From positions 10,049-74,048 of IMG/VR virus record IMGVR_UViG_3300045999_007288: DNA of 64,000 nucleotides; one strand, written 5' to 3'. This document shows positions 1 to 64,000 of the stretch, piece by piece. The notes beneath the pieces were generated by a model, which was given only the letters and a program-made list of their open reading frames with translations, did no database searches and was not told the origin of the DNA. The position numbers were made by a program, and so were the translations under genes. The stretch is from a virus. Positions within the stretch are counted from its first letter, which is position 1. Every line of letters begins with the position of its first letter.

Positions 1-8
1 AAAAACTT

Positions 9-218
9 ATGGTATATCTTAAAGATGGCACTATGGTCACCGTGGATATTAAAAGACTGCTGGCTGAAGGTGCAGATCCTGACGAAATAGAACAACATGT
101 TTCCAACAGACTCGATGAATTAGATTTATATATAGACAACGTAGATTTTTTTGTAGACATCGATCTAGTAGAAAAAACAGTACAACCAGAAACAGACAGG
201 CTATTATCTAAACTATGA
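9..218 (+). CDS. Hypothetical phage protein, probably 5'-truncated by the window edge
   Basis: Frame is open upstream to the window edge (AAA CTT ATG). Acidic protein. Stop overlaps the DHFR start (ATGA). Confidence 0.6.
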   Translation: MVYLKDGTMVTVDIKRLLAEGADPDEIEQHVSNRLDELDLYIDNVDFFVDIDLVEKTVQPETDRLLSKL

Positions 219-718
219 TCAAGGCAATTTTTGCTGTAGATCACTGGGGAGGAATGGGGTTTAATGGATCATTGCCGTGGCCCCACCATCTCGAAGATTT
301 ACAATATTTCAAAGAACAAACCATGGGAGACATTGTCGTCATGGGAAGAAAAACTTGGGACGACCCTAAGATGCCTAAGCCGTTGCCTGGCAGGATAAAT
401 TATGTAGCAACAAACAAACCTATTTTTGGTTACGGTATTACTACTATTCGCGGGGACCTTCAGGAAAACATTCGTAAAATTCAAAACGCATATCCAACAA
501 AAACAGTTTGGATTATCGGCGGGCCTGATATTTTAATGGAAACACGAGATCTAGTAGATCAAGTTCATATTACCCATTTCAAAGGTCAATTTAAAACTGA
601 TCGACAAATTGATTTACGAAAATATTTGAGTTTATTCAGAGCTACCAGTGCTGCCACTAGTTTAGATAAAAAATGCAGTTGGATGACTTATAAAAACATT
701 GACATATTTCGTCAATAA
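215..718 (+). CDS. folA: Dihydrofolate reductase
   Basis: DHFR motifs AVD..GGMG.NGSLPW, DLQYFK, VVMGRKTW, PLPGRINYV, WIIGG. Adjacent to thymidylate synthase. Confidence 0.95.
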   Translation: MIKAIFAVDHWGGMGFNGSLPWPHHLEDLQYFKEQTMGDIVVMGRKTWDDPKMPKPLPGRINYVATNKPIFGYGITTIRGDLQENIRKIQNAYPTKTVWIIGGPDILMETRDLVDQVHITHFKGQFKTDRQIDLRKYLSLFRATSAATSLDKKCSWMTYKNIDIFRQ

Positions 719-727
719 AATTATACT
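699..727 (+). promoter_or_regulatory. Sigma70-type promoter for thyA
   Basis: TTGACA (699-704), 17 nt spacer, TATACT (722-727). ATG is at 734. Confidence 0.75.
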
Positions 728-733
728 TAATGC

Positions 734-1639
734 ATGGAACAACAATACTTAGATGCATTAAAATATGTGCTAGAAAATGGCACTAACAAATCCGATCGCA
801 CCGGTACCGGCACTATTAGCGTATTTGGTATGCAACAACGCTACAACTTACAACACGGATTCCCTGCCGTAACAACTAAGAAGCTCGCATGGAAATCTGT
901 GGTATCAGAATTGCTGTGGTTCATTGAAGGGTCGGGGGACGAAAATCGTTTGCGAGAGATTCTACATGGTAGCAAACACACAGAAAAAACAACCATCTGG
1001 TCTGCCAATGCCACAGCACCTTATTGGACTAATAGATATAAAAAGTTTCCCCTGCGAGGGCCGCAATTTGAAGGCGACTTAGGTCGTGTATATGGCGTAC
1101 AGTGGCGACATTGGCGCACCAGTGAAAAAAAATTAAATGATAATAACAACGATATTGTTAACGTTGAAGTAGATCAACTTTCAGAATTAATTAAGGGAAT
1201 AAAAGCAGACCCTCACGGACGAAGACATATATTATCTGCATGGAATCCAGGTGAATTACAAGACATGGCCTTGCCACCGTGCCACTGCTTTGCTCAATTT
1301 TATGTAGCAGATGGTAAACTAAGTTGCCAGATGTATCAAAGAAGTTGTGACATGTTTTTAGGTGTTCCCTTCAACATCGCGAGCTACAGTTTGTTAACAC
1401 ATCTAGTGGCTCAAGTGTGCAATTTGGATGTTGGAGAGTTTGTTCACGTGCTGGGAGATGCACACATATATCTAAATCATGTAGAGCAGGTAAAAGAACA
1501 ATTATCACGTGAACCATTGCCTGCCCCACAATTGTGGTTAAATCCAGACATCAATGATATCGATAAATTTACCATGGCCGATATTCAATTAGACAACTAT
1601 CAAAGTCATGGTGCTATCAAAGCAGATATGGCTGTATGA
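734..1639 (+). CDS. thyA: Thymidylate synthase (ThyA type)
   Basis: DRTGTGT, ELLWF, YGVQWR, RRHILSAWNP, catalytic LPPCH, YQRSCDMFLGVPFNIASY, GDAHIY. Confidence 0.98.
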   Translation: MEQQYLDALKYVLENGTNKSDRTGTGTISVFGMQQRYNLQHGFPAVTTKKLAWKSVVSELLWFIEGSGDENRLREILHGSKHTEKTTIWSANATAPYWTNRYKKFPLRGPQFEGDLGRVYGVQWRHWRTSEKKLNDNNNDIVNVEVDQLSELIKGIKADPHGRRHILSAWNPGELQDMALPPCHCFAQFYVADGKLSCQMYQRSCDMFLGVPFNIASYSLLTHLVAQVCNLDVGEFVHVLGDAHIYLNHVEQVKEQLSREPLPAPQLWLNPDINDIDKFTMADIQLDNYQSHGAIKADMAV

Positions 1640-1878
1640 AAGTAAAAGTACACGAGTTTACTATGAGTGACGTAGATGATTTTGCAATCTACGTTGCTGA
1701 ACCTTTGTACAATTGGGAAAAGAGTGAACAAGGACAGTGGGTCATGGCCAATGCCGCGGATAAACCTTCATGGCATTCAGGTTGGGACCATGTCACTTTT
1801 CAAAACAAAGTAACTATAATTGCAGATTTGGAAGAAAAAGATCTAACATATTTTACATTGAAATGGGGTATTAAATGA
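1636..1878 (+). CDS. Hypothetical phage protein
   Basis: ATGA-coupled to the genes on both sides. No recognisable motif. Confidence 0.75.
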   Translation: MKVKVHEFTMSDVDDFAIYVAEPLYNWEKSEQGQWVMANAADKPSWHSGWDHVTFQNKVTIIADLEEKDLTYFTLKWGIK

Positions 1879-2843
1879 GATTCATAGTAACCGGCGGTGC
1901 AGGATTTATCGGACATAATGTAGTAAGACAATTAGAACAGTTGGGCCACGAATGTTTTATCATTGACAGTGCCACCGATTATGGGTTTGTGCCTAAAGAC
2001 GAACTGGCTTATTTGTTTAAGGCTCGACGAAATAGAATTCGTAGTTCTATTCATCATTTAGACATCAGAGATCATTCTAGCTTAGAAACATTTTTTAAAA
2101 CTTTTGGACATACCTGCGATGCTGTTATTCATTTGGCAAGTTTTCCTAGACAAAAAGTAGTCAATCAAAATCCAATTTGGGGCAGTGAAGTAATGAGTAC
2201 TTCTTTAGTAAAACTACTAGAACTAACAAAAATTAGCCGAATCCCAAAATTTGTTTATATCAGCAGCAGTATGGTGTATGGAGACTTCACTGATCAGGTA
2301 ACAGAGGACTTTAACTGTAAACCCCAAGGGCAGTATGGTATTATGAAATTAATGGGCGAATGGTTGGTTAAAGATTATTCGAGAAGAAAATGTTTTGATC
2401 ATGTCATTATTCGACCTAGTGCCGTATACGGCGAATATGATGTCGAAGATCGTGTGGTGTCTAAGTTTATGTTATCCGCGATGAGAGGACAAACCCTTAA
2501 AGTCAATGGAGCTGGAGAAACATTAGATTTCACTTACGTCGAAGATGCTGCAAGGGGTATAGTACAGGCTGTATTGAGTAGTAATGCTATTAATAAGACA
2601 TACAATATCACAAAAAGTCATAGTCATAGTCTACTAGATGCTGCAAATTTAGCAGTAAAAATTGCGGGCCGCGGGTCGATCGAATGTAAAGACAAAGATG
2701 CTGACTTTCCCTCTAGAGGTGCATTAAACATAGATGCAGCTCGCAATGATTTTGGATTTGATCCCAAGATAGATGTCGAAGAAGGATTTCGTCGATATCA
2801 TAATTGGTTTTCTGAAAGTAAATTTTGGAAGTCAAAACTATAA
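1875..2843 (+). CDS. NAD-dependent NDP-sugar epimerase/dehydratase (extended SDR)
   Basis: TGGAGFIG Rossmann motif, SSSMVYG, YGIMK (YxxxK), RPSAVYG, DFTYVED. Confidence 0.92.
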   Translation: MRFIVTGGAGFIGHNVVRQLEQLGHECFIIDSATDYGFVPKDELAYLFKARRNRIRSSIHHLDIRDHSSLETFFKTFGHTCDAVIHLASFPRQKVVNQNPIWGSEVMSTSLVKLLELTKISRIPKFVYISSSMVYGDFTDQVTEDFNCKPQGQYGIMKLMGEWLVKDYSRRKCFDHVIIRPSAVYGEYDVEDRVVSKFMLSAMRGQTLKVNGAGETLDFTYVEDAARGIVQAVLSSNAINKTYNITKSHSHSLLDAANLAVKIAGRGSIECKDKDADFPSRGALNIDAARNDFGFDPKIDVEEGFRRYHNWFSESKFWKSKL

Positions 2844-3934
2844 TTCCGTTTTTCGGAGTAAAAAGGCAATATGCCAATCTCCGAGATGAAATACTAAATG
2901 CTGTAGACGTTGTATACAGCACAGGTCAAGTATTGGACGGACATTACACTAAGGAGTTTGAAAATCAAATTGCAAAAAAATGCCATCGCCGATATGCTGT
3001 AGCGGTTAACAGTTGTAGCCAAGGTTTAATATTTGCTCAACAAGTTTTGTTCTCAGAGAATACAAAAATTCTCATTCCCACTATTAGCTTTGTATCTACA
3101 ATCAATAGTGTATTACTAAATGGCAATGAACCAGTGTTGTGTGACACGGATGATCAAGCGTTAATAAATTTAGAAAGCTTAGACTACGCTATTAAAGGGG
3201 CCGGTGTTCAAGGTATTATGTATGTTAACTTGTTTGGCAACACAGTTGACTGGGATAGGTTTAAGATGACCACAGAATTCTTTAATCAAGACTTGAAAAT
3301 TATTGAAGATGCAGCACAGAGTTTTGGCGCTAGCTATAAAGGAACACCCAGCGGAGCATTAGGTGATATCAGTGTATTAAGTTTCGACCCTACAAAAAAT
3401 TTACCCAATTACGGTAGTGGCGGTATGATACTAACAGATGATTTAGAAATAGCTACTTTTCTGAGAGACTTACGGGACAATGGTAAATCCAAAGGCCACG
3501 AAAACCCGGGCACTAACAGTAAAATGAGCGAAGCAGATTGTGCCCAAATGTTAGTTAAACTTGAATATTTTAATTCTTGGCAATCTCGTCGAACACAAAT
3601 TGCAGAATATTATAACGCCGAACTAAACGATTACGTTGACACACCTAAGACCACAGAAGGCACTATTCATGCTTGGCACAAGTATGTAATTAAGCTAAAT
3701 GATCGAAATGGATTAAAACATCATTTAGCAATTAAAGGAGTAGAAACTAAAGTACACTACGAAGCTCCACTATACGAGCATCCAGTGGGATATCCTTATA
3801 TTAACTATGCGTCAGAATTATATAGGGAAGCCAGTGCATTTTGCCAAGAGTGTTTGAGTTTACCTATATATCCAGAACTAACAGATTCTGAAGTTGAACA
3901 CATAACTGAATCAGTTAAAGAGTTCTTTAACTAG
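2825..3934 (+). CDS. DegT/DnrJ/EryC1/StrS family PLP-dependent sugar aminotransferase
   Basis: IIEDAAQSFG, SFDPTKNL (PLP lysine) with GGM, WHKYVI, LSLPIYPEL. Confidence 0.93.
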   Translation: MEVKTIIPFFGVKRQYANLRDEILNAVDVVYSTGQVLDGHYTKEFENQIAKKCHRRYAVAVNSCSQGLIFAQQVLFSENTKILIPTISFVSTINSVLLNGNEPVLCDTDDQALINLESLDYAIKGAGVQGIMYVNLFGNTVDWDRFKMTTEFFNQDLKIIEDAAQSFGASYKGTPSGALGDISVLSFDPTKNLPNYGSGGMILTDDLEIATFLRDLRDNGKSKGHENPGTNSKMSEADCAQMLVKLEYFNSWQSRRTQIAEYYNAELNDYVDTPKTTEGTIHAWHKYVIKLNDRNGLKHHLAIKGVETKVHYEAPLYEHPVGYPYINYASELYREASAFCQECLSLPIYPELTDSEVEHITESVKEFFN

Positions 3935-4796
3935 AATTTGAATTCTTCCATTTAGCCGCTAATGCAGAGACTAAGTCTCCCACAGTGGTAAATCCATTTT
4001 GTTGCATAAACTTGATAATTTTAACTGCATTGGCTCTGTCGGCACCGCTGTTAGGTTTACGTGCATTGCTTAAATCAGTATTTAGACCGCGAGTAGCTTC
4101 TTCTTTATCATAGGTATACTGTAAACCGTAACGTAAATTATCTGCTTTTTTACTTAATTGTGATTTGTTTTTTGCTTGTATTAACTCAATCCAGGGCATT
4201 AAGTAACCTTTGTGCATACTAACATATCCGCCGGTACGTTCTTGTCCCGTGAGTATCGAGATATCACCTTGTTTGCGTGTATCAAAATTACGCCATGCTG
4301 CAATGTCTGTGTAAAAATATGTAGATATATCACGACGTTTAGCTGTAATTAATGCTTGTCTTGTCCATGCTTTAACTTCTGGATCTGCGTCCGACGCACA
4401 ATACATGTGAACAGCAGTTACTCCATCGATGGATATTGTAGGGTCTTTACTGAATATCCGATCTTCTGCTTCATGGGACCTATGATGTGACTTTGATGGA
4501 TCTCTATTTTCCCAATAATCAATAGGGCGAGAAATATAATGCTTATTGAACCAGTTGCCATCTAATACAAATAAGGTTGCCTGTTGTCCTATAATATCAT
4601 GATAACCGCCGCGGCGTGATCTTGTGGTACTTAAAAAGTAAGGATAACCTTTGGGCGCATATTGTTGTTCAACGCTGCCTAATGCACTACTAAGTTGAAA
4701 TGTGCCAGAACTTAAAATGGATAAAGCTGTTTTATTATTAGTATAGTGAAATGCTATACGGCTTAAGCTTTCTGTAATAATCTCATTAATCTGCAT
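3927..4796 (-). CDS. Putative virion-packaged protein with ADP-ribosyltransferase-like motifs
   Basis: N-terminus MQINEIITE resembles cleaved T4-like internal head proteins. FHYT, LSTTRS and EAEDR occur in ART-like order. TAAATA lies just upstream. The ORF is secure; the function is inferred. Confidence 0.5.
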   Translation of the reverse strand: MQINEIITESLSRIAFHYTNNKTALSILSSGTFQLSSALGSVEQQYAPKGYPYFLSTTRSRRGGYHDIIGQQATLFVLDGNWFNKHYISRPIDYWENRDPSKSHHRSHEAEDRIFSKDPTISIDGVTAVHMYCASDADPEVKAWTRQALITAKRRDISTYFYTDIAAWRNFDTRKQGDISILTGQERTGGYVSMHKGYLMPWIELIQAKNKSQLSKKADNLRYGLQYTYDKEEATRGLNTDLSNARKPNSGADRANAVKIIKFMQQNGFTTVGDLVSALAAKWKNSNSS

Positions 4797-6467
4797 TCAG
4801 TATTTAGTGTCATAATACTGTCTGAGCCATGCCCACTCGTAGGATAACATTAGCTTATCATACTCGCCGTTTACTGTGTCGTAGTACTCTATAGCATCTT
4901 GAGCTCCAAGAATACTCCATTCACCGTAATGCCCGTTGCCCACAGTTAACCATTTTTTAAGTCTGAACTCAGTTTCAATACTGGGTTGCGTAATACTAAA
5001 ATGTTTTAACTTAATAACTTCGCGAAATGCTGTACGCCATGTGGTCCAAGCATCTTGGTCATAATGGGCAATGCCACTTAAAATGGGTACTACTTCGTGA
5101 GCTTTACTTAAAGTAAAATCTAATCCACTGTTCACAGTTTCCAGTACCAAACGTTTATTGTAAGCAATCATTGCTTGATGTCCGTAGACCAATCCATTTA
5201 CTGGATTTCGAGCATGAAAAATGTAGTGTTTTGGTTCTTGAAAGTAATCGGGTTGCCAAGACCAATCAAAATTTAGATCAATTTCTAATTTAGCAAACAC
5301 TGCAAAAAACCACGGCGTATCACTACGTTCAGCTGCGGCTTTGTATGCGGCCATACGGCCGTTTACATTTTGGACACGTTTGATTGTATTACTGAACTTT
5401 AGTACAGGAAATCCAGAGTCTTCCTGGTCCAAAACTTTACACAAATGATCATACCAACGTTCTGCTTCTGGCTCGCCATTACTAATATAGATGATGTCTA
5501 AACAGTCTTCTGTGCGTATAGATTCGCCCCTTTTTTCGACGTTTACGTAAGGATAATCGTAGATTTGCGTGCGTAAATGTGTCTTAATGTCTCGGGGTAC
5601 TACACAAATACTGTTGCTGTCTGTAAAACTTTCCACAGTCCTGTCTTTTTCAGTCCATAAGCAAATTTCACTGTTAAGTAAAATACTGGGCCGATTTGAA
5701 AATGCAGCGTAGGGGAATTTGAAGTCGTAATTACGAATCTCATCTACTAGATTATCATGATCATAGTACACTTTTGGACAGGCATATCTATAGACCTTTT
5801 GATCTTCGCAGTAGTTTATAACATTAAACCAATCTAATAATTCCAAATCAACCATTTGCTTTTTGAATGATTCCACATGAATATAAAAAGTGTCTCCGCG
5901 TTTTTGATTACCACTGGGGAAGCAATGAATCATTTCTTCTTGCCATTGAGCAGGGTGCCAAGTAAAGTCGAAATCTTTATAGTCACAGACACTGCTAATA
6001 ACCCATACATATTCGGTGGTAGCTAAATTTACTATACGTTTTAGTACGTTTAAATGGTCTGATACGTATCTAGTAGATTTAATCGAAGGATGTGTTTCTT
6101 TAAGAGCAGCAAATTGTGGTTGACTTTCGGGATTCATGAAATCCATATAGAAAATATCAGTGCTACCGGTGCGAGGAACACAGTAATCATTTATAGGACA
6201 ATGCCAGTGCCACTGATGCTCTTTTGTATTTTTTGGTATTAAATATGTGCCGCCGTTTTGTTGCCATTGGCTAGGCCAAACGTGTGTATGTTCCGCTTCA
6301 TAACTGATAGGTCTCCAATAAAAGTCAAAGTTGCTATAGTTATTATGCCCGTCTATGTACCAAAAATATTCAGTTCGGCATAGCGCATCAGCTTCTTCAA
6401 GAGATGTCGCAGGTCGTTCAAAGGCAAACAAGTTAGGCTTAGGGCCTTTGTAAAATACATCAAACAT
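4797..6467 (-). CDS. Glycosyltransferase-like protein with ~3 degenerate GT-A-like repeats
   Basis: Repeated units (CRTEYFWYID..FDFYWRP; ATTEYVWVIS..FDFTWHP; SDTPWFFAVF..FDWSWQP). C-terminal unit is paralogous to 20033..20959 (ARNPVNGLVYG vs ARNHINGLMYG; WRTAFREVIK vs WRAGFREGVK). Confidence 0.6.
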   Translation of the reverse strand: MFDVFYKGPKPNLFAFERPATSLEEADALCRTEYFWYIDGHNNYSNFDFYWRPISYEAEHTHVWPSQWQQNGGTYLIPKNTKEHQWHWHCPINDYCVPRTGSTDIFYMDFMNPESQPQFAALKETHPSIKSTRYVSDHLNVLKRIVNLATTEYVWVISSVCDYKDFDFTWHPAQWQEEMIHCFPSGNQKRGDTFYIHVESFKKQMVDLELLDWFNVINYCEDQKVYRYACPKVYYDHDNLVDEIRNYDFKFPYAAFSNRPSILLNSEICLWTEKDRTVESFTDSNSICVVPRDIKTHLRTQIYDYPYVNVEKRGESIRTEDCLDIIYISNGEPEAERWYDHLCKVLDQEDSGFPVLKFSNTIKRVQNVNGRMAAYKAAAERSDTPWFFAVFAKLEIDLNFDWSWQPDYFQEPKHYIFHARNPVNGLVYGHQAMIAYNKRLVLETVNSGLDFTLSKAHEVVPILSGIAHYDQDAWTTWRTAFREVIKLKHFSITQPSIETEFRLKKWLTVGNGHYGEWSILGAQDAIEYYDTVNGEYDKLMLSYEWAWLRQYYDTKY

Positions 6468-6906
6468 CGAGTTGTTCTACTATAACTTTACATTTGTTTA
6501 AAAATTCAACACCAGATGTATCACGATAAGCTTGCCCAAAATAAACTTTTTTTATTCCGCTTTGATAAATCAGTTTAGAGCATTCTATGCATGGTGCATG
6601 AGTAATAAACATTGTTGCTCCGTCTCCGCTTTCGCTACTTCGTGCTAATTTACTGATGGCATTCGATTCGGCGTGGAGCACTTCTGGTTTTGTTTTTAAT
6701 TCGTAGTCGCCTGTTTTATCCCAAACTTTATCTTCACAGTTGTTATCCCAACCTGCAGGCATGCCGTTATAGCCAATGCTGATAATTCTATCATCTTTAA
6801 CTACAATAGCACCAACATGCAGTCGTCGAGCATGACTGAGTTCAGCAAATATTTTTGCAGTCTGCATGTATGCTTGGATTAATTTTTTCTTCATTTTCTT
6901 AACCAA
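6460..6906 (-). CDS. cd: dCMP deaminase
   Basis: VGAIVVKD.RIISIGYNG, Zn motifs HAESNAI and PCIEC. True start is likely MKKKL at 6894. Confidence 0.95.
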   Translation of the reverse strand: MVKKMKKKLIQAYMQTAKIFAELSHARRLHVGAIVVKDDRIISIGYNGMPAGWDNNCEDKVWDKTGDYELKTKPEVLHAESNAISKLARSSESGDGATMFITHAPCIECSKLIYQSGIKKVYFGQAYRDTSGVEFLNKCKVIVEQLDV

Positions 6907-7586
6907 GAAATATTATCCCAAATATCGCCATTGGGATTAAATCTATTAGAAACTCTATTATATAAATCGATATCAGGTAACAAATATTCCATTATTTTTT
7001 CATTGGGAGAAGAATTAAATTTTTCTTTTATATCTGCTTCGAGTCTCTTTTTTAAACTAGAGGAAATATTTGACTCCTGATCAGTTGCCCAATAACTATC
7101 TATATAAATTTTATATTTTTCTAAGAGTTTTGCAATTGCCCATTTAACCCCGTCATGATTTTTTACAGGTTCCAGTGGAATCCAATCAATTTGATTACAA
7201 AATTCTTCGTAATAGTTATAAACATATCCGTATGAATGTATATCTAAGATAGGGGTACTCAAAACAAAATTTTGCAATTCAACATTTTTATAATATTCAG
7301 TTATTAGATTTTTTTGAAATAACCATTCTGCTATTGCTTTATACCGTCTAGTCAAAGGATCCGACATCAAAGTAAAAACACGACTGTTGTCCCAATTAAT
7401 TTCTGAAAACGGTATTTGTCTCCATCGACAGTTTTGATTAAAAGTGGCCGTCAAAAAACTGGATCCACATTTTAAAGTTGCAATACATGTCAATACCTCG
7501 CAGGTATACACTGCTGCTGTAGCCCCAGGCCTTCTTTCAAATTTATTGAATTCTTCAACTTCTAGAATATAAGGAGTTATGTCCAT
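6891..7586 (-). CDS. Sulfotransferase-like protein (Sulfotransfer_2-type, divergent)
   Basis: KCGSSF resembles the 5'-PSB PAPS loop. VFTLMSDPLTRRYKA resembles the 3'-PB motif (F..VRDP..R..S). C-terminal DIDLY. Lies near the APS kinase. Confidence 0.5.
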   Translation of the reverse strand: MDITPYILEVEEFNKFERRPGATAAVYTCEVLTCIATLKCGSSFLTATFNQNCRWRQIPFSEINWDNSRVFTLMSDPLTRRYKAIAEWLFQKNLITEYYKNVELQNFVLSTPILDIHSYGYVYNYYEEFCNQIDWIPLEPVKNHDGVKWAIAKLLEKYKIYIDSYWATDQESNISSSLKKRLEADIKEKFNSSPNEKIMEYLLPDIDLYNRVSNRFNPNGDIWDNISWLRK

Positions 7587-7595
7587 GATTTACAA

Positions 7596-7624
7596 ATTAT
7601 AATTAATTGACATCAAATTGTCAA
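7596..7624 (-). promoter_or_regulatory. Perfect-consensus sigma70-type promoter for the sulfotransferase-like gene
   Basis: Minus strand TTGACA (7624-7619), 17 nt spacer, TATAAT (7601-7596). ATG is at 7586. Overlaps the inverted repeat AATTGACA-N6-TGTCAATT (7605-7626). Confidence 0.85.
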
Positions 7625-7651
7625 TTATTAATTAATTGATAATAAAATATT

Positions 7652-7876
7652 TCAGTCTTTGTCTGTTACTATAACTGCAACTCGATCAACCCAGATCATT
7701 CTACCACGGCATGCTATATTCCATTTGGTTTCGCCGTGTTCGTGTGTACATTCTGTAAAAGTTTCCCCAACAATTCGAACATCTTTAGCTAAGTGTTCTA
7801 CTCCGTTTTCAAATACACGCCAGACCAATTCACTGCCATTATGTTTAGTATTAAATCTGACGTGATATTTGTTCAT
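7652..7876 (-). CDS. Hypothetical phage protein
   Basis: ATGA-coupled to the upstream kinase gene. Natural-looking beta-rich sequence. Confidence 0.7.
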   Translation of the reverse strand: MNKYHVRFNTKHNGSELVWRVFENGVEHLAKDVRIVGETFTECTHEHGETKWNIACRGRMIWVDRVAVIVTDKD

Positions 7877-8664
7877 TTAAGTCCTAGTTCTTTTCTGATT
7901 TTAGTAGCAGAAATATCAGTGATAGATTCATCAAATGTTTCTTCACCAGCAGAATATCCCACACCACGACCCCATCCAATATGCACTATGTTAGGAACTA
8001 CTTGTATTTCATATTGTCCTTGATACAATGGGTCTAAATCTCGACGGATAAATGATTTCACTTTTTCTACTTCGAAGGGATTGGACCCTTGCCAGCCTTG
8101 TACATCACGGACTTGAATTATAACTTGGCCAGTGCGCTGTAGCAGTCTTTCAAATAATGCCCTGTGACCATCGTGCCAAGGTTGCCAACGCCCTAACATT
8201 TGTACCGTTTCTTTTTTCCAATCAAATACAGGCCGTCGACGATTGTCAATAATGTGTTCAGCGATAAAATCTGCCCACTTAGCGGCATTCTGTTCATTAA
8301 TTCGAAAATCATAAACTTCGGGCTCTACAAACATTTTATTAGTATCAGCGTAACGACCTTCGCGTATAGTATCCACCCATACAGTCCAATCTGCTTTAAA
8401 ATTGTTACGCATTTCTACTAATGGTGCAACAAAATCACATAGTGCATAATCTGTATGACATGACATCGACAAATCAAACATACGTTTACTTTGGCGAATT
8501 CTGCCAGCTTCGCTGAAATCCCAATCGTCAAATTGTTTTCTTACTTCGTCTGCGTTAAACCAAGTAACTGTTTTGCCATTGTCTTCCAATAACTTTTTTA
8601 ATTCTGTTGCTAAGTAGGTTTTTCCTGCTCCAGGCAAGCCCATAATTAAAATTCGTTGTGTCAT
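7873..8664 (-). CDS. cysC: Adenylyl-sulfate-kinase-like P-loop domain fused to an HxGH nucleotidyltransferase domain
   Basis: N-terminal GLPGAGKT, NADEVR, DFSEAGR, CDFVAP (CysC-like). C-terminal GRWQPWHDGH and ISATKIR (cytidylyltransferase-like superfamily). Confidence 0.8.
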   Translation of the reverse strand: MTQRILIMGLPGAGKTYLATELKKLLEDNGKTVTWFNADEVRKQFDDWDFSEAGRIRQSKRMFDLSMSCHTDYALCDFVAPLVEMRNNFKADWTVWVDTIREGRYADTNKMFVEPEVYDFRINEQNAAKWADFIAEHIIDNRRRPVFDWKKETVQMLGRWQPWHDGHRALFERLLQRTGQVIIQVRDVQGWQGSNPFEVEKVKSFIRRDLDPLYQGQYEIQVVPNIVHIGWGRGVGYSAGEETFDESITDISATKIRKELGLK

Positions 8665-10142
8665 GATAGTACCTTTACTCCATATAATTTTTCAAATCTA
8701 TCAGCGTCCTTACGATCATTGACCATAGGTTCGCCTCGAATGTTCAGACTAGTATTTAATAGCATAGGGCAGCCTGTGACAATAAACCATTTCTCTAATA
8801 GTTCTCGTATACCTGACCCGTCCTTTGGTACAGTCTGAACACGACTAGTTCCGTCATGATGCACAATAGCAGGAAATAAGTCAGGATGCCTGCAAAGAGC
8901 GACTGATTGCATATACCTACTGCTACTGAAGCCACTGGGCATGCCAAAATACTCGTTGGCAAACTCTTCCAAAATAACTGGTGCGAAGGGTCTGAATTTT
9001 TGTCTACGTTTAATTTCATTTACTCGATCTTTTATATCTGGTCCCCGGGGATCGGCCAACAAGCTACGATTACCTAATGCTCTGGGGCCGAATTCAGCAC
9101 GGCCACTGGCAATGCCAACAATACGATTAGCAATAAGCTCATCTAACGCAGCATTAGTAGGGTAAGGTCCGGGAATATTGTGACCTAAGAAAGCATCGCG
9201 CCAATTAATCCTACCACCATAAGCCAGTGCAGCAGCACCCAAACTAGAACCTGCATCGCCAGGATTGGGCATTATCCATATATTATCAAAATAAGGACCT
9301 ATTCTGCCGTTGGCCACACAATTAAGAGCAACCCCGCCCATATAAACTAAATTTTTGCTCCAGTTAAAGTCTTTTGCTCTACGCATAACATTTAGTACAA
9401 GATCTTCTGTTAAGTCTTGTGCGCTGGCTGCAATATCCATATCTCCAACATAAGACAAATACTTTTCTTCTATGCCAGTATGAAGATTTTCTTTAAATTT
9501 AATTTCCCACTCATTATGTAAAAATTTAGACTTAAACAAATCAGTGAACGCAGGCGCACCATATGCTGCCATACCCATTAAAATGTATTCTTCTTCATTG
9601 GGTTTAAGTCCAACACGTTCTGTCATTGCACTGTAAAACAATCCTATACTATGCGGATATTTTTGGCGCCATAATCTTTTATAAACGGCTTTTCCTTGAA
9701 CATATTCTGCTGCCCAAATACTTATTGTGTCCCATTCCCCAATGGCGTCTATCACAACCACTGTGGCTTTATTAAATGAGCTTGTTTGAAACCCTGCGGC
9801 TGCATGACATAGGTGATGATTATGGGTTGAAATCTTACCTGGAAATTTAGAAAATTCTTTGCCTATTTGCCTAGTAAGAATCTGTCGGGCAGTAAGTTTA
9901 TTCCATTCAAGGCCCTGACCACTGTACAGTTGTCTTAACTGTTTATTCCATGGTCGTTCATAGTAAGCAACATGATCAATCCTATAATCAATTATTTCTT
10001 TGATTATACCAGGACTTAAATTTGGATCATTCTTAATTTTACTATAGCGTTCGCTGTGGCCCGCATATAATATATTTCCATAATTACCAATGACACTTAT
10101 TGCAGCGTCATGAAATCCTGCAGATATTCCTAAAATATTCAT
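8661..10142 (-). CDS. Carbamoyltransferase, NodU/CmcH/TobZ family
   Basis: ILGISAGFHDAA, ERYSKIK, HHLCHAA, IDAIGE, GGVALN, DAGSSLGAA, EFGPRALGNRS, FRPFAP, LLNTSLN. Confidence 0.95.
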   Translation of the reverse strand: MNILGISAGFHDAAISVIGNYGNILYAGHSERYSKIKNDPNLSPGIIKEIIDYRIDHVAYYERPWNKQLRQLYSGQGLEWNKLTARQILTRQIGKEFSKFPGKISTHNHHLCHAAAGFQTSSFNKATVVVIDAIGEWDTISIWAAEYVQGKAVYKRLWRQKYPHSIGLFYSAMTERVGLKPNEEEYILMGMAAYGAPAFTDLFKSKFLHNEWEIKFKENLHTGIEEKYLSYVGDMDIAASAQDLTEDLVLNVMRRAKDFNWSKNLVYMGGVALNCVANGRIGPYFDNIWIMPNPGDAGSSLGAAALAYGGRINWRDAFLGHNIPGPYPTNAALDELIANRIVGIASGRAEFGPRALGNRSLLADPRGPDIKDRVNEIKRRQKFRPFAPVILEEFANEYFGMPSGFSSSRYMQSVALCRHPDLFPAIVHHDGTSRVQTVPKDGSGIRELLEKWFIVTGCPMLLNTSLNIRGEPMVNDRKDADRFEKLYGVKVLS

Positions 10143-10240
10143 TTGTATATAAAAGGATCTTGCTTTCGTAATTCTTTGAGTCTGCGACGATAAGTGATTT
10201 CTAATTTAATTCTGTAGTATAAATTTTTAAGCCATGTCAT
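10139..10240 (-). CDS. Small 33-aa basic peptide MTWLKNLYYRIKLEITYRRRLKELRKQDPFIYK (not in ORF track)
   Basis: Translated by hand. It fills the gap between two genes, and its TGA overlaps the carbamoyltransferase ATG (ATGA). Confidence 0.8.
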   Translation of the reverse strand: MTWLKNLYYRIKLEITYRRRLKELRKQDPFIYK

Positions 10241-10244
10241 GATA

Positions 10245-11345
10245 TTATTTATTGAGCAAACTACTGCTGTAATCGTAACCAGGTTTTAATCTTTCAATTT
10301 GTTGATCATAGTAGTCCTTATCTGACCAAGTATAAGAATATACAGAGCTCAAAATGTTTCCTGACCCATCATCGCATTGAATCGAATATATGTCTAAATA
10401 ACACGATAGTATCGGCCAAACTTCACTGTATTTGATCGTCCCAAAACTTCTTTGTAGATCAACTTGACCCACTGAATGGTATCCGAAGTTGTATTGATTG
10501 TCTTCGGGGTCGAATCCGTTTCGTTCGAGCCATGATTTAAACCCAGACATTTCTTTGGTGTACCAAGGATGCGGCCCATTATAACATACATCCTGTGCCC
10601 ATTCGATGTCAAATTCCCCGCTATAGTAACGTAGATGTGTAATAGCATCACAGGTAGCCTTGTCAATGTCAATGCCTTTTTCGTCTCGATACACTTCATA
10701 TAACGTTTTACCGATTTGTGTCCAATGCAGATATACTTCCCCAAATTTTCGATCATATCTGGATTCGTCAAAAGTAGTTTTATGTATTGCTGGAAATTCG
10801 TATCGTGCGGCGTTCAAAAATGTAGTAATTTGACTAGGTCTGACCCATTCTGGTAATGTTACTTTTTTACGTTGACTTAACATTAAACTCTCTGCTTCAT
10901 GACATAAATTATTCAATTGTCTAATAGCAAATTTAGTTGTATAATCTGCCCGTTTATAATAATCACTGAGTCCCCATACAGTTCCTTGTAAAATCTCAAA
11001 ATGATTGTGCAATTTGTTCATTAAATCCTGATTAGGATTTAATGTTTTAGGATCCCGTAGAGTAAAAGGGTAAAAGTTTTCTTCTATTTTATATTCATCC
11101 CGAAAGAAATCATTTATTACATTCTTAACCCAATATAGTTCTTTACAAATATATTCTAAATCTCTTTGACTGTCGGGGAATCCTAAAAAGCAAAAGTTCT
11201 TTTCTAGATATTTGTGTTGCTGTACGATTTCTTGTAGTGCTGTAAACCATTGCTGAGCCATTTCGTGCTCGTAGACATCGATAATATAATCTAATGTTTT
11301 TGTTTTATCTAACGGATTGCGTAGTGTTACTATTACTTTATTCAA
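10245..11345 (-). CDS. Hypothetical protein within the modification operon
   Basis: 366-aa ORF overlapping the upstream radical SAM stop. His/Glu clusters (LHNHFE, LCHEAE) may bind metal. Confidence 0.8.
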   Translation of the reverse strand: MNKVIVTLRNPLDKTKTLDYIIDVYEHEMAQQWFTALQEIVQQHKYLEKNFCFLGFPDSQRDLEYICKELYWVKNVINDFFRDEYKIEENFYPFTLRDPKTLNPNQDLMNKLHNHFEILQGTVWGLSDYYKRADYTTKFAIRQLNNLCHEAESLMLSQRKKVTLPEWVRPSQITTFLNAARYEFPAIHKTTFDESRYDRKFGEVYLHWTQIGKTLYEVYRDEKGIDIDKATCDAITHLRYYSGEFDIEWAQDVCYNGPHPWYTKEMSGFKSWLERNGFDPEDNQYNFGYHSVGQVDLQRSFGTIKYSEVWPILSCYLDIYSIQCDDGSGNILSSVYSYTWSDKDYYDQQIERLKPGYDYSSSLLNK

Positions 11346-12627
11346 TTGAATTCCACCATTTTAATACTTCGGGTCTAGCTGAAAATATATCATGCATAGT
11401 ATAGCTATCATTTCGAATTTGTTCAAGTTTTTCGATTCTTGCTTTTCCTTTACGCAAGCCAAATTGATATCCATCGGGCCACTGTTCTTGAAATGTAGGT
11501 CTAGTTTTTAGCTGTACAAGTATATCCTTTAAGGCGCCGCCTACAGTGGGTATAATTTCATCTATCCAAGGTTCTAATAGATCCCTGGGCAGTGATAAAG
11601 GTGACATAACTATGTCCGGGCTAAAACTAAAAATTACTTTCGCGAGAATATCGACTTTTTCTTCTTCTGCAAGTCGCTGGATACTAGCAACTTCGAACAT
11701 GCCGGGCAAAGTGAGCGTAAAGTCAATTCGCATTTGACGTCGGTGACTAGCAATTTTAGTTCCTTGACGGAAGTTCTCAAGCCATTCATTGTAGTTAAGG
11801 CCTGTTCTAATGTATTCGCCAATCGAGCCCGTGCCGTCGATGCTTGCACAAATCTGCCAATCACGAAGCCTGCTGAGAATATCACTATAAAGATTGACAC
11901 CTTTATAATTAATTCTTGATAAATTTGTATTATATCTAGCATAAACATTTGGCCCGTCTCCTAATTCTATAATCCTCTGCATGTAGCGCCAATGCTGTTC
12001 ATACATAAGAGGTTCACCGCCAACCCAATATACTTCCTCTACGCGGTGTTCTTCGACGGCTTGACTAAACTCTGCCTCAATCTGTGTGTCTTGAAATTGT
12101 TCGATTTGTTTTTTGATTTCGGCTTGCATCCAATTATTCTTAGGATCATGCCAATTAACCATATTGTATTGACGTTGCTCGCTTTCCCATGCACTACTTA
12201 ACATGTCTCCACACATGCGACATTTAAAATTACAAAGATTACTAAATCTGTAATCCCAACTTACAGGCTTCATATCTGTCGAGCCGTCGGGCCGAGTCTT
12301 TTCCATCGCCTCATTGTACTTATTCCCAAACAAACTATTAAAATAACTACGGTAAACAGATGTGTTCAACAACTTATCATTACATACTTCACACTCGGGC
12401 AAAGTTTCTCCTGCTATCATACGGCGACGAACAGACTTCATATGTTCGCTGTTCCAATGTTCGTCCAACGTAACAGGTATATATTCTCCTGTGCCGTTAG
12501 TTGTGTCGATGTACTGTTTAAAATTCTGTGCGGGTTCGCGACTAGCGCAGCATAATCTGCGTTCGGTCTGCGGACTTAAATATGTATGTGTCCAAGGGGC
12601 CATGCACAAAGTATCAGGTTTAATCAT
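11338..12627 (-). CDS. Radical SAM protein with N-terminal twitch (4Fe-4S) domain
   Basis: CMAPW..CC..CEVC at the N-terminus, CNFKCRMC, GGEPL, YNTN. Confidence 0.9.
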   Translation of the reverse strand: MIKPDTLCMAPWTHTYLSPQTERRLCCASREPAQNFKQYIDTTNGTGEYIPVTLDEHWNSEHMKSVRRRMIAGETLPECEVCNDKLLNTSVYRSYFNSLFGNKYNEAMEKTRPDGSTDMKPVSWDYRFSNLCNFKCRMCGDMLSSAWESEQRQYNMVNWHDPKNNWMQAEIKKQIEQFQDTQIEAEFSQAVEEHRVEEVYWVGGEPLMYEQHWRYMQRIIELGDGPNVYARYNTNLSRINYKGVNLYSDILSRLRDWQICASIDGTGSIGEYIRTGLNYNEWLENFRQGTKIASHRRQMRIDFTLTLPGMFEVASIQRLAEEEKVDILAKVIFSFSPDIVMSPLSLPRDLLEPWIDEIIPTVGGALKDILVQLKTRPTFQEQWPDGYQFGLRKGKARIEKLEQIRNDSYTMHDIFSARPEVLKWWNSIE

Positions 12628-13825
12628 ATCCCATAGCCTTGGCTATTTCAGAGTGTGTATCCATAAAGTTCTGTTTTCTATATGTATCTGTGCGCTTCAT
12701 ATTGTTTATGAATACTTGCCCGTCACTGCCTGGGCCATTTTCGATAAATTTAATTACATTCTCAATTTCTTGATGATGTTCTTTTGTATTCCAAAAAGTT
12801 GTTTTGAGTTTATTTAAAACTAATTCTCTGGCTGCGGGTGTTAATCGTTGAATACTCATATGATCAGGGCTGTGTAACATATTAAAATAAATGCTGTCAA
12901 AAGGTTTGGTGCTTGCCCAAGCCAGTAACTCATCTAAGTAATATACATTTTGAATATTAATAGTGAAACAAAGTTGAGTAGTAATGTTAGGCGTGTCAAC
13001 ATCTCGTGCAAAATGAACTCCGTCGATTATTTCGTTGGCTTTATCCCAGTCTGCACCGTATCTTTCATATTCAAATCTCGCGCCAACATTGTCGATACTA
13101 AATGCAATATCTACACGACCGAAATGATTCCATAAATCTGATTTTTGTATGCCTAACCCGTTAATAGTTGCATTGGTATTATAATGAATATCAATATGTT
13201 TACTATGACCTGTAGCTACTGCATATCGCAGTAATTCCCAATGTTCTTCGATTAACCAAGGTTCACCCCCAGTAAATTCAAAATACTTAATATTGGGCAG
13301 TAATGATTTTAAATTCTCCCAAAAATCAGGACTCTCTTCTGGCCACTTACCTTGTTTAAGCCAGGTATATGCAACATGTTTTTTCTTATCATGTCCTTGC
13401 GGCAAGTACTCTAATTCTTCTGCTGCCCACTTGCTACTGCTCCAGCTTCCACATATCCTGCACTTTAAATTACAAATGTTGCCTAGCTTTAAATCAATGA
13501 ACCACAATTGATCAGGTACATCGTTTTGCCAATCAACCAATGGGTATAACTCCTTGAGTCTGACTTGGCTGTGAATACGTTTACTAGTCCTATTTGCTGC
13601 TTCCTCATCCCAGCATAATTTACAGGTATTTGGTTTTTCGCCGCGGCGGAATTGTCTGCGTAAGTTTTGCATATACTCGCTGGTGTATGCATCTTGCAAT
13701 GTATGTCTTCTAAGATCAATACCAGTAATATCTTCCCTTGCAAGACAACAAGGTCTTGCAGTACCCATGGGACTAGTCTCAATACTAATCCATGGCAGCA
13801 TACAAATACTATTAGGTAGTGTCAT
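12620..13825 (-). CDS. Radical SAM protein with N-terminal twitch domain
   Basis: CMLPW..PCC..CKLCW, CNLKCRIC, TGGEPW, HYNTN. Confidence 0.9.
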   Translation of the reverse strand: MTLPNSICMLPWISIETSPMGTARPCCLAREDITGIDLRRHTLQDAYTSEYMQNLRRQFRRGEKPNTCKLCWDEEAANRTSKRIHSQVRLKELYPLVDWQNDVPDQLWFIDLKLGNICNLKCRICGSWSSSKWAAEELEYLPQGHDKKKHVAYTWLKQGKWPEESPDFWENLKSLLPNIKYFEFTGGEPWLIEEHWELLRYAVATGHSKHIDIHYNTNATINGLGIQKSDLWNHFGRVDIAFSIDNVGARFEYERYGADWDKANEIIDGVHFARDVDTPNITTQLCFTINIQNVYYLDELLAWASTKPFDSIYFNMLHSPDHMSIQRLTPAARELVLNKLKTTFWNTKEHHQEIENVIKFIENGPGSDGQVFINNMKRTDTYRKQNFMDTHSEIAKAMGYD

Positions 13826-15159
13826 TTATTTTTTAACTCGCTTAATTCAGAAAATGTATTCCAAAAGTTTTCTCCCCTGAGATTATCAATTAAATTAATT
13901 TCTTGTTTAAATTTATCCCAGTGCTGTGAGCCGTTGGTGGCCATTAGAAAATTAATAGCACTCTTAAATCCAGTTGTTGCACGTTTTAATGGGTCTTGTG
14001 GTTCTAACCATTCAATATGACGCTCGTATGCTGGTTTAATTACTTGCTCTTTAAATTCTTGAGAGAATATGTCAACTCTATACCATTCGGGACTTTGGCA
14101 AATATTAACGTTAAAGTCCTTGGGTTTAATAAATCCTAAATCAACCCACTCCTTATGAAAATCCAATACGTGAAGAACGTTCATTGCACTAATAGTAGAT
14201 GCTATATAAAAATCTACGTGCGGCACTTCTTCTAACATGCGTTCACGATTACGAACTGTTTGTTTCCAGTCTGTGCCTTTTCTCATTAATTCTGCTCTAG
14301 TCCCGCTGGCATCCAGACTAGCACCTACACCCACTGTTCTAAAGTGTTTCCAGTATTCAAATACGTGTTTGTCTTTGAATGCTAATTCGCTAAAGTTTGT
14401 ATTGTACTGGATACATACGTCTGTTCGACCGGCTTCAATGAGTTTTTCTAATAGATAATAGTGTTCCTTCATAATCAAAGGTTCGCCGCCTGCAAAATAG
14501 ACTTGTTCCAAGTAGGGAATATGTTCTTCCATTTGTGCAATCATATAATCTTCGTCACCGGCAGCATATTCAATTCTGGCCAAATCTTTGCCGTTTACGT
14601 CAGGCACTCTATTGAATAATTTGACATGATCATTATACCAGTTACTGCTAAAAACAGGGCCGCACGTTCTGCAACGAAAATTACACAGATTACTAAATCT
14701 AACGTCCCAATATCTAATCTTAAATTCTGGATGAGTTCCATCTGGCAATGTTTTATCTACGTCTGCAATGTTATGTCCGTAACTACGATTAGCGTCATAG
14801 CGCATACTAAAGAATCCGTTTTCTTCTTGTTCATAACATTTGGTGCATTGTTTGACTGGCTGATCTGCCATCATTAAACGTCTGATCTCTTTATATCCTT
14901 CTTGATTCCAAACTTCTTGCATTGAATTCTTTTTTAAATTCCCAATTGGATGAAAATATTCTGCAAAACAACAAGGATACACACGACCATCCGGGTACGC
15001 ATGTTGATGAACCCAGGGCAACATACAAAATGACTTACTATTAGTTAATCTACTGATCTGTGTTTCTGTAAGGGAGTTTGAATCTATAAACAGTGGCTTT
15101 CGACTATTGTAGTCATAGCCACGTTTATAAAATCTATCAGTTTTTTTGTCTTCGCTCAT
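13822..15159 (-). CDS. Radical SAM protein with N-terminal twitch domain
   Basis: CMLPW..YPCC..CTKCY, CNFRCRTC, AGGEPL, QYNTN. Confidence 0.9.
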   Translation of the reverse strand: MSEDKKTDRFYKRGYDYNSRKPLFIDSNSLTETQISRLTNSKSFCMLPWVHQHAYPDGRVYPCCFAEYFHPIGNLKKNSMQEVWNQEGYKEIRRLMMADQPVKQCTKCYEQEENGFFSMRYDANRSYGHNIADVDKTLPDGTHPEFKIRYWDVRFSNLCNFRCRTCGPVFSSNWYNDHVKLFNRVPDVNGKDLARIEYAAGDEDYMIAQMEEHIPYLEQVYFAGGEPLIMKEHYYLLEKLIEAGRTDVCIQYNTNFSELAFKDKHVFEYWKHFRTVGVGASLDASGTRAELMRKGTDWKQTVRNRERMLEEVPHVDFYIASTISAMNVLHVLDFHKEWVDLGFIKPKDFNVNICQSPEWYRVDIFSQEFKEQVIKPAYERHIEWLEPQDPLKRATTGFKSAINFLMATNGSQHWDKFKQEINLIDNLRGENFWNTFSELSELKNK

Positions 15160-16505
15160 AGTGTATTATACCAATCTGCTAATGCAGGAAATGTTTTGCA
15201 GAAGTCTTTTCCTCTGCGTTGATCGTATTGTGTGTAAAATTGTTTAAAATCGTTTTGTAATTTTGGCAATTCAAAAGAATCGCTGTGGGGTGTCTTAACA
15301 ACATCCAAATAATCTATTAGACGCAGTACATGATTTATTTCGTGCTCGTGTAAGTAGTTATGCCCTTTATGGCGAACAACAAAATCAATTAGCCGATTAC
15401 GATATTTTGTTTTAATGTCGTCTGGCAATATCAATGGACTTTGAAAACTAGGGAAACGTAAAATGTTTAATGTAAAATTAGGAAAGTCTCTTCCAAAGTC
15501 TTTCTTTAAATTAACCATTGTATCTAAGAAATCGGGTAATGTGTCTAAACACAATGCATTGATCGTACACATCACATGCAATCTATAAAACTTTTTACTT
15601 TGTGTAAGTTTTATAACATGTTCTAACCATAGATTATAATTCAGTCCATCGCGAATATATTCTGCTTGATCATATTCGCTTTCGTTGCTAGTATATAAAT
15701 CTATTTCAAGTCCATCTACACTGTCAATTAGTCTATCTATATCAACTTGATATCCTAAATTACTGTTGATAGCAAGTCGAGTTTTACTACGGCCTTTATT
15801 TGCTTTAAACCAATCTAATAATTTCCAAGTTTCTGCACTCATCAGAGGTTCTCCACCAGTAATGCGTAATTCGTCTAATGTTTTATGGAGATCGCTTTCC
15901 CACCATTTATGGAATGCTTCAACGTATGGATTAGATTCGCCAAATTTATAAAGTTGTGAACTATCATGGGTGTGCGTAAAGTGATTTCTACCATCACTAA
16001 CAAGATTATTATAGGGCCCGTTACGTTTAATATCGTTGACCCATGTACTACTAAAAGCAGGATTACAATAACTACAAGCAAACTGACAAGTTCTATCAAA
16101 CGCGATTTCAAGAGTTTTAAGATCGAAATCTTCTCGAGCTGGTGTTCTATATGCGCGGGCCAAGTCTTCATCATTGTAAATCACAGTTTTGTATACACGA
16201 TCACTTACTGCATCTCGGCCCATGTCTTCAATCTTCCAGCAATACTCACAACCAGATGGACGCTCACCTTTTTGCATTTGTTCGCGTTCCATCTTTTTCT
16301 TTTGAGTATTGTGTAATGCCTTAGGATTGTTGATCACATCATCTATTTCGACTTTATGAGGCAATGGATGATGACAGCTAGTGGTCATACCGCTGCCTAA
16401 CCATATAGTAGCATTATACCACTTAGCTCCGCAAAAAGATTTTGATTTAATATCGATTACTCTACGTTTGTAATCTAAGTCTGTTTCATTGTTTAGTCTT
16501 GGCAT
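15156..16505 (-). CDS. Radical SAM protein with N-terminal twitch domain
   Basis: CGAKW..SCHHP..CEYCW, CQFACSYC, TGGEPL, NSN. Confidence 0.9.
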   Translation of the reverse strand: MPRLNNETDLDYKRRVIDIKSKSFCGAKWYNATIWLGSGMTTSCHHPLPHKVEIDDVINNPKALHNTQKKKMEREQMQKGERPSGCEYCWKIEDMGRDAVSDRVYKTVIYNDEDLARAYRTPAREDFDLKTLEIAFDRTCQFACSYCNPAFSSTWVNDIKRNGPYNNLVSDGRNHFTHTHDSSQLYKFGESNPYVEAFHKWWESDLHKTLDELRITGGEPLMSAETWKLLDWFKANKGRSKTRLAINSNLGYQVDIDRLIDSVDGLEIDLYTSNESEYDQAEYIRDGLNYNLWLEHVIKLTQSKKFYRLHVMCTINALCLDTLPDFLDTMVNLKKDFGRDFPNFTLNILRFPSFQSPLILPDDIKTKYRNRLIDFVVRHKGHNYLHEHEINHVLRLIDYLDVVKTPHSDSFELPKLQNDFKQFYTQYDQRRGKDFCKTFPALADWYNTL

Positions 16506-17526
16506 AGTTGTTAAATTTAGTTATAAAATCATTTATTAGTTGTTTATCCTCGCCGGGTGGTTGCGTGGATATCATTACATTCCTATTGTGTCTACAAATA
16601 TCTTCGGCTTCATTTAAAAATTCTTCTAAATTAGAATTGCAAAGAAATTCTATCACATCTACTATTCGATTTAATCGTTTATCGTTGTCGTCTATTAGAT
16701 CAAACGATTCGTCTATTAGATGACCAAACGTTTTAAATCCTTGATTATGTAAATCTTTATAGAATCCATAGTTTGCCGCTACTACAAATGGGTGTCCAAT
16801 TTTAAGTGGCTTGTAAATTTTTTCTGTTCTGAAGCTATAGGGCAAATAAAAATTTGTTTCTGTTACAACACTGAAATAAGAATCTTCAAAAATATTTGCA
16901 AATATTTGCCCGTCAGGCCAGTCGTTTAATTTATATTTTCCGTTTACTACATTATCACTGTTGACTTGAAATTGGTAGTCTTTGGGCAAAAATTTATTGT
17001 CGTAGAGTGCAGACCATAAACTTCGTTCTAACAAATCTTTTTTATTTAATTTTTCTATCAGTAATGAACGATGAGATCTTTCTATCCCATTTAAAAAATT
17101 AAACAAAAAAGTTTTATTCCTTTTTAAAAAAATTTGATCAATTATCTTCGAATCTCTTTGTTCGAGCTCAGTTGTTGTACGTCCTAAGATATACCTAAAT
17201 ATGTCTACTGTTATATGTGCTATATTCGAGGGCAAATCTCCCGACGACACGATAAACGGTAGACGCACAAAATCATTCCATCCTAATGCGTTTAATGTAT
17301 CTAATACTGTATTGGTACCTTCGTGTAGCATACTTAGTATAAACAAATTTTTGCTGTCCACAGAAATAATATTTTTTTTAATAATATTTCCTGTTAATAA
17401 AACAATACCATTGTCTGAAATTAAACTTTCTACTGTATCGTGCTCCACTACATCAAAATAATCAGGATACCAATTAAAAAATTCTAAATTGTCGTTTTTT
17501 AACGAGTTAATTTTAATCTTTTGCAT
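16486..17526 (-). CDS. Glycosyltransferase-like protein (GT10/GT47-like C-terminal region)
   Basis: FNFLNG..RSHR, SYFSVVTET, RTEKIYKPL..GHPF and GFKTF..IDESFD resemble the nucleotide-sugar-binding half of fucosyltransferase-like GT-B proteins. Confidence 0.55.
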   Translation of the reverse strand: MQKIKINSLKNDNLEFFNWYPDYFDVVEHDTVESLISDNGIVLLTGNIIKKNIISVDSKNLFILSMLHEGTNTVLDTLNALGWNDFVRLPFIVSSGDLPSNIAHITVDIFRYILGRTTTELEQRDSKIIDQIFLKRNKTFLFNFLNGIERSHRSLLIEKLNKKDLLERSLWSALYDNKFLPKDYQFQVNSDNVVNGKYKLNDWPDGQIFANIFEDSYFSVVTETNFYLPYSFRTEKIYKPLKIGHPFVVAANYGFYKDLHNQGFKTFGHLIDESFDLIDDNDKRLNRIVDVIEFLCNSNLEEFLNEAEDICRHNRNVMISTQPPGEDKQLINDFITKFNNYAKTKQ

Positions 17527-18658
17527 TTAAAAGATCCTTAACTTTGACAGGAAGAGTTATATTTTTTCTATCTTCCCATTGTTTTAAAAAATGTAAAAAT
17601 TCTGAAAATAAAGTTTTATTAAATTTAGTTGAAGACAATATACTTAACACAACATCAACATTCTTTATATTTTTATTATCTAACAACGTTAATAGCACAG
17701 TCTCTGCTTGTTTTTTAATGTTATCCGGAGTTGCTTCAATGCTTTGAATTCTGGGATGTTGACCATATGACAGTGCCCAATGAAAGTTATCTTTATATTT
17801 TTCTATTCTGGGCAGTATTACACCAGATGAAAAGTTTTCGATATCACAGAGAGTTAAATTAGTCATCAAACTCAATATATTAATTTTGATATTTTCTTCA
17901 CTACGTTCTAATAGATAGTCCAAATTTTTCAAAAATAAATCATAATCAAGTCCATACCTAACAAATTCTGATATTTCCTTGCAAGAATCTAAACTGACAT
18001 TTATTACAATGTATTTAAATTTATTTCTATTAGATAGTAGTTTATCAATTGATGTTTTATCGACCATTAAATTTGAAGTTACATCTAAAATTCCTTTATG
18101 GTCTATTGTATCTAAGATATTAAAAAAATTTTTATTTATTAATGGCTCGCCACCTATTATTCTCAAAGTTTCAAATTTTAGAGTGTTTAACAATTTTAAA
18201 TTTTCGACCACTAATTGTTTATTTTTAATATCAACACTGTAGATATGTCGATCTGTAAACAATTGATATTTTTGATTTTGTACGTCCTTTTCCCATTGAC
18301 TGCTAAACTTTGGATTACAATATATGCATTGCATATTGCAAGCATTGCCAACATTAATTTCAATTACCTTAGGCGATTTATTATTTTTATATTCATCGAA
18401 TGTTGATACTTCAAATTTTTCTAAAAACTGAGTTCTGAGGCTGGTGCCGTTTGTTTTTTCAGAATTCCAACAGTAAGAACAACTGGAATCTTGCACATTG
18501 TTTAATAAATTTTGTTTTTGATGATCGATAATTTTGTTGTAATCGTCGACAAATTTTTCCGGTCTTGCTTTACAACAACCATACACATAATTATAACTAG
18601 TATTAATGACTAATTCGTCCCATTTAGCCGGACAAAAAGTGTTAGGTAGTTGTTGCAT
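17513..18658 (-). CDS. Radical SAM protein with N-terminal twitch domain (divergent, AT-rich)
   Basis: CPAKW..GCC..CSYCW, CNMQCIYC, IGGEPL, TSN. Confidence 0.88.
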   Translation of the reverse strand: MQQLPNTFCPAKWDELVINTSYNYVYGCCKARPEKFVDDYNKIIDHQKQNLLNNVQDSSCSYCWNSEKTNGTSLRTQFLEKFEVSTFDEYKNNKSPKVIEINVGNACNMQCIYCNPKFSSQWEKDVQNQKYQLFTDRHIYSVDIKNKQLVVENLKLLNTLKFETLRIIGGEPLINKNFFNILDTIDHKGILDVTSNLMVDKTSIDKLLSNRNKFKYIVINVSLDSCKEISEFVRYGLDYDLFLKNLDYLLERSEENIKINILSLMTNLTLCDIENFSSGVILPRIEKYKDNFHWALSYGQHPRIQSIEATPDNIKKQAETVLLTLLDNKNIKNVDVVLSILSSTKFNKTLFSEFLHFLKQWEDRKNITLPVKVKDLLNAKD

Positions 18659-20039
18659 AATATTTGCATTCCTTCCAAAAATCTACCATTTCTGGAAATG
18701 CCAAAATAAAGTTAGTGCCGCGGCGGCGATCATGTTCATTGAAAAATTTATAAAAATTTGCTTTTTGCATTTTAACATAATCAGGATCTAATTTGCTACC
18801 TTCTCTCATCCAATCAATGACTCTTTGTAAACGTTGAACTTCATAATCTTTGAAACCGTGAAACGGAGTCTCAGGTTGCTCCATTTTTGTAATCATAAAA
18901 CTCCATGACATTTCTAAGTTATCTATATAACTTTCTGGTAATAGTTGTAAGCTTTGCCATTCTGGTTTACGAAGAATCGGAGTATCAAACCACACACGCT
19001 GATACGTTTTACTGTGTATTTGTCTGAGTCCTAATATACAACCTAGTAAATTTTGAAGGCCGGCCACATTTAAATTATTCATAGTAATTATAAATGTTAA
19101 ACTACTACGATTGGGCACTTCATATAAAAATCTGTTGACGTTATCCCAAAATCTTTCAAAATTTAATCCATGTCTGATATATTCGGCCTGTAGAAAAGTG
19201 GCATCTATACTAACATACTGCATGAAATGCTCAATTTTTTTATCTTCATTGCTGCACAATCGTTTCACATAATCTAAGTATTTTTCAAACAATGCAGGGT
19301 CAACGCTGAAATTAGAAGTCACATTTAAATGTAGTTTTGGATTAGGATTTTCCAATACATAATCAAATACACGATATGTATTCTTATCCATGAGAGGCTC
19401 TCCGCCAGTCATTCTGAAATGTTCCAATTCTGGATATAGCGTAGGCCACCAAGACCAGAACGCATCAACATAAGGATTATCTTCCCTTGCAGGAATAACT
19501 TTTCTTTCTCCAGTAAAATGACTGGGGTCGTTGTGCAGTGGGCTTGTGGGAAAAGCGCCATTACGTTCTACTTCACTGGCCCAACTACTAGAGTATTGGG
19601 GGCTGCAATAACTGCAAGATAAGTTGCAAGCATTATTGAAATTGACTTCTACGTAGGAAGGAAGCACATCCTCGTCTCCAGTGGAATTAACTATTTTTTC
19701 AAAATCTTTTGTTGCCCACGGCTCTCCACTACGATAATGTCGATCGCTTAAATTGCCCAAATCTTCTTGTGTCCAACAATAACTACATTCTTGTGGGCGC
19801 TCATTATGCAGCATAATCTTACGCTGTTCTTTTTTGTAAGGAGTGTTATGCAATGCACCAGGATTATCTTTTAATAGTGTTGAATCTATTTTATGTAAAG
19901 GTGGGTGATAGCAACTGTTATTAAGTCCCGTCGGTAAATGTAAGCTAACTTGTTTCCATTTGGCCAAACAAAGTGCAGGACCTAATTTAGATTTTGCGTC
20001 TTCCGCAGAATTTAAAAATACGCTTTTAGACATTACCAA
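18642..20039 (-). CDS. Radical SAM protein with N-terminal twitch domain
   Basis: CLAKW..SCYHP..CSYCW, CNLSCSYC, TGGEPL, TSN. Closest paralog is 15156..16505. Confidence 0.9.
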   Translation of the reverse strand: MVMSKSVFLNSAEDAKSKLGPALCLAKWKQVSLHLPTGLNNSCYHPPLHKIDSTLLKDNPGALHNTPYKKEQRKIMLHNERPQECSYCWTQEDLGNLSDRHYRSGEPWATKDFEKIVNSTGDEDVLPSYVEVNFNNACNLSCSYCSPQYSSSWASEVERNGAFPTSPLHNDPSHFTGERKVIPAREDNPYVDAFWSWWPTLYPELEHFRMTGGEPLMDKNTYRVFDYVLENPNPKLHLNVTSNFSVDPALFEKYLDYVKRLCSNEDKKIEHFMQYVSIDATFLQAEYIRHGLNFERFWDNVNRFLYEVPNRSSLTFIITMNNLNVAGLQNLLGCILGLRQIHSKTYQRVWFDTPILRKPEWQSLQLLPESYIDNLEMSWSFMITKMEQPETPFHGFKDYEVQRLQRVIDWMREGSKLDPDYVKMQKANFYKFFNEHDRRRGTNFILAFPEMVDFWKECKYYATTT

Positions 20040-20959
20040 CCCTCAACTCGTCGAATAACATCTAGTTCAGTCATTGTTGTTCCCATGTTACGATGCACTG
20101 CTTTATAATGATGTTTAAAAAATGCACTCTGGTCTGGATTCATATCTACTATCGGCAATCCCAATCGTGTACGCAATGTTTGTCCAATGTTTTCACAGGC
20201 AGGTTCTTCGTCTTTGCTAAAGCTGTTCCAAAGATATGCGAGATGGTCAAAATCTTGCACTTGTTTATAATCCCAGTCCCTTAACATAGTCATGTACGTA
20301 CCTAGCCGAGCACCGTATATAGCCCACCAACCATTTTCTACATCTTGCCCTACGCTCTGCCAGATGCATAAATGATCGTAATTACGGGCATGAACTTTTT
20401 GTTCAAACTCTTGTAAGCTAGGTTTCTTACCACGATTCAAACACATTTTAACGCCTTCACGAAAGCCTGCTCGCCAAGCTTGAAAAGGTGTTGCATTGGG
20501 AAAGGTAGTACTATAGCAATCATGCATGGGAATATACTTTGGATCAAAGCAAAACTCTACCACAGTCTCATCTCTGCCATCAGTGGCTTCGTGTGTTCGC
20601 ATATTGTTGACGAACTCTTTGGTCCAGCAACTTATTCCGCCATTGCCGTACATCAATCCATTGATATGATTACGAGCTTTCCACCTAAATACACAGTCGT
20701 GATTGTTATCATCAAATTTAAGTTGAAGATTAAAAAATTCAGCATCTGGTATATTGTCCCCATCTATTAGCACGAACCTATCAGTGTCACTGGCCGCAGC
20801 AGCGGCTTTGTGTGCAGCATCACTGCCTTTAATACCGTCCACATGTTTAGCCCACGGAATTAAATTTTGAATCTTAATCCAAAATTCTTCTTTTTTCGGT
20901 TCGTCGTAGGTTAAAAATATGCAATCGAGGTCAGCAATATCAACGATTTTTGTAGTCAT
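20033..20959 (-). CDS. GT-A-fold glycosyltransferase-like protein
   Basis: DCIFLTYDEP, G..AAHKAAA, FVLIDGDN (DxD), YGNGG. Confidence 0.65.
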   Translation of the reverse strand: MTTKIVDIADLDCIFLTYDEPKKEEFWIKIQNLIPWAKHVDGIKGSDAAHKAAAAASDTDRFVLIDGDNIPDAEFFNLQLKFDDNNHDCVFRWKARNHINGLMYGNGGISCWTKEFVNNMRTHEATDGRDETVVEFCFDPKYIPMHDCYSTTFPNATPFQAWRAGFREGVKMCLNRGKKPSLQEFEQKVHARNYDHLCIWQSVGQDVENGWWAIYGARLGTYMTMLRDWDYKQVQDFDHLAYLWNSFSKDEEPACENIGQTLRTRLGLPIVDMNPDQSAFFKHHYKAVHRNMGTTMTELDVIRRVEGW

Positions 20960-21365
20960 AGTGTTCTACATCTTTATAAGTTTCACCATCTTCCAAAATT
21001 ATGCCTGGAACATTTTTTACTGTTTTAAATCCTGTCTGACTTTTTTCAAGTTGCGGTGTTTGCGCGGCATTGTCTTTTTTAACTGCAATTTTATTATTAT
21101 ATACCGTATACTTGTGTAATTCTGCATATACACTCTTATAAGTATCCTCATCTACTATGATATAATCGCCGGTGAGGCCATACATTTCAGCATCTTTTAC
21201 TGTAGGCGATGTTGCTATAATATTGCCAGACGCATCATAATAAATTCGATATTCGTATTCAATTATCGAAGGTTTATCTATTAGACCCAACTCGTCTAAT
21301 TGTCTAATTATTTCTTCAAGAGTGGTGTCTTCATTAACTGTTATGGTAGGTTCGTTCGTATTCAT
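20940..21365 (-). CDS. Hypothetical protein
   Basis: Overlaps both neighbours. YRIYYDASGNII..DYIIVDEDTY is loosely like tail-fibre-assembly protein N-termini. Confidence 0.7.
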   Translation of the reverse strand: MNTNEPTITVNEDTTLEEIIRQLDELGLIDKPSIIEYEYRIYYDASGNIIATSPTVKDAEMYGLTGDYIIVDEDTYKSVYAELHKYTVYNNKIAVKKDNAAQTPQLEKSQTGFKTVKNVPGIILEDGETYKDVEHYDYKNR

Positions 21366-22182
21366 GTATTAATTCCTCTGTTACATATGATTTATCATAA
21401 TAATGCACTGGGCTGTATTGATTCAGATTATGAATTTTAATCATATGGTTATCTCTATCATGCAGCACTATGTCTTGCCAAGACTGATCTGTATTGCCCC
21501 AGCCGTTGATACCAGGTTTCAAATGTACGAAATTAATGAAATCCATGGTTGGTATGGTACACAATTCAACCCCTATAGTTTTTGCTGTTAAAGCATACAG
21601 TACATCAGTGCTAGGCGTGTCTTCTCGACAATTTTTTAGAACATTATCTCTAAAATATTCCCAATTTCTTAAAATTCGTTGGGCTGTTAAAAAGAAATCA
21701 TTGGCTACTTTGCTATATCTAAAATACATTAAACCATTGTAAATGTCTGGTAACTCGTTGTCATCAAAAAATTTTCTATAAAGTCTAGTTGTAGCTAGTT
21801 CTTGCCTATATGTTTTGCATCCTGTACTTAATACAACGTCCCGCAGTCTAAACGCATTCCACCAATGATCGATATTTCTGGTGAATAACAAATCGCTTTC
21901 TAATTTAATAGTTTCTTTAAAAGGACTCAGTGAAAAAACTTGGTATTCATTGGATAGTTTCCATGTACTGTCTTTATCATTTTCGTCATAGGGTATTTCG
22001 ATTATATGATTAAATACTTTTTTATGTTTATCTGTGATTTGCTCGATGGTATTTTTATCGCAAATCACTGCATACTTGGCAGTTGGATGCAGGCTTTTTA
22101 CATTCATTGCTTGGCAATACGCAAGGGATAGATAATCCACCTTATCTGTATTTTGTGCAAATGTTAGAAACCCTTTAGTCAT
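21334..22182 (-). CDS. GT8-like glycosyltransferase
   Basis: GFLTFAQN..Y, LSPFKETIKLESDLL, YNGLMYF. Paralog of the adjacent 279-aa gene. Confidence 0.65.
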   Translation of the reverse strand: MTKGFLTFAQNTDKVDYLSLAYCQAMNVKSLHPTAKYAVICDKNTIEQITDKHKKVFNHIIEIPYDENDKDSTWKLSNEYQVFSLSPFKETIKLESDLLFTRNIDHWWNAFRLRDVVLSTGCKTYRQELATTRLYRKFFDDNELPDIYNGLMYFRYSKVANDFFLTAQRILRNWEYFRDNVLKNCREDTPSTDVLYALTAKTIGVELCTIPTMDFINFVHLKPGINGWGNTDQSWQDIVLHDRDNHMIKIHNLNQYSPVHYYDKSYVTEELIHEYERTYHNS

Positions 22183-23014
22183 TGCAGATCCTTTCTACAA
22201 AATTTTTGAATTGATCCGACAGTAGATAATTCTTATCCATGATATGTAAATTTTGTCTGCTTATCACATCTGCTCGGCTATCATACTTGACCGTTAAAAA
22301 TTTATTTTTAAGATCAATTGCCTCGATGTTATCTTCTATAGTTAACATTGGCCATGGTATACTTTGTTCGGGAGTAAGGGTGTGCCCATTTAAAATAATA
22401 TTGGCCATACTAAATGCAAAATCATTTCTATAGTTTGTTTCTCTAATAGAAAATAAACTTCTATAATACCCATAGTTTCTTTGTATGCGTCCTACTAAAT
22501 CAAAAAATAATTTGGCTCTTAGAGTTTTTCGAAATAACACAACTGTGGCCCACACCATAGGCAAACTTGCAGGTCCCATTTCATCTATGTTAAGTGCTTG
22601 AGGAGTCTGCATGTTATACATTAACCTATAATCAAAAGGTTGATCTAACAATTTTAACAAGCTAGTGTCCAGCATCAAATAATCTGTGTCTATTAGAATA
22701 GTTTCATCATAGGGGCTGAAGTCGAATGCTCGATATCTGTCAAAATTTTTCCATTCGTATACTTGTTGATCCTTAGAAAATCTAACATTGCCAGTTTTAC
22801 TGTCAACACGAATTACTTGATCATAATCAAATTTTAATTCAGCATCTACGTCAGTGACCAGAGTCACAGGAAGTCCCAATGTACGATTGATCAATCTGCT
22901 GGTTTGGTCTGCTATTTCGGTATACTTAACTTTTTGACTATTAAAAGCAAATACCAGTACACCTTTAGATTTTTCTAATTCGCTTGAGCTCTTCATGTTG
23001 TTGATGCCATTCAT
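22175..23014 (-). CDS. GT8-like glycosyltransferase
   Basis: GVLVFAFN..Y, FSPYDETILIDTDYL (DxD), WATVVLF, RNDFA. Confidence 0.7.
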   Translation of the reverse strand: MNGINNMKSSSELEKSKGVLVFAFNSQKVKYTEIADQTSRLINRTLGLPVTLVTDVDAELKFDYDQVIRVDSKTGNVRFSKDQQVYEWKNFDRYRAFDFSPYDETILIDTDYLMLDTSLLKLLDQPFDYRLMYNMQTPQALNIDEMGPASLPMVWATVVLFRKTLRAKLFFDLVGRIQRNYGYYRSLFSIRETNYRNDFAFSMANIILNGHTLTPEQSIPWPMLTIEDNIEAIDLKNKFLTVKYDSRADVISRQNLHIMDKNYLLSDQFKNFVERICND

Positions 23015-23291
23015 TCATTACACTTTGATAATGTTGTCGAGCCTTTGTTAAAAACGATTGTTTATCTAATTTAATCGGATTCAAATAGATATCTTCTATG
23101 TACAAGATATCATCGGGCCACGTTGCTACAAATGCCAATAATTCCGGATTTATTTTGAACAATCCGTTTTCATAGGGCATATGCAATTCTGTTAAAATAC
23201 GCTCGCGCAAGACTCTTTTATTGATTTGATAATCTGTAGCCAGTTTTACCTGATTGACTATTTCTTCGACAGTGCTGTTCATATTGGGCAT
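22965..23291 (-). CDS. Hypothetical protein, first gene of the modification operon
   Basis: 108-aa ORF directly after a sigma70-type promoter. Helical C-terminus loosely like fibre-associated DUF4376 proteins. Confidence 0.7.
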   Translation of the reverse strand: MPNMNSTVEEIVNQVKLATDYQINKRVLRERILTELHMPYENGLFKINPELLAFVATWPDDILYIEDIYLNPIKLDKQSFLTKARQHYQSVMNEWHQQHEELKRIRKI

Positions 23292-23297
23292 AAAATA

Positions 23298-23340
23298 ATA
23301 GGTATATACTATTATAATATATACCTATCTCAGATGTCAA
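23298..23340 (-). promoter_or_regulatory. Sigma70-type promoter whose -10 box sits in the loop of an 11-bp inverted repeat
   Basis: Minus strand TTGACA (23340-23335), 18 nt spacer, TATAAT (23316-23311). Arms are ATAGGTATATA (23298-23308) and TATATACCTAT (23318-23328). Confidence 0.75.
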
Positions 23341-23351
23341 GTCTTGAAAAA

Positions 23352-24287
23352 TTAAGTTATGGTAGCTGTTCCCCAGGTATTTGTTAAGTTAGTAGTTTCT
23401 GGGTATCGTACTGTGCATGTTATTTGATCGGTAACATTAATCGAATCTGCTGGTTGAGTAGAGCCTGTGGTTGCAGAGAACAATGTAATAGTGATTGTAA
23501 GAACGTTGCCATTTGCACCATATGACCCAGCAGTGCCATTGGTAGAATAGTTAATAGACAAAAAATCACCCGTATAGTAACTGGTGCTGTTTACTCGAAA
23601 CATTTGTGTAGGAGTAGTAGTTAAACCGTAATACCCGCCGGTGGTAGTATCTGTTACTAACGTTCCGCCTGAACCAGCCCTTGCTCCATACGATGCGGCA
23701 TTTAATCTCTTAGAGGAAAAATTAGTCGAAGCAAGAGTACCGATACTGGCGCCACGACTTGTTCCGCCTGTATTAGTAAAAACTACCTGTTCTATTAGAA
23801 TGGAGCCGCCAGCATTGAAAAAATATCGTGTGGCGTCAACACCGCTGCCAAACGTGATTGTAAATGTAATAGTCCCAGTCGCAGACACTCCAGCTGCTGC
23901 ATTCAAAGTTGTTGATTTAGTCGATGACGTTGTTGTGCCAGTAGTAGCGGCACTGAGACGATTAGTGGCTGCTGTGGAAACTGCTGATGTCAGTGTCGAT
24001 AAAAATGTAACAGTAGTTCCAGCAGTGGGCGCACTTATACCAGATCCGCTGCCGCTTTGGTGTATCCTTGCAGAATTTAATGTATTAACTAAACTTGCCC
24101 AGTTAGTTGCAGCTACTGTGCCGCTTACAGACACGTTACTGACTGCGGTTTGACCGTATCCATAATTTCCTTGACCGGTGGACCAAACTGGATTAAGTTG
24201 GGTTCCACCACCTTGTGTGCCAGCAGATGCACCTACTATATTATTAAAGTCACTTGCCTGTATTAATCCACCAGATGCGTATGTCAT
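23352..24287 (-). CDS. Virion structural protein, short tail-fibre-like (Thr/Ser/Gly-rich)
   Basis: MTYASGGLIQASDFN start, RYFFNAGG, extreme T/S/G content. Follows the fibre gene. Confidence 0.7.
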   Translation of the reverse strand: MTYASGGLIQASDFNNIVGASAGTQGGGTQLNPVWSTGQGNYGYGQTAVSNVSVSGTVAATNWASLVNTLNSARIHQSGSGSGISAPTAGTTVTFLSTLTSAVSTAATNRLSAATTGTTTSSTKSTTLNAAAGVSATGTITFTITFGSGVDATRYFFNAGGSILIEQVVFTNTGGTSRGASIGTLASTNFSSKRLNAASYGARAGSGGTLVTDTTTGGYYGLTTTPTQMFRVNSTSYYTGDFLSINYSTNGTAGSYGANGNVLTITITLFSATTGSTQPADSINVTDQITCTVRYPETTNLTNTWGTATIT

Positions 24288-24299
24288 ATTTTGTTCCGT

Positions 24300-25952
24300 T
24301 TAACTATTTAATGTTACGATGGCGTATATTGTTCCTTCGCCGTCGTCAGACTTGTTTTCCAGTGCTCGGCCAATTACATTAAATGGTGTAATTTCATCCT
24401 TATTTGCGGCACGAGCCATTCCCCGACCAGCACTAACCAGCCTGTCTCCTTTACGCACTGAGCCAATGACTTTAACAGGAACACGACCACTGACCGCAAC
24501 AGGAGGATGAGTTTCATTGGATCCAGCTTGACTGTTCATCAAATAAGCTGCTCGTGTACTTACAACTCCGAATACATCATCGCTCAATTCTTCATCGGCT
24601 AATGTAACTTCTTTTTCGCCGCCCATGGTCAACACTGTGCCGGGCTGGTAATATGCGTCGGCTTCAAATCTTTCGGCCAAGTCAGCATATAATGCATTAA
24701 TTGCAACACCGTTAAAGAATGCTCCATTCACATTTCCCTGTGCAAATATTGCTCCAGTTAAACTCATTCCGCCCGAAATTCGAACAGCGCCTGTTACGTT
24801 ACTAGTAGCAGCTTCGCCCCCAGTTACCAATAGGTAAGCAGCAGTTGATACATTGCCCGTGGCCTGAACACGCCCACCAGCAACTACATTTCCAGAAGTT
24901 ATAACACTGTTAGATGTAAACAAGTTTCCGGTTAGACCAATACCGCCAGTTACCCTAATGGCTCCAGTTACATTACTAGTAGCATTATCCCCTTGGGTAG
25001 TCTGAATAAAACCAGAAGTAACAAATGCGCCAGTTGTATTTAAATTTGCAATGCTAGTAACGCCGTTTTGGCCATTTACTGTCAATACAGGAGTAGAAAC
25101 ACCTAGCACGTTGGCAACAACTTGTAGGTTTCCGCCATTCACGTTGTTTACTAGTTGAGTAGTATTACCGGTAATAGAAACTGTAAAATTATTACCTGTG
25201 CCGACTGTTAGTCCGCTGTTATTGTTTATATTAATTGTATTAGCAAACGTAGTAGCAATATCTGTTCTGGCATAGCTACTAGCAGGTTGACTGCCTAAAT
25301 TATTAGAATTGGTTGCATTACCCACGAATGCAATATTTCCGACCACTGAAGTTGATGCTAAATTAAATCCAGGTTTAATAGTTGTAAATCCAGTTGGACT
25401 GTCTGCTGGTGTATATTCTTGATCTCTACTAATAATACCTATTAAGGTTGTACCAACAAACACGTTAACTGCAACGTGATCTGCCACCAGTGGATTACTG
25501 TCTGCAATTTGTCCTACGCTAACTCCAGACTGGCCGACGTTACTTGTAAATGCAGGACCGATTAATACCCAACTTGAACCATTATAAATATTCAACTGTT
25601 GAGAATTTGTATCCCACCATGCATTTCCTGTCTTAGAACCAGTGGGCTGTGTGTTACTGGAAGTCATCGTTCCCATGGTGCGCCATGTCGATCCAGTGTA
25701 AACTTTTAAATTTCCAGCCAGATCCCACCATAACTGGCCTGTTAACGGGTTAGGAATAGCTGAACTATCGCCACCAGCAGTAGACACACTGGCGAAATTT
25801 TCCAACATGTGTACTAAGTCAGAATTCAAAAATGTTCCGTAGCCTGCATAGTTTTTACCTATCAGAGCTAAACTGGTACTAGTTTGATTAACAGTACCAT
25901 CTTGAATTGTGGTTAAAAGTGTACCGTTACTTAAAGTTATTGTATAGGCCAT
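24300..25952 (-). CDS. Tail fibre/spike protein with C-terminal intramolecular chaperone (peptidase G2-like) domain
   Basis: LIGKNYAGYG..LENFA..P.GQLWWD N-terminus, ATSNVTGA.R..GG repeats, C-terminal YADLAE..GVVST..PVAVSGRVPVKV.G.VRKGDRLVS. Confidence 0.8.
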   Translation of the reverse strand: MAYTITLSNGTLLTTIQDGTVNQTSTSLALIGKNYAGYGTFLNSDLVHMLENFASVSTAGGDSSAIPNPLTGQLWWDLAGNLKVYTGSTWRTMGTMTSSNTQPTGSKTGNAWWDTNSQQLNIYNGSSWVLIGPAFTSNVGQSGVSVGQIADSNPLVADHVAVNVFVGTTLIGIISRDQEYTPADSPTGFTTIKPGFNLASTSVVGNIAFVGNATNSNNLGSQPASSYARTDIATTFANTININNNSGLTVGTGNNFTVSITGNTTQLVNNVNGGNLQVVANVLGVSTPVLTVNGQNGVTSIANLNTTGAFVTSGFIQTTQGDNATSNVTGAIRVTGGIGLTGNLFTSNSVITSGNVVAGGRVQATGNVSTAAYLLVTGGEAATSNVTGAVRISGGMSLTGAIFAQGNVNGAFFNGVAINALYADLAERFEADAYYQPGTVLTMGGEKEVTLADEELSDDVFGVVSTRAAYLMNSQAGSNETHPPVAVSGRVPVKVIGSVRKGDRLVSAGRGMARAANKDEITPFNVIGRALENKSDDGEGTIYAIVTLNS

Positions 25953-25973
25953 CGTTCATGTATCCGTTTAGTG

Positions 25974-25981
25974 TATTTATA
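25974..25981 (-). promoter_or_regulatory. T4-type late promoter TATAAATA
   Basis: Exact TATAAATA on the minus strand upstream of the fibre gene. A gp55-like sigma factor is encoded in the window. Confidence 0.75.
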
Positions 25982-25992
25982 TTTCTTTTTAA

Positions 25993-26586
25993 TTACAAAT
26001 TCGTACTCAAATTGGTCAAAGTTTGAATTCTGATAGTGTAATCAATTTGAATAAGTCTGTTAAGTGCTTTTTGCACTGGGTGAAAAATTACGTGAGTCAG
26101 TAATTTTCCGCTTTCGCTGATTAATCCTAATTCGTCAAATACGTAGGTTCCGCTCATTGTTGCACTGTTGTCAAATGCTTGTTGTCCAGCTGGTTCTGTG
26201 TAATCTAATAGACAACTTACAAAAATATCAGTATAGATCAAACCTGGTGTATGTCTTACTTCGATGTAATTTCTTGCTGGATCCGTGTTTAATGCACTGG
26301 TATTGTCGACTATTTTACTGTAAGTTTGGTTGTACAAACTAGCATTTTGTCCAAAAGTATTAGTAGGCAAATATGTAATAACACCAGTACTATCTACCGC
26401 AGTTGCTCCGTTTCCGAACGCCATGTTTTGTATATACCCAATACCTTTGTTCGCAATGCTTTGTGCTAACGCTTCACTCATATTTTCATAATGAATGGCG
26501 TTGGGTTTATCTCTGAAAATTTCGCCGGTTGCAGGATCCCAAATTTTAATGTGTCCTTGTATCATTGTATTTGTTTTATCTAGCAT
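25993..26586 (-). CDS. Baseplate/tail-fibre attachment structural protein
   Basis: GHIKIWDP, MAFGNG, FDELGL, HVIFHPVQK..IDYTIRI. Lies between the wedge and fibre genes. Confidence 0.7.
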   Translation of the reverse strand: MLDKTNTMIQGHIKIWDPATGEIFRDKPNAIHYENMSEALAQSIANKGIGYIQNMAFGNGATAVDSTGVITYLPTNTFGQNASLYNQTYSKIVDNTSALNTDPARNYIEVRHTPGLIYTDIFVSCLLDYTEPAGQQAFDNSATMSGTYVFDELGLISESGKLLTHVIFHPVQKALNRLIQIDYTIRIQTLTNLSTNL

Positions 26587-26596
26587 AAGTGATCCA

Positions 26597-26767
26597 TTAA
26601 TTTCCAGTTTCTACTATTACATCACCAGATTCTGGATCTGTAATTTTTACAAAACCACGCATATAAATTCCTGTAGATTCGTTTGGTTTTTCTGGAACAG
26701 ATTTTTCGAGTTTTTGTTCCAAATCAGTGTTTGTATGGTTATTTATCATGGTCTTCTGTGTGTTCAT
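26597..26767 (-). CDS. Small 56-aa protein paralogous to the N-terminus of the downstream gene (not in ORF track)
   Basis: Hand translation: MNTQKTMINNHTNTDLEQKLEKSVPEKPNESTGIYMRGFVKITDPESGDVIVETGN. TAAATA lies 6 nt upstream. Confidence 0.7.
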   Translation of the reverse strand: MNTQKTMINNHTNTDLEQKLEKSVPEKPNESTGIYMRGFVKITDPESGDVIVETGN

Positions 26768-26788
26768 TGTTAATATTTATTTGCTTTT

Positions 26789-29700
26789 TTACCCTTGCAA
26801 TCCTTGTTTTAAGAAACTAATTGGTAAAGTATTGGCGTTAAACAATCCTTGTCCATTTGTGGCTGTTGTATTTCCTAGCACTCCGGTAGCATTTGCCTGA
26901 GCAGAATTGCCCAAACTGTACCAACTATTGGTTTGTACATAAGCAACATTTGCCTCAAACGTATAGTATGTAGTGAATCTTTCGTTTGTTAGAGTTGCCG
27001 AAGAGTTACTGCTGATATAGGCAGAAGTATTACTTACTACATTACTAATAGTGCCTATTAAGTTTCCACCATTATCGTATAAATCATTGCCAACATTTAA
27101 TTCGGCTAAGAATATTGTACCATTTCCGGTAACAATATTACTGCTGTTATTTGCTGTAATATTTCCCGTATATCGAACGGTGACATTAGATATGTTTGCA
27201 GCTACAAAATACGGTGTATTATTCGCAGAAATATATGCCCATTCAACCGGGATTCCTTCTGGTGCATTTGGATTTCTCTTTGTAACTTGTAATAGTGCAA
27301 CTGTATCACTTAATACACTGCTGATAGTACCTATTAACTGTTGACCAGTAAAAGTAGAACTTGTACTAGAATTTCCCAAAGTTGACTCTACTGCATTTTC
27401 TTCATTAGTACCGGCAAATATTTGTGTCCCTGGAGTTAACGTAGTGAATGTAGTGCCCACACCTTCTAATGTACTACTGTAAACATTTACATTAATTGTA
27501 CCAGGTCCCTGCGATCTTGCATACCAAACATAATTTCCAGACTCAGGTATTACTTGATTCTGACTTCCGTCAAGTACCACATTACCTGTAAAATGATTTT
27601 TAGCTCCGGTGCCGCCGGTTCCTCTGCGAATTCTTCCCAAAGTATTAGTTGATAAGTCTTTAGAATAATAAGTAATTCTTTCACCGTTAATATATACAAC
27701 CCCAGGTTGCCCTCCGTTGGGAGACGGAGTGGCTAACTTACTGGCATCTGTTACTTGAATAGTAGTGTCCGTCAAACTTAAATTTGCGGCCAATGTAGTG
27801 GTACTTGCACCATCCTCTCTGAGATATGTAAAGTTATCATTCATATCTTTAAAGATTCGGTAAGACATCATCGGCCATGCATTTCCGTTTGGAGAAACGC
27901 TTAATTTCATTATCGCCGTAGCAATTATCGGAGATGTATTGGCTCCTGTTATTATTACTTCGGGTGTAGTATCATATCCTCCACCATTATTAACTACTTG
28001 GAATGATACCGCAGATCCGTTTGAGTTCAATATTACCTGTGCTTGTGCTTGTGTAAAATATGAACCGCCTGTTAACGTTACACCGATGTCTGATGGAGAA
28101 TATCCGCTTCCTGGATCAATAATTTGTATATAATCAAGTTGTATTCCCCCAGCTGTCGACCAGTTAGTATAATAACTAGCAGTAGGATCCGTTGCTATGG
28201 TAGTAACCGTCATATCTAAAGTATCATATACTCTTCCGGGAACCATTTCTTCGGGAGCATGACTTGCATATGGCCCTACATTATAAATGGTTAAATTGGC
28301 TGTAGAAAATACATTTCCTGTAGTAGTTGGTGTAACCACATACCATACTTTATCGTTATAAGAAATTAAATCGCCTTTGTCATAATAACTATTAGCTTTC
28401 CACTCAGTGAAGTAACTATAAACAAAAGGTCCCCCATCAACAATAATGTCTTCGGGTTTTGTCCCTAAGGTGATATCATCGAAAGTGCTGGTTATTTTAG
28501 CATCTAAGATGGCATCACTTAAAATAGGAATTCCGTTTTCATCAAATTCCAAAGGATCGAATAGAGTAGCATCAAAACCATCAGCAGCACTAATGCCAGG
28601 TAGCGGGGGCTCAGGACCTGATCCGCCGAATCCTCCGTTATCGCTGAATGTTGGGCCTTCTACTTTTACCCCGGGATAATCGATGCCTGATTGCAATAAT
28701 GACAAATCTTTTCCAGGCTGTCCTAATTCGGGCTGATAATACGCTTGAATTCTATCATTTGCATTGTTAATATTATCAATAGGATAAACTGTTAAAAAAC
28801 TAAGAACATTCGAATTGAATGTTGTAGGCGAAGTAAATGTCTGATTTACGATGTACGCAACACCGGCGTAATCAATTATTGTACCTTGTGTGAACGTAGT
28901 TTCTGGTTTCCAATCTACGATTGTAGTAGAATATGTATATCTGTCATACACCAGAGTAGTTTTAACATTTCGGACTAATCCATTAACTAAATTAGCTCTG
29001 GCGATAGCTCCTGTACCGTTACCGCCGTCTATAGTAACCACTGGCGTTGTAACATAATCACTGCCGGGGTATAGTAATATTATTTTTGTTAGCACTCCGT
29101 CAGTTATTAGTGCCCGGGCAACTGCATTGTTTCCGTTCCTACTGCCTGTAATTGTAATAATTGGAGGTAAGGTATAACCTGAGCCGCCATCTATTATATC
29201 TATAGAAGAGATACTGTAAGCATAATTAGATAACCAATTGGCATATTCAGGTTGTTGTAACAATCTTGCATCTTGAATAAATTCGCCGCTGGGACTTCTT
29301 GTAGTTTTTAATACACTATCGTAAGTCGGCGGAACATCAAAGTCAGACACATAACTGTTATAGTTGTCATAACCCTGATAGTCTACTACATACTCTCGAA
29401 GAGTAGTTTTGTAAGGTTTAACTTCCTCTATGTATTGTTTATAGAATTCTTGATTTTCTTTGATATAGATTGCAGGTTGATTTAATCCCTGTATCTTTTG
29501 CAATACATTAATAAAACTAGTTTTAAATAACCAATCCACATACTTTTGTTCATCTAGTATATAATTAATGAATACAAAGAATAAATTTAAGAATTCAGAA
29601 TCAAGTTGATCAATAAAAATATCATCTTTAAGAGTTTGAATAATCTGTCGAGTTTCGATTCCAGGGTTTTGGTCAAATCTTGTAGTGTCAAAATTATCTG

Positions 29701-32700
29701 CGTCAAAACCAAGCCCAAATTCTTCTAGTGCGTAAAGATTTTTCTTAAGTTCAATGGTACCATCTTGAATCCCGACCGTGACCACGGTGTTAGGATATAC
29801 CTGAATTAAGAACCATTTGCCTTGACCATTGTTATTAATTTTAACAAGATCTTTTGATCTTAGAGTCAAATCATTTAATTGAGCACTAGTTTCAATGATA
29901 TAAGTTGGTTTGACTGTTCTATCAAACCCTTGAGCATACCAATCTTTATATTGCCAGTATTCACTGGTTGCATAACTTTGTACTCTATTTAAATTCCATT
30001 CATTTTGTACTTGATAGTAAGTATAATCGTTTACATCAAATGTTGCACCAGTTGTAATAGTTTGATTTACAGTATACGTGATGCCGTTATAGTTGACGAT
30101 TGTATTTGTTAAATATCGAGTGTTTGGTTGCCAATTGTCGACTACGCCATCTTTAATATAGATAGTCCATAAATTATCCACAGAACTATCACTCTGGACT
30201 AATACCTTGTAGCCCATTGGTAGAATTTCAATATTTACATAACTTAATTCTTCAAGGTTAGCTACTTTTAAATCATAAGCTCCAGAATTAGGAGTTGGTT
30301 CAGGCTCACCTTCGCTTAGTCTAGTTAAATCATAACCTTGACTAATAACATTTAAGTCAAAGATAGAATTAACATAGAGAACCATTTCTCGAATAGCTTC
30401 ATTTCTATTAATGAACATACTTTGTCGAGGCCTGATATCAATGCCATATCTATTTTGCACTGCAAGTGTTGGGTCTGGAACCGGATTACCAAATCTATCA
30501 ATCCCGCTGGCACTATCTAATAATTTATTGTATATATTATTTGGAATATTTTCAGACTTGTTATTAGTGGCCGATAACAATGCATATTCATTATGAATGA
30601 TGTTACTGTTTAACAATTTTGCATAATCTAAATGAAATATGATATCCCTGCCCACTGCTTCGTTGACCATATTATAAAGAGCAATCGAATCGTTTCTCAC
30701 TGCGGCAAAATATTTCACTCCGCTATTTTTAGGAGACTCAATATAACTTGCAACAGTCGTGGTAGGAATAGTTCTTCCAAATTGATTAGTGGACACAGTT
30801 GTTTTATTTTTTACCCAGAAATAATATTTCACTGTGGCAAAATTTGTAGCAGGATCTACGTAGGTTAGTGTTACGTATGCACCATTACCGTTGTATTTGG
30901 GTTCTCCATCCCCGCCGTTTGCAACATACTGACTAGGGGGGTATAAACTTTCTACCCATTCGTAGACGTCTATGCTACTGCCTGGAAATACTCGTCCCCA
31001 GTTTGTGGTTCTGTACTTAATACTACCTTGCTCATAATCAATATACCTAACGGTGCTTAAATCCCACCACAATTGTCCTACTTGTTGGTCAGTCCAATAA
31101 AGGTTATTGTTAACACTTACATTGTCGACACTAGCATTGTTGTAGATAGCAGGATCATAATCAATTTTATAAGTAAGTTCCTGCTCAGCTAGGCCAAGAA
31201 TTTTACCTTTTGCTGGATCAATATAATCTAAGTTATATTGAACTGTTTGTGTTAGTGCATTATAGGTATATGACTTAATAATACCATTAATATCAACAGT
31301 AGGTTCTTGACTTCTAAGTACATCCCACCCTAATAGATTTGTTGGGTTAGCAAATTTATAAACTCTTCCACCATTGAATGCTAACTGTTTGTTATTCTTA
31401 GATCCAACAATCAACTCATATTTACTAATAGATATAGCACTACCAAATCTATCATTTGTTTTTAATCCATCGTTTGTAGTGGTAGGAGTTAACTGCTGTA
31501 TGAAAGTAAATATACCAGGAAATTCTATAGTAGATACATTATTTGGCAAATATGAATAAATCCAAACTGCACCGCTGTCATCTACAGGTTCACTGAAGAT
31601 CGTCAATTCTCCGTCAAACGTCGTAGGACTTGGTGTGTACGTCTTAGAGTTATCAAAAACAGTAGATTGCAATGTTGCTGCAATGTCACTGGCCACCACT
31701 AGTATATCACTGTTGTTGTTTACTTTGACAAGTTTTCCAAAGTAATCATATGATTTAGTTGAATTATTATAAATGATATCCACTTCGGGGAAAATATCTA
31801 GTCCTAAATCTGAAATTGCCGTTCCTACGCCGGGCAATATATTCAATTTGTCAAATGTAACTTCCGAATCACTGACTAATTTTAATTTATTATTTTCAAT
31901 ACTTGCGGTAACACCTGGAATCTTAGGACCAATAGGTTCACCGAGTGCATTTACATTGTTAATAGCATTAACTACACTTGACAATGATGTGTCGGTGAAT
32001 TGTACGGCGTAATTATTAATTCTAATAGAATCTCCACTATTTACTATAGCGTTAGCTTTAGTTCCTACTATTTCACCGTATACCTTTCCCTGATTCAGGA
32101 ATCGATATACTGCCCCGTTATATAAATTGACCTGAGATTGATAAGGAGCCCCTGTATATAAACTACAACTGTTTGTGCATATATCAACACTATAACCAAA
32201 TTGTTGATCAGTGTATGGCTGCTTTGGTACTATAGTTTGAATTGGATGAAATACATTTGTTTCTATAGTTAATATTTTACTTTGTCCAGGTGGGCTGTAA
32301 AATGTTATTAAATTCAGTGTACTGTTACTGACATACCAGTCTATCCCGACAAATTTTTCTATGTTATCAATATATACTCTTGTATAATTGGTAATAGGTG
32401 CAATGGCGTCGAATGTAACAGTAAACTCATCTTGAACAATAAAATTATTAATTGATCTGTTCCATAAATGTATTGCACCAGAACCTGTATATGTGGTAAT
32501 ATTACCACTGATATTGGCTGTTACATCTTCTAAAGGGGCACCAATCATGATTTGCGACCCGTCGACGGTAGCACTTAAACTATAACCAAATTGGCTACCT
32601 GCATTGCCTGAAATTGTTCCTACTAGATTATAACCTGGCCCTTGGGAAATAATTATTGTTCCTGCAGGCGGCGGTGACGTAAATGTAATAGTCGACGAAC

Positions 32701-35700
32701 TTACAGTATAATCCCTGTGGGGAACATATGTTGCCGACGATCCTTGAACATAAATGGTTTCTGCACTCACTGGGACATATGGCAGAGTAAACGAACTAAC
32801 TGATCCGTTTGGAGTTAATGTTACTACGTCTTGATCAGGCACAGTGTTATCATACCCATATATGTAAACAATATCGTCATCTGGGGCGCCAATATATAAC
32901 CAGTTATCATCTGCGCTAATAGCAATACTAGTTCCAAAACTCCCAATGTTACTGCTGGCCGGCGACAGTATTTGTACGTCAGACAATGTTCCGATGTTTT
33001 CTCTTTCGTATATAAAAACATAACCGATACCATTACCGCTGGATGGTGCTCCTGTTATTACCTTAGCATTTCCACTTTCGATAACAGACCCCAATCCAAC
33101 TGTAGCATTTGCGCTGGAAGTAAGAGTCACATCTTCTACTAGAATTCCGTTAAAGTTAATTACATAGTTAGTAATAGCACCAACATTACCATTGTATCCA
33201 GGTTGACCGATTACTGCAAAATTATCGTCGCTTGCAAGATTTACTGCTGCACCAAATTGAAAATTATTTTCTAATGTTCCTTTTTGTAATGCTGTAGTTA
33301 ATTTCCATGGATTTGTTTTATTATAAACTGCCCAATCACTATTAGAATTATAAGAATTTACCCATACTTTATTGTTAACACTCCATCCCAGTCTCGGAGT
33401 TAATTCGGTAATACCGAGAGGATTTTCAGTTTTCATACTGATTAATTTATACAACTGGCCAGTCTGGTTAAATGTGCTAAATCCTCTGAGATCACCCGTA
33501 AATTCAATTATAAAACTAGTTAATCCAACAATACTTTGAACTTTATAAAATCCAGTAAATTTGTCTACTCCAGTTAATAAAATGGTATCGTTTTTTACTA
33601 ACCCGTGTGATTTGTTAGTAGTTACCTGAACTCTTGTATTCAGTGCATTGCTTAAACTTATAACATTGGATTCAGAATCTGATACTCTGTACACATTCCA
33701 ATTTTGTTCATAATCTTTTGCTATCCAGATTGTCGATCCAGCAGTTATATTAGATATGTCTACATTTAATGTAGAAACATTGGTTAAATCAAATAGTGTA
33801 AAGTCGATGTCGTCGACGCTAACATAACCCGCAGTTTGAATGTCATCGCTGTAATCGCTATCAATTGTCCTGTTTATTAAAAATGGTGGCGACCATGGAA
33901 CTACACTAGTTTTATACAGTCCTTGACTATCATTGTAAAGAGAGCTAAACAATACAGAATTATTCGATCGAACTTCTAAGCTAGTGGGATTGCTTAATAC
34001 GTATCTTTCGTCAAGGACCAATTCTATAGATTGATTTGTTCCAGTACTGCCATAAGATCCAACTCTAAATGCCCAATCTTCGCTGATAGTCACATCGCTT
34101 GGACGACCGCTGAAGCTAACTTTACCTAAGGCATTAATAGCATTTAACGTGCCTTTTTCTTTAATGAATCCTTGATAGAATTTAACTTGGCTAGTATCAT
34201 CTAGACCTAAATCATTTAAATAATTTCTATTTCTATAACCAATTAGCCCCAAAGCGTACTGATCGAATTCGCTTTCCAAATTGACTCTATCAACATTATA
34301 AAATGTTTCCCCAATGCCTGCATTTCGAGCAAAGTTGTTTAATAATCCTGTTCTAATTTTATTCTTATCTACAGGCAACCAATCACTGAATTTAAACTCA
34401 GTTGACCCTGGCAGATTTTTACTAGCAGTATAATAAAAACTCTTGTATTCAACTAAGTCGCCTTGTAAATAATCTTTATTTTGTCTCCAAGCAGCTACAC
34501 CTGGTTGGTTGTAAATAAATCCTGATGCAGATAATGTTCCAGTCCACTCCCCTGTTTTAGAACCGATAAGTTTTAAACGATACTGGCGTTGTCCCATTAT
34601 AGGATCGTATATAATGTCATTGAACTGTGTCTTATTATCAAAAATTAAAACATGTTCGTATTGTACCAAATTAAGGTCCACATATCCTATTAGGTCTGTG
34701 GTACTAGTTAATGATAGAGCAAATGTGTTATTATCTCTGGTTACAGTATAATTGTCTGTATTCAAAACTTTATAGTTTTGATTTAACACTTTCGTGCCGT
34801 AGAATGTATTATTGATTCCATCCACTACAGCGGTGTTATTGAATAATTTTAAATTATTAGACGCAGGACTTAATACAATAACACTGTTATTTGTCCATCC
34901 TTGCTGTACCCAGAATAAAAATTCTTTAGTGCTTAATTGCCAATTTTTAATTTGGGCCAGTGTTTCGTCATAGTACTCAAATTTAAAACCTTGCAATTGC
35001 AAATACTGTTCGTATCCACTTATAAAGTTTGCAACTTGTTGTAAGGTAGTTAGTTCAGTACCGTATGGTATATTAATTTTAAAATTCGTAAATTCATTGA
35101 AGTACTTTACAGTTTGCCCTTCTGATGTAACTAGTAGATAATCGCCAGTCTGCGAAGGTGGAACAATTGTAAAATACGGCCTTGCGCTATCATATCCAGA
35201 AATAGTAAAGCCGTTGCCAGTTTTTTCTATGATCACAGCACTATACCTAGAATTAAAAACAGGAGTAGACTTGTTTAATATTAACGCATAGTTATCATCT
35301 GGAATAATAATAGTTTCATTAGTGCTGTTTGGACTATTTTGTTCAGCTAATATTTTTAAATAATTTTTGCCGCTGAACCCTGCCATTCTATAAGACAATT
35401 GAATAGAATAGTCTCTAACAAAATTTAACAATGGAGTTTTGTTTGTTGCTCCACGAGTTACTTGATAATCACTGATCCAATTTAAATACCCTGAAGATCT
35501 GGATATATCCCCTGAAGAGTTCACATACCCATTAACGTCGATATCTTCCTGTGTAATTCTGTTATTTGTCCCTGTTATCAAATATTGATCTAAATCAGGG
35601 TTGTATCGATATTTGTTTGTTGTAATACCGTATGCAAAATATTTTCCAGGATTAATTATTGCAGCAGTATATTGCACTGCAAACGGATATTCACTGCTAT

Positions 35701-38700
35701 TTCTCCAAGCAGTTTCAACTGGACTGAACTGTCCCATATTCCAATTGTCATTGAACTGAGTGGAATCATACTTATTAGTTAAAAGACCGATAGGTGGCAA
35801 CAATTGTCCGTTTTCATTTACTGGAATAAATTTACTTAGGCCTGGTCTCGCAAATTTTTGGTCGGTACCAACCCTAGGCCCGGCCGCAATATATCCGGCT
35901 TCTAAATCGTCCCATAAAATTTTATTACCCGAGGTATAAGGAGCAGGACCGTAAGTAGATCTCCACCAGTCTGGTTCTTCACTGAATCCCAGCATTTCCC
36001 AAGGTGAAGTATTGGGGCGTTGAGTATCATAAAAATACTGAAAACATGCACGCCAAGAACCAGGTAGAATTTGACCATCAACAATGTCTAACGCAGTACT
36101 GTAATTATAACTAAAAGGTGCATCATTTTGATACGTAGTATTCTCTACATAATTTAAATTATTAACACTGGCCCATTGCAGATAAAAGCGAGATAATAAA
36201 TTATTATACTGGGATATCGTAAATCCAGTATCTCTAAATTTGCCCGGAATAGAATCGTAAGGAGATACTAATTTATTGCTATATTGAACTTTAATATTGT
36301 TGTATATACGCTTTTCTAATTCTAAAACAATGTTATCTCTAAAATCACCGAAGCTAGGCGTTAGACTACCGTCATGACCTCTGATCATAAGTTGAGGTTC
36401 TGTATATGTTATGTCAGTATAAATTGCTGGTGTAAATTTTGGATAAAGTCCTAATTTTGAAGGTGTTTCAGGAATCCAATTACCGTCTGTGTCTTGATAT
36501 TCAACAATAGTAAGAGTGTTACCAACTGCTAATGTTATATTGTTTTTAATACCGACACCAGGGCCTGTTACTAAAAATTCATAATCACGTCCGTATAATA
36601 GTTGACTGCCGTTCAAATAAATTAAAATAGACTTGTTGCTTAATGTTTCATTTGAAAAGATAGTTGTAATTTCATAATTACGTTGTTGCGGATTAAAAAT
36701 GTTGTATGTGATTACATTTTTATTATCTCCGTACGGTACCATGTCACTGTAGTACCATGGAAAAGTTTTATCTTTAACTGAATTTATTTGTTTAATAATG
36801 TAGTCTACTGCTCCAACAGGATCACTAGGGTTAATCTGATTGCTGTTACTAGCAATGTTTATAAACTTATTTTTAAATCTTGTATATTCTTGTTGAGCAT
36901 TAATTAATCCAGATGCAAAATTATACTTTTCATCGCTTAAGAACATGGCAGCAAAGCTAACTGGTGCGCTTTGCTGCAACATAGTACCAGACTGATTTTC
37001 GATGTACAAATCTCTAAGATTACTCACCCCAGGATAATTTCCAACAAAATATAAACTATTTCTACTCAATGAACCTATGTGGTTACGTAGTTCTCCCAAT
37101 GTTGGACTTGCTAGCGTCCTATTCTGTGCATTTAAATTTAAATTATCGGGTATTTGATAAAATCCAAGATTGCTGGTATTTTTACTGTAGACAAGAATAT
37201 CAATTCTATCATTTATTTGTAGTTTATTTCTTTTTATAACAATTAAAATGCCATCTGGTACAGTATATGCCAAATAATCGTTAATTGATATTTCTTTAAA
37301 ATTGACATAGACCAACAAGTTAGGTTTAACAGTTGCCACTTCTGGAGTGACGTCGATTTTGAATGTGTTATCTATACCATCATACGTAAATGGTATATCT
37401 TGCATTTGTCTAGTGTTAGTATTAACATTAGTCCATACATTAAGTTTGGTAATACTAGCATCTGCATTGTTTTTATACAGCAAACCTGAATCTATTTTTT
37501 TAGTATACACAACTTTGTCGATTCCGTAACTGAACGACTCGACATCGAAATTATTTTCGAACTGTATATCACCAATATTATTAAAATTTTTATAGCTTAA
37601 AGGAAACCCAAGCACCGGGTCAGGTGTACCGGTACCAAGTTTATAACTAAAAATCTTTGTGCCCAAAAATTGAGTAGCCGAGTTAATAACTGGATATTTT
37701 ATTTGATTAGAAAAACTAATTCCGTCAGTGTCAAATACATCAAATAACGGTGGTTGATTTATGCTAGTTTTACTCTGACCTTCGACCCAACTGTCACCTA
37801 GAAAGTAAAAACTTTTACCGTTATTAACTACACCATTAAAAACACTGACCGTATTAAATTCTTCTATTACGTCCACTTGAATTAAATGAATTATGTCTGA
37901 GCCTAACGGGTTACCAGATACATTTTCCAGCGTCACTTCCCAAATTTTATTTCTTACAAATGGATCTTGATCAGCAGCAAAGATTACACGCATTCCTTGC
38001 ACTAGATTAATACCGTCCACGAAAATAGAAGTTTTACCTTCAATTGATAAAAATGCATTTGTGTAGACTGTATCAAATATATCAACCGGCGGCTTGGCTG
38101 TTTTTCCAAAATTAATTAACTGTAAATCTGCATCAAATTCAATTATGGGCCTTTTCGCTCGCTGTTCTGAATCAAAAATTTGCGGAGTATTATTGTATAA
38201 ACTAGTTAATTCAATAATGTCTTTATGAAACCAACGATTTCTTCTGGTCCACGGATTAAGATCCCTACTAGCTCTACTGATTACAATATAGTCAGGCGTA
38301 GACAAACTGGTATTGGTGTCTATGCTTGTACTTCCATAAAATGCTCTGCCAATTATATAAGGATAAATTGGAGATCCGTTGCTGGCCTGTGTTGTAAAAT
38401 ATGCATAAGTTCCATTTGGAAATTCTGGTGTTACACAAAAGCGGCCATTATACTGATCCAATGTGCCACTGCCTTCTACATAAGAATAATCTTCGATGAA
38501 GGCTCCTGCTAAAAATTCAAATGTTAAAGTTGTACCAGCTGTTAATGTAACATTGCTGCTTAATTGCACTTGGCTGGCTGTGCCCGAGAACGGCGACAAT
38601 CCTGTTGCTGTTTTTAGACCGTTATTGATAATCCATACACTGCCAGACTCAAGCCCACCAGAGTTAACTGTTACTCTCATGCCAGGATTTAATCCATTCG

Positions 38701-40810
38701 TACTAGATACAGTAATTAAATTATTGTTGATTACATCAGCAGTGATAGTTACAGTTTGTGGCACGGGCCGAAATAGACCGTCATTGGTAGATTCGTATGA
38801 ACTCACCATGCGAATAATAGAACTGCCGGCGTTTATTGGATTTGAATACCCAAACGGTCCGTAAATAGGATATCCGTCTGCCGCGAATCCTATAAGTTTA
38901 CTATGATTTGTTGTAGGATCTAAATACCCATTAGTAAAGCCCGATACATTTCCCCATGCATTGGCTGTAATAAAATTAGAATTTGTATAAACATAGCGAC
39001 CATTTTCCAATGGATAACCGCCGTAGCTGTCTTGCCCATTTATTAGCACCTGAGTAGTATCATAATTCCATTTACTGCCGTCTAATCCAGGAACCGAAGC
39101 ACCATTGCTTACACCATTGATAAGAATTCCTGGTAATGTGACCCCGATTACGTCAGACGAGTATGTAAGATTGTCGTGTTCTCCAGGATCATTCAGTCCG
39201 GGTCTATACGGATATTTCAATTTGAGATCTTGAGCGACGATATAATTTGTATTAACACTGTTAGGAAAAGTGCCAACTTTTACGTTCACACCGTCAGGGA
39301 AATTAGTTGTGGTTATAGTAAGTTGATCTTCTGCCAAATTAAGATTAGCAGTTGCATACAATACAAATTTGTTGCCAGGGTCATAATTCGATTTTGCTTG
39401 TGCTTGGTTAACTACTAAATCTGACACTGGAATTAATCGAATTCCTGTTCCTACTCCGTCAACATAATATTCTTTATTTTGATAAGATGCAGGCGTAACG
39501 CTGTTGTCGAAATTAATTTTTAGTCCGTTGGTAAAAACAATACCATTGGGGCTAATATAATTTGTTTTACCAATTACTTCTTCATCTATGTTAATGATAT
39601 TATTATTAGAATCTATAAGCCTGATCGTACCAACTTGATTTGCATCCGATCCATCTTGATAATACAATGTATTCAAAGGAGCAGTAATTACTGGTATCTG
39701 TTCTAATTTATTTTCAGAATTTGTATACCATTCCGTATTACCATAACTAATGCCTGACAGGACTAACACTTTATTTTCATTAGGTATAGGTAAGTAATAA
39801 ACTAGATTAATTACGAAATCTGCTCCTGCAGGTGTTAATACAATCTCCCAAATTCCATATCGTTGCCCGATTGGTACTGCGGTTGAGTTAGCGACCCAAT
39901 CAGAGTCTGAATTAAATGTAGGAAAAATTAAATATTTTCCGTTTAAATTTGCAACTTGGCCGTCAATGCCGCTGTAATTATTTTTAATGTCAGACAACAG
40001 TTTGCCTTGTAAATTAGCATAGCTTATTGTGCTTACTAAATCTACTGTTTGCACTGTTGGCATAGTAATATAGAAATCTTGTGCTGTTGGGTCTGGAACA
40101 AAGAAAGTTATAGTGCCAACATCTGTTCCGTTATTTTGTACACCCAACACTTGCCTTGTACTTAAATTAGTTTGAGGACTTAGTCCGCTTAATCCTGGAT
40201 TTGTTTGGATCCAAAAAGGCTTGCCAGGTTGATTAACTTTAAATGTGTAATTTCCTCCGCGGGCCAATACAATATCGGGATTAGGCGCAGTGTTATATCC
40301 ACTTACATTATAGACTTGTAGACCATTTTCGGCATAGATATTAAATGTACGTAACATATCTGCTTCGCCTGCAAATACATCAACTGATTCTGGACCATTT
40401 GGTAGCCAATAGTATTGACTAAAGTTAATAAATGCATCAGCATTTATTCTTGGATTATAACTGTAAAAATCACTTTCCCACAGATTGTCTTGATTACTAA
40501 TCTTTCCGCCGTAAAAATCTATTTTTTGTAAAACTTCAGGATAGGTAGTATGAAAATCCACTTCCCCTGTTTCTTTATTTTTTACGACTATACTGGGCTC
40601 AAGTTGATAGTCTGCACGAAGTGCAGTAGGCTCTTTAACATACGTGTTGATTCCTTTGAACCCGGGCGCAAATTTTCTTCCAACATAACCATTAATGGGA
40701 ACCAAATTTGGTTCTGTCATTAGTTGGTCAAGAGTAGCGTTTAAAAACCGCTTGTTGGTATCAGACTGGAATACCGCTGGAAGAAAATTTATTGTTTTAG
40801 TAATTGGCAT
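26789..40810 (-). CDS. Giant 4673-aa baseplate wedge/structural protein (gp7-like position) with YHYH-like and FG-GAP-like domains
   Basis: Single ORF after gp6. LIGFAADGYPIYGPFG and LDQYNGRFCVTPEFPNGTYAYF (YHYH-domain-like). Repeated FG.S...S....IGAP blades. GSGY...P.V.I.G repeats. W+..T.Y..GD short modules. Confidence 0.75.
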   Translation of the reverse strand: MPITKTINFLPAVFQSDTNKRFLNATLDQLMTEPNLVPINGYVGRKFAPGFKGINTYVKEPTALRADYQLEPSIVVKNKETGEVDFHTTYPEVLQKIDFYGGKISNQDNLWESDFYSYNPRINADAFINFSQYYWLPNGPESVDVFAGEADMLRTFNIYAENGLQVYNVSGYNTAPNPDIVLARGGNYTFKVNQPGKPFWIQTNPGLSGLSPQTNLSTRQVLGVQNNGTDVGTITFFVPDPTAQDFYITMPTVQTVDLVSTISYANLQGKLLSDIKNNYSGIDGQVANLNGKYLIFPTFNSDSDWVANSTAVPIGQRYGIWEIVLTPAGADFVINLVYYLPIPNENKVLVLSGISYGNTEWYTNSENKLEQIPVITAPLNTLYYQDGSDANQVGTIRLIDSNNNIINIDEEVIGKTNYISPNGIVFTNGLKINFDNSVTPASYQNKEYYVDGVGTGIRLIPVSDLVVNQAQAKSNYDPGNKFVLYATANLNLAEDQLTITTTNFPDGVNVKVGTFPNSVNTNYIVAQDLKLKYPYRPGLNDPGEHDNLTYSSDVIGVTLPGILINGVSNGASVPGLDGSKWNYDTTQVLINGQDSYGGYPLENGRYVYTNSNFITANAWGNVSGFTNGYLDPTTNHSKLIGFAADGYPIYGPFGYSNPINAGSSIIRMVSSYESTNDGLFRPVPQTVTITADVINNNLITVSSTNGLNPGMRVTVNSGGLESGSVWIINNGLKTATGLSPFSGTASQVQLSSNVTLTAGTTLTFEFLAGAFIEDYSYVEGSGTLDQYNGRFCVTPEFPNGTYAYFTTQASNGSPIYPYIIGRAFYGSTSIDTNTSLSTPDYIVISRASRDLNPWTRRNRWFHKDIIELTSLYNNTPQIFDSEQRAKRPIIEFDADLQLINFGKTAKPPVDIFDTVYTNAFLSIEGKTSIFVDGINLVQGMRVIFAADQDPFVRNKIWEVTLENVSGNPLGSDIIHLIQVDVIEEFNTVSVFNGVVNNGKSFYFLGDSWVEGQSKTSINQPPLFDVFDTDGISFSNQIKYPVINSATQFLGTKIFSYKLGTGTPDPVLGFPLSYKNFNNIGDIQFENNFDVESFSYGIDKVVYTKKIDSGLLYKNNADASITKLNVWTNVNTNTRQMQDIPFTYDGIDNTFKIDVTPEVATVKPNLLVYVNFKEISINDYLAYTVPDGILIVIKRNKLQINDRIDILVYSKNTSNLGFYQIPDNLNLNAQNRTLASPTLGELRNHIGSLSRNSLYFVGNYPGVSNLRDLYIENQSGTMLQQSAPVSFAAMFLSDEKYNFASGLINAQQEYTRFKNKFINIASNSNQINPSDPVGAVDYIIKQINSVKDKTFPWYYSDMVPYGDNKNVITYNIFNPQQRNYEITTIFSNETLSNKSILIYLNGSQLLYGRDYEFLVTGPGVGIKNNITLAVGNTLTIVEYQDTDGNWIPETPSKLGLYPKFTPAIYTDITYTEPQLMIRGHDGSLTPSFGDFRDNIVLELEKRIYNNIKVQYSNKLVSPYDSIPGKFRDTGFTISQYNNLLSRFYLQWASVNNLNYVENTTYQNDAPFSYNYSTALDIVDGQILPGSWRACFQYFYDTQRPNTSPWEMLGFSEEPDWWRSTYGPAPYTSGNKILWDDLEAGYIAAGPRVGTDQKFARPGLSKFIPVNENGQLLPPIGLLTNKYDSTQFNDNWNMGQFSPVETAWRNSSEYPFAVQYTAAIINPGKYFAYGITTNKYRYNPDLDQYLITGTNNRITQEDIDVNGYVNSSGDISRSSGYLNWISDYQVTRGATNKTPLLNFVRDYSIQLSYRMAGFSGKNYLKILAEQNSPNSTNETIIIPDDNYALILNKSTPVFNSRYSAVIIEKTGNGFTISGYDSARPYFTIVPPSQTGDYLLVTSEGQTVKYFNEFTNFKINIPYGTELTTLQQVANFISGYEQYLQLQGFKFEYYDETLAQIKNWQLSTKEFLFWVQQGWTNNSVIVLSPASNNLKLFNNTAVVDGINNTFYGTKVLNQNYKVLNTDNYTVTRDNNTFALSLTSTTDLIGYVDLNLVQYEHVLIFDNKTQFNDIIYDPIMGQRQYRLKLIGSKTGEWTGTLSASGFIYNQPGVAAWRQNKDYLQGDLVEYKSFYYTASKNLPGSTEFKFSDWLPVDKNKIRTGLLNNFARNAGIGETFYNVDRVNLESEFDQYALGLIGYRNRNYLNDLGLDDTSQVKFYQGFIKEKGTLNAINALGKVSFSGRPSDVTISEDWAFRVGSYGSTGTNQSIELVLDERYVLSNPTSLEVRSNNSVLFSSLYNDSQGLYKTSVVPWSPPFLINRTIDSDYSDDIQTAGYVSVDDIDFTLFDLTNVSTLNVDISNITAGSTIWIAKDYEQNWNVYRVSDSESNVISLSNALNTRVQVTTNKSHGLVKNDTILLTGVDKFTGFYKVQSIVGLTSFIIEFTGDLRGFSTFNQTGQLYKLISMKTENPLGITELTPRLGWSVNNKVWVNSYNSNSDWAVYNKTNPWKLTTALQKGTLENNFQFGAAVNLASDDNFAVIGQPGYNGNVGAITNYVINFNGILVEDVTLTSSANATVGLGSVIESGNAKVITGAPSSGNGIGYVFIYERENIGTLSDVQILSPASSNIGSFGTSIAISADDNWLYIGAPDDDIVYIYGYDNTVPDQDVVTLTPNGSVSSFTLPYVPVSAETIYVQGSSATYVPHRDYTVSSSTITFTSPPPAGTIIISQGPGYNLVGTISGNAGSQFGYSLSATVDGSQIMIGAPLEDVTANISGNITTYTGSGAIHLWNRSINNFIVQDEFTVTFDAIAPITNYTRVYIDNIEKFVGIDWYVSNSTLNLITFYSPPGQSKILTIETNVFHPIQTIVPKQPYTDQQFGYSVDICTNSCSLYTGAPYQSQVNLYNGAVYRFLNQGKVYGEIVGTKANAIVNSGDSIRINNYAVQFTDTSLSSVVNAINNVNALGEPIGPKIPGVTASIENNKLKLVSDSEVTFDKLNILPGVGTAISDLGLDIFPEVDIIYNNSTKSYDYFGKLVKVNNNSDILVVASDIAATLQSTVFDNSKTYTPSPTTFDGELTIFSEPVDDSGAVWIYSYLPNNVSTIEFPGIFTFIQQLTPTTTNDGLKTNDRFGSAISISKYELIVGSKNNKQLAFNGGRVYKFANPTNLLGWDVLRSQEPTVDINGIIKSYTYNALTQTVQYNLDYIDPAKGKILGLAEQELTYKIDYDPAIYNNASVDNVSVNNNLYWTDQQVGQLWWDLSTVRYIDYEQGSIKYRTTNWGRVFPGSSIDVYEWVESLYPPSQYVANGGDGEPKYNGNGAYVTLTYVDPATNFATVKYYFWVKNKTTVSTNQFGRTIPTTTVASYIESPKNSGVKYFAAVRNDSIALYNMVNEAVGRDIIFHLDYAKLLNSNIIHNEYALLSATNNKSENIPNNIYNKLLDSASGIDRFGNPVPDPTLAVQNRYGIDIRPRQSMFINRNEAIREMVLYVNSIFDLNVISQGYDLTRLSEGEPEPTPNSGAYDLKVANLEELSYVNIEILPMGYKVLVQSDSSVDNLWTIYIKDGVVDNWQPNTRYLTNTIVNYNGITYTVNQTITTGATFDVNDYTYYQVQNEWNLNRVQSYATSEYWQYKDWYAQGFDRTVKPTYIIETSAQLNDLTLRSKDLVKINNNGQGKWFLIQVYPNTVVTVGIQDGTIELKKNLYALEEFGLGFDADNFDTTRFDQNPGIETRQIIQTLKDDIFIDQLDSEFLNLFFVFINYILDEQKYVDWLFKTSFINVLQKIQGLNQPAIYIKENQEFYKQYIEEVKPYKTTLREYVVDYQGYDNYNSYVSDFDVPPTYDSVLKTTRSPSGEFIQDARLLQQPEYANWLSNYAYSISSIDIIDGGSGYTLPPIITITGSRNGNNAVARALITDGVLTKIILLYPGSDYVTTPVVTIDGGNGTGAIARANLVNGLVRNVKTTLVYDRYTYSTTIVDWKPETTFTQGTIIDYAGVAYIVNQTFTSPTTFNSNVLSFLTVYPIDNINNANDRIQAYYQPELGQPGKDLSLLQSGIDYPGVKVEGPTFSDNGGFGGSGPEPPLPGISAADGFDATLFDPLEFDENGIPILSDAILDAKITSTFDDITLGTKPEDIIVDGGPFVYSYFTEWKANSYYDKGDLISYNDKVWYVVTPTTTGNVFSTANLTIYNVGPYASHAPEEMVPGRVYDTLDMTVTTIATDPTASYYTNWSTAGGIQLDYIQIIDPGSGYSPSDIGVTLTGGSYFTQAQAQVILNSNGSAVSFQVVNNGGGYDTTPEVIITGANTSPIIATAIMKLSVSPNGNAWPMMSYRIFKDMNDNFTYLREDGASTTTLAANLSLTDTTIQVTDASKLATPSPNGGQPGVVYINGERITYYSKDLSTNTLGRIRRGTGGTGAKNHFTGNVVLDGSQNQVIPESGNYVWYARSQGPGTINVNVYSSTLEGVGTTFTTLTPGTQIFAGTNEENAVESTLGNSSTSSTFTGQQLIGTISSVLSDTVALLQVTKRNPNAPEGIPVEWAYISANNTPYFVAANISNVTVRYTGNITANNSSNIVTGNGTIFLAELNVGNDLYDNGGNLIGTISNVVSNTSAYISSNSSATLTNERFTTYYTFEANVAYVQTNSWYSLGNSAQANATGVLGNTTATNGQGLFNANTLPISFLKQGLQG

Positions 40811-40818
40811 CTTTAAGA

Positions 40819-43800
40819 TTAATTAATTATAGTATTTACCGTTAAATTTTGTATGTTTAATTGTGCTGCGGTAATAGCACTAATAATTTCAATATTTTCT
40901 ACTGTGGCACAGCTTATTAAAATTTCGTTAGGTTCGCTGTTGATCTGTTGTAATGATCCATATGTTTGACTAGTACTGTTGGGCACAATAATAATACTAC
41001 TGATGTTTGGCGCTAGACCTTGTTGGATATATGTTGCCAATTCAGTGAAATAAAATGTTTCTCCAAAATCCCAGTTACCCACTGCAAAAAATGCATTGAT
41101 ATACGCAAGTACTTGGCTTCGGATTTCGCTGTCAGTTAAGTTAATATTTGAATTTTTAATAATTTTAAATGTAGCTTGAAGTTCAGGTCTGGCTTTATTG
41201 CCAAACAAAGGTTTAAACTCTGCTGCATTATAAATGATAGCATCGCTGACCGATTTATAATTTTCTAAATCTCCGAATGCTAATTTTAGGCTTTCTCCTG
41301 TTTCTTTTTCAGGTTCCTGAACTGTTCCAGTAGTATCCAATACCCATGCTCGATATTCTGTTTCATATTCTTTAGTTAGCACATACAAATCTATTAGATT
41401 ACTTGGGCTTGGATCTATTCTTCTACTGCCAGGTGCATTATGTTTATATTGAAAATACAATGATGATCGACCAACTCTTGCAATATAATCATTGCTTTCA
41501 GTTAACGATCTTGTAGTAAGATCGATGGTTAAAACATAAAAAGTTTCTTCTTCGTATGCATAAAAAATCTGTCCTTCGATATAATTGTTAATATTTGGAA
41601 TAACCTCAAGTCGATTTCCAACAATCACAACTGCGGACGAAGGAATAGGTGTGAACGTTACAAAGCTATTATACCCATAAGTTTTTTCAAAGAAAACAAA
41701 CTTAGTAGGAGGATCATTGTTTACATCCGGCTGCACTACGGTATTGAAAATATCCGGATCATCTGGAACTCCGTCATTGTTTATATCACTATACGTAACC
41801 AACACTTTACTAGCATCCACATACCCATCTGATTCTGCAATCTGATCGTATATATACCAGAGTACATTTTCTGTTAGTGGTTGACCAGTGTCGGGATCTC
41901 CATTAACTTTTAAAATATTTACACTATCGTTAACTGTAAACCCAGTTATTGGATCAAAAATCTTTATTCTATTATCAAAATAAAATTTTGTTTCTTGTGT
42001 GCTTTCAAAAATATAACTTAATCCCCTAATTTGCACTGTATAAATCGAATTTGAAACAGTGAAGCTCAATAGCCAACTTGCATCCAAATTTTGACCGCTA
42101 GTTGAACCTTGATAGATTTGACTAAACGGATCAGTCAAATTTAAATCTTGGGCACTAATAGTTTGCCAAGTTTGAGTGTTTTGATCATATCTGATACCAA
42201 ATTCACTGTAGTTACTAATTAATCCTATAAGTTTAGAAACAAACTCTGTTGTAAAAGTATTACTAAATGTAGGTATTACAGTAATAGCTTGGGCATTGGA
42301 CGGTAAATTTAAACTTAATTTAACTGGGCCTTCGCCATTACTTAAATTGCCTTGATTACCGTTGCCCACTAAATTTGTAATAGAAACATAAAGTAAAGGT
42401 TGTCCGTTTTGCGGTACTTGACCACTAGAAGGTAATGCTACTATTTCGTTGGCAGAGTTAAAATAATTGCCAGGACCAGGACTGAATACAATAATACAGC
42501 CTTCGGTCAAATATCTATTATTTCCCACCACACCTGTCCCTACAGCAACTTTATTTCCTGAAGACGGAAAATCTAAGAAATATCCAGTACTACTGCCAGA
42601 TCCTGCGGTGCTTCTATTCCAATATAAGTTAGTCAGAGAGAATCTATTAAAATATTCATAATAAAAATGTTGCAGTGACTTACTTCTTATGCTAGGCAAA
42701 ATTTGATTTTCGATGATTCTATTAATATCTGCTGTTGTTCCAAATGTAAAACTAAAACTAGAATCAGCATCTTCTTTATATAAAATTCCGTCTTCTGAGA
42801 AAATATTAGTGCTGCTGTACCTGCCACTGGTATCAAATATATCTAAGTATCTACTAATTCCGCTGCTAGTTCGATTAACAGCTTTTACTTTACTGATTGT
42901 GCTATAGTTTGCATAAGGGAAAGTATTATAATCTTCCCCAGTGACCATACGATTTTGTGTATAGTATAATTGTGGTGCTTTGGTTTTAATTTCAGTGATG
43001 CTTTCCCTAGGAATAGCATTGGCCACTGTATATTTTAGACTGGCAACAATGGTTAATGTTTCCAATCTACCTGCACGACTAATATAAGGTATAGTCAGAC
43101 GAATATTTGTCATTTCGTCTGGTGTAATTTTATAACTTAATCCAGTACTAGTTCTAAAATAAGTTATGAAACTGCCCACAGGGATAGCAGCAAAAGTTCC
43201 ATCGCCGAATACTAAATCAATTTGATCTCCTGCCCTGGTGTTAACTTGATAACTTTTTTGTGCTGCATTATTATTATAGATAATATTGACCCCGTTAACA
43301 CTGGGAATTTGATTCCATGCTTGCCCTATGTTACCCAAACTGCCAATTTCGTATAACCACACATCTGAATTATTAATGTTATCAAAATTGATACTGGCTA
43401 AATTATTAGGTAAGCTTTCAGGAAACCGGAATGTCTGTGTTTGCAAGTTTCCTTGTTTAAAATAAAAGAAAAATCCTGTGTTGTTGCTGGCATTACCTAA
43501 ATTATCATTTTTGTAAATTACGTTAAGCGGGCGGCCTGGAGCCGGGGCTGCTTCATAAATGTAACTCTCGTCTACACTGGTGCCGCTGACTACTTCAAAA
43601 TTTAAAGCTGCATTTTCAATTTGAGTGTTATATCCAAAAACTGGTAATGTTCCAGGTGGTAAGTTTATATTGTACTCTGCGTTTAATACTCCAGCAATAG
43701 TCTTGCTATTACTGGGTTTACCAACTTGCTGATTGGTTGGCAAGGCTGCGTTAATTATTGTAATAAATTGTTCGTACCAATTAACGTTTCCGTTATCGTT

Positions 43801-44232
43801 CCAATTTACAATAAGATTAGTAAGGTCGATGCCGTTGCTGTCTTGTAATCTTTCAGTGGTTTGTACACTATCGAATTTTATAAAACCATTGGCCGTTTGG
43901 TTACGTTTAGGTACATAGCTAATTAATTTAGCTAGTTTTAAAACACTGTCTCTACGTTCTGCTGTATCAATAAAATTTTCACGGGCATTTAAATCTGTGC
44001 GAAATGCAAGACTTTGCCCTAAAAATGCGATAAGGTCAATTAATGCTATGTATTCACTGGATTCGATAAAATCGTTAAAATTTTCTGGATAGTATATGCG
44101 TAGATAATCCAACATTGTTTTACGCAAAGTTTGAAAATCATAACTCTGGAAATCCGCGTTTCTGAAAGTTTCGTAAAGAATAGTCCAGTCTTGATTGACT
44201 AAAAGACTACTTTGTCTGGTTGTAAGTGCCAT
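40819..44232 (-). CDS. gp6: Baseplate wedge subunit, T4 gp6-like
   Basis: SYDFQTLRK.M..YL, ENFIDTAERRDSVLKLAKLISY.PKR, FGDG.F..IP, ESITEIK..AP..YYTQNRMVT.EDY. Confidence 0.85.
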   Translation of the reverse strand: MALTTRQSSLLVNQDWTILYETFRNADFQSYDFQTLRKTMLDYLRIYYPENFNDFIESSEYIALIDLIAFLGQSLAFRTDLNARENFIDTAERRDSVLKLAKLISYVPKRNQTANGFIKFDSVQTTERLQDSNGIDLTNLIVNWNDNGNVNWYEQFITIINAALPTNQQVGKPSNSKTIAGVLNAEYNINLPPGTLPVFGYNTQIENAALNFEVVSGTSVDESYIYEAAPAPGRPLNVIYKNDNLGNASNNTGFFFYFKQGNLQTQTFRFPESLPNNLASINFDNINNSDVWLYEIGSLGNIGQAWNQIPSVNGVNIIYNNNAAQKSYQVNTRAGDQIDLVFGDGTFAAIPVGSFITYFRTSTGLSYKITPDEMTNIRLTIPYISRAGRLETLTIVASLKYTVANAIPRESITEIKTKAPQLYYTQNRMVTGEDYNTFPYANYSTISKVKAVNRTSSGISRYLDIFDTSGRYSSTNIFSEDGILYKEDADSSFSFTFGTTADINRIIENQILPSIRSKSLQHFYYEYFNRFSLTNLYWNRSTAGSGSSTGYFLDFPSSGNKVAVGTGVVGNNRYLTEGCIIVFSPGPGNYFNSANEIVALPSSGQVPQNGQPLLYVSITNLVGNGNQGNLSNGEGPVKLSLNLPSNAQAITVIPTFSNTFTTEFVSKLIGLISNYSEFGIRYDQNTQTWQTISAQDLNLTDPFSQIYQGSTSGQNLDASWLLSFTVSNSIYTVQIRGLSYIFESTQETKFYFDNRIKIFDPITGFTVNDSVNILKVNGDPDTGQPLTENVLWYIYDQIAESDGYVDASKVLVTYSDINNDGVPDDPDIFNTVVQPDVNNDPPTKFVFFEKTYGYNSFVTFTPIPSSAVVIVGNRLEVIPNINNYIEGQIFYAYEEETFYVLTIDLTTRSLTESNDYIARVGRSSLYFQYKHNAPGSRRIDPSPSNLIDLYVLTKEYETEYRAWVLDTTGTVQEPEKETGESLKLAFGDLENYKSVSDAIIYNAAEFKPLFGNKARPELQATFKIIKNSNINLTDSEIRSQVLAYINAFFAVGNWDFGETFYFTELATYIQQGLAPNISSIIIVPNSTSQTYGSLQQINSEPNEILISCATVENIEIISAITAAQLNIQNLTVNTIIN

Positions 44233-44250
44233 GCCTGTCCTCGTTTTATG

Positions 44251-44258
44251 TATTTATT
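44251..44258 (-). promoter_or_regulatory. Late-promoter-like AATAAATA upstream of gp6
   Basis: TAAATA core in the 45-nt intergenic gap. Confidence 0.55.
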
Positions 44259-44277
44259 GAGAACAAAATATGGTATT

Positions 44278-44655
44278 TTAAAGCATTGAATTATTTTGAA
44301 TCATTTGCTGATCAAACTGCACAGCCAATTTAGCAGTCTGATTTGTTTGGATATAAATCAGATCTAATTCTATTTGTAATCCTCTGTCATACTGAGTTAC
44401 AATCACATTCTGGGCTGCAATCCTTGGATCGTTTGCAACAATACGTTTTATGTCCTGTATTATTGTAGTTTTACTTTCTTCATTTAGGGGTTCGAATAGC
44501 ATATCCCATATTATAGTACCAAATTCGGGATTCATTAACTTTTCGCCTTTGCGAATGTTAAAATGATTTTGTAGATCTCGTTTGACTAATTCAAAATCAG
44601 TCAATCGAAATCTCTTGTTACTTTCTAATGTGCTGAATCCGTTGTATAATACCAT
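44278..44655 (-). CDS. gp25: Baseplate wedge subunit, gp25-like
   Basis: LVKRDL.NHFNIRKGEKLMNPEFGT.IWD.LFEP, DPRI. Confidence 0.9.
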   Translation of the reverse strand: MVLYNGFSTLESNKRFRLTDFELVKRDLQNHFNIRKGEKLMNPEFGTIIWDMLFEPLNEESKTTIIQDIKRIVANDPRIAAQNVIVTQYDRGLQIELDLIYIQTNQTAKLAVQFDQQMIQNNSML

Positions 44656-44663
44656 AACTATAT

Positions 44664-46820
44664 TTACCCTGTGCTAGTTATATTAGAGCTTTCAACACTA
44701 GCTTGTATAACGGGAACCTGTGTTTGACTGTATTTTCCTTGATTATAAAAAGCAGAAGCAGTTCTGCCATTATCGTCGGCTGTAGGTTGCCCTGTTTTAT
44801 ACCAGTTAGTTGCAGCAGCAGATCCGACTAAATGGGCAGCACTAACAATGCCTGCAACATCGTCTACGGAGCTGTTTGCTGCGATAATACCATTTTTTTG
44901 TAATCTTGCATAGTTCTCTTTAGTATAGTTATACATTGCCTTTTCTTGAATGGTTCCATTTTCTCTGAATGAATCCGAGCTCGAAATACCATCTTTTCCA
45001 GTCCAATTGTTGGGATTATTCAATGCTTCTGCTGTCTGCGGCGTTCCGGCCTTAATATATCCTAACTCTTGCAGTGCAAGAGACCCCAATTGATACTTGC
45101 CTTGATACCCTGCGTCATTTTGTGCTTGATAAGACCCGCCGCTTTCACTGTGTCCAATTTGTGCCATAACAGCTCTGAGTTGATTTTTATCTAATACGCC
45201 CATACTATCAATGGGCTCGGGCTGAGCAATAAAAATTCCAGCTGGTGCTGCTCCTGTTAAGTTTTCAGTAGCTGCTTGAGTTGGCCCTACATCAGTGATG
45301 TCGGTTGGAGGATTAATAGGATCTCCCAAAACATCTTTTGGCAAGCTAGCCACTGTTTCTCTTTGACTCTGAAATACTGCTGCTGCATCACCTCTGATGT
45401 ATGGTTCGTGAGTTGGTACTTTATAATTTGTAGAAATTAAAGAATTTTGTTGCGCGAACCAAATACCTGGATTAGCAACTTTAGCATCGGGTAATTGATA
45501 TAAGTTTATCCTACTGGGCGGATTTATTTCTGCGCCACCACCACCACCATTTAATGCTATCGCAGCACCGTTGACTGCAATAGAGCCACCTGCTCGTATA
45601 CCCATAGATTGTTGGGCAACTAAAGACAATCCAGAGCCGCTTCTTAGTTGTGCTTGTTTACCATAAAGATTTAATGCAGTTTCTGCACTAGCTTGGACTA
45701 ATTGTCCTGCCATTTTAACACTGCCCACTGCTTGCATATTAATATTACGACCTGCAAAGAAGCTAATATTACTATCACTGTGCATCATAATATTACCCTG
45801 AGTACGTAAAGCAAAATCTTTTGCACCGTAGACTAAAATGTCTCCTTCTTTGGTAAGTTCTATCCATGCAGTTCCGTTAGAATTTGCAACATATATAAAA
45901 CCTTCAGTGTCGTTTAACATTATCTGATGGCCCATTGCTGTTTTTAATCTTACCAAATTATCTTTACCTAATAGATCCCCGTCGTCCATGACAAGACTAT
46001 GGCCGCCCACTCTTGTTGTAACATTGTATGTCGCGGGATTAAATTCCCCTGACACCAATTTTTGTGCGATATTAGGATCTGTTGCTGGATCTTGATTGCC
46101 AAAAGGTCTGCCAGGTGTACTAAATCCAAATACTGTACTCACTGGATCGCGTTGACTACTGCTACTAATAGCTCCACGAACATTATCACTATCTAGTCCC
46201 TGTACAATCAATCTAATTGTTTGCGGAATATGTAGTGGTTTTTGTAAGTTAGGAAGAAAACTTGATTTGCCGTAAACATCTGCACTTTCCACTGTTTCTG
46301 CTACAGGATAAAATTTTCCCGGTAATAAGTAAGGGCCTAGTCCTGATTCAGAAATGCTTTCTTGAGAAATATAACTAAGTTCTACTGAACCAATTGCCGG
46401 AGTCATATTTCTTGTAATCGAAGAATTCACGCACGCAAACCAATACCCTTCTTGGCTTCCTGGAACAAAACAACACAAGACTTCTGTTCCAATATCCGGC
46501 GGACTCATATAAAATCCGTAACTCTGGGTCGAATCTGCAAAAGTATTTTGATTTGACTTAGGTTGTGTGTATTCTCCTAATCTACTAGATGTGCTGCCCA
46601 AAAAAGGGCTGGCATATGATACTAGTTTCCACGCCGACGCAAGATCGGGATTTGCGCCGCCAAACTGTGGTATAAACACTTGCAGTCTCCCTGACCTGGT
46701 GTTAGTGTCGATGGCTTTTACTTTTCCGATATATATTCCGCTGGGTTGCGGAATATCAATTTTTGTAGTATCGATGAATGTAGGGTGTTTTGTACCTAAG
46801 TATGGTTGATTGTATGACAT
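44664..46820 (-). CDS. gp5: Baseplate central spike (gp5/VgrG-like OB fold) with C-terminal lysozyme-like domain
   Basis: GIYIGKV..D..SGRLQV.IP, PPDIGTEVLCCF, GHSLVMDD, GHQIMLND, beta-helix repeats. C-terminal ESGG.Y...N..GY.GKYQ and AAHLVG. Confidence 0.8.
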   Translation of the reverse strand: MSYNQPYLGTKHPTFIDTTKIDIPQPSGIYIGKVKAIDTNTRSGRLQVFIPQFGGANPDLASAWKLVSYASPFLGSTSSRLGEYTQPKSNQNTFADSTQSYGFYMSPPDIGTEVLCCFVPGSQEGYWFACVNSSITRNMTPAIGSVELSYISQESISESGLGPYLLPGKFYPVAETVESADVYGKSSFLPNLQKPLHIPQTIRLIVQGLDSDNVRGAISSSSQRDPVSTVFGFSTPGRPFGNQDPATDPNIAQKLVSGEFNPATYNVTTRVGGHSLVMDDGDLLGKDNLVRLKTAMGHQIMLNDTEGFIYVANSNGTAWIELTKEGDILVYGAKDFALRTQGNIMMHSDSNISFFAGRNINMQAVGSVKMAGQLVQASAETALNLYGKQAQLRSGSGLSLVAQQSMGIRAGGSIAVNGAAIALNGGGGGAEINPPSRINLYQLPDAKVANPGIWFAQQNSLISTNYKVPTHEPYIRGDAAAVFQSQRETVASLPKDVLGDPINPPTDITDVGPTQAATENLTGAAPAGIFIAQPEPIDSMGVLDKNQLRAVMAQIGHSESGGSYQAQNDAGYQGKYQLGSLALQELGYIKAGTPQTAEALNNPNNWTGKDGISSSDSFRENGTIQEKAMYNYTKENYARLQKNGIIAANSSVDDVAGIVSAAHLVGSAAATNWYKTGQPTADDNGRTASAFYNQGKYSQTQVPVIQASVESSNITSTG

Positions 46821-46823
46821 AAT

Positions 46824-49613
46824 TTAAATGAAATTAGTAAAGTCGCCGAATTCTAAATCGCCCAAACTTGCAAATGCTGCGGTCACATCAACATCTGTCA
46901 CTCCAACATCCAAACTAATAAAATCGTTGATTGCAATTTGTTCCGCTGCGCTGGCCAATCCTGCGTATTGAAAATCTCCAATGGAATCAAAACTAGTATT
47001 GTAGTCTGTGCCTAATGCGCCTAAAGCCGTCGGACTCTTAAGCGCATCACTAATTCCAGTTGTTATTTTATCTACTGCAATATTTAATCCTCGGCCAACA
47101 ACGTTATTAATTAAAGATCCTGCTACTTGTGCGCCCAGTGCTTGAAGGAAGCTTCCACCTTGACCGTTAGCCAAAGCAGCAGCTCCTGCTACTGCAAGAT
47201 TTACTGCTGCTGAAGAATTAATAGCTGGAATTAAAGAAGAAATATTAGTTCTCGGACCTGCAAATCTGATTGCTGTGTTCACTGTCGGAGTTAGCGCATT
47301 TGACAATGCAGTTTCTGTTCTTTGTGCAGCGGAAGAAGGAACCAATGGCTTTCCTTCTTGATCATACAATAGTTTTGCTAAAGTTAGTGATTGTTCAAAT
47401 TTTCCATTAGAAAAAGAATTGTCAACAGTAATTATTTTATAAACTCCGCTAAATTCGCTGTATCTATATCTACTAGATGCTACGTCTGCTATACCTTTAA
47501 TTTCGTCATAGTCCACTGGACTTTGAAAATTTACAAATACATATAGCTCTCCGCCGTCCATGTATAAACTACTACCCGAACTGTTATTTAAAAATTGACC
47601 TGATGGAGCCCCCAATCCTTGTCCCATGAATAAATCATCTTGTTTAATAAATTGCGGATCTCCTACAATTTTTAAATTTAATGTTATCATGTCTCCTTTG
47701 GCCCCTAGCATCAAAGATCTCTGCAGATCTCCTGCGTCTGCAGATGCCTGTGGTAGTCCACCAGCTCTCATAGTTGTCGCAACATTGTCGCTGACTAGTG
47801 CTATAGAAGTTGGTGCAACATTCTCTTGTGGTCTTTCTTCAGTATTGGGATTAGGATAAGCATCAGCATTGGGTCTAATGGGAGTTCCTGTTTGTGATTG
47901 TGTGCTTTTTGTACGATTTGTGGACATCTCTACTAGATATAAAGTGTTAAAATCTATTTGTAAATCGATTACGTCTTTATTTTTTCCTGTAAAAATATAA
48001 TCATATTTTTTTACAAATCCAGGCACACGACCTTTGGGATAAAATGGGTGTTTAGCAGATAAGTTATATGGCTTTACATAAAATACAATGTCCATACCAT
48101 ATCTGTTTTGTGTTGGATCATACTCTCTAATAGAGATACTAGGAATAATTCTAAACCATTTTAGCCACGTGATGGTATTAGGGTTTCCACCTGACAGAAT
48201 ACTGTCCCGTTGTTGTTGTGTTATTGTTGGGTCTTTTAACTGTTCACTTATATATGCACTGTTTCTAACTGCCCAATCAATCATTCTGTCAATGGTAGTA
48301 CCTGCAGGAATATTTACGGTTGCCCCATCAAATCGAAGCCCCCCTTTGGCAGCGCCCGATGCTGCCTGAATTTGTGATCTTTGTGCAGCAGTTGACGTTC
48401 CGCTGGCTGGAGCTCCAGCTGCATTAACAGGACCTGTATATAATTTACTGTTGCCTATTTTTGCATCAAATACAACCCTAACAGTGTTGACTATAGATAT
48501 TTGTTTTTGTGCTTTTAATGAACTAAAATAACTATTGATAGCGGCGCAGAATCCAGTTATTCCAAAACTTGAATATTCATTGTTTAATTGACTGGTCAAA
48601 TCGCCTATTCGGGCCCGGGTGTCAGCCACAATGCTGGCATCAAATGGATCGCTGGACGCGGATGCTGCAAATGGTCTAAGTTCTGTATTAAGGCTTGTAA
48701 TTTGTCTTTCAAGATTTGCTCTACTGGCAAGTTTTGCAGAAAATTCGTTGTCGCTGGCTGATACTTCAGCCGGACCACCAAATACTTGACTGACTGTGGT
48801 GGCTGTAACTGTGGTGCTAACAGGTAAGCTTACATGTGTTTGATTAAATGCCTGATGATTAAATGGCACTGCATCAATTTGATATTCTGTGCCTTTTGAT
48901 GTTAATTTAGACTTGATATTAGTTATCCTAATAGGAATAAATTTTGAATGTTCTTTGAGCGGCCCGGGTAGATCTCCGTCGACACTGCCAAAGAAATCAA
49001 TTTGTAACATGTAAGGCATTTGCAAATAACTTCCTACTCCTTGATTAACTCTGTTTGCAGCATCCAACATTCTATTAATTAGTGTAAACCCCAATGGCTC
49101 GATAATTGTAAAACTACATTCAATTAAGTTACTGTTTCTATTTCTGGAAGTAGTATTAACTATGGTCTTTACTTTTAAGTTTTCGAAATAAAAATCTTCT
49201 TCAAATGCTGGATCTCGTCTGAAAGTTGCACCGTATCTTCCTGCACTACTGATTAAAACATTTTGCGGTACATACTTTTTTTGTAATGAACTGTCTCTGC
49301 TGACCAAATTATTGTAGTTTTGTATTCCCATTAAATGCAGACTCAGACAATAAGTGTAAGAATCATATTCTAACAATGGGTTATCAACTACACCTTGTCT
49401 GGTATTAGAACCTATAAAAGCAGTAGTGCCAAATATTGCACGGCCTTCTGCATTACGTATTTGCGCCAACTCATTTTCGTTGGCTGCATCTATTGCTTCA
49501 TCACCCACAGCTGGAATTAGATCTATTGCAGGAGTGGCAATATTTTGTCTTTCATTTAAGGAAATAGCAACAGCCGATGCATTGATGACCGTAGAATCTA
49601 AAGGATTTATCAT
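46824..49613 (-). CDS. Baseplate hub protein (gp27/P2 gpD-like position)
   Basis: NPL..YDSYTY, FTIIEPLG, KKYDYIFTGKN, LKIVGDP, GVYKIITVDNSF.NGKFEQ.L. Lies between the gp53-like and gp5-like genes. Confidence 0.65.
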   Translation of the reverse strand: MINPLDSTVINASAVAISLNERQNIATPAIDLIPAVGDEAIDAANENELAQIRNAEGRAIFGTTAFIGSNTRQGVVDNPLLEYDSYTYCLSLHLMGIQNYNNLVSRDSSLQKKYVPQNVLISSAGRYGATFRRDPAFEEDFYFENLKVKTIVNTTSRNRNSNLIECSFTIIEPLGFTLINRMLDAANRVNQGVGSYLQMPYMLQIDFFGSVDGDLPGPLKEHSKFIPIRITNIKSKLTSKGTEYQIDAVPFNHQAFNQTHVSLPVSTTVTATTVSQVFGGPAEVSASDNEFSAKLASRANLERQITSLNTELRPFAASASSDPFDASIVADTRARIGDLTSQLNNEYSSFGITGFCAAINSYFSSLKAQKQISIVNTVRVVFDAKIGNSKLYTGPVNAAGAPASGTSTAAQRSQIQAASGAAKGGLRFDGATVNIPAGTTIDRMIDWAVRNSAYISEQLKDPTITQQQRDSILSGGNPNTITWLKWFRIIPSISIREYDPTQNRYGMDIVFYVKPYNLSAKHPFYPKGRVPGFVKKYDYIFTGKNKDVIDLQIDFNTLYLVEMSTNRTKSTQSQTGTPIRPNADAYPNPNTEERPQENVAPTSIALVSDNVATTMRAGGLPQASADAGDLQRSLMLGAKGDMITLNLKIVGDPQFIKQDDLFMGQGLGAPSGQFLNNSSGSSLYMDGGELYVFVNFQSPVDYDEIKGIADVASSRYRYSEFSGVYKIITVDNSFSNGKFEQSLTLAKLLYDQEGKPLVPSSAAQRTETALSNALTPTVNTAIRFAGPRTNISSLIPAINSSAAVNLAVAGAAALANGQGGSFLQALGAQVAGSLINNVVGRGLNIAVDKITTGISDALKSPTALGALGTDYNTSFDSIGDFQYAGLASAAEQIAINDFISLDVGVTDVDVTAAFASLGDLEFGDFTNFI

Positions 49614-49617
49614 CTTA

Positions 49618-49920
49618 TTATCCTATTGCGCTGGTTATTGCAGCTTTCTTAGGCAAAAATATTCTATTGCCTATTTTCATATCGAAGATAGGATCTTTAA
49701 TAGTGTTAGGATTGCGTAGTGCAAACACCCACCAAAGTCCAGTATCTTGATAAAGGTCGTATGCTAATAAATCTGGCCTATACTGATATGTTCTGTTTAT
49801 TGCAAACAACACATCGTCGGGATTCTTGGGTATTACTGGAAAATTAGCAAGATCTAAAAAGTCTCCGTAAAAAGGTGTTTTAGAATATAAGCTATTTTGA
49901 GCATATTGAATTTCAGCCAT
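49618..49920 (-). CDS. Baseplate wedge protein, gp53/LysM-like
   Basis: YRPDLLAYDLY....LWWVF..RN....G..I.LP. Confidence 0.8.
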   Translation of the reverse strand: MAEIQYAQNSLYSKTPFYGDFLDLANFPVIPKNPDDVLFAINRTYQYRPDLLAYDLYQDTGLWWVFALRNPNTIKDPIFDMKIGNRIFLPKKAAITSAIG

Positions 49921-50807
49921 TATAGGAAACCTCCGATAGGTGAATTACCATTTTGTATTAGAGCACCTCGCGAGAATCTATCTAGTGTAAAGTTTCTAGA
50001 AATATTTTGTTTGCTGTATACAGGTTGTAAAGTAATGTTCACCGTGCTACTTGTTGGCAGTCGGACTGGGCCTCCTATATTTTGTGTAGGCGAACCTATC
50101 ACCGTGCCTGACATAGATGCGCCAACTGGAATGGCAACATAATCCACTTCCCCTGGCATAGTATGACTGAATGCCGTTACCACACAAGGAACATGAGGAA
50201 GATATGCTGCCCCAAATCCATCTAAAAATACCAGCGGAGGAGGACTACCTGCATTTTGATCTGCACCAAAAAACATCTTAGTAACAGTTCTAAAAAAATG
50301 TATTACAGCCATTAGATACAAACCTTCTTTGATATTCTGCACTGTAAATTCTCCGGCTATATTAATAGCAGCAACTTCGCTGCCTTCATAAGAATAACTG
50401 GAGTAATTGCTATGCGTCAATGAAGTAGAGCCATATCTTGCATTGTGGGTCACAGTTAAGGTTGGGGTATATGGAAAAATTACCCCGCTGGTTTCTGCTA
50501 GTGGACGTAGAATGACACTATCTGCCCTGTTGTAAAATAAATCAGCAGTGGGTCTTGCCATACTAATTCGCACTCGCCAATCATCTTCTGGTTTTATAGG
50601 CGACCCGTCTGTACCATTAAAATTGATGTTAAATACACTGCCGGCGGCGTCTGCTAGTAATCCAGTGGCCCCAGGTGTTAAGCCAGAATTTGATAATCGG
50701 GCACCGCTGGTAGATGCTGCTCCAGTGGAACCTAACGGTGGATTACTTCCGTACAATGAATTCTGGTTAGAACCGTCCCCTGCAAAATTAGAAGTGTTAT
50801 ATGACAT
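49920..50807 (-). CDS. Tail-tube-initiator/baseplate protein (gp48/gp54-like fold)
   Basis: GVIFPYTP, I.IAGEFTVQN, GSPPP...L.GFG, PCVV..FS, P....V.ITL.P.YS. Confidence 0.6.
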   Translation of the reverse strand: MSYNTSNFAGDGSNQNSLYGSNPPLGSTGAASTSGARLSNSGLTPGATGLLADAAGSVFNINFNGTDGSPIKPEDDWRVRISMARPTADLFYNRADSVILRPLAETSGVIFPYTPTLTVTHNARYGSTSLTHSNYSSYSYEGSEVAAINIAGEFTVQNIKEGLYLMAVIHFFRTVTKMFFGADQNAGSPPPLVFLDGFGAAYLPHVPCVVTAFSHTMPGEVDYVAIPVGASMSGTVIGSPTQNIGGPVRLPTSSTVNITLQPVYSKQNISRNFTLDRFSRGALIQNGNSPIGGFL

Positions 50808-50824
50808 TTTTTACCTGTTTTAGA

Positions 50825-50831
50825 TATTTAT
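50825..50831 (-). promoter_or_regulatory. Late-promoter-like ATAAATA heading the baseplate operon
   Basis: ATAAATA 17 nt upstream of the ATG at 50807. Confidence 0.6.
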
Positions 50832-50862
50832 CGAACCAAAAATAGTAGCTTATTATTAAAAG

Positions 50863-50891
50863 TTGACATTGCTTGCTTAACATGTTAGTAT
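50863..50891 (+). promoter_or_regulatory. Sigma70-type promoter for the late sigma factor gene
   Basis: TTGACA (50863-50868), 17 nt spacer, TAGTAT (50886-50891), with a TGn extension. Confidence 0.65.
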
Positions 50892-50900
50892 GCGCTAACC

Positions 50901-51800
50901 GTGAATTTAAAGGACAAAATGAAATCAAACTACTTAAATAATAAAGATATTCTTAAAGAGATACACAAAAGCAAAAATTCATACTGCTCATTTATTAGCC
51001 CAGACGTTGCAGATTATGATATGATTCTGCCAGACGTTAAGAAAATTAACAAAAAAAATATCTTAGATGCTCGTAAGTTAAGAGCAGAAAGATTAAGTAA
51101 ATTGGCACACGAAGCTGCCGTGGCAGCCACTGGAGAAAAGCAAAAAGCTGATCAATTTGAAATCAAATATACTAAAATTCCCCAAACTGAAGTAGTCTTT
51201 CGAATTATGACATGGGAACACATACCACTAGATGACGTTAAAACTAAAAAAGCCAAAGACGCAGCCAAAGAATTATTCGACGACGAAGACGAAACTTCTC
51301 ATACTGAATACGATGAAGATGATCCTAAACACAACAAATACGTTAAAGTTAACTTCCCGCCGTTTTTTCATTACAAAGTAGATGAAGAAGGCAACCCTAT
51401 TCTAGTAGGCAAAAGTCATTGGTCGGGAGAATTAGATACTGGTTCGTTTAATAGAGATCACGGAGCAATGACTAACAAACTAGCTCACATGTTTATGAAA
51501 CTGTGTGAACGTTATGCAACTAGAAGTAATTGGAGAGGTTATACTTATAACGACGAAATGAGAAGTCAAGCCTTGCTACAGCTCAGCCAAATTGGACTTC
51601 AATTCGACGAATCGAAATCACAGAACCCTTTTGCTTATTATACTGCCGCTATCACTAATAGCTTCACTCGTGTGCTAAACATCGAAAAACGCAATCAAAA
51701 CTTACGTGACGACATTTTAGAAATGAACAATCTCAATCCAAGCTACACTAGACAAGGATTGAGTTCTGGTGGAGGAGGCTCTAACTTTTACGATGAGTAA
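50901..51800 (+). CDS. gp55: Late-transcription sigma factor, T4 gp55-like
   Basis: NYLNNKD, NWRGYTY.DEM, FDESKSQNPFAYYT..I.NSF.R....EKR. Precedes gp47/gp46 as in T4-like phages. Likely start is ATG at 50919. Confidence 0.85.
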   Translation: MNLKDKMKSNYLNNKDILKEIHKSKNSYCSFISPDVADYDMILPDVKKINKKNILDARKLRAERLSKLAHEAAVAATGEKQKADQFEIKYTKIPQTEVVFRIMTWEHIPLDDVKTKKAKDAAKELFDDEDETSHTEYDEDDPKHNKYVKVNFPPFFHYKVDEEGNPILVGKSHWSGELDTGSFNRDHGAMTNKLAHMFMKLCERYATRSNWRGYTYNDEMRSQALLQLSQIGLQFDESKSQNPFAYYTAAITNSFTRVLNIEKRNQNLRDDILEMNNLNPSYTRQGLSSGGGGSNFYDE

Positions 51801-52692
51801 CAAAATGGCAGTTTTAAATATAACCGAATCGACATTTGACTTCAATAATGTTGACCCGTACAGTAAATTATTAATTTCCGGAGACAAAATCATTGACAAT
51901 AACTATAACTATCATACTTCAATGGCAGATATGACTTCTGAAGAAATTTTAAATATTGCCAATCAATTTGAATCTATAAATTTTGTCTCGCAAGGGTTTG
52001 ACACAACATCAGATGCCTACAAAGAATCGTTAATGTTGATAAGTGTATTGTGTCACAAAAAACTTGTTACAGGGTATGAGCCACCGCCTATTACTCAATT
52101 TTTATCAATAGACGTTACCGATCGCCCAGATACTCCGGTACTCTGGGTATTTGGATGTAGTCATAGTCACGGCGTTGGGCTAAAATCTGACGAGAAAAAT
52201 TTTGGCCAGATAGTTGCAGATGTATTAAAAATTCCGTTGTTAAACATTACTCAGCCAGGTTCTAGTCTAAATTGGAGTTTTAGACATTTAATTAATGCCG
52301 ACATTAGGCCCGGCGATCGTGTTATATGGCAAATCACTACTCCACATCGATTGAGTGTATTTACCAACGGTCGTGTAACAGAAGTTGTATTAAACAACAC
52401 ATTAAATAGGTGTTTGCTCGATGTTAATAATGATGATCAAGTATTTTTCAATCATGTCAATCTGTTAACTTCTGGAGTTAGATATCTAAGGGCAATAAAG
52501 AATCAATTTTTGTTAACTGACCTTACTAGCCGCACTTGTTGTAATTTTTACAAATATAAATTGGAATATTCAAAATATCCCGAATATGTGTATCATCCAA
52601 CCCTATATCTTGATTACGGGTCAGATAGAGTACATGCTGGTCCTTTGAGCCACAAGGCTCTTGCTCAACGTATACTAGATTGTGTATACTAA
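51793..52692 (+). CDS. SGNH/GDSL-hydrolase-like protein
   Basis: VFGCSHSHGVG (block I Ser), PGSS, C-terminal D.VHAG (DxxH). Start refined to the ATG at 51793. Confidence 0.6.
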   Translation: MSNKMAVLNITESTFDFNNVDPYSKLLISGDKIIDNNYNYHTSMADMTSEEILNIANQFESINFVSQGFDTTSDAYKESLMLISVLCHKKLVTGYEPPPITQFLSIDVTDRPDTPVLWVFGCSHSHGVGLKSDEKNFGQIVADVLKIPLLNITQPGSSLNWSFRHLINADIRPGDRVIWQITTPHRLSVFTNGRVTEVVLNNTLNRCLLDVNNDDQVFFNHVNLLTSGVRYLRAIKNQFLLTDLTSRTCCNFYKYKLEYSKYPEYVYHPTLYLDYGSDRVHAGPLSHKALAQRILDCVY

Positions 52693-52696
52693 ATAG

Positions 52697-53713
52697 ATGA
52701 GTAATTTATTTAAAAAAGCTGCGATATTTACTGACATCCACTTCGGATTAAAATCAAATAGTCAGTTACACAACGAAGATTGTTTAAATTTTGTTAAGTG
52801 GGCAACTAACAAAGCAAAACAAGAAGGCTGCGAAACCGCCATGTTTCTTGGCGATTGGCACAACAATCGAGCCAGTATTAATATTGTTACTCTCAATTAC
52901 AGTTTAAAAGCACTGGAGTACTTGAATGATAATTTTGAACGTGTTTATTTTATTCCTGGTAATCATGATTTGTATTATCGGGATAAACGTGATATTCAAT
53001 CGGTTGAATGGGCTCGTCATCTCCCGAACGTTCAAATTGTTAACGATTGGTTTACTAGCGGCGATGTGGTTATTGCTCCTTGGCTTGTCGGAGACGACCA
53101 CAAACGAATTTCCAAACTCAGAGGAAAATACATGTTTGGACACTTCGAGCTGCCCCACTTCTATATGAACGCCATGGTGCAGATGCCTGATCACGGCGAA
53201 ATTAAAAATGAACATTTTGGAAATTTTGATCAAGTATTCACTGGACATTTTCATAAAAGACAGCAACGTCAGAATATTACATATATTGGAAATTGTTTCC
53301 CTCACAACTACGCCGATGCCGGCGATGATGAACGGGGATTAACTATTTTAGAATGGGGCAAACCCCCAGAACATCATGCATGGCCCGACCAACCCCGTTA
53401 TCGTGTATTAGGATTAGGCGCTATTTTGAATAACGCAGATTCGGTTTTAGGACAAGGTATGCATGTTCGTGTTAACATCGACATCGACATTAGTTACGAA
53501 GAAGCAACGTTTATTAAAGAAACGTTTATGCAAAGTCACAAATTACGTGAAATTACATTAATTCCACAAAAAAATGTAGACTTAAATGAATTTGCAATTC
53601 AAGGCAATGTTAATTTTGAAAGTGTAGATCAAATTGTTACAAATCAGTTAACCGCTATTACTAGCGACCACTACGACAACAATTTGTTGCTGGATATTTA
53701 CAGAAATTTATAA
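52697..53713 (+). CDS. gp47: Recombination endonuclease subunit, gp47 (Mre11/SbcD-like)
   Basis: TDIHFG, LGDWH, PGNHD, FGHFE, TGHFH metallophosphoesterase motifs. Confidence 0.93.
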   Translation: MSNLFKKAAIFTDIHFGLKSNSQLHNEDCLNFVKWATNKAKQEGCETAMFLGDWHNNRASINIVTLNYSLKALEYLNDNFERVYFIPGNHDLYYRDKRDIQSVEWARHLPNVQIVNDWFTSGDVVIAPWLVGDDHKRISKLRGKYMFGHFELPHFYMNAMVQMPDHGEIKNEHFGNFDQVFTGHFHKRQQRQNITYIGNCFPHNYADAGDDERGLTILEWGKPPEHHAWPDQPRYRVLGLGAILNNADSVLGQGMHVRVNIDIDISYEEATFIKETFMQSHKLREITLIPQKNVDLNEFAIQGNVNFESVDQIVTNQLTAITSDHYDNNLLLDIYRNL

Positions 53714-53715
53714 TC

Positions 53716-55488
53716 ATGTTTAAGATTAAATCACTGTCAGTTAAAAACTTTATGAGTGTAGGCAATGCCACTCAGGGCATCGATTTCGATCGCAATGACT
53801 TAACATTGGTATTGGGTGAAAATTTGGACTTAGGCGGCGATGACAGTGGTGCTCGAAATGGAACTGGTAAAACTACTATCATTAACGCATTAAGCTATAG
53901 TCTGTTCGGCCAGGCACTAACTAATATTAAAAAAGACAATTTGATTAATAAAACTAACAGCAAACACATGTTAGTTACCATTGATTTTGAATCTGAAGGT
54001 CGCCACTACAGAATTGAACGGGGCCGCAAACCAAATGTACTAAAGTTTTACGTAGACGACGAAGAATTAGAAACCAAAGACGATAACAGTCAAGGGGACA
54101 GTCGCGAAACACAATTAGAAATTGAACGTCTGTTAAATATGAGTCACGATATGTTCAAACATATTGTTGCTTTGAACACCTATACAGAACCATTTTTAAG
54201 TTTAAAAGCCAACGATCAACGAACTATCATTGAACAATTGCTGGGTATCACTGTACTGTCAGAAAAAGCTGAAGCACTTAAAGAACAAGGCAAATCCACT
54301 AAAGAAGAAATTCAACAGGAAGAATTTCGAATTAAAGCTGTAGGCGATGCAAACAAGCGAATTCAAGACCAAATTGATGCGCTGATTCGTCGACAAACAT
54401 TGTGGACTAATAAGCACAAAGATGACCTCGCATTATTACAGGCAGCATATGATCAGCTCGCAGAATTAGACATAGAGTCTGAGTTAGACACTCATAAAAA
54501 ATTAGCAGAATATAATACAAAAAGTAAACAAATAGCCGATCTTAAAACTTTGGTTAAACGCTGCGAACAAGATGAAACCAGGGAATCCCGGGAGATAGAA
54601 AAGCTTAAAAAAGAAATTTTAGCTTTAGAAAATCATACCTGTCATAGCTGTGGACAATCATTTCATGATGCCAAACAAGTGATTGTTTTGGAAGAAAAAC
54701 AAAAAACACTACAAGAAACTGTATTACAAGCATTGGCTACTAATACACAATTGCTGGAAAATCAAGAAGCTCTCAACCTACTAGGCGAGCTGGGACAGAA
54801 ACCAGTGACATTTTATAAAGACGAAAGCGATGCGTTTGAACATCGTAGCAGCATGGCATCTGTTCTTACTCAATTAAATTCTAAACAGTCAGAACAAGAC
54901 CCGTACACAGATCAAATTAATGATATGAAGGAAACGGCTGTTGAAGAAATAAATTATGATTATATGAATTCGTTGGTACGAATTAAAGATCACCAAGAAT
55001 TTTTACTTAAATTATTAACCAATAAAGATAGTTTTATTCGTAAAAAAATTATCGATCAGAATCTCAGCTACTTAAATGCAAGATTGGGATTTTATTTGGA
55101 TAAGATTGGGTTGCCGCATACAGTTAAGTTTAACAATGACTTGTCTGTTAGTATTGAAGAATTGGGCAGAGAGCTAGATTTTGATAACTTATCTCGTGGA
55201 GAGAGAAATCGACTCATACTTAGCCTGAGTTGGAGTTTTCGTGATGTATGGGAAAGTCTTTATCAACCTATCAACTTGTTGTTCATCGATGAACTAGTGG
55301 ACAGCGGAATGGATAGCAGCGGCGTCGAAAACAGTTTAGCTATCTTAAAGAAAATGAGCAGGGAAAGCAATAAAAGTGTATGGCTAGTAAGTCACAAAGA
55401 TGAACTGGCCGGGCGTGTAAATAATATTTTAACTGTAGTTAAAGAAAACGGATTCACTAATTACAGCACTGACGTCGAAATAAACTAA
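53716..55488 (+). CDS. gp46: Recombination ATPase subunit, gp46 (Rad50/SbcC-like)
   Basis: KNFMSVG, Walker A NGTGKTT, coiled coil with CHSC zinc hook, LSRGE signature, LLFIDE, VSH. Confidence 0.95.
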   Translation: MFKIKSLSVKNFMSVGNATQGIDFDRNDLTLVLGENLDLGGDDSGARNGTGKTTIINALSYSLFGQALTNIKKDNLINKTNSKHMLVTIDFESEGRHYRIERGRKPNVLKFYVDDEELETKDDNSQGDSRETQLEIERLLNMSHDMFKHIVALNTYTEPFLSLKANDQRTIIEQLLGITVLSEKAEALKEQGKSTKEEIQQEEFRIKAVGDANKRIQDQIDALIRRQTLWTNKHKDDLALLQAAYDQLAELDIESELDTHKKLAEYNTKSKQIADLKTLVKRCEQDETRESREIEKLKKEILALENHTCHSCGQSFHDAKQVIVLEEKQKTLQETVLQALATNTQLLENQEALNLLGELGQKPVTFYKDESDAFEHRSSMASVLTQLNSKQSEQDPYTDQINDMKETAVEEINYDYMNSLVRIKDHQEFLLKLLTNKDSFIRKKIIDQNLSYLNARLGFYLDKIGLPHTVKFNNDLSVSIEELGRELDFDNLSRGERNRLILSLSWSFRDVWESLYQPINLLFIDELVDSGMDSSGVENSLAILKKMSRESNKSVWLVSHKDELAGRVNNILTVVKENGFTNYSTDVEIN

Positions 55489-55509
55489 TTGTAATTCAAG
55501 GAAATAAAA

Positions 55510-57039
55510 ATGGAAAATGTGTTTGCAGTGATTTTATCAGTGCCCAGAATTACGCCAGTACGGCCAAGTTTGGCGCCTGCTATTATTAAATCACTGATAT
55601 CAAAACATAATTTATCTGCAAAAATTGTAGATATTAACATAGATTTTTATAATACCTTTGCTAAAAAATATGGATCTAATATTTTTAAAAAAATTGATCA
55701 ATATTTAATTGGGTTAAACAACAGCCCACTCGATTCAAAAGCTCAAGAGTGCTATGATGAATATTTAAATTTTTGGGTTCGCGAACTTATAAAAATTAAT
55801 CCAACACATTTTTTTATATCTGTGTTTACATGGCAAGCACAACGATTTGTAAGAGATTTTTTATCAATATTGCGGCACAATACCTCAGCAAAAATCCTAG
55901 TAGGCGGGCAAGGTATCGGAGAAATTAGAGAACAGACCAGTTGGATAGGTAAACCGATTTATGCCGAGAAACTTAAACAACTAGGATTGATTGATCATTG
56001 GATCAAAGGCGATGCGGAAACAACTATTCCATTAATATGTCAAGGAATTTATACCGGGCCAGGCATCGATACTGACACGTATGCTAGTTGGAGCACTTTA
56101 AAAGAAAACCCTATTCCAAATTTCGATGACTTAGATATTTCCGCGTACCACAACGGTCTCCCAGGAGGTATAATTCCGTTAGAAATTTCTCGGGGGTGTG
56201 TAAGAAGCTGCAACTTCTGTGACTGGGTCACTTCGGGTGGTGGGTTTCGTACAAAAACTGGTTTACAAATGTTCAAAGAAGTAAAACACTATGTAGAAAA
56301 ATATAATGTGAAAAATTTTTACTTCAATGATGCTCTTATCAACGGTTCTATAAAAGAATTTAATAAATTTAATCAGTTGTTAGTAGAGTACTATAAGAAA
56401 AAGAATTGGCCTGACAGGTCTATAAATTATTCAGGCCATTTTATTATAAGAGGACCGCAACACGGTTGGAAAAAAGAAGATATAGAATTAATGGGCAGGG
56501 CAGGTGCGTACAGTATGGTAGTCGGAGTTGAAACTGGATCGGACCAGGTTCGACAAGCTATGAACAAAGGGTACAATACTGCCGATTTAGATTATAACAT
56601 GGAAGAATTTGTTAAACATGGTATAAAACTATATATGTTAATGATGATCGGCTATCCCACTGAAACTAGAAAAGACTTCGACGAAACATTAGAATTATTA
56701 AAGCGATATCAAAAATATGTAGCAGGTGGACATATCAGTGGTGTAAATCTTGGGCAAACTTTTATAATTGAAGAAGGTGCTCCAATTTTTTATAAGCCCG
56801 AGCAATTGGATTTAGTTGGTGTTAATGGTTCAGATCAACCCAGAGATGTATTTTGGATGAACCCGCAGAATCCTGAATTAACTTATAAAGAAAGAATTAA
56901 ACGTAGAATCGAAGCCCAAGAATTGGTAACGAAGTTAGGATACCCTATATGGAGAGGGGATGCTCAGCTTGGATGGTTAATAAAAAAGTACAAAGACATT
57001 TACGACGGAAATTTTAATGAACATCAAACTACAATTTAA
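55510..57039 (+). CDS. Cobalamin-binding-domain radical SAM protein
   Basis: PSLAPAII, ILVGG, GDAE, SRGCVRSCNFC, GVETGS...MNKG, MIGYPTET. Confidence 0.88.
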   Translation: MENVFAVILSVPRITPVRPSLAPAIIKSLISKHNLSAKIVDINIDFYNTFAKKYGSNIFKKIDQYLIGLNNSPLDSKAQECYDEYLNFWVRELIKINPTHFFISVFTWQAQRFVRDFLSILRHNTSAKILVGGQGIGEIREQTSWIGKPIYAEKLKQLGLIDHWIKGDAETTIPLICQGIYTGPGIDTDTYASWSTLKENPIPNFDDLDISAYHNGLPGGIIPLEISRGCVRSCNFCDWVTSGGGFRTKTGLQMFKEVKHYVEKYNVKNFYFNDALINGSIKEFNKFNQLLVEYYKKKNWPDRSINYSGHFIIRGPQHGWKKEDIELMGRAGAYSMVVGVETGSDQVRQAMNKGYNTADLDYNMEEFVKHGIKLYMLMMIGYPTETRKDFDETLELLKRYQKYVAGGHISGVNLGQTFIIEEGAPIFYKPEQLDLVGVNGSDQPRDVFWMNPQNPELTYKERIKRRIEAQELVTKLGYPIWRGDAQLGWLIKKYKDIYDGNFNEHQTTI

Positions 57040-57586
57040 AGTCGAACGCCGTTTAGGAGATCCCACGATTACTGTAATTATCGACGATAATATGCCCAGT
57101 TACACAGGGGTATGCCCTGATCAACTTGAATTAAATGTTCCAGTTATTTCGGGCTGTCACGAATTAAGAATACAACATTACGGTAAGAAAACAACAGATC
57201 ATGTATATGATAGCAGCGGTAAAGTTATTATCGACAAACATGTGGAAATAAAATCTATAGTATTGGATGATGTAGAATTAGTTGAAGAACTTTGGGATGG
57301 AGAATTTTATCCTGTATACGATCAAGATTATCTAAAAGATTGCATTAGTGCAAATATTAAAGTACCATATAGTCTAAGACCTAATTTATATTTAGGTCAT
57401 AATGGTACTTGGATTTTAAAATTTGAATATCCGTGTATAGATTGGCTTTTGGCCGTCAGGCAAAATAAAATATTTAAAGTCACTGATCCAGACTTTATAA
57501 CCAGTGAAGAAGATTTACAACGAGCAAAAGATTTTTTTAATTCGGCCCCCGACTTACCTTGGGATTTAGATTTTATTAAACGATGA
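57017..57586 (+). CDS. Hypothetical protein
   Basis: Overlaps the B12 radical SAM stop. Beta-rich. YLGHNGTW.L.F..P...W motif. Confidence 0.75.
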   Translation: MNIKLQFKVERRLGDPTITVIIDDNMPSYTGVCPDQLELNVPVISGCHELRIQHYGKKTTDHVYDSSGKVIIDKHVEIKSIVLDDVELVEELWDGEFYPVYDQDYLKDCISANIKVPYSLRPNLYLGHNGTWILKFEYPCIDWLLAVRQNKIFKVTDPDFITSEEDLQRAKDFFNSAPDLPWDLDFIKR

Positions 57587-57936
57587 CTTTACAACAAATT
57601 TTTATAGCTACCACAGTTTGGGCTATTCTCACAGCCATAGTGTATACACATTCAAATTGGAGCAAGATTAAACATTGCTATAAAATGTGGTTTACAAAAG
57701 AATATTGGACTGATTATAATATTGTAGAATTCGCTAGTTGGTCCGCAAAAGCTATTATTATTGTACCTGGTTTAATTTTTGGAATACAAATTTGGTGGTT
57801 ATATTTTTTAACTTTATTCACCAGCTTGACACTTATTTGGGCCAGCAATAAAAAACTTCTTCCTACATTAATAGGATTTAATACCATATGGGTATGGATT
57901 AGTTGCATGGTATTGGCAAAGCATTTAATAACTTAA
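57583..57936 (+). CDS. Small integral membrane protein (about 4 TM)
   Basis: Hydrophobic, Trp-rich helices. ATGA-coupled to the upstream gene. Confidence 0.75.
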   Translation: MTLQQIFIATTVWAILTAIVYTHSNWSKIKHCYKMWFTKEYWTDYNIVEFASWSAKAIIIVPGLIFGIQIWWLYFLTLFTSLTLIWASNKKLLPTLIGFNTIWVWISCMVLAKHLIT

Positions 57937-57950
57937 AACAATTTCTACTC

Positions 57951-59066
57951 GTGTTCCGCTTTAATTCAATATACGAATATCAACTTGAAGTTACAACGTA
58001 TTGTAATGCAGCTTGTCCCCAATGCCCTAGAAATATTCAAGGATCTGGAATAAATCCTTACATGCCATTAGTACATTTAGATCGACGTATAGTGGATTCG
58101 ACATTTAGTACTGATCACTGCAAAAATCTTCGTCAGATATTTTTCTGTGGCAGTTACGGCGATCCTATTATGCATCCCGACTTTTTAAGTATACTACAAG
58201 ATTTTAGAAATAAGAACCCAACCTTATGGTTATACATTCACACCAACGGTGGTGTACATGACGAAAGTTATTGGTGTGAAATAGCTAACATAATGTCGGG
58301 ATATGGTCAAATTGATTTTGGTTTTGATGGACTTGAAGATACGTTACCGATATACAGACGTAATGTAAAATATGAAATAGCTATGCGTAATGCCAGAGCT
58401 TTCATAAACGCGGGTGGTAGAGCACAATGGAATTATATTGTGTATAAACACAACGAGCATCAAGTTGAAGAAGCTAGAATATTAAGTCAAAAGTATAAAT
58501 TTTATAATTTTTTACCTAGAAAAACTGGCAGATTTTATGATCACAAAAATGAAACTAGCTATCCAAATTGGCCTGTATTGAATAAAAATAGAGAAACAGA
58601 ATATGTGTTAGAAGCCCCTGTTGGGCAAGAATGGCAAAACCCTAGCGTACAAAAAATACAAATTTTAAAAAAAATGCATGGGAGCTTTCACGATTACTTA
58701 AAACAAACAACTATCAAATGCGATGCTCTATTAGGAAACAAAGTTGTCATTACTGCTGAAGGCCTAGTGTTGCCATGCAATTTCTTTGAACATAATTTAT
58801 ATGATGCAAGATTTCATGCAGACAATTATATGCCTGGCGTAAATGATGCAAGTTTTATAAACGGTAAAAATCAAATTATGGAATTTATTAATCATTATAA
58901 AAACGAAATCGACATAAAGCAGAAAAATCTATGTGATATTTTTAAATCTCAATTTTGGACAGAGTTAGTCAATCGATGGTCAGGAAAAGATAAAATTATG
59001 GAATGTGCAATGACTTGCGGAGAAAAATTTACAAAGGTGTGGGATCAAGGAGGATCTATTAGATGA
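57951..59066 (+). CDS. Radical SAM protein with C-terminal SPASM/twitch domain
   Basis: CNAACPQC, CGSYGDP, HTNGG, C-terminal C..VITAEG.V.PC..CAMTC. GTG start at 57951 preferred over 57903. Confidence 0.88.
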   Translation: MFRFNSIYEYQLEVTTYCNAACPQCPRNIQGSGINPYMPLVHLDRRIVDSTFSTDHCKNLRQIFFCGSYGDPIMHPDFLSILQDFRNKNPTLWLYIHTNGGVHDESYWCEIANIMSGYGQIDFGFDGLEDTLPIYRRNVKYEIAMRNARAFINAGGRAQWNYIVYKHNEHQVEEARILSQKYKFYNFLPRKTGRFYDHKNETSYPNWPVLNKNRETEYVLEAPVGQEWQNPSVQKIQILKKMHGSFHDYLKQTTIKCDALLGNKVVITAEGLVLPCNFFEHNLYDARFHADNYMPGVNDASFINGKNQIMEFINHYKNEIDIKQKNLCDIFKSQFWTELVNRWSGKDKIMECAMTCGEKFTKVWDQGGSIR

Positions 59067-59647
59067 AAGTTTTAATTACAGGTGGTAATAGAGGGCTTGG
59101 ATTAGAGCTAGTTAAAAACTTAAATGGAACTAGCATCAGTAGAGCAGATGGCATAGATATCACTCGAGATCATAAACAAATTGCCGAAATCAGCGTGAAT
59201 TATGATGTTTTTATCAATAATGCGTTTGACGGTCCTCCCCAGGAAGCATGGGCTAATTTTGCACAAACTAACTTGTATATGGCTGTATACGATGCGTGGA
59301 AAACTGCAAATAAGCAGGGTTGGATTATCAATATTGGTAGTTCAGGATCCAAGTCTATAATTGCACCTGAACCCAGATTCGAAACATATCGTATTAGCAA
59401 GGCTGCACTAGAACACGCTAGCAAGCAAGGCACACAAGCATTTAAACAAAACAAAGTACCTTTTAAAACAACATTAATCACTTTAGATAGATTAGACACT
59501 GAATTAAGCAGAAGTCGTTCAAACTGGACAGGTAACGGCATTGATTTGACTGATGTGTATAATTTTATCGACTATGGCTCAAACATAAATCCAAACACCT
59601 GCATAGAAGAAATAACATTTTATTGTAACTTAGACTATCTGGCATAA
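59063..59647 (+). CDS. Short-chain dehydrogenase/reductase
   Basis: TGGNRGLG, FINNA, IINIGS, YRISK (YxxxK). Confidence 0.88.
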   Translation: MKVLITGGNRGLGLELVKNLNGTSISRADGIDITRDHKQIAEISVNYDVFINNAFDGPPQEAWANFAQTNLYMAVYDAWKTANKQGWIINIGSSGSKSIIAPEPRFETYRISKAALEHASKQGTQAFKQNKVPFKTTLITLDRLDTELSRSRSNWTGNGIDLTDVYNFIDYGSNINPNTCIEEITFYCNLDYLA

Positions 59648-59684
59648 ATTAAAGTACACATCATGGAAATCGTACAAATACAAT

Positions 59685-60119
59685 ATGACTTGGTTATTCG
59701 AAGGCTCTGAGGTTGAGAATTTACCCGACAGTTGTGTTGGATTTGTATATCTTATCACAAACAAATCAACAAACAAAAAATACATTGGCAAAAAACTGGC
59801 AAAATTTAGTAAAACTACGCAACGAACAGTAAAATTAAAAAACGGTACAAAAAAGAAAAAGAAAATTCGCTCAAAAGTCGATTCGGACTGGAGAGATTAT
59901 TATGGATCAAGTCCTGAATTAAAAAGGGACGTAGAAACACTGGGCTTAGAAAATTTTACTAGAGAAATTCTTTATTATTGTGAATCAAAAGCAATTTGTA
60001 GTTATATTGAAGCAAGAGAACAATTTACCAGGCGTGTATTAGAATCAGATGAATATTACAACGGCATAATCGACTGCCGTATCCATGGCTCCCATATAAA
60101 AAATAAGTTAAGCATTTAA
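59685..60119 (+). CDS. Stand-alone GIY-YIG endonuclease (T4 EndoII/Seg-like catalytic domain)
   Basis: GFVYLITN....KKYIGKK, YYGSS, FTREIL, E, YYN. Only 144 aa. Confidence 0.85.
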   Translation: MTWLFEGSEVENLPDSCVGFVYLITNKSTNKKYIGKKLAKFSKTTQRTVKLKNGTKKKKKIRSKVDSDWRDYYGSSPELKRDVETLGLENFTREILYYCESKAICSYIEAREQFTRRVLESDEYYNGIIDCRIHGSHIKNKLSI

Positions 60120-60121
60120 GA

Positions 60122-60547
60122 CTGGCACAGGTCAATATCATGTGCCCTAGACCTGGATCTCGGATCGCAGGGATGGAAGACTCACCGTGCTAGTGAGCAC
60201 TCAACCACTACCCGAAAGGATGAGGATTGCCAATGCCGCAATTTGGTTGTTTGAAAAGGATTAATAGGCTAAAAAGACGTAGCAGCGATGCTACACGGTT
60301 TATATGTATGTTAGCGTATAGATATAAACTTGCCGTTGTGATAAGAACTGAGCTCGAGGTACCGGACAACCGCCTCTGTAACTGCTTTAACGCTAATGAC
60401 TGTGCTACTCGGATGAAGCATTATCATTTTTGCCCTGTGCGGGCAAAGTGTGACTGATTAATCTGGATGAAACTTATATCGCTTCGCTCTTTAATTAAAA
60501 TATATCACTGAGCGACAGCGAAAGTGATAGATGTGCTACGCACATCT
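60122..60547 (+). ncRNA. Putative structured non-coding RNA (unidentified family)
   Basis: GC-richer than its surroundings, with at least 10 stems. Examples: GTAGCA-GCGA-TGCTAC (60279-60294), CC-GAAA-GG (60212-60219) inside CAACCA/TGGTTG, GTTTATAT/ATATAAAC, TTTGCCC/GGGCAAA, AGATGTGC/GCACATCT. The GNRA loops read on +. Confidence 0.6.
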
Positions 60548-60765
60548 TAAAAGAATGGTAATCCTGTTTCCTTTGTGGTATTGATGTTCTCTTCAATAAT
60601 ACCATTGATTATCTCTCGATCTTGGACACTAATCTCCATTGCTTCACTATAAGTGAGACCACCTCTCATATACCAACATATTTTTAATATATTCTTTCTT
60701 AAGGCTTTTGAGTATTTGTCGAAGTCATTGATCATTTCGACAATTGATTCATTGTCTAAACTCAA
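60547..60765 (-). CDS. gp51-like / tail-assembly-chaperone 'T' segment, probably made by -1 frameshift from the upstream ORF
   Basis: Weak TTG start. The frame opens exactly at a T TTT TTC site. W.MRGG..YSE.M..S..DRE.I resembles chaperone C-terminal segments. Confidence 0.65.
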   Translation of the reverse strand: MSLDNESIVEMINDFDKYSKALRKNILKICWYMRGGLTYSEAMEISVQDREIINGIIEENINTTKETGLPFF

Positions 60766-60770
60766 AAGCC

Positions 60771-61613
60771 TTATCCGAAAAAACTAGCTTGCTCGAATAC
60801 CAATGGTGTTTCGTAAGATTTTTCACAGTCTTCATGCGAACAAATAAGGGGTATTTTTTTAAGGGGGCTTTGACTGCCAATAAGTTCCAATTTGTTTTTA
60901 ACAGTGTCCCAGACTGGCTTATTACAATTTTGAAAAAACTCATGAATTTGTTCAGGATTCTCTACTAGAACACCGTCTTCGATTTTGATAGCAGCCACAC
61001 TTTTGCTTATTTGTTCCACAGTTAAATTTAATAATCTACTAAACACTGTATTAAATTGAGTTAATTTTTCTTCTTCGCTGAGAGACTCATTGGCGACTAC
61101 GGCCATTAGTCTCTGTTGTTCATAGTTTTCTAAACTAGCTTTATTAAATTGATGGTAACTTTGGGGTTTAATGTAAATTTCAAGCCCTTCTACTTTTAAT
61201 GTTTCATCAAAATTTGGACAAGTAATTTGCGCCGATAACGCCCCTAAGTCAACTGTATTTTCATTTTTTCTTTGACAGTGTGGGCACACACTAAAAAAAT
61301 CCATACCTGGCCCGTAAGTTGCTTGTCTGATTGCAATTAATACAGCATCTAGATCTATGGATGGCATTTTCCAAGCGTCTTTAATTGATGGAACACAACT
61401 TTGTATAACTTCTACGGTGCTTTGTCCGTTTAATAAAGCATCGGGAGTTTGTAAAATTAATTCATCTTTAGCTGTCATTGGATATACTGGTAATTCTCCG
61501 GTAACTGGCATATCAATACTGCCTTGTGGATACCATTTCCCTTGACTGGGTAATTTTAAGTATAATTGAGGTTGCCTAAAATGTTTTGCTAGAGGATTCG
61601 TGCTGTTAACCAT
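60771..61613 (-). CDS. gp26: Baseplate hub assembly protein / tail chaperone, T4 gp26-like
   Basis: Y.KLPS.G, PMTAKDEL, D.D..L.AIR..TYG, CPHC, C..EDC, ends in FFG. Confidence 0.75.
   Translation of the reverse strand: MVNSTNPLAKHFRQPQLYLKLPSQGKWYPQGSIDMPVTGELPVYPMTAKDELILQTPDALLNGQSTVEVIQSCVPSIKDAWKMPSIDLDAVLIAIRQATYGPGMDFFSVCPHCQRKNENTVDLGALSAQITCPNFDETLKVEGLEIYIKPQSYHQFNKASLENYEQQRLMAVVANESLSEEEKLTQFNTVFSRLLNLTVEQISKSVAAIKIEDGVLVENPEQIHEFFQNCNKPVWDTVKNKLELIGSQSPLKKIPLICSHEDCEKSYETPLVFEQASFFG
60777..60783 (-). other. Candidate -1 programmed ribosomal frameshift site (U UUU UUC)
   Basis: Reads ...AGT TTT TTC GGA TAA. The -1 frame reads TAG TTT TTT CGG ATA AGG CTT TTG AGT TTA GAC, in frame with 60765..60547. 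Confidence 0.65.
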
Positions 61614-61623
61614 ATTTTATTCC

Positions 61624-61631
61624 AATAAATA
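61624..61631 (+). promoter_or_regulatory. Late-promoter-like AATAAATA for the tape-measure gene
   Basis: TAAATA core in the divergent intergenic gap. Confidence 0.5.
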
Positions 61632-61670
61632 TAGTATACTTATCTGGGTAAATTTGCGAAAAAATAGATT

Positions 61671-63764
61671 ATGGATCCCCAAACACAACAATTACTGCAA
61701 CAACTTGGCTTAACAGCAAACAATGCATCTGGTGCAATGCAGCAGTTAATCTCTGCATTGAGTAAAACTACATCAGCTAGTAACAATCAAACTAATGCAG
61801 CAACGTTGACTGCACAATCTTTGCAACAATTGCAGGGTAGTTCTGGTAGACTTGCAACTGCTTTTGGCAGTACCTTAAGTATAGGTACTAGTTTAATAGG
61901 AAGTTTGACATCAATAACATCCACAGTTTATGGTGCAGATAAAGCATTTACCAGTGTGATTCCCACATTGGATGCTCTATCTTCCATATTCAAAAAAACA
62001 GTGACCGCAGCAGGCCAGCTGGCCAGTGGTACTTCATTTTTGGGAACAAGTTTTGGCAGAGCCAGTGAAGCAATAGCGTCCGGTGCTACTGCGGTAATGG
62101 ATATTATTACTGATCAGCTAAAATTTCAATTACAAAGTGCTCAACAGGTTGCTGATTCGTTTTTAGAAGTAGCTAAAGCAGGAGCAACTTTTGGAGGTAG
62201 TATACAAGCTTTTGCAAGTGCAGCAGCTAGGGCACATATGCCTTTGCAAGAATTTGGTAGATTTATAGTACAAAATAACGAAACATTAAGTAAACTAGGA
62301 AAATCAATTACCAAAGCAGCTGTCGATGCAATCAGCTTTGGTAGAGCACTTTATAAAGACAACGATGTTTTAGTTGCATTATATAAAAATATCGAAGGAT
62401 TAAGTCAAGGTGCAGCAGAATACTTGGCTTTACAAAATCAATTGGGAGCCGGAGCTAAATTGGATGAACAAGGCTTAATTCGTCAGCGGAAATCTGTTGA
62501 AGAATATTTAATACGACAAAAAGAGTTGTCTGCAATCACAGGAAAAAATACAGATACACTACGCCGGGAAGAAGAAGGCCGTCGTAAACAGTTAGATTAT
62601 AATTTGAAATTAGGCAGACTGGGCGATGAAGCTAGAAAAAATGTGCAAGAAGGTATGGCCATTGCTGGCAAAGTATTTGGTGATTCAGGCGCAAAATATG
62701 CAGAAGAATACTTTGCTACAGGTGGCAAAGTATTCAGTGCTGAAGCCATTGCTTATGCATCTACTAATCAAGAAGCAGCTGATGCTATTTCAAATTTAAT
62801 GTCAACAGTGAATAGCAGCAGAGAACAATATCGTAAAGGATATGGGCAATACTTTGCAGCCAATGCTGATACACTTGAAGCAGCAGCAAGGTCCAATGAG
62901 GATTTGGCTGAAATTTCGAGAGCAGCAGCCAATCCTATAATAAGAGGTATGGCTGAAACTGGAGCAGCTATTATGCAATCTGGTACATTAATTAGAAACA
63001 TGACTGCAATGTTACAAGAAATAGAAGAGGAAGGAAAAAGATTGAGATCTGGTAAACCAGGTGATGCTGCTACGCAGGCATTTGTTGACGCAGAAAGAGA
63101 ACGTGCAAAAGTTCAAATTAAAATTGACGAAACAGTTTTGGATAATATGAAAAAGATAGGCAGTGTTACTGATTTCTTAAACAGACAAACTATGGCTTAT
63201 GTAGAGGCTCAAAAAGATGTAGGTATAATTATTCAAAAATTAAAGCAAGCACTAGAAGTAGGCTCGCAGGTACGCTACGAAGACTTCGTAGAATGGGGAA
63301 AATCTTTAATTAATGCAATCACCGGCAAATTAGGTGTTGGTCCACCCCCGGCCCCAGTAGTGCCAGAATCTGGTGGTGGTGCGCCGGTTCAGCCTGGTAA
63401 TCTAGGCACTCGGGGGGCATCATTGCCTGGTGGCCCGACTCTGGCACAAGCTGCACCCAGTGACTTAAATGCAAAAATAGCAGAAGAATATCTAGCTACC
63501 GGTGGCAGGGCATTCAGTGTTGAAGCAATAGCTGCGCTAGCCGATCTACGTAGAACTAATCAGGCAATTGGTAACAATAACACAGAAATAGCAGCTCAAT
63601 TTGAAAGATTACAAACACAAATTGCATCGTTGACTAATGCAAATGATAAGACTGATCAATTTGTGGCAGCATTGAATAATCAAAATAACTTAATGGAAAC
63701 ATTAAATGACAAAATGGGTGATATGATAGATTCTAATAGAAACATATTCAATGCATTGGCTTAA
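61671..63764 (+). CDS. Tape-measure-like protein
   Basis: Long Ala/Gln/Ser-rich helical protein next to a chaperone pair and the portal. Confidence 0.65.
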   Translation: MDPQTQQLLQQLGLTANNASGAMQQLISALSKTTSASNNQTNAATLTAQSLQQLQGSSGRLATAFGSTLSIGTSLIGSLTSITSTVYGADKAFTSVIPTLDALSSIFKKTVTAAGQLASGTSFLGTSFGRASEAIASGATAVMDIITDQLKFQLQSAQQVADSFLEVAKAGATFGGSIQAFASAAARAHMPLQEFGRFIVQNNETLSKLGKSITKAAVDAISFGRALYKDNDVLVALYKNIEGLSQGAAEYLALQNQLGAGAKLDEQGLIRQRKSVEEYLIRQKELSAITGKNTDTLRREEEGRRKQLDYNLKLGRLGDEARKNVQEGMAIAGKVFGDSGAKYAEEYFATGGKVFSAEAIAYASTNQEAADAISNLMSTVNSSREQYRKGYGQYFAANADTLEAAARSNEDLAEISRAAANPIIRGMAETGAAIMQSGTLIRNMTAMLQEIEEEGKRLRSGKPGDAATQAFVDAERERAKVQIKIDETVLDNMKKIGSVTDFLNRQTMAYVEAQKDVGIIIQKLKQALEVGSQVRYEDFVEWGKSLINAITGKLGVGPPPAPVVPESGGGAPVQPGNLGTRGASLPGGPTLAQAAPSDLNAKIAEEYLATGGRAFSVEAIAALADLRRTNQAIGNNNTEIAAQFERLQTQIASLTNANDKTDQFVAALNNQNNLMETLNDKMGDMIDSNRNIFNALA
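62691..63533 (+). repeat. Diverged 63-nt direct repeat inside the tape-measure gene (62691-62753 and 63471-63533)
   Basis: AKYAEEYFATGGKVFSAEAIA vs AKIAEEYLATGGRAFSVEAIA, 780 nt apart. Confidence 0.85.
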
Positions 63765-63799
63765 TTTTTAGGTAAATATCTGACTGGAGAAAAGTTTTA

Positions 63800-64000
63800 A
63801 TGTCTTGGAAAAAGTATTTTAGAGTAGCAAATATAGCTGGAGCAGTAAGTCCTATTAATGGCTCTCAGGCTCAAAATATGACCTACAGAAATTATCAAAG
63901 TAACTTGCCTGAAGTTTATATAGGTCATCCCAATAGAATTGAACGTTATAACCAGTACGAACAAATGGACATGGACAGTGAAGTTAATGCTGCACTGGAT
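63800..64000 (+). CDS. gp20: Portal protein, T4 gp20-like (5' part, runs off window)
   Basis: Hand translation MSWKKYF...RIERYNQYEQMDMDSEVNAALD matches the gp20 Y..M...EV..A.D motif. GGAGA RBS and GTAAATA (63772-63778) lie upstream. Confidence 0.8.
   Translation, partial: MSWKKYFRVANIAGAVSPINGSQAQNMTYRNYQSNLPEVYIGHPNRIERYNQYEQMDMDSEVNAALD

Follow-up and report, generated by a model that had tools for sequence, protein, structure and literature searches.

A putative sugar-building and sugar-editing gene block with six N_Twi radical SAM enzymes behind the tail-fibre genes of a lake-water jumbo myophage

Twenty co-oriented, mostly overlapping genes on the minus strand of an uncultured ~355-kb lake-water jumbo myophage appear to encode a soluble cytoplasmic pathway that builds and edits a sugar, with the tail-fibre proteins as the likeliest acceptor. 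This reading is held tentatively, at close to an even chance. Coordinates refer to the window, the whole stretch of 64,000 nucleotides that was analysed, in which the block occupies positions 4797-23291. A preliminary description of this DNA had seen in it one assembly line for a modified glycan, PAPS and sulfation genes included. The multi-enzyme construction and decoration of a sugar or glycan is retained here, but the single line becomes doubtful, since the supposed PAPS component, gene O, also occurs in Sanovirus phages that lack the block.

Organisation and conservation of the gene block

The co-orientation and overlaps previously noted for about 21 genes hold for 20, and a 21st minus-strand gene (3927-4796) adjoins the block. 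Neighbouring genes mostly share 4-50 nt, and true gaps occur at only two places (23292-23351 and 7587-7651). Several genes of the block, and a convergent pair at its border, fall outside the enzyme groups discussed further below:

22965..23291, minus strand: A, 108 aa, first gene of the operon, conserved
20940..21365, minus strand: D, 141 aa, fast-evolving
10245..11345, minus strand: M, 366 aa, conserved
7652..7876, minus strand: P, 74 aa, found in a subset of relatives
6460..6906, minus strand: R, dCMP deaminase within the second transcription unit (PF00383 1.6e-23, phrog_174 3e-52)
1875..3934, plus strand: convergent neighbours of the block, a GalE-like extended SDR and a DegT/PseC-type sugar aminotransferase

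Family searches returned no match for A, D or P. Homologues of A are present in most relatives (42-97% identity), while D ranges from 30 to 87% identity and is missing from some. The model of M is confident (pLDDT 89.4) but shows no clear resemblance to a known fold: Foldseek gave no match, the best VIA-align 2 match (pdb_via_wide), with a Z of about 8, is marginal, and the predicted fold is at best a cyclophilin-like barrel with an inserted four-helix bundle. The dCMP deaminase R had been overlooked in the preliminary description. The GalE-like SDR carries the SSSMVYG and YxxxK motifs and lacks the Asp-Glu dehydratase pair. This SDR gene and the DegT gene invariably border the block, and their convergent arrangement is also found in the complete relatives G001 and G002.

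A survey of synteny, which had been suggested for this block, showed that linkage of the genes persists across about 40 related IMG/VR contigs, in which the core genes follow one another as A-B-C-E-F-I-J-K-L-M-N-O at 45-97% identity and the G/H cassettes are swappable. Within a single phage family such synteny would be expected in any case, and it is no proof of functional linkage.

N_Twi radical SAM enzymes and their associations

The most distinctive part of the block is a set of radical SAM genes:

18642..20039, minus strand: F, 465 aa, N_Twi radical SAM with Cys motifs, NF033640 318 bits
17513..18658, minus strand: G, 381 aa, N_Twi radical SAM, NF033640 195 bits, variable and in a minority of relatives only
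15156..16505, minus strand: I, 449 aa, N_Twi radical SAM, NF033640 290 bits
13822..15159, minus strand: J, 445 aa, N_Twi radical SAM, NF033640 399 bits
12620..13825, minus strand: K, 401 aa, N_Twi radical SAM, NF033640 333 bits
11338..12627, minus strand: L, 429 aa, N_Twi radical SAM, NF033640 302 bits

All six lie above the 170-bit cut-off of NF033640 (N_Twi_rSAM, NCBIfam), at 195-399 bits, in agreement with the six radical SAM enzymes first proposed. Each retains four N-terminal Cys, CxxxCxxC and GGEP. As in the family at large, an auxiliary-cluster domain with the four Cys lies at the N-terminus, ahead of CxxxCxxC; what sets them apart is the presence of six paralogues, with 18-30% mutual identity, within a single phage operon. 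Clustered at 50%, the family comprises about 22,500 representatives, among which tandem fusions are frequent. It appears to have been catalogued only; a literature search found no paper on it. To our knowledge, no reaction has been assigned to any N_Twi radical SAM. Metagenomic homologues of J number more than 6000 at E<=1e-10, while tblastn with J among isolates gave matches only in K566/K567, RsoM2USA and one marine virus. In the Ralstonia phage RsoM2USA, the orthologue of I (51% identity) lies near a carbamoyltransferase gene.

Lineages unrelated to this phage family again combine N_Twi radical SAMs with genes for GT8, DegT aminotransferases, NDP-sugar transferases (NTP-transferase), carbamoyltransferases and sulfotransferases, and family members are also found fused to GT2 or GNAT domains. 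For instance, Vibrio phage K566 carries a GT8 gene above the Pfam cut-off between its radical SAMs, and a MAG contig combines radical SAMs, a carbamoyltransferase, DegT and an S-like gene. Likewise, about eight radical SAMs and an adjacent NTP_transferase-HAD gene lie on a Bacteriovoracaceae contig that carries Obg, and on a Chitinophagales contig a radical SAM accompanies Sulfotransfer_4 and GDSL genes. These links with sugar enzymes support a carbohydrate substrate.

Radical SAMs with SPASM or twitch domains are typically peptide maturases. A RiPP-like system, in which the radical SAMs would act on a ribosomal peptide or protein (the fibres, A, D, P or a 33-aa peptide) and the product would then be decorated by glycosyltransferases and the carbamoyltransferase, has to be weighed. 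Among solved structures, the family profile finds its best sequence match in the RiPP cyclopropyl synthase 8VPO (36 bits). Fusions to Sel1 repeats or to a subtilase-like domain occur in part of the family, and the operon contains conserved small ORFs. Nevertheless, the block showed neither an RRE domain nor a core-peptide motif in repeated copies, fibres U and V contain one and zero Cys, respectively, which makes thioether chemistry unlikely, and across lineages the associations with NDP-sugar and GT genes dominate. We regard this alternative as quite improbable.

Glycosyltransferase-like proteins

Five glycosyltransferase-like proteins had been recognised in the block:

22175..23014, minus strand: B, 279 aa, GT-A fold retaining-type GT-like (GT6/GT8-like), with D109-x-D111 and H257
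21334..22182, minus strand: C, 282 aa, diverged paralogue of B with E-S-D replacing D-T-D
20033..20959, minus strand: E, 308 aa, highly conserved, LIDGDN motif
16486..17526, minus strand: H, 346 aa, TETNF...RTEKxxKP...HPF motif, variable multi-copy cassette
4797..6467, minus strand: S, 556 aa, C-terminal domain homologous to E, with the motif region repeated twice more in the N-terminal part

The assignment is firmest for B, whose AF2 model (pLDDT 88.4) can be placed confidently in the GT-A (GT6/GT8-like) fold, with Foldseek matches at a probability of 1.0 and TM of 0.40-0.46 to alpha-1,3-GalT, ABO transferases, glycogenin and GlyE. C follows as a paralogue of B (blastp, 23% identity, E 5e-6), and the equivalents of D111, D198 and H257 are invariant in both proteins. 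The signals for E (mean column identity 78%) are weak, namely a Glyco_tranf_2_3 match at the DGD motif (E 0.083) and a neighbouring Atlas cluster auto-named GT2-like; judged from these, E is probably GT-A/GT2-like. The GT10/47-like character attributed to H stands as far as its motif is concerned, which recalls GT10/GT47 donor-binding motifs and includes the invariant residues E223, T224, T234, E235, K236, K239 and P240, but H had no match in Pfam, NCBIfam or the PDB. Its copy number and position differ among relatives. S had been described as a repeat glycosyltransferase; the E-like C-terminal domain (hhalign 97%, E 1.6e-11) and the repeats (32-77 and 151-197, 41% identity) are present, but an intact DXD/DGD is not, given that the C-terminal domain is devoid of the DGD motif of E and the repeated motifs carry a degenerate DXD. 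S is probably either non-catalytic or a binding partner.

Carbamoyltransferase and comparison with known pathways

The carbamoyltransferase and the small peptide that had been noted beside it are both well founded:

8661..10142, minus strand: N, 493 aa, NodU/CmcH/TobZ-type O-carbamoyltransferase with Pfam N and C domains
10139..10240, minus strand: 33-aa basic peptide ending DPFIYK, whose stop overlaps the ATG of N

N matches Carbam_trans_N (1e-39) and Carbam_trans_C (1e-46), and at least 14 relatives also encode the peptide, whose C-terminal half hardly varies. The best solved relatives of N are the natural-product enzymes NovN, GdmN and TobZ (1e-34 to 1e-52 to TobZ and NovN).

These similarities raise the possibility that the phage carries a biosynthetic gene cluster whose product is a free small molecule, a carbamoylated amino-sugar compound of aminoglycoside-, aminocyclitol- or nucleoside-like type, directed early in infection against the host, competing phages or a defence. 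The butirosin, tobramycin and novobiocin pathways bring together the same enzyme classes, with the twitch radical SAM dehydrogenase BtrN, DegT-type aminotransferases and the O-carbamoyltransferases TobZ and NovN, and glycosyltransferases and a kinase complete the likeness to aminoglycoside and aminocoumarin clusters. BlsE, viperin, BtrN and MoaA are among the weak solved matches of the radical SAMs, all block proteins are soluble, and the block has early-type promoters and appears insulated from late genes. Moreover, the cyanophage S-SCSM2R carries a set of radical SAM, aminotransferase and amidinotransferase genes and the Campylobacter phages CP220/CPt10 carry radical SAM modules, in both cases several radical SAM genes in an interchangeable module without an explained role (PMC12801897, PMC2853527), although their radical SAMs are not detectably N_Twi-type (tblastn with J). 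Conversely, the twitch domain is C-terminal in BtrN and N-terminal in the block enzymes, and the block belongs to a phage genome and contains no aminocyclitol scaffold enzyme; a scaffold-forming enzyme such as 2-deoxy-scyllo-inosose synthase was not found, nor was an exporter or self-resistance gene. The three to five GT-like genes with swappable GT cassettes resemble serotype-style glycan variation, and the place directly behind the fibre genes is conserved. A free small molecule thus seems unlikely, if the strongest of the alternatives.

A second comparison concerns DNA hypermodification, by which the phage would escape restriction through sugars, carbamoyl or other groups attached to its bases. 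A phage NodU-type enzyme has been proven to convert 5hmC to 5-carbamoyloxymethyl-C, and in MetaGPA this carbamoyltransferase co-occurs with thymidylate-synthase and dCMP-deaminase domains, modified contigs being marked by an Asp177 dCMP-hydroxymethylase-type thymidylate synthase (PMC8670742). The block similarly has a NodU/TobZ-family enzyme, a dCMP deaminase, and ThyA and DHFR within 7 kb, and its early expression would resemble that of the T4 DNA glucosyltransferases. However, this DNA and likewise two complete relatives each have a single thymidylate synthase-family gene, which encodes a canonical ThyA (about 350 bits) of the dUMP type, with His147 and Asn177 (PCH...VPFNIAS), beside DHFR, so that the 5hmC-carbamoyl route is not supported. 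The carbamoyltransferase is surrounded by glycosyltransferases and radical SAMs, in other lineages N_Twi radical SAMs are accompanied by sugar enzymes rather than DNA enzymes, and a Tet/JBP search, which had no positive control, gave no match. DNA as the substrate is accordingly considered distinctly unlikely.

Kinase fusion and candidate sulfotransferase

Two further genes had been connected with sulfation:

7873..8664, minus strand: O, 263 aa, APS-kinase-like P-loop kinase fused to an HxGH/ISxT nucleotidyltransferase
6891..7586, minus strand: Q, 231 aa, KCGSS and DPLTRRY motifs, candidate sulfotransferase

The fused P-loop and HxGH nucleotidyltransferase architecture of O is as previously described, but its role in PAPS supply remains a lead. 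Full-length homologues in Sanovirus phages lie beside NADAR, DNA methyltransferase and MazG genes, with no GT or radical SAM genes there, which casts some doubt on one assembly line for the whole block and makes the membership of O in the sugar pathway uncertain. Together with the embedded dCMP deaminase, these homologues indicate that the stretch may mix functions. Q is a possible sulfotransferase judging by its motifs, its invariant S42, P77, R80 and R81, and a single lead from the Atlas (0.95), in which 31% of a neighbouring cluster carries Sulfotransfer_2, whereas HMM and PDB comparisons gave no support for the earlier assignment.

Transcription signals

The following signals precede the two transcription units:

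23311..23340, minus strand: promoter P1, TTGACA-N18-TATAAT, perfect sigma70 consensus (12/12), about 20 nt before gene A
7596..7624, minus strand: promoter P2, TTGACA-N17-TATAAT, perfect sigma70 consensus, before Q
23297..23329, minus strand: terminator-like hairpin after fibre gene U, a 15-bp perfect stem overlapping the -10 box, then a U-rich run

P1 corresponds to the sigma70-type promoter originally placed at 23340. P1 and P2 are the only perfect sigma70 matches in the 64 kb, where 0.11 are expected, and a near-consensus site lies 50-60 nt before the A homologue in 18 of 26 relatives, against a background of 0.038 per 130 nt. The hairpin (dG -15.3 kcal/mol, z -3.4) may insulate the block against late fibre transcripts, and late TAAATA motifs occur before structural genes only. 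With its own sigma70 promoters, the hairpin and this distribution of TAAATA, the block looks early-transcribed and not co-expressed with the fibres.

Early promoters would also suit a remodelling of the host envelope, with LPS, capsule or S-layer glycan altered so as to exclude superinfection or prevent progeny adsorption. Many phages encode O-antigen-modifying glycosyltransferases, and PHROGs files cyanophage NodU-like carbamoyltransferases as auxiliary or host-takeover genes. Yet no transmembrane segment was found in any cluster protein, the block genes include no polyprenyl-phosphate transferase, flippase or polymerase, and all enzymes appear cytoplasmic, which leaves this as the least probable of the explanations considered.

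Proposed pathway and acceptor

In the sugar pathway favoured here, two transcription units would be read from host-type (sigma70) early promoters. The GT-A enzymes B, C and E and the variable H cassettes would move sugars onto the acceptor, and the six diverged radical SAMs would each abstract hydrogen from a particular sugar C-H, so that the sugar is oxidised, epimerised, deoxygenated or otherwise reworked. By analogy with BtrN and the aminotransferase BtrS, a keto-sugar could be made and then aminated by the adjacent DegT. N, with its 33-aa partner peptide, would O-carbamoylate a hydroxyl via carbamoyl-AMP, and Q may add sulfate.

Fibre proteins are the most likely acceptor; the other candidates are a free metabolite, DNA and the host envelope. 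Fibre U contains 32.8% Ser+Thr and fibre V 21%, and the structural matches of B include GlyE, the GT8 enzyme of a pathway in which a serine-rich protein is glycosylated. The early promoters and the hairpin between the block and the late fibre genes weaken the co-expression argument for this target, and the adjacency is better read as family-wide synteny. Glycosylation of SRRPs by GT8 enzymes and of mycobacteriophage virions works in the cytoplasm, before assembly. The SRR adhesin system with GlyE/GlyD (GT8) and mycobacteriophage virion glycosylation (Freeman et al. 2023, PMC10527164, cited in PMC12801897) likewise pair soluble GT-A/GT8-like enzymes with Ser/Thr-rich structural proteins; they differ in having no known radical SAM, carbamoyl or amino-sugar steps. 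The Ser/Thr-rich fibre proteins of this phage would similarly be glycosylated in the cytoplasm, ahead of their assembly into the virion.

Source phage and organisation of the block

The window derives from a 74-kb IMG/VR contig (bases 10049-74048) with an estimated completeness of 21%. The contig originates from a jumbo myophage, and its baseplate wedge protein shares 34-38% identity with the counterparts in Atu_ph07, PA5oct and SCTP-2. The complete relatives of this phage measure 354 and 357 kb, and 24 lake-water metagenome runs contain near-identical DNA. A megablast of the block DNA against isolate phages gave no match.

The block consists of 20 genes on the minus strand, running from 23291 to 4797, in which nearly every junction is overlapping and just two real gaps are present. 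Together with a 21st gene (T), this agrees with the approximately 21 co-oriented, mostly overlapping genes reported in the preliminary description. Gene T has a patchy distribution among relatives, with 82% identity in the related contig L041 and 44% in G001, one of the complete relatives. A dCMP deaminase gene (R) also lies inside the block, and no membrane segments were found in its unassigned proteins (B, C, E, S, H, M and Q).

Gene T and the promoters of the block
3927-4796, minus strand: gene T, 289 aa; abuts S without a gap, with TAAATA right upstream of its ATG
23340-23311, minus strand (coding strand of the block): promoter 1, perfect consensus, in the first gap, before A
7624-7596, minus strand (coding strand of the block): promoter 2, perfect consensus, in the second gap, before Q

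Outside the block, a giant ORF of 4673 aa (26789-40810, minus strand) separates the baseplate wedge gene from the small fibre genes. Its product has 17% Ser+Thr, 10% Asn and only four Cys, and would presumably be a giant fibre or a protein attached to the baseplate.

Transcription signals

Perfect TTGACA-N17/18-TATAAT sites occur twice in the window, against 0.11 expected. One of them is the sigma70-type promoter already proposed at 23340, and the other is found at 7624. A near-consensus site is located 50-60 nt 5' of the A homologue in 18 of 26 relatives, with a varying spacer sequence and a background rate of 0.038. A perfect hairpin of 15 bp, with a U-run behind it, overlaps the -10 box of promoter 1, and we read it as a putative terminator of the late fibre operon; RNA initiated at promoter 1 would contain the 3' hairpin arm only. 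At promoter 2, the -35 box belongs to a palindrome and possible operator, TTGACA-ATTTGA-TGTCAA.

The window is depleted in the T4 late consensus TATAAATA. Instead, the shorter TAAATA precedes the structural genes by 10-20 nt, and it is found in neither gap of the block. Judged by these sequence signals, the sigma70 sites, the hairpin and the TAAATA pattern, the block looks early and dependent on the host polymerase, and like a unit not co-transcribed with the fibres.

The radical SAM enzymes

The six radical SAM proteins (F, G, I, J, K and L) score 318, 195, 290, 399, 333 and 302 bits, respectively, with the NF033640 N_Twi_rSAM model, all above its curated cut-off of 170 bits, and a search of the whole contig returned the same six proteins as in the window. 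The motifs of the radical SAM core are invariant in all six (C159, C163 and C166 of CxxxCxxC and G224-G225-E226-P227 of the SAM-binding GGE motif), as are the N-terminal cysteines C45, C63, C105 and C108. The twitch domain, which would hold an auxiliary 4Fe-4S cluster, precedes the core, as seen from a SPASM Pfam match that is N-terminal of PF04055 in J, K and L. The preliminary count of six radical SAMs was therefore borne out, with complete cluster motifs. Since these motifs are retained at a pairwise identity of 18-30%, the six proteins appear to be old, intact paralogues.

At E<=1e-3, the N_Twi family comprises about 22,500 representatives; tandem fusions are frequent among them, and single cases are joined to GT2 or GNAT domains. 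Literature searches on the family by name and on radical SAM glycosylation in phages returned no study of N_Twi_rSAM and no characterised member.

Two further radical SAM genes are found outside the block (55510-57039 and 57903-59066, plus strand), beside an SbcC/Rad50-like gene (53716-55488), so that the phage has at least eight radical SAM genes in 74 kb. One of the two encodes a B12-binding class-B methyltransferase-like protein, with its best match to the PhpK family (87 bits), and the other a SPASM-maturase-like protein.

Linkage within and beyond the phage family

A synteny survey of relatives, as suggested in the preliminary description, showed that the core genes are linked and that their order is kept. 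Across some 40 related IMG/VR contigs, with protein identities of 45-97%, the core A-B-C-(D)-E-F-I-J-K-L-M-N-O comes directly after the fibre genes, with G, H and additional radical SAM copies as variable elements between the core genes. The same order is present in six MAG contigs (L055-L060) labelled Legionellales, Betaproteobacteria, Verrucomicrobia, Rickettsiales, Flavobacterium and Haliscomenobacter, where the blocks adjoin fibre-gene homologues; these contigs probably stem from jumbo phages and were binned with bacterial MAGs.

Because synteny inside one phage family is weak functional evidence, the comparison was extended outside it. In Ralstonia phage RsoM2USA, an I orthologue (51% identity) lies two genes from an N orthologue (47%), with a DUF6071 gene between them; the paper on this phage does not discuss the I-type and N-type genes. 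Vibrio phage K566 encodes four N_Twi radical SAMs interleaved with a GT8 protein (over the Pfam cut-off) and a weak GT4 match. One MAG contig combines two radical SAMs, DUF6071, a carbamoyltransferase, an FAD oxidoreductase, a DegT protein and an S-like gene. Furthermore, about eight N_Twi genes adjoin an NTP_transferase-HAD gene in a Bacteriovoracaceae contig with Obg, and Sulfotransfer_4 and GDSL genes adjoin an N_Twi gene in a Chitinophagales contig. These cross-lineage neighbours, together with the GT2 and GNAT fusions of the family, point to a carbohydrate as the likely substrate of the N_Twi radical SAMs. With these associations on the side of a carbohydrate, a RiPP-like role, in which the radical SAMs would act on a peptide, seems highly unlikely.

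The carbamoyltransferase and the DNA modification alternative

Protein N matches the Pfam domains Carbam_trans_N and Carbam_trans_C with 137 and 158 bits, both over the gathering score, and aligns across the two domains to NovN, GdmN and TobZ; by sequence, it is assigned as a NodU/TobZ-type O-carbamoyltransferase. Immediately 5' of N lies a 33-aa ORF, and its stop codon and the start codon of N overlap. In at least 14 relatives, the peptide is near-invariant over its C-terminal half. Thus, the carbamoyltransferase and its accompanying small peptide, both noted earlier, hold up.

A phage NodU-type carbamoyltransferase has been proven active on 5hmC, and the hallmark neighbour of that enzyme is a thymidylate-synthase homologue with Asp177 (E. 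coli numbering), a dCMP hydroxymethylase (PMC8670742). In contrast to that MetaGPA system, the only TS-family gene of the present phage is a canonical ThyA, with PCH (His147) and VPFNIAS (Asn177), and the complete relatives G001 and G002 also have a single TS-family gene each. The known hydroxymethyl route to carbamoylated DNA is therefore unsupported. As to T4-type DNA glycosylation, which needs a source of hydroxymethyl-pyrimidine (a TS-like hydroxymethylase or Tet/JBP), no TS-like hydroxymethylase was found. A Tet_JBP search gave no match in the phage, but it was also silent in the control genomes and so does not count as evidence of absence. Phage DNA as the acceptor, which the 5hmC precedent favours and the canonical ThyA does not, is decidedly unlikely, and would then involve some other DNA chemistry.

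The thyA gene adjoins that of DHFR, which has as upstream neighbours an AAA ATPase and a DUF2201 metallopeptidase/VWA pair (4425-7249 of the source contig L009, before the window). The latter pair shows 68-70% identity in the complete relatives.

Glycosyltransferase-like proteins

The preliminary description had counted several GT-like proteins, and the structural data favour this for B and, as its paralogue, for C. The AF2 model of B (pLDDT 88) matched in Foldseek, with a probability of 1.0 and TM scores of 0.40-0.46, to alpha-3GalT, GTA/GTB, glycogenin and GlyE. These top matches are GT-A retaining enzymes, comprising GT6 (alpha-3GalT and the ABO transferases), GT8 glycogenin and GlyE, and the model thus assigns B a GT-A Rossmann-like, GT6/GT8-like fold. 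B keeps D109-T-D111 (DxD) and a downstream H257, with D111 and H257 invariant across B and C, and C has E-S-D at the DxD position. Neither protein matched Pfam GT8 (PF01501) or any other CAZy-family HMM, so they are best described as predicted GT-A-like proteins outside GT8.

E, the most conserved of the unassigned proteins, contains an LIDGDN motif and gave a weak GT2 match, the remaining matches being noise, in Pfam (E<=10) and NCBIfam scans; it may tentatively be called GT2-like. The same scans returned noise for the other unassigned proteins. The C-terminal domain of S is homologous to E, without the DGD and with two additional copies of the motif region. H has a signature that resembles a donor motif and found no database match, so it stays a candidate GT. 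For M, a confident model (pLDDT 89) found no match in Foldseek and a marginal cyclophilin-like one (Z ~8) in a wide structure search. PDB profile searches yielded no significant match for B, C, E, M, H or Q, and hhalign showed no relation of the B/C profile to E or to the uncharacterised neighbours in RsoM2USA and K566.

The kinase fusion and the sulfotransferase candidate

Protein O joins a P-loop (APS-kinase-like) kinase to an HxGH nucleotidyltransferase. Its match to PF01583 (38 bits) covers only profile positions 5-94 of 152, and it scores 28.8 bits with apsK, for which the cut-off is 138.7. The C-terminal ~110 residues resemble generic HxGH cytidylyl/adenylyltransferases only (NMNAT-like), and Pfam, PHROGs-type and NCBIfam scans found no ATP sulfurylase in O. 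A function as PAPS synthase is consequently not supported, and the PAPS genes proposed earlier are no more than a lead.

Sanovirus siphophages carry full-length O homologues, set among genes for NADAR, a DNA methyltransferase and MazG, a context that hints at a role of this fusion in the metabolism of nucleotides or NAD. Those phages have neither GT nor radical SAM genes. In Stenotrophomonas phage Bhz60 (region 5565-7391), the O homologue has a NADAR-domain gene and a DNA methyltransferase as its neighbours, with MazG near. O and the dCMP deaminase R may simply be genes of early nucleotide metabolism that share the transcription units of the block.

No sulfotransferase HMM or structure matched Q. 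This protein has conserved PAPS-loop-like residues, and its Atlas feature score is 0.95 against a cluster with Sulfotransfer_2 on 31% of its members; it is retained as a lead, a candidate sulfotransferase.

Possible product and acceptor of the proposed pathway

The most fitting reading of the block is a soluble pathway, expressed early, that builds and edits a sugar. The glycan assembly line first proposed thus survives as a sugar-building and -editing pathway through the cross-lineage links; that all genes form a single pathway is doubtful, given the O homologues in phages without GT or radical SAM genes.

In the two complete relatives, a convergent pair encoding an SDR and a DegT aminotransferase, followed by ThyA and DHFR, adjoins the block. 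The SDR carries a GalE-type signature (SSSxVYG/YxxxK) but not the Asp-Glu pair found in 4,6-dehydratases, so the keto-sugar possibly comes from a radical SAM dehydrogenase. In butirosin synthesis, the radical SAM dehydrogenase BtrN supplies the keto-sugar for BtrS, and by analogy one of the radical SAMs may supply that of the DegT aminotransferase. The product could also be a free carbamoylated amino-sugar or aminoglycoside-like compound, made with undescribed radical chemistry by a phage-borne natural-product pathway that host promoters would switch on within the first minutes after infection; this appears unlikely.

As for the acceptor, the fibre proteins had been put forward. The location of the block directly behind the fibre genes, kept in relatives, agrees with this, whereas the sequence signals argue against co-transcription with the fibres. 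The sugar pathway and the fibre proteins as its acceptor, taken jointly, are held tentatively, the balance lying just short of even. The host envelope as target seems most improbable.

To our knowledge, phage-encoded glycosylation is known in simple forms only, such as T4 DNA glucosylation and mycobacteriophage virion glycans. Six distinct radical SAMs combined with carbamoylation and amino-sugar steps would represent a new level of viral chemical complexity. The block offers a compact, defined genetic setting for finding the N_Twi reaction, in a large family for which the literature yielded no studied member; if the natural-product reading were true, it would provide the first reaction type for the ~22,500 representative sequences. 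Moreover, the block is conserved in a very common lake phage group, with echoes in marine, soil and bacterial genomes, and its product could influence adsorption, immune or defence evasion, or host takeover.

What the first reader, a model, noticed from the sequence alone, without database searches (positions are those of the whole stretch)
59685..60547. Minimal GIY-YIG nuclease followed immediately by a ~430-nt highly structured non-coding element
Seen: this is the only long non-coding stretch in a genome otherwise packed with overlapping genes, and it starts right after the nuclease stop. It folds into many stems. GGCAC/GTGCC interleaves with AGGTC/GACCT (60124-60154; pseudoknot or switch). 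A multibranch domain is closed by CAACCA/TGGTTG with a GAAA loop. There is a GCGA tetraloop hairpin, GAGG..CGG-ACAA-CCG-CCTC (60356-60376), and mutually exclusive 3' pairings (TCGCTTCGCTC/GAGCGACAGCGA versus TATCACT/AGTGATA). GGATG(A/G) recurs four times. The protein has no separate DNA-recognition domain but has a long basic insert (KTTQRTVKLKNGTKKKKKIRSK). Inference: a nuclease-associated RNA (ribonucleoprotein, possibly guide, scaffold or antitoxin) analogous to HEARO/OMEGA pairings, or an independent phage ncRNA, ribozyme or origin.
Basis: partly seen in the sequence, partly recalled or inferred. Interest (0 to 1): 0.78.

Follow-up and report, generated by a model that had tools for sequence, protein, structure and literature searches.

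The report
Twin-box phage RNA behind small nuclease
The gene-free 430 bases behind a small nuclease gene of this uncultured freshwater T4-like phage encode a real, multiply knotted non-coding RNA. Its first third is a catalogued but unexplained motif, the rest carries one 7-letter word twice, and the nuclease looks like a constant neighbour rather than a required partner.

Summary
ORF 59685-60119 is a 144-aa SegE-type GIY-YIG domain-only protein. Bases 60120-60546 are one conserved structured RNA of about 430 nt. Its first 133 nt are a full-length match to Rfam Polynucleobacter-1 (RF01718, 114 bits), an orphan motif already reported in 2010 to lie downstream of this gene family. The remaining 300 nt are in no database. 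On 72 non-redundant relatives, a 96-pair model with three pseudoknot helices is 93% paired, and 73 pairs show double changes.

The 3' domain carries one 7-mer twice (60411-17 and 60465-71). The two copies are identical in 146 of 147 RNAs and change together about 18 times on the tree.

Linkage to the nuclease is strong: 140 of 144 RNAs have it upstream. It is not obligatory:
- a complete 162-kb genome has the nuclease but no RNA;
- two loci have an unrelated PD-(D/E)XK nuclease in its place;
- ORFs can sit between nuclease gene and RNA;
- no nuclease residue tracks the boxes.

No complementary partner was found in five phage genomes.

Best reading: an autonomous phage ncRNA at the end of an early or middle operon. 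The guide or RNP reading is not supported. This scan has found the same RNA family many times on other DNA.

The parts
59685..60119 (+). Gene for a 144-aa GIY-YIG domain-only nuclease (SegE-type; PHROG 447, mis-named 'NAD synthetase' in many phage records).
   Evidence: Pfam PF19835 covers residues 3-129 against profile 1-123, E 2e-32. phrog_447 E 2e-37. GFVY22 and Y33IG are invariant, as are R93, E109 and N126. The AlphaFold model has pLDDT 90, and the best PDB fold is the I-TevI catalytic domain, prob 0.96.
60105..60119 (+). Conserved leader (AAGTTAAGCATTTAA; consensus AGGCA/AAGCA ... CAGTWAA) just before the Rfam start. It overlaps the last codons and the stop of the nuclease gene.
   Evidence: The same motif precedes the RNA where a different ORF lies upstream (L003, L114, L136, L354, L393). 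It therefore belongs to the RNA element, not to the GIY coding sequence.
60120..60252 (+). 5' domain, equal to Rfam RF01718 Polynucleobacter-1. Helices: PK1 60121-22:60131-32; P1 60125-29:60141-45; P2 60153-59:60163-70; P3 60179-85:60193-98; three-way junction P4 60202-07:60244-49, P4a 60208/60212-13:60218-19/60222 (GAAA loop), P4b 60225-30:60238-43.
   Evidence: cmscan gives 114.3 bits (gathering score 37), model positions 1-141. All helices have double changes.
60253..60334 (+). Linker with the conserved AAGGCUAAAAAGA, hairpin P5 (60279-83:60290-94) and long hairpin P6 (60298-309:60318-329). The P6 loop 60311-16 forms pseudoknot PK2 with 60391-96.
   Evidence: All 11 pairs of P6 show double changes. 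PK2 has 5 of 6, for example GUUAGCG/CGCUAAC changing to CUGAUAU/AUAUCAG. No Rfam match at E up to 10.
60335..60396 (+). Pseudoknotted core: P7 GUUGU 60335-39 with ACAAC 60366-70 (inside the P9 loop); P8 GAGC 60350-53 with GCUU 60384-87; P9 GAGG 60356-59 with CCUC 60373-76. The tract GGUACCGGNNNACCGCC is nearly invariant.
   Evidence: Helices 12-14 are 96-100% paired, with 3, 4 and 2 pairs showing double changes. Invariant columns G239-C255 of A1. The core is also kept in the variant RNAs that have another 5' domain.
60396..60427 (+). Hairpin A with a variable stem. Its 10-nt loop ACUCGGAUGA presents box A (GGAUGAA, 60411-60417).
   Evidence: The stem differs between relatives but stays complementary: run length before versus after the loop is 3.83 against 3.50+-0.09 for shuffled partners. 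Box positions were defined by identity coupling.
60428..60448 (+). Hairpin P10 (UUUUGCCC / GGGCAAAG) between the two boxes. Pair 60431:60445 covaries with 60343, a possible base triple.
   Evidence: Helix 15 is 96% paired. One search gives MI for 60343 with both 60431 and 60445.
60452..60474 (+). Repeat of the GUGAC-N6-9-N-A-YYY-box unit. Box B (GGAUGAA, 60465-60471) is preceded by AUCU instead of ACUC and followed by A instead of G. It lies 54 nt after box A.
   Evidence: The 7-mer is identical to box A in 146 of 147 distinct RNAs; spacing is 47-59 nt. Joint changes on the tree: 60411/60465 change 17 and 18 times, jointly 18; 8 of 8 independent pairs go the same way.
60475..60546 (+). 3' tail: small hairpin P11 (60481-82:60486-87), hairpin P12 (60503-09:60523-29 with inner 60512-13:60518-19, conserved UGAGCG..AGCGAA) and terminal hairpin P13 (60530-36:60540-46).
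   Evidence: Helices 16-20; P13 is 97% paired with 6 of 7 pairs doubly changed. In many relatives a T4-type late promoter TATAAATA, an RBS and the ATG of the next + gene follow directly.
60547..60765 (-). Convergent 72-aa gene of unknown function. It and the gp26-like baseplate gene (60771-61613, -) are the conserved downstream neighbours. They mark the site, and are not shown to belong to the RNA.
   Evidence: tblastn synteny in most loci, with 0-3 kb of variable genes between the RNA and this gene. PF12322 T4_baseplate for 60774-61613.

Best explanation
Shown: bases about 60105-60546 encode one non-coding RNA of about 440 nt with at least 20 helices and three pseudoknot helices. It is the full-length form of the orphan Rfam motif Polynucleobacter-1, which covers only its 5' third. 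It is a single-copy gene of a large clade of uncultured freshwater T4-like phages, with genomes up to 355 kb.

Shown: it sits at a fixed site, as the last element of a + strand block of early or middle type genes that runs into the late baseplate genes. It nearly always lies 10-60 nt behind a small, strongly conserved, domain-only GIY-YIG nuclease gene.

Inferred: it is transcribed from upstream together with the nuclease gene. There is no late promoter in front of it, its terminal hairpin closes the unit, and a late promoter starts the next one. It then acts as an RNA in its own right. The nuclease is a conserved neighbour, probably a structure-specific DNA nuclease of the recombination and packaging machinery. 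It is not the RNA's obligate protein partner.

Inferred mechanism (about 0.3 on its own): the conserved pseudoknotted core holds two copies of one 7-nt word, R-N-A-U-R-A-W, in register. One copy is in a hairpin loop and one in a single strand. The two copies either touch each other base for base or are read together by one two-fold partner. That contact is the functional heart of the RNA. The 5' Polynucleobacter-1 domain is an exchangeable accessory.
For: - Rfam: 114 bits, full length.
- The whole 429-nt unit is conserved end to end in more than 100 loci.
- Covariation: 96 pairs, 93.3% paired, 73 with double changes, score 0.448 against 0.170 shuffled and 0.05-0.08 slid.
- One copy per genome in five records, two of them 99-100% complete.
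- Downstream synteny holds while the nuclease (about 70% aa identity) is far better conserved than the baseplate protein (about 40%).
- No TATAAATA in front of the RNA, but one right behind its terminal hairpin in many loci.
- An RNA-run contig bridges 59911-60264, which is only a weak hint.
- Independence from the nuclease.
- Twin boxes: identical in 146 of 147 RNAs. Five positions change jointly (18, 4, 6, 4 and about 26 joint changes), and 8 of 8 and 7 of 7 independent pairs go the same way.
- The fixed flanks CUC versus UCU are kept in all 72 sequences, which rules out gene conversion.
- The variant RNAs keep the core and boxes but have another 5' domain.
Against: - No direct evidence of transcription, of the ends, or of a stable RNA. 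The only RNA-run data are assembled contigs that may contain DNA.
- 97% adjacency to one gene family is more than the conserved gene order elsewhere in the region would give, so some functional tie to the nuclease (shared transcript, processing, regulation) is not excluded.
- Where GIY is missing, the replacement is again a small nuclease (PD-(D/E)XK) in two of four cases, which hints at a tie to 'a nuclease'.
- No partner for the boxes was found, and a base-for-base contact of two direct repeats has no established structural precedent of this length.
Confidence: 0.6

Rival explanations
1. Nuclease-RNA partnership: the RNA binds the adjacent small nuclease as scaffold, inhibitor, antitoxin-like regulator or targeting subunit. 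The two identical boxes address the two subunits of a dimeric nuclease, or two identical half-sites.
For: - 140 of 144 RNAs lie behind the GIY gene on the same strand, with a median gap of 24 nt.
- In two of the four exceptions another small nuclease (PF24608 PDDEXK_15) sits at exactly that place, with a gap of about 10 nt.
- The nuclease lacks any DNA-binding domain.
- An RNA-run contig spans the gene-RNA junction.
Against: - 21 of 77 close homologues (66-76% identical) have no RNA nearby, and a complete genome has none at all.
- The whole protein family (phrog_447, hundreds of cultured cyanophages, Melnitz, phiM12) works without such an RNA.
- ORFs are tolerated between gene and RNA.
- No GIY residue follows the frequently switching box position (maximum normalised MI 0.18).
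- No complementary target in five phage genomes.
Confidence: 0.15
2. Homing arrangement: the RNA gene is simply a very conserved target, and free-standing homing endonuclease genes (GIY-YIG, sometimes PD-(D/E)XK) have settled beside it. They cut nuclease-less alleles within the invariant RNA-coding sequence.
For: - The Pfam family is named after T4 SegE, a free-standing homing endonuclease.
- Two unrelated nuclease folds occupy the same site.
- The RNA gene has 15-20-nt invariant tracts that would make good targets.
Against: - Occupancy is about 97%, with essentially no nuclease-free alleles.
- The nuclease is more conserved than the structural genes.
- It has no DNA-binding domain, and the same protein sits at other sites without the RNA.
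- Complete genomes with it lack EndoVII and PDDEXK_15, which fits a housekeeping role.
Confidence: 0.08
3. Self-processing or processed precursor: the conserved pseudoknotted core is a ribozyme, or a substrate for a host RNase. The two identical boxes are two identical cleavage or ligation sites that release or circularise the hairpin-containing piece of about 54 nt between them.
For: - Invariant unpaired nucleotides sit in a doubly pseudoknotted core.
- The two sites are identical whatever their sequence, as at the unit boundaries of rolling-circle RNAs.
- The box contains an RN|AU pattern that resembles the RNase E preference. This comparison rests on my own knowledge.
Against: - No match to any self-cleaving ribozyme or intron family of Rfam at E up to 10.
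- No joint between the boxes in the RNA-run contigs (low power).
- No natural variant with one box and no P10 among 147 RNAs.
Confidence: 0.08
4. Purely cis-acting 3' element of the nuclease or operon mRNA (terminator, stabiliser, translational regulator), or a DNA-level element such as an origin with two iterons.
For: - Position at the 3' end of a transcription unit, with a terminal hairpin followed by a new promoter.
- The direct repeats are about five helical turns apart.
- In T4 the corresponding genome region holds oriF. This is my own knowledge, not tested here.
Against: - 96 covarying RNA pairs with three pseudoknot helices and invariant single strands are far beyond what a terminator or an origin needs.
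- The element stays intact when another ORF separates it from the nuclease gene.
- Box spacing varies from 47 to 59 nt.
Confidence: 0.05

Closest known systems
Polynucleobacter-1 RNA motif (Rfam RF01718; Weinberg et al. 2010, Genome Biol 11:R31, PMC2864571)
   Same: Bases 60120-60252 match the whole 141-position model at 114 bits. The habitat (fresh water) and the position downstream of one conserved small gene family are as described in 2010.
   Different: The Rfam model is only the 5' third. The RNA continues for another 300 nt or so, with two more pseudoknots, an invariant core and the twin boxes. It is clearly phage-borne, whereas the 2010 paper found it in no purified phage. Some relatives keep the 3' two-thirds but have another 5' domain with no RF01718 hit.
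HEARO / OMEGA RNAs (IscB, IsrB, TnpB guide RNAs)
   Same: A large structured RNA encoded next to a small nuclease gene.
   Different: Different nuclease fold (GIY-YIG, not RuvC/HNH). The RNA lies downstream of the gene and has no terminal guide, there are no transposon ends, co-occurrence is not obligatory in either direction, and no target complementarity was found.
Large orphan 'ornate' bacterial and phage RNAs (GOLLD, ROOL, OLE, raiA)
   Same: Size class (over 400 nt), many helices and pseudoknots, strong covariation, phage association (GOLLD, ROOL), unknown function. This comparison rests on my own knowledge.
   Different: No sequence or model similarity (Rfam scan). The identity-coupled twin boxes are not a described feature of those RNAs.
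T4 SegE and I-TevI GIY-YIG homing endonucleases
   Same: The nuclease domain matches: Pfam SegE_GIY-YIG, and the best structural match is the I-TevI catalytic domain.
   Different: No linker or DNA-binding domain. The protein is 144 aa, as is its whole family (phrog_447, profile 148). It is highly conserved and near-universal at this site, unlike sporadic selfish endonuclease genes.

Membership tests
Rfam RF01718 Polynucleobacter-1 | Covariance-model score at or above the curated gathering score (37 bits) over the full model | tested here: met
   114.3 bits, E 4.6e-24, model positions 1-141, window 60120-60252 +.
Rfam RF01718 Polynucleobacter-1 | The model's helices are kept by compensatory changes in relatives | tested here: met
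   Helices 1-8 (P1, P2, P3, P4, P4a, P4b, plus an extra 5' pseudoknot PK1) are 88-100% paired and all have double changes.
Rfam RF01718 Polynucleobacter-1 | Lies downstream of genes of family GOS11034 (possible homologue PSSM2_218 of cyanophage P-SSM2), as stated in 2010 | tested here: inconclusive
   The RNA lies behind one conserved gene family in 140 of 144 loci, and that family has hundreds of cyanophage homologues. I did not check that GOS11034 or PSSM2_218 is this same family.
GIY-YIG nuclease superfamily (SegE-type domain, PF19835) | Profile match above the curated cut-off, and GIY / YIG motifs 10-11 residues apart | tested here: met
   112 bits against a cut-off of 25. G19-x-V21-Y22 and Y33-I-G35 are invariant in 29 relatives.
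GIY-YIG nuclease superfamily (SegE-type domain, PF19835) | Catalytic Arg, Glu and Asn of the fold | tested here: inconclusive
   R93, E109 and N126 are invariant and E94 nearly so. The model has the GIY-YIG fold (I-TevI catalytic domain, prob 0.96, TM 0.64 on the target). Residue-by-residue equivalence was not established.
Free-standing homing endonuclease (SegA-G, I-TevI type) | Nuclease domain joined to a C-terminal DNA-binding domain; sporadic presence among related genomes | tested here: not met
   144 aa, domain only, as in the whole of phrog_447. Present at this site in about 97% of RNA-bearing loci and about 70% identical between phages whose baseplate protein is about 40% identical.
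RNA-guided nuclease systems (OMEGA / HEARO-like) | Obligatory co-occurrence of nuclease and RNA | tested here: not met
   Nuclease without RNA: 21 of 77 close homologues and the complete genome G001. RNA without this nuclease: L354 and L393 (PD-(D/E)XK instead) and L380.
RNA-guided nuclease systems (OMEGA / HEARO-like) | A variable guide segment complementary to a target | tested here: not met
   The only fast-changing parts are the two identical 7-mers. No complement was found inside the RNA or from -450 to +150, in the window, or as covarying or paired sites in five phage genomes. Host genomes could not be tested.
Group I intron carrying a GIY-YIG gene | Intron core recognised by the family model, and a split host gene | tested here: not met
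   No Intron_gpI match at E up to 10. The upstream gene ends 37 nt before the nuclease ATG, and the downstream gene is on the other strand.
Type III toxin-antitoxin | Tandem repeats of a short antitoxin RNA upstream of an endoribonuclease toxin gene | tested here: not met
   A single 430-nt non-repetitive RNA lies downstream of a DNA-nuclease-type gene.

The most novel reading that the evidence does not exclude
The two boxes pair with each other position by position in parallel orientation: A.A, G.G, U.U and C.C homo-pairs, U.A reverse Watson-Crick pairs, and C.U/U.C at the fixed flanks. That would be a 12-13-position parallel-stranded clamp between a hairpin loop and a single strand, a tertiary motif with no natural precedent of that length.

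Three observations point this way. All five coupled positions keep the same register (i with i). Mixed states are almost absent (1 of 147) although one position has switched at least 17 times. The only frequent non-identical combination is U with A.
Probability: 0.15. Interest if true: 0.8.

Novelty: new variant of a known kind. Interest (0 to 1): 0.62.

Why it matters
Polynucleobacter-1 has been an orphan motif since 2010. The data here show three things about it:
- It is only the first third of a phage RNA of about 440 nt with three pseudoknot helices.
- This RNA is one of the most conserved genes of abundant freshwater giant T4-like phages, more conserved than their baseplate proteins.
- Its conserved heart is a pair of identical, co-evolving 7-mers.

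Large, highly structured RNAs of unknown function are rare and have repeatedly led to new biochemistry. Same-letter covariation of two direct repeats is not explained by ordinary base pairing. It gives a sharp, testable handle: mutate one box against both. The result also corrects the tempting 'RNA-guided GIY-YIG nuclease' reading. It suggests instead that the mis-annotated 'NAD synthetase' family of T4-like phages is a housekeeping, structure-specific nuclease.

Tried and rejected
- Group I intron, tRNA or tmRNA, known ribozymes: no Rfam match at E up to 10 apart from RF01718, and no tRNA in the window.
- Hidden coding: the only ORF in the spacer (76 aa, TTG start) is not conserved. The look of the box as 'sense codon plus UGA/UAA stop' (also in the divergent L380, AGU-UGA) was considered as a bypass or recoding signal and dropped, because in-frame stops lie just upstream of both boxes and the frame is not kept between relatives.
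- CsrA-type GGA sponge: dropped, because 64 of 139 RNAs have AGA and others GCA or GAA in both boxes.
- Gene conversion as the cause of box identity: rejected, because the flanks CUC/UCU and G/A stay different in all sequences.
- Internal Watson-Crick partner of the boxes: none.
- Partner in the phage genome: none in the window. No covarying orthologous site (low power, few alignable sites). No second close pair of the word. No wobble-tolerant reader of the form U + reverse complement of the box + GGGU.
- Nuclease as base-specific reader: no covarying residue.
- Late promoter in front of the RNA: none conserved.
- Bacterial copies: my one genome contigs pattern scan returned only chance matches, and 151 genomes of one Burkholderiales family gave no RF01718 hit. 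The earlier notes' claim of copies in Polynucleobacter islands is therefore neither confirmed nor refuted here.
- Expression: four RNA runs gave only a few short assembled contigs. The uncovered parts say nothing.
- Cultured phages: no nucleotide match in 50,697 phage records. The nearest cultured homologues of the nuclease (Melnitz, phiM12, S-SRM01, P-RSM4) have no long spacer behind the gene.
Full report
**What is there.** The window is part of a 74-kb IMG/VR virus record estimated to be 21% complete. ORF 59685-60119 (+) encodes 144 aa and matches Pfam SegE_GIY-YIG over its whole length (E 2e-32). It also matches PHROG 447, a family of domain-only proteins of about 148 aa that many records wrongly call 'NAD synthetase'. 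Directly after its stop codon, bases 60120-60252 match the complete Rfam model RF01718, Polynucleobacter-1, at 114 bits against a gathering score of 37. Nothing else in the spacer matches any of 4227 Rfam families at E up to 10, and the window has no tRNA. Apart from a 72-aa gene, 60120-60770 is the largest stretch of the window without an ORF of 90 aa or more.

**What was known.** Weinberg et al. 2010 (PMC2864571, Additional file 1) described Polynucleobacter-1 from 16 examples in fresh water, estuary samples and one Polynucleobacter genome. They noted that most copies lie downstream of genes of family GOS11034, possibly homologous to PSSM2_218 of cyanophage P-SSM2. They also noted that the 3' half is not always detected, and that no purified phage carried the motif. 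No later paper in the held library deals with its function. The link between gene and motif is therefore not new. The size, architecture and phage origin of the RNA are.

**The whole spacer is one RNA.** More than 585 viral contigs encode close relatives of the nuclease. The 295 nt behind the Rfam match are conserved as well as the match itself. An iterated profile defines a 429-position unit that is matched end to end in about 100 loci and corresponds to window 60120-60547. A short conserved leader (AGGCA/AAGCA ... CAGTWAA) precedes it. This leader is also present where a different ORF lies upstream, so the RNA probably starts near 60105.

**Structure.** I aligned 72 sequences that are under 90% identical to each other. 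Mutual information and RNAalifold led to a model of 20 helices and 96 pairs with three pseudoknot helices. These are PK1 (the 5' end with the P1 loop), PK2 (the P6 loop 60311-16 with 60391-96) and P7 (60335-39 with the P9 loop 60366-70).

| Measure | Value |
|---|---|
| Cells paired | 93.3% |
| Pairs with changes on both sides | 73 of 96 |
| Covariation score, model | 0.448 |
| Covariation score, column shuffles | 0.170 (0 of 500 reach the model) |
| Covariation score, partners slid by 1-3 columns | 0.05-0.08 |

The single-sequence fold alone is unremarkable (z -2.1). AGGTC/GACCT and the alternative 3' pairing TCGCTTCGCTC/GAGCGACAGCGA are not.

**Twin boxes.** The 3' domain contains a duplicated unit, GUGAC-N6-9-N-A-YYY-[7-mer]-R.
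- Box A (60411-17) lies in the loop of a hairpin with a variable stem and is flanked by ACUC and G.
- Box B (60465-71) lies in a single strand after hairpin P10 and is flanked by AUCU and A.

The 7-mer R-N-A-U-R-A-W is identical in the two boxes in 146 of 147 distinct RNAs, and the spacing varies from 47 to 59 nt. I built a tree without these columns and counted changes on it:

| Window positions (A / B) | Changes in A | Changes in B | Joint changes |
|---|---|---|---|
| 60411 / 60465 | 17 | 18 | 18 |
| 60412 / 60466 | 4 | 4 | 4 |
| 60415 / 60469 | 6 | 6 | 6 |
| 60417 / 60471 | 4 | 4 | 4 |
| 60406 / 60460 | 25 | 17 | 26 |

For 60411/60465, 8 of 8 independent pairs on supported branches go the same way (p 0.008). 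For the G state of 60406/60460 the count is 7 of 7. The flanks never homogenise, so this is selection and not gene conversion. A divergent relative (L380) has AGUUGAA twice.

No Watson-Crick partner exists inside the RNA or within -450 to +150, or in the window beyond chance. I fetched five phage records (two complete, at 347 and 355 kb) carrying four different words. I found no orthologous site that changes with the word, though few sites were alignable. I found no second close pair of the word, and no wobble-tolerant reader sequence.

The same register at all coupled positions, the near absence of mixed states despite many switches, and U with A as the only common non-identical combination all argue for a direct, register-keeping contact of the two boxes. 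The alternative is one strictly two-fold reader. A tolerant antisense partner fits less well. This is inference.

**Relation to the nuclease.** I drew two samples anchored on the RNA, one on a 5'-domain pattern and one on a 3'-core pattern. Together they hold 153 distinct RNAs:

| Context upstream of the RNA | Distinct RNAs |
|---|---|
| GIY gene directly upstream, same strand (median gap 24 nt) | 134 |
| GIY gene upstream, with an unrelated ORF of 228-334 aa in between | 6 |
| No GIY gene | 4 |
| Too little upstream DNA to tell | 4 |
| 5' part of the RNA variant or cut | 5 |

Of the four without GIY, L354 and L393 carry the full RNA about 10 nt behind a PD-(D/E)XK nuclease (PF24608; PHROG 244 'RusA-like resolvase') that follows a gp46-like gene. 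The 89.5-kb (25% complete) record of L354 has no GIY gene.

In the other direction, 21 of 77 informative close homologues of the nuclease (66-76% identical) have no RNA. Most of these are followed, with an ATGA overlap, by a membrane-protein gene of 290-400 aa. The complete 162-kb genome G001 has the nuclease and no RF01718 anywhere. Cultured phages with homologues (Melnitz 52%, phiM12, ACP17, S-SRM01, P-RSM4, over 300 cyanophages) have no long spacer behind the gene. No nuclease residue follows the frequently switching box position (maximum normalised MI 0.18).

The nuclease is about 70% identical between phages whose neighbouring baseplate protein is about 40% identical. It has invariant GIY/YIG, R93, E109 and N126. 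It models at pLDDT 90 as a GIY-YIG fold closest to the I-TevI catalytic domain, and the 'basic insert' forms a conserved beta-hairpin. Complete genomes that carry it lack both EndoVII and PDDEXK_15. I read it as a housekeeping, probably structure-specific, DNA nuclease that a PD-(D/E)XK enzyme can replace. This is inferred, not shown.

**Transcription.** No T4-type late promoter is conserved in front of the RNA. Where a + strand gene follows, TATAAATA, an RBS and the ATG come right after the terminal hairpin P13. So the RNA most likely ends an upstream early or middle unit. The stretch occurs in at least 14 lake-water DNA runs. In one freshwater metatranscriptome run a 354-nt contig spans 59911-60264, that is, the gene's 3' half, the stop and the 5' domain. 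Contigs of RNA libraries can contain DNA, so this is only a weak hint.

**Modularity.** In G005-type phages (L005, L008, L019, L056) the pseudoknotted core, the boxes and the tail are kept, but the first 170 nt or so are a different sequence with no RF01718 hit. The catalogued motif is therefore the exchangeable part.

Earlier notes of this scan describe the same 'extended Polynucleobacter-1 twin-box RNA' on many other genomes. My results agree with them on structure, boxes and independence from the nuclease. They add the PD-(D/E)XK replacement, the phylogeny-aware counts and the negative partner searches. I could not reproduce their claim of nuclease-free copies in Polynucleobacter chromosomes.

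Noticed in passing
L006:3420-4556, L017:524-1525, L023:3426-4568 and about 15 more loci: In about a quarter of the closest nuclease homologues, the gene overlaps (ATGA) the start of a 290-400-aa protein with an N-terminal membrane segment (MTYLLFA.AL.LSAVAAYY...) instead of being followed by the RNA. There is only a weak SbcC-like PHROG hit.
   Followed up: partly
L005:3430-3640; L008, L019, L056 likewise: The variant RNAs with another 5' domain carry a second pair of directly repeated 7-8-mers 61-69 nt apart. The word differs between relatives: TATGTGAA twice in L005 and L019, TCCGTTGA twice in L008. This may be a second twin-box module.
   Followed up: no
L354:3963-4484 and L393:8819-9385: A PD-(D/E)XK nuclease (PF24608, PHROG 244) sits in exactly the place of the GIY-YIG gene in front of the RNA, after a gp46-like SbcC gene. 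This looks like a non-orthologous replacement.
   Followed up: partly
loci L035, L039, L058, L084, L085, L176, L182, L185, L186 and others, first 10-20 nt after the RNA: A T4-type late promoter consensus TATAAATA follows the RNA's terminal hairpin directly, then an RBS and the ATG of the next gene.
   Followed up: no
L003:3965-4068 (the same contig as L148): The contig ends with an inverted copy of the RNA's last 100 nt (profile positions 327-429 on the other strand), overlapping the true copy. This is probably an assembly fold-back at the terminal hairpins.
   Followed up: no
phage records (e.g. NC_027204 gp201, NC_015283 PRSM4_212): The domain-only GIY-YIG family is annotated 'NAD synthetase' in hundreds of cyanophage and rhizobiophage records, although the notes themselves cite a GIY-YIG domain. 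This is a propagated mis-annotation. In P-RSM4 the gene is followed by tRNA-Arg.
   Followed up: no
window 57903-59647: A radical-SAM protein (387 aa) and a short-chain dehydrogenase-like protein (194 aa) lie just upstream of the nuclease gene. This pair is kept in only a few relatives.
   Followed up: no
window 7587-7872: This is the only other stretch of the window, 286 nt long, without an ORF of 90 aa or more. I did not examine it.
   Followed up: no
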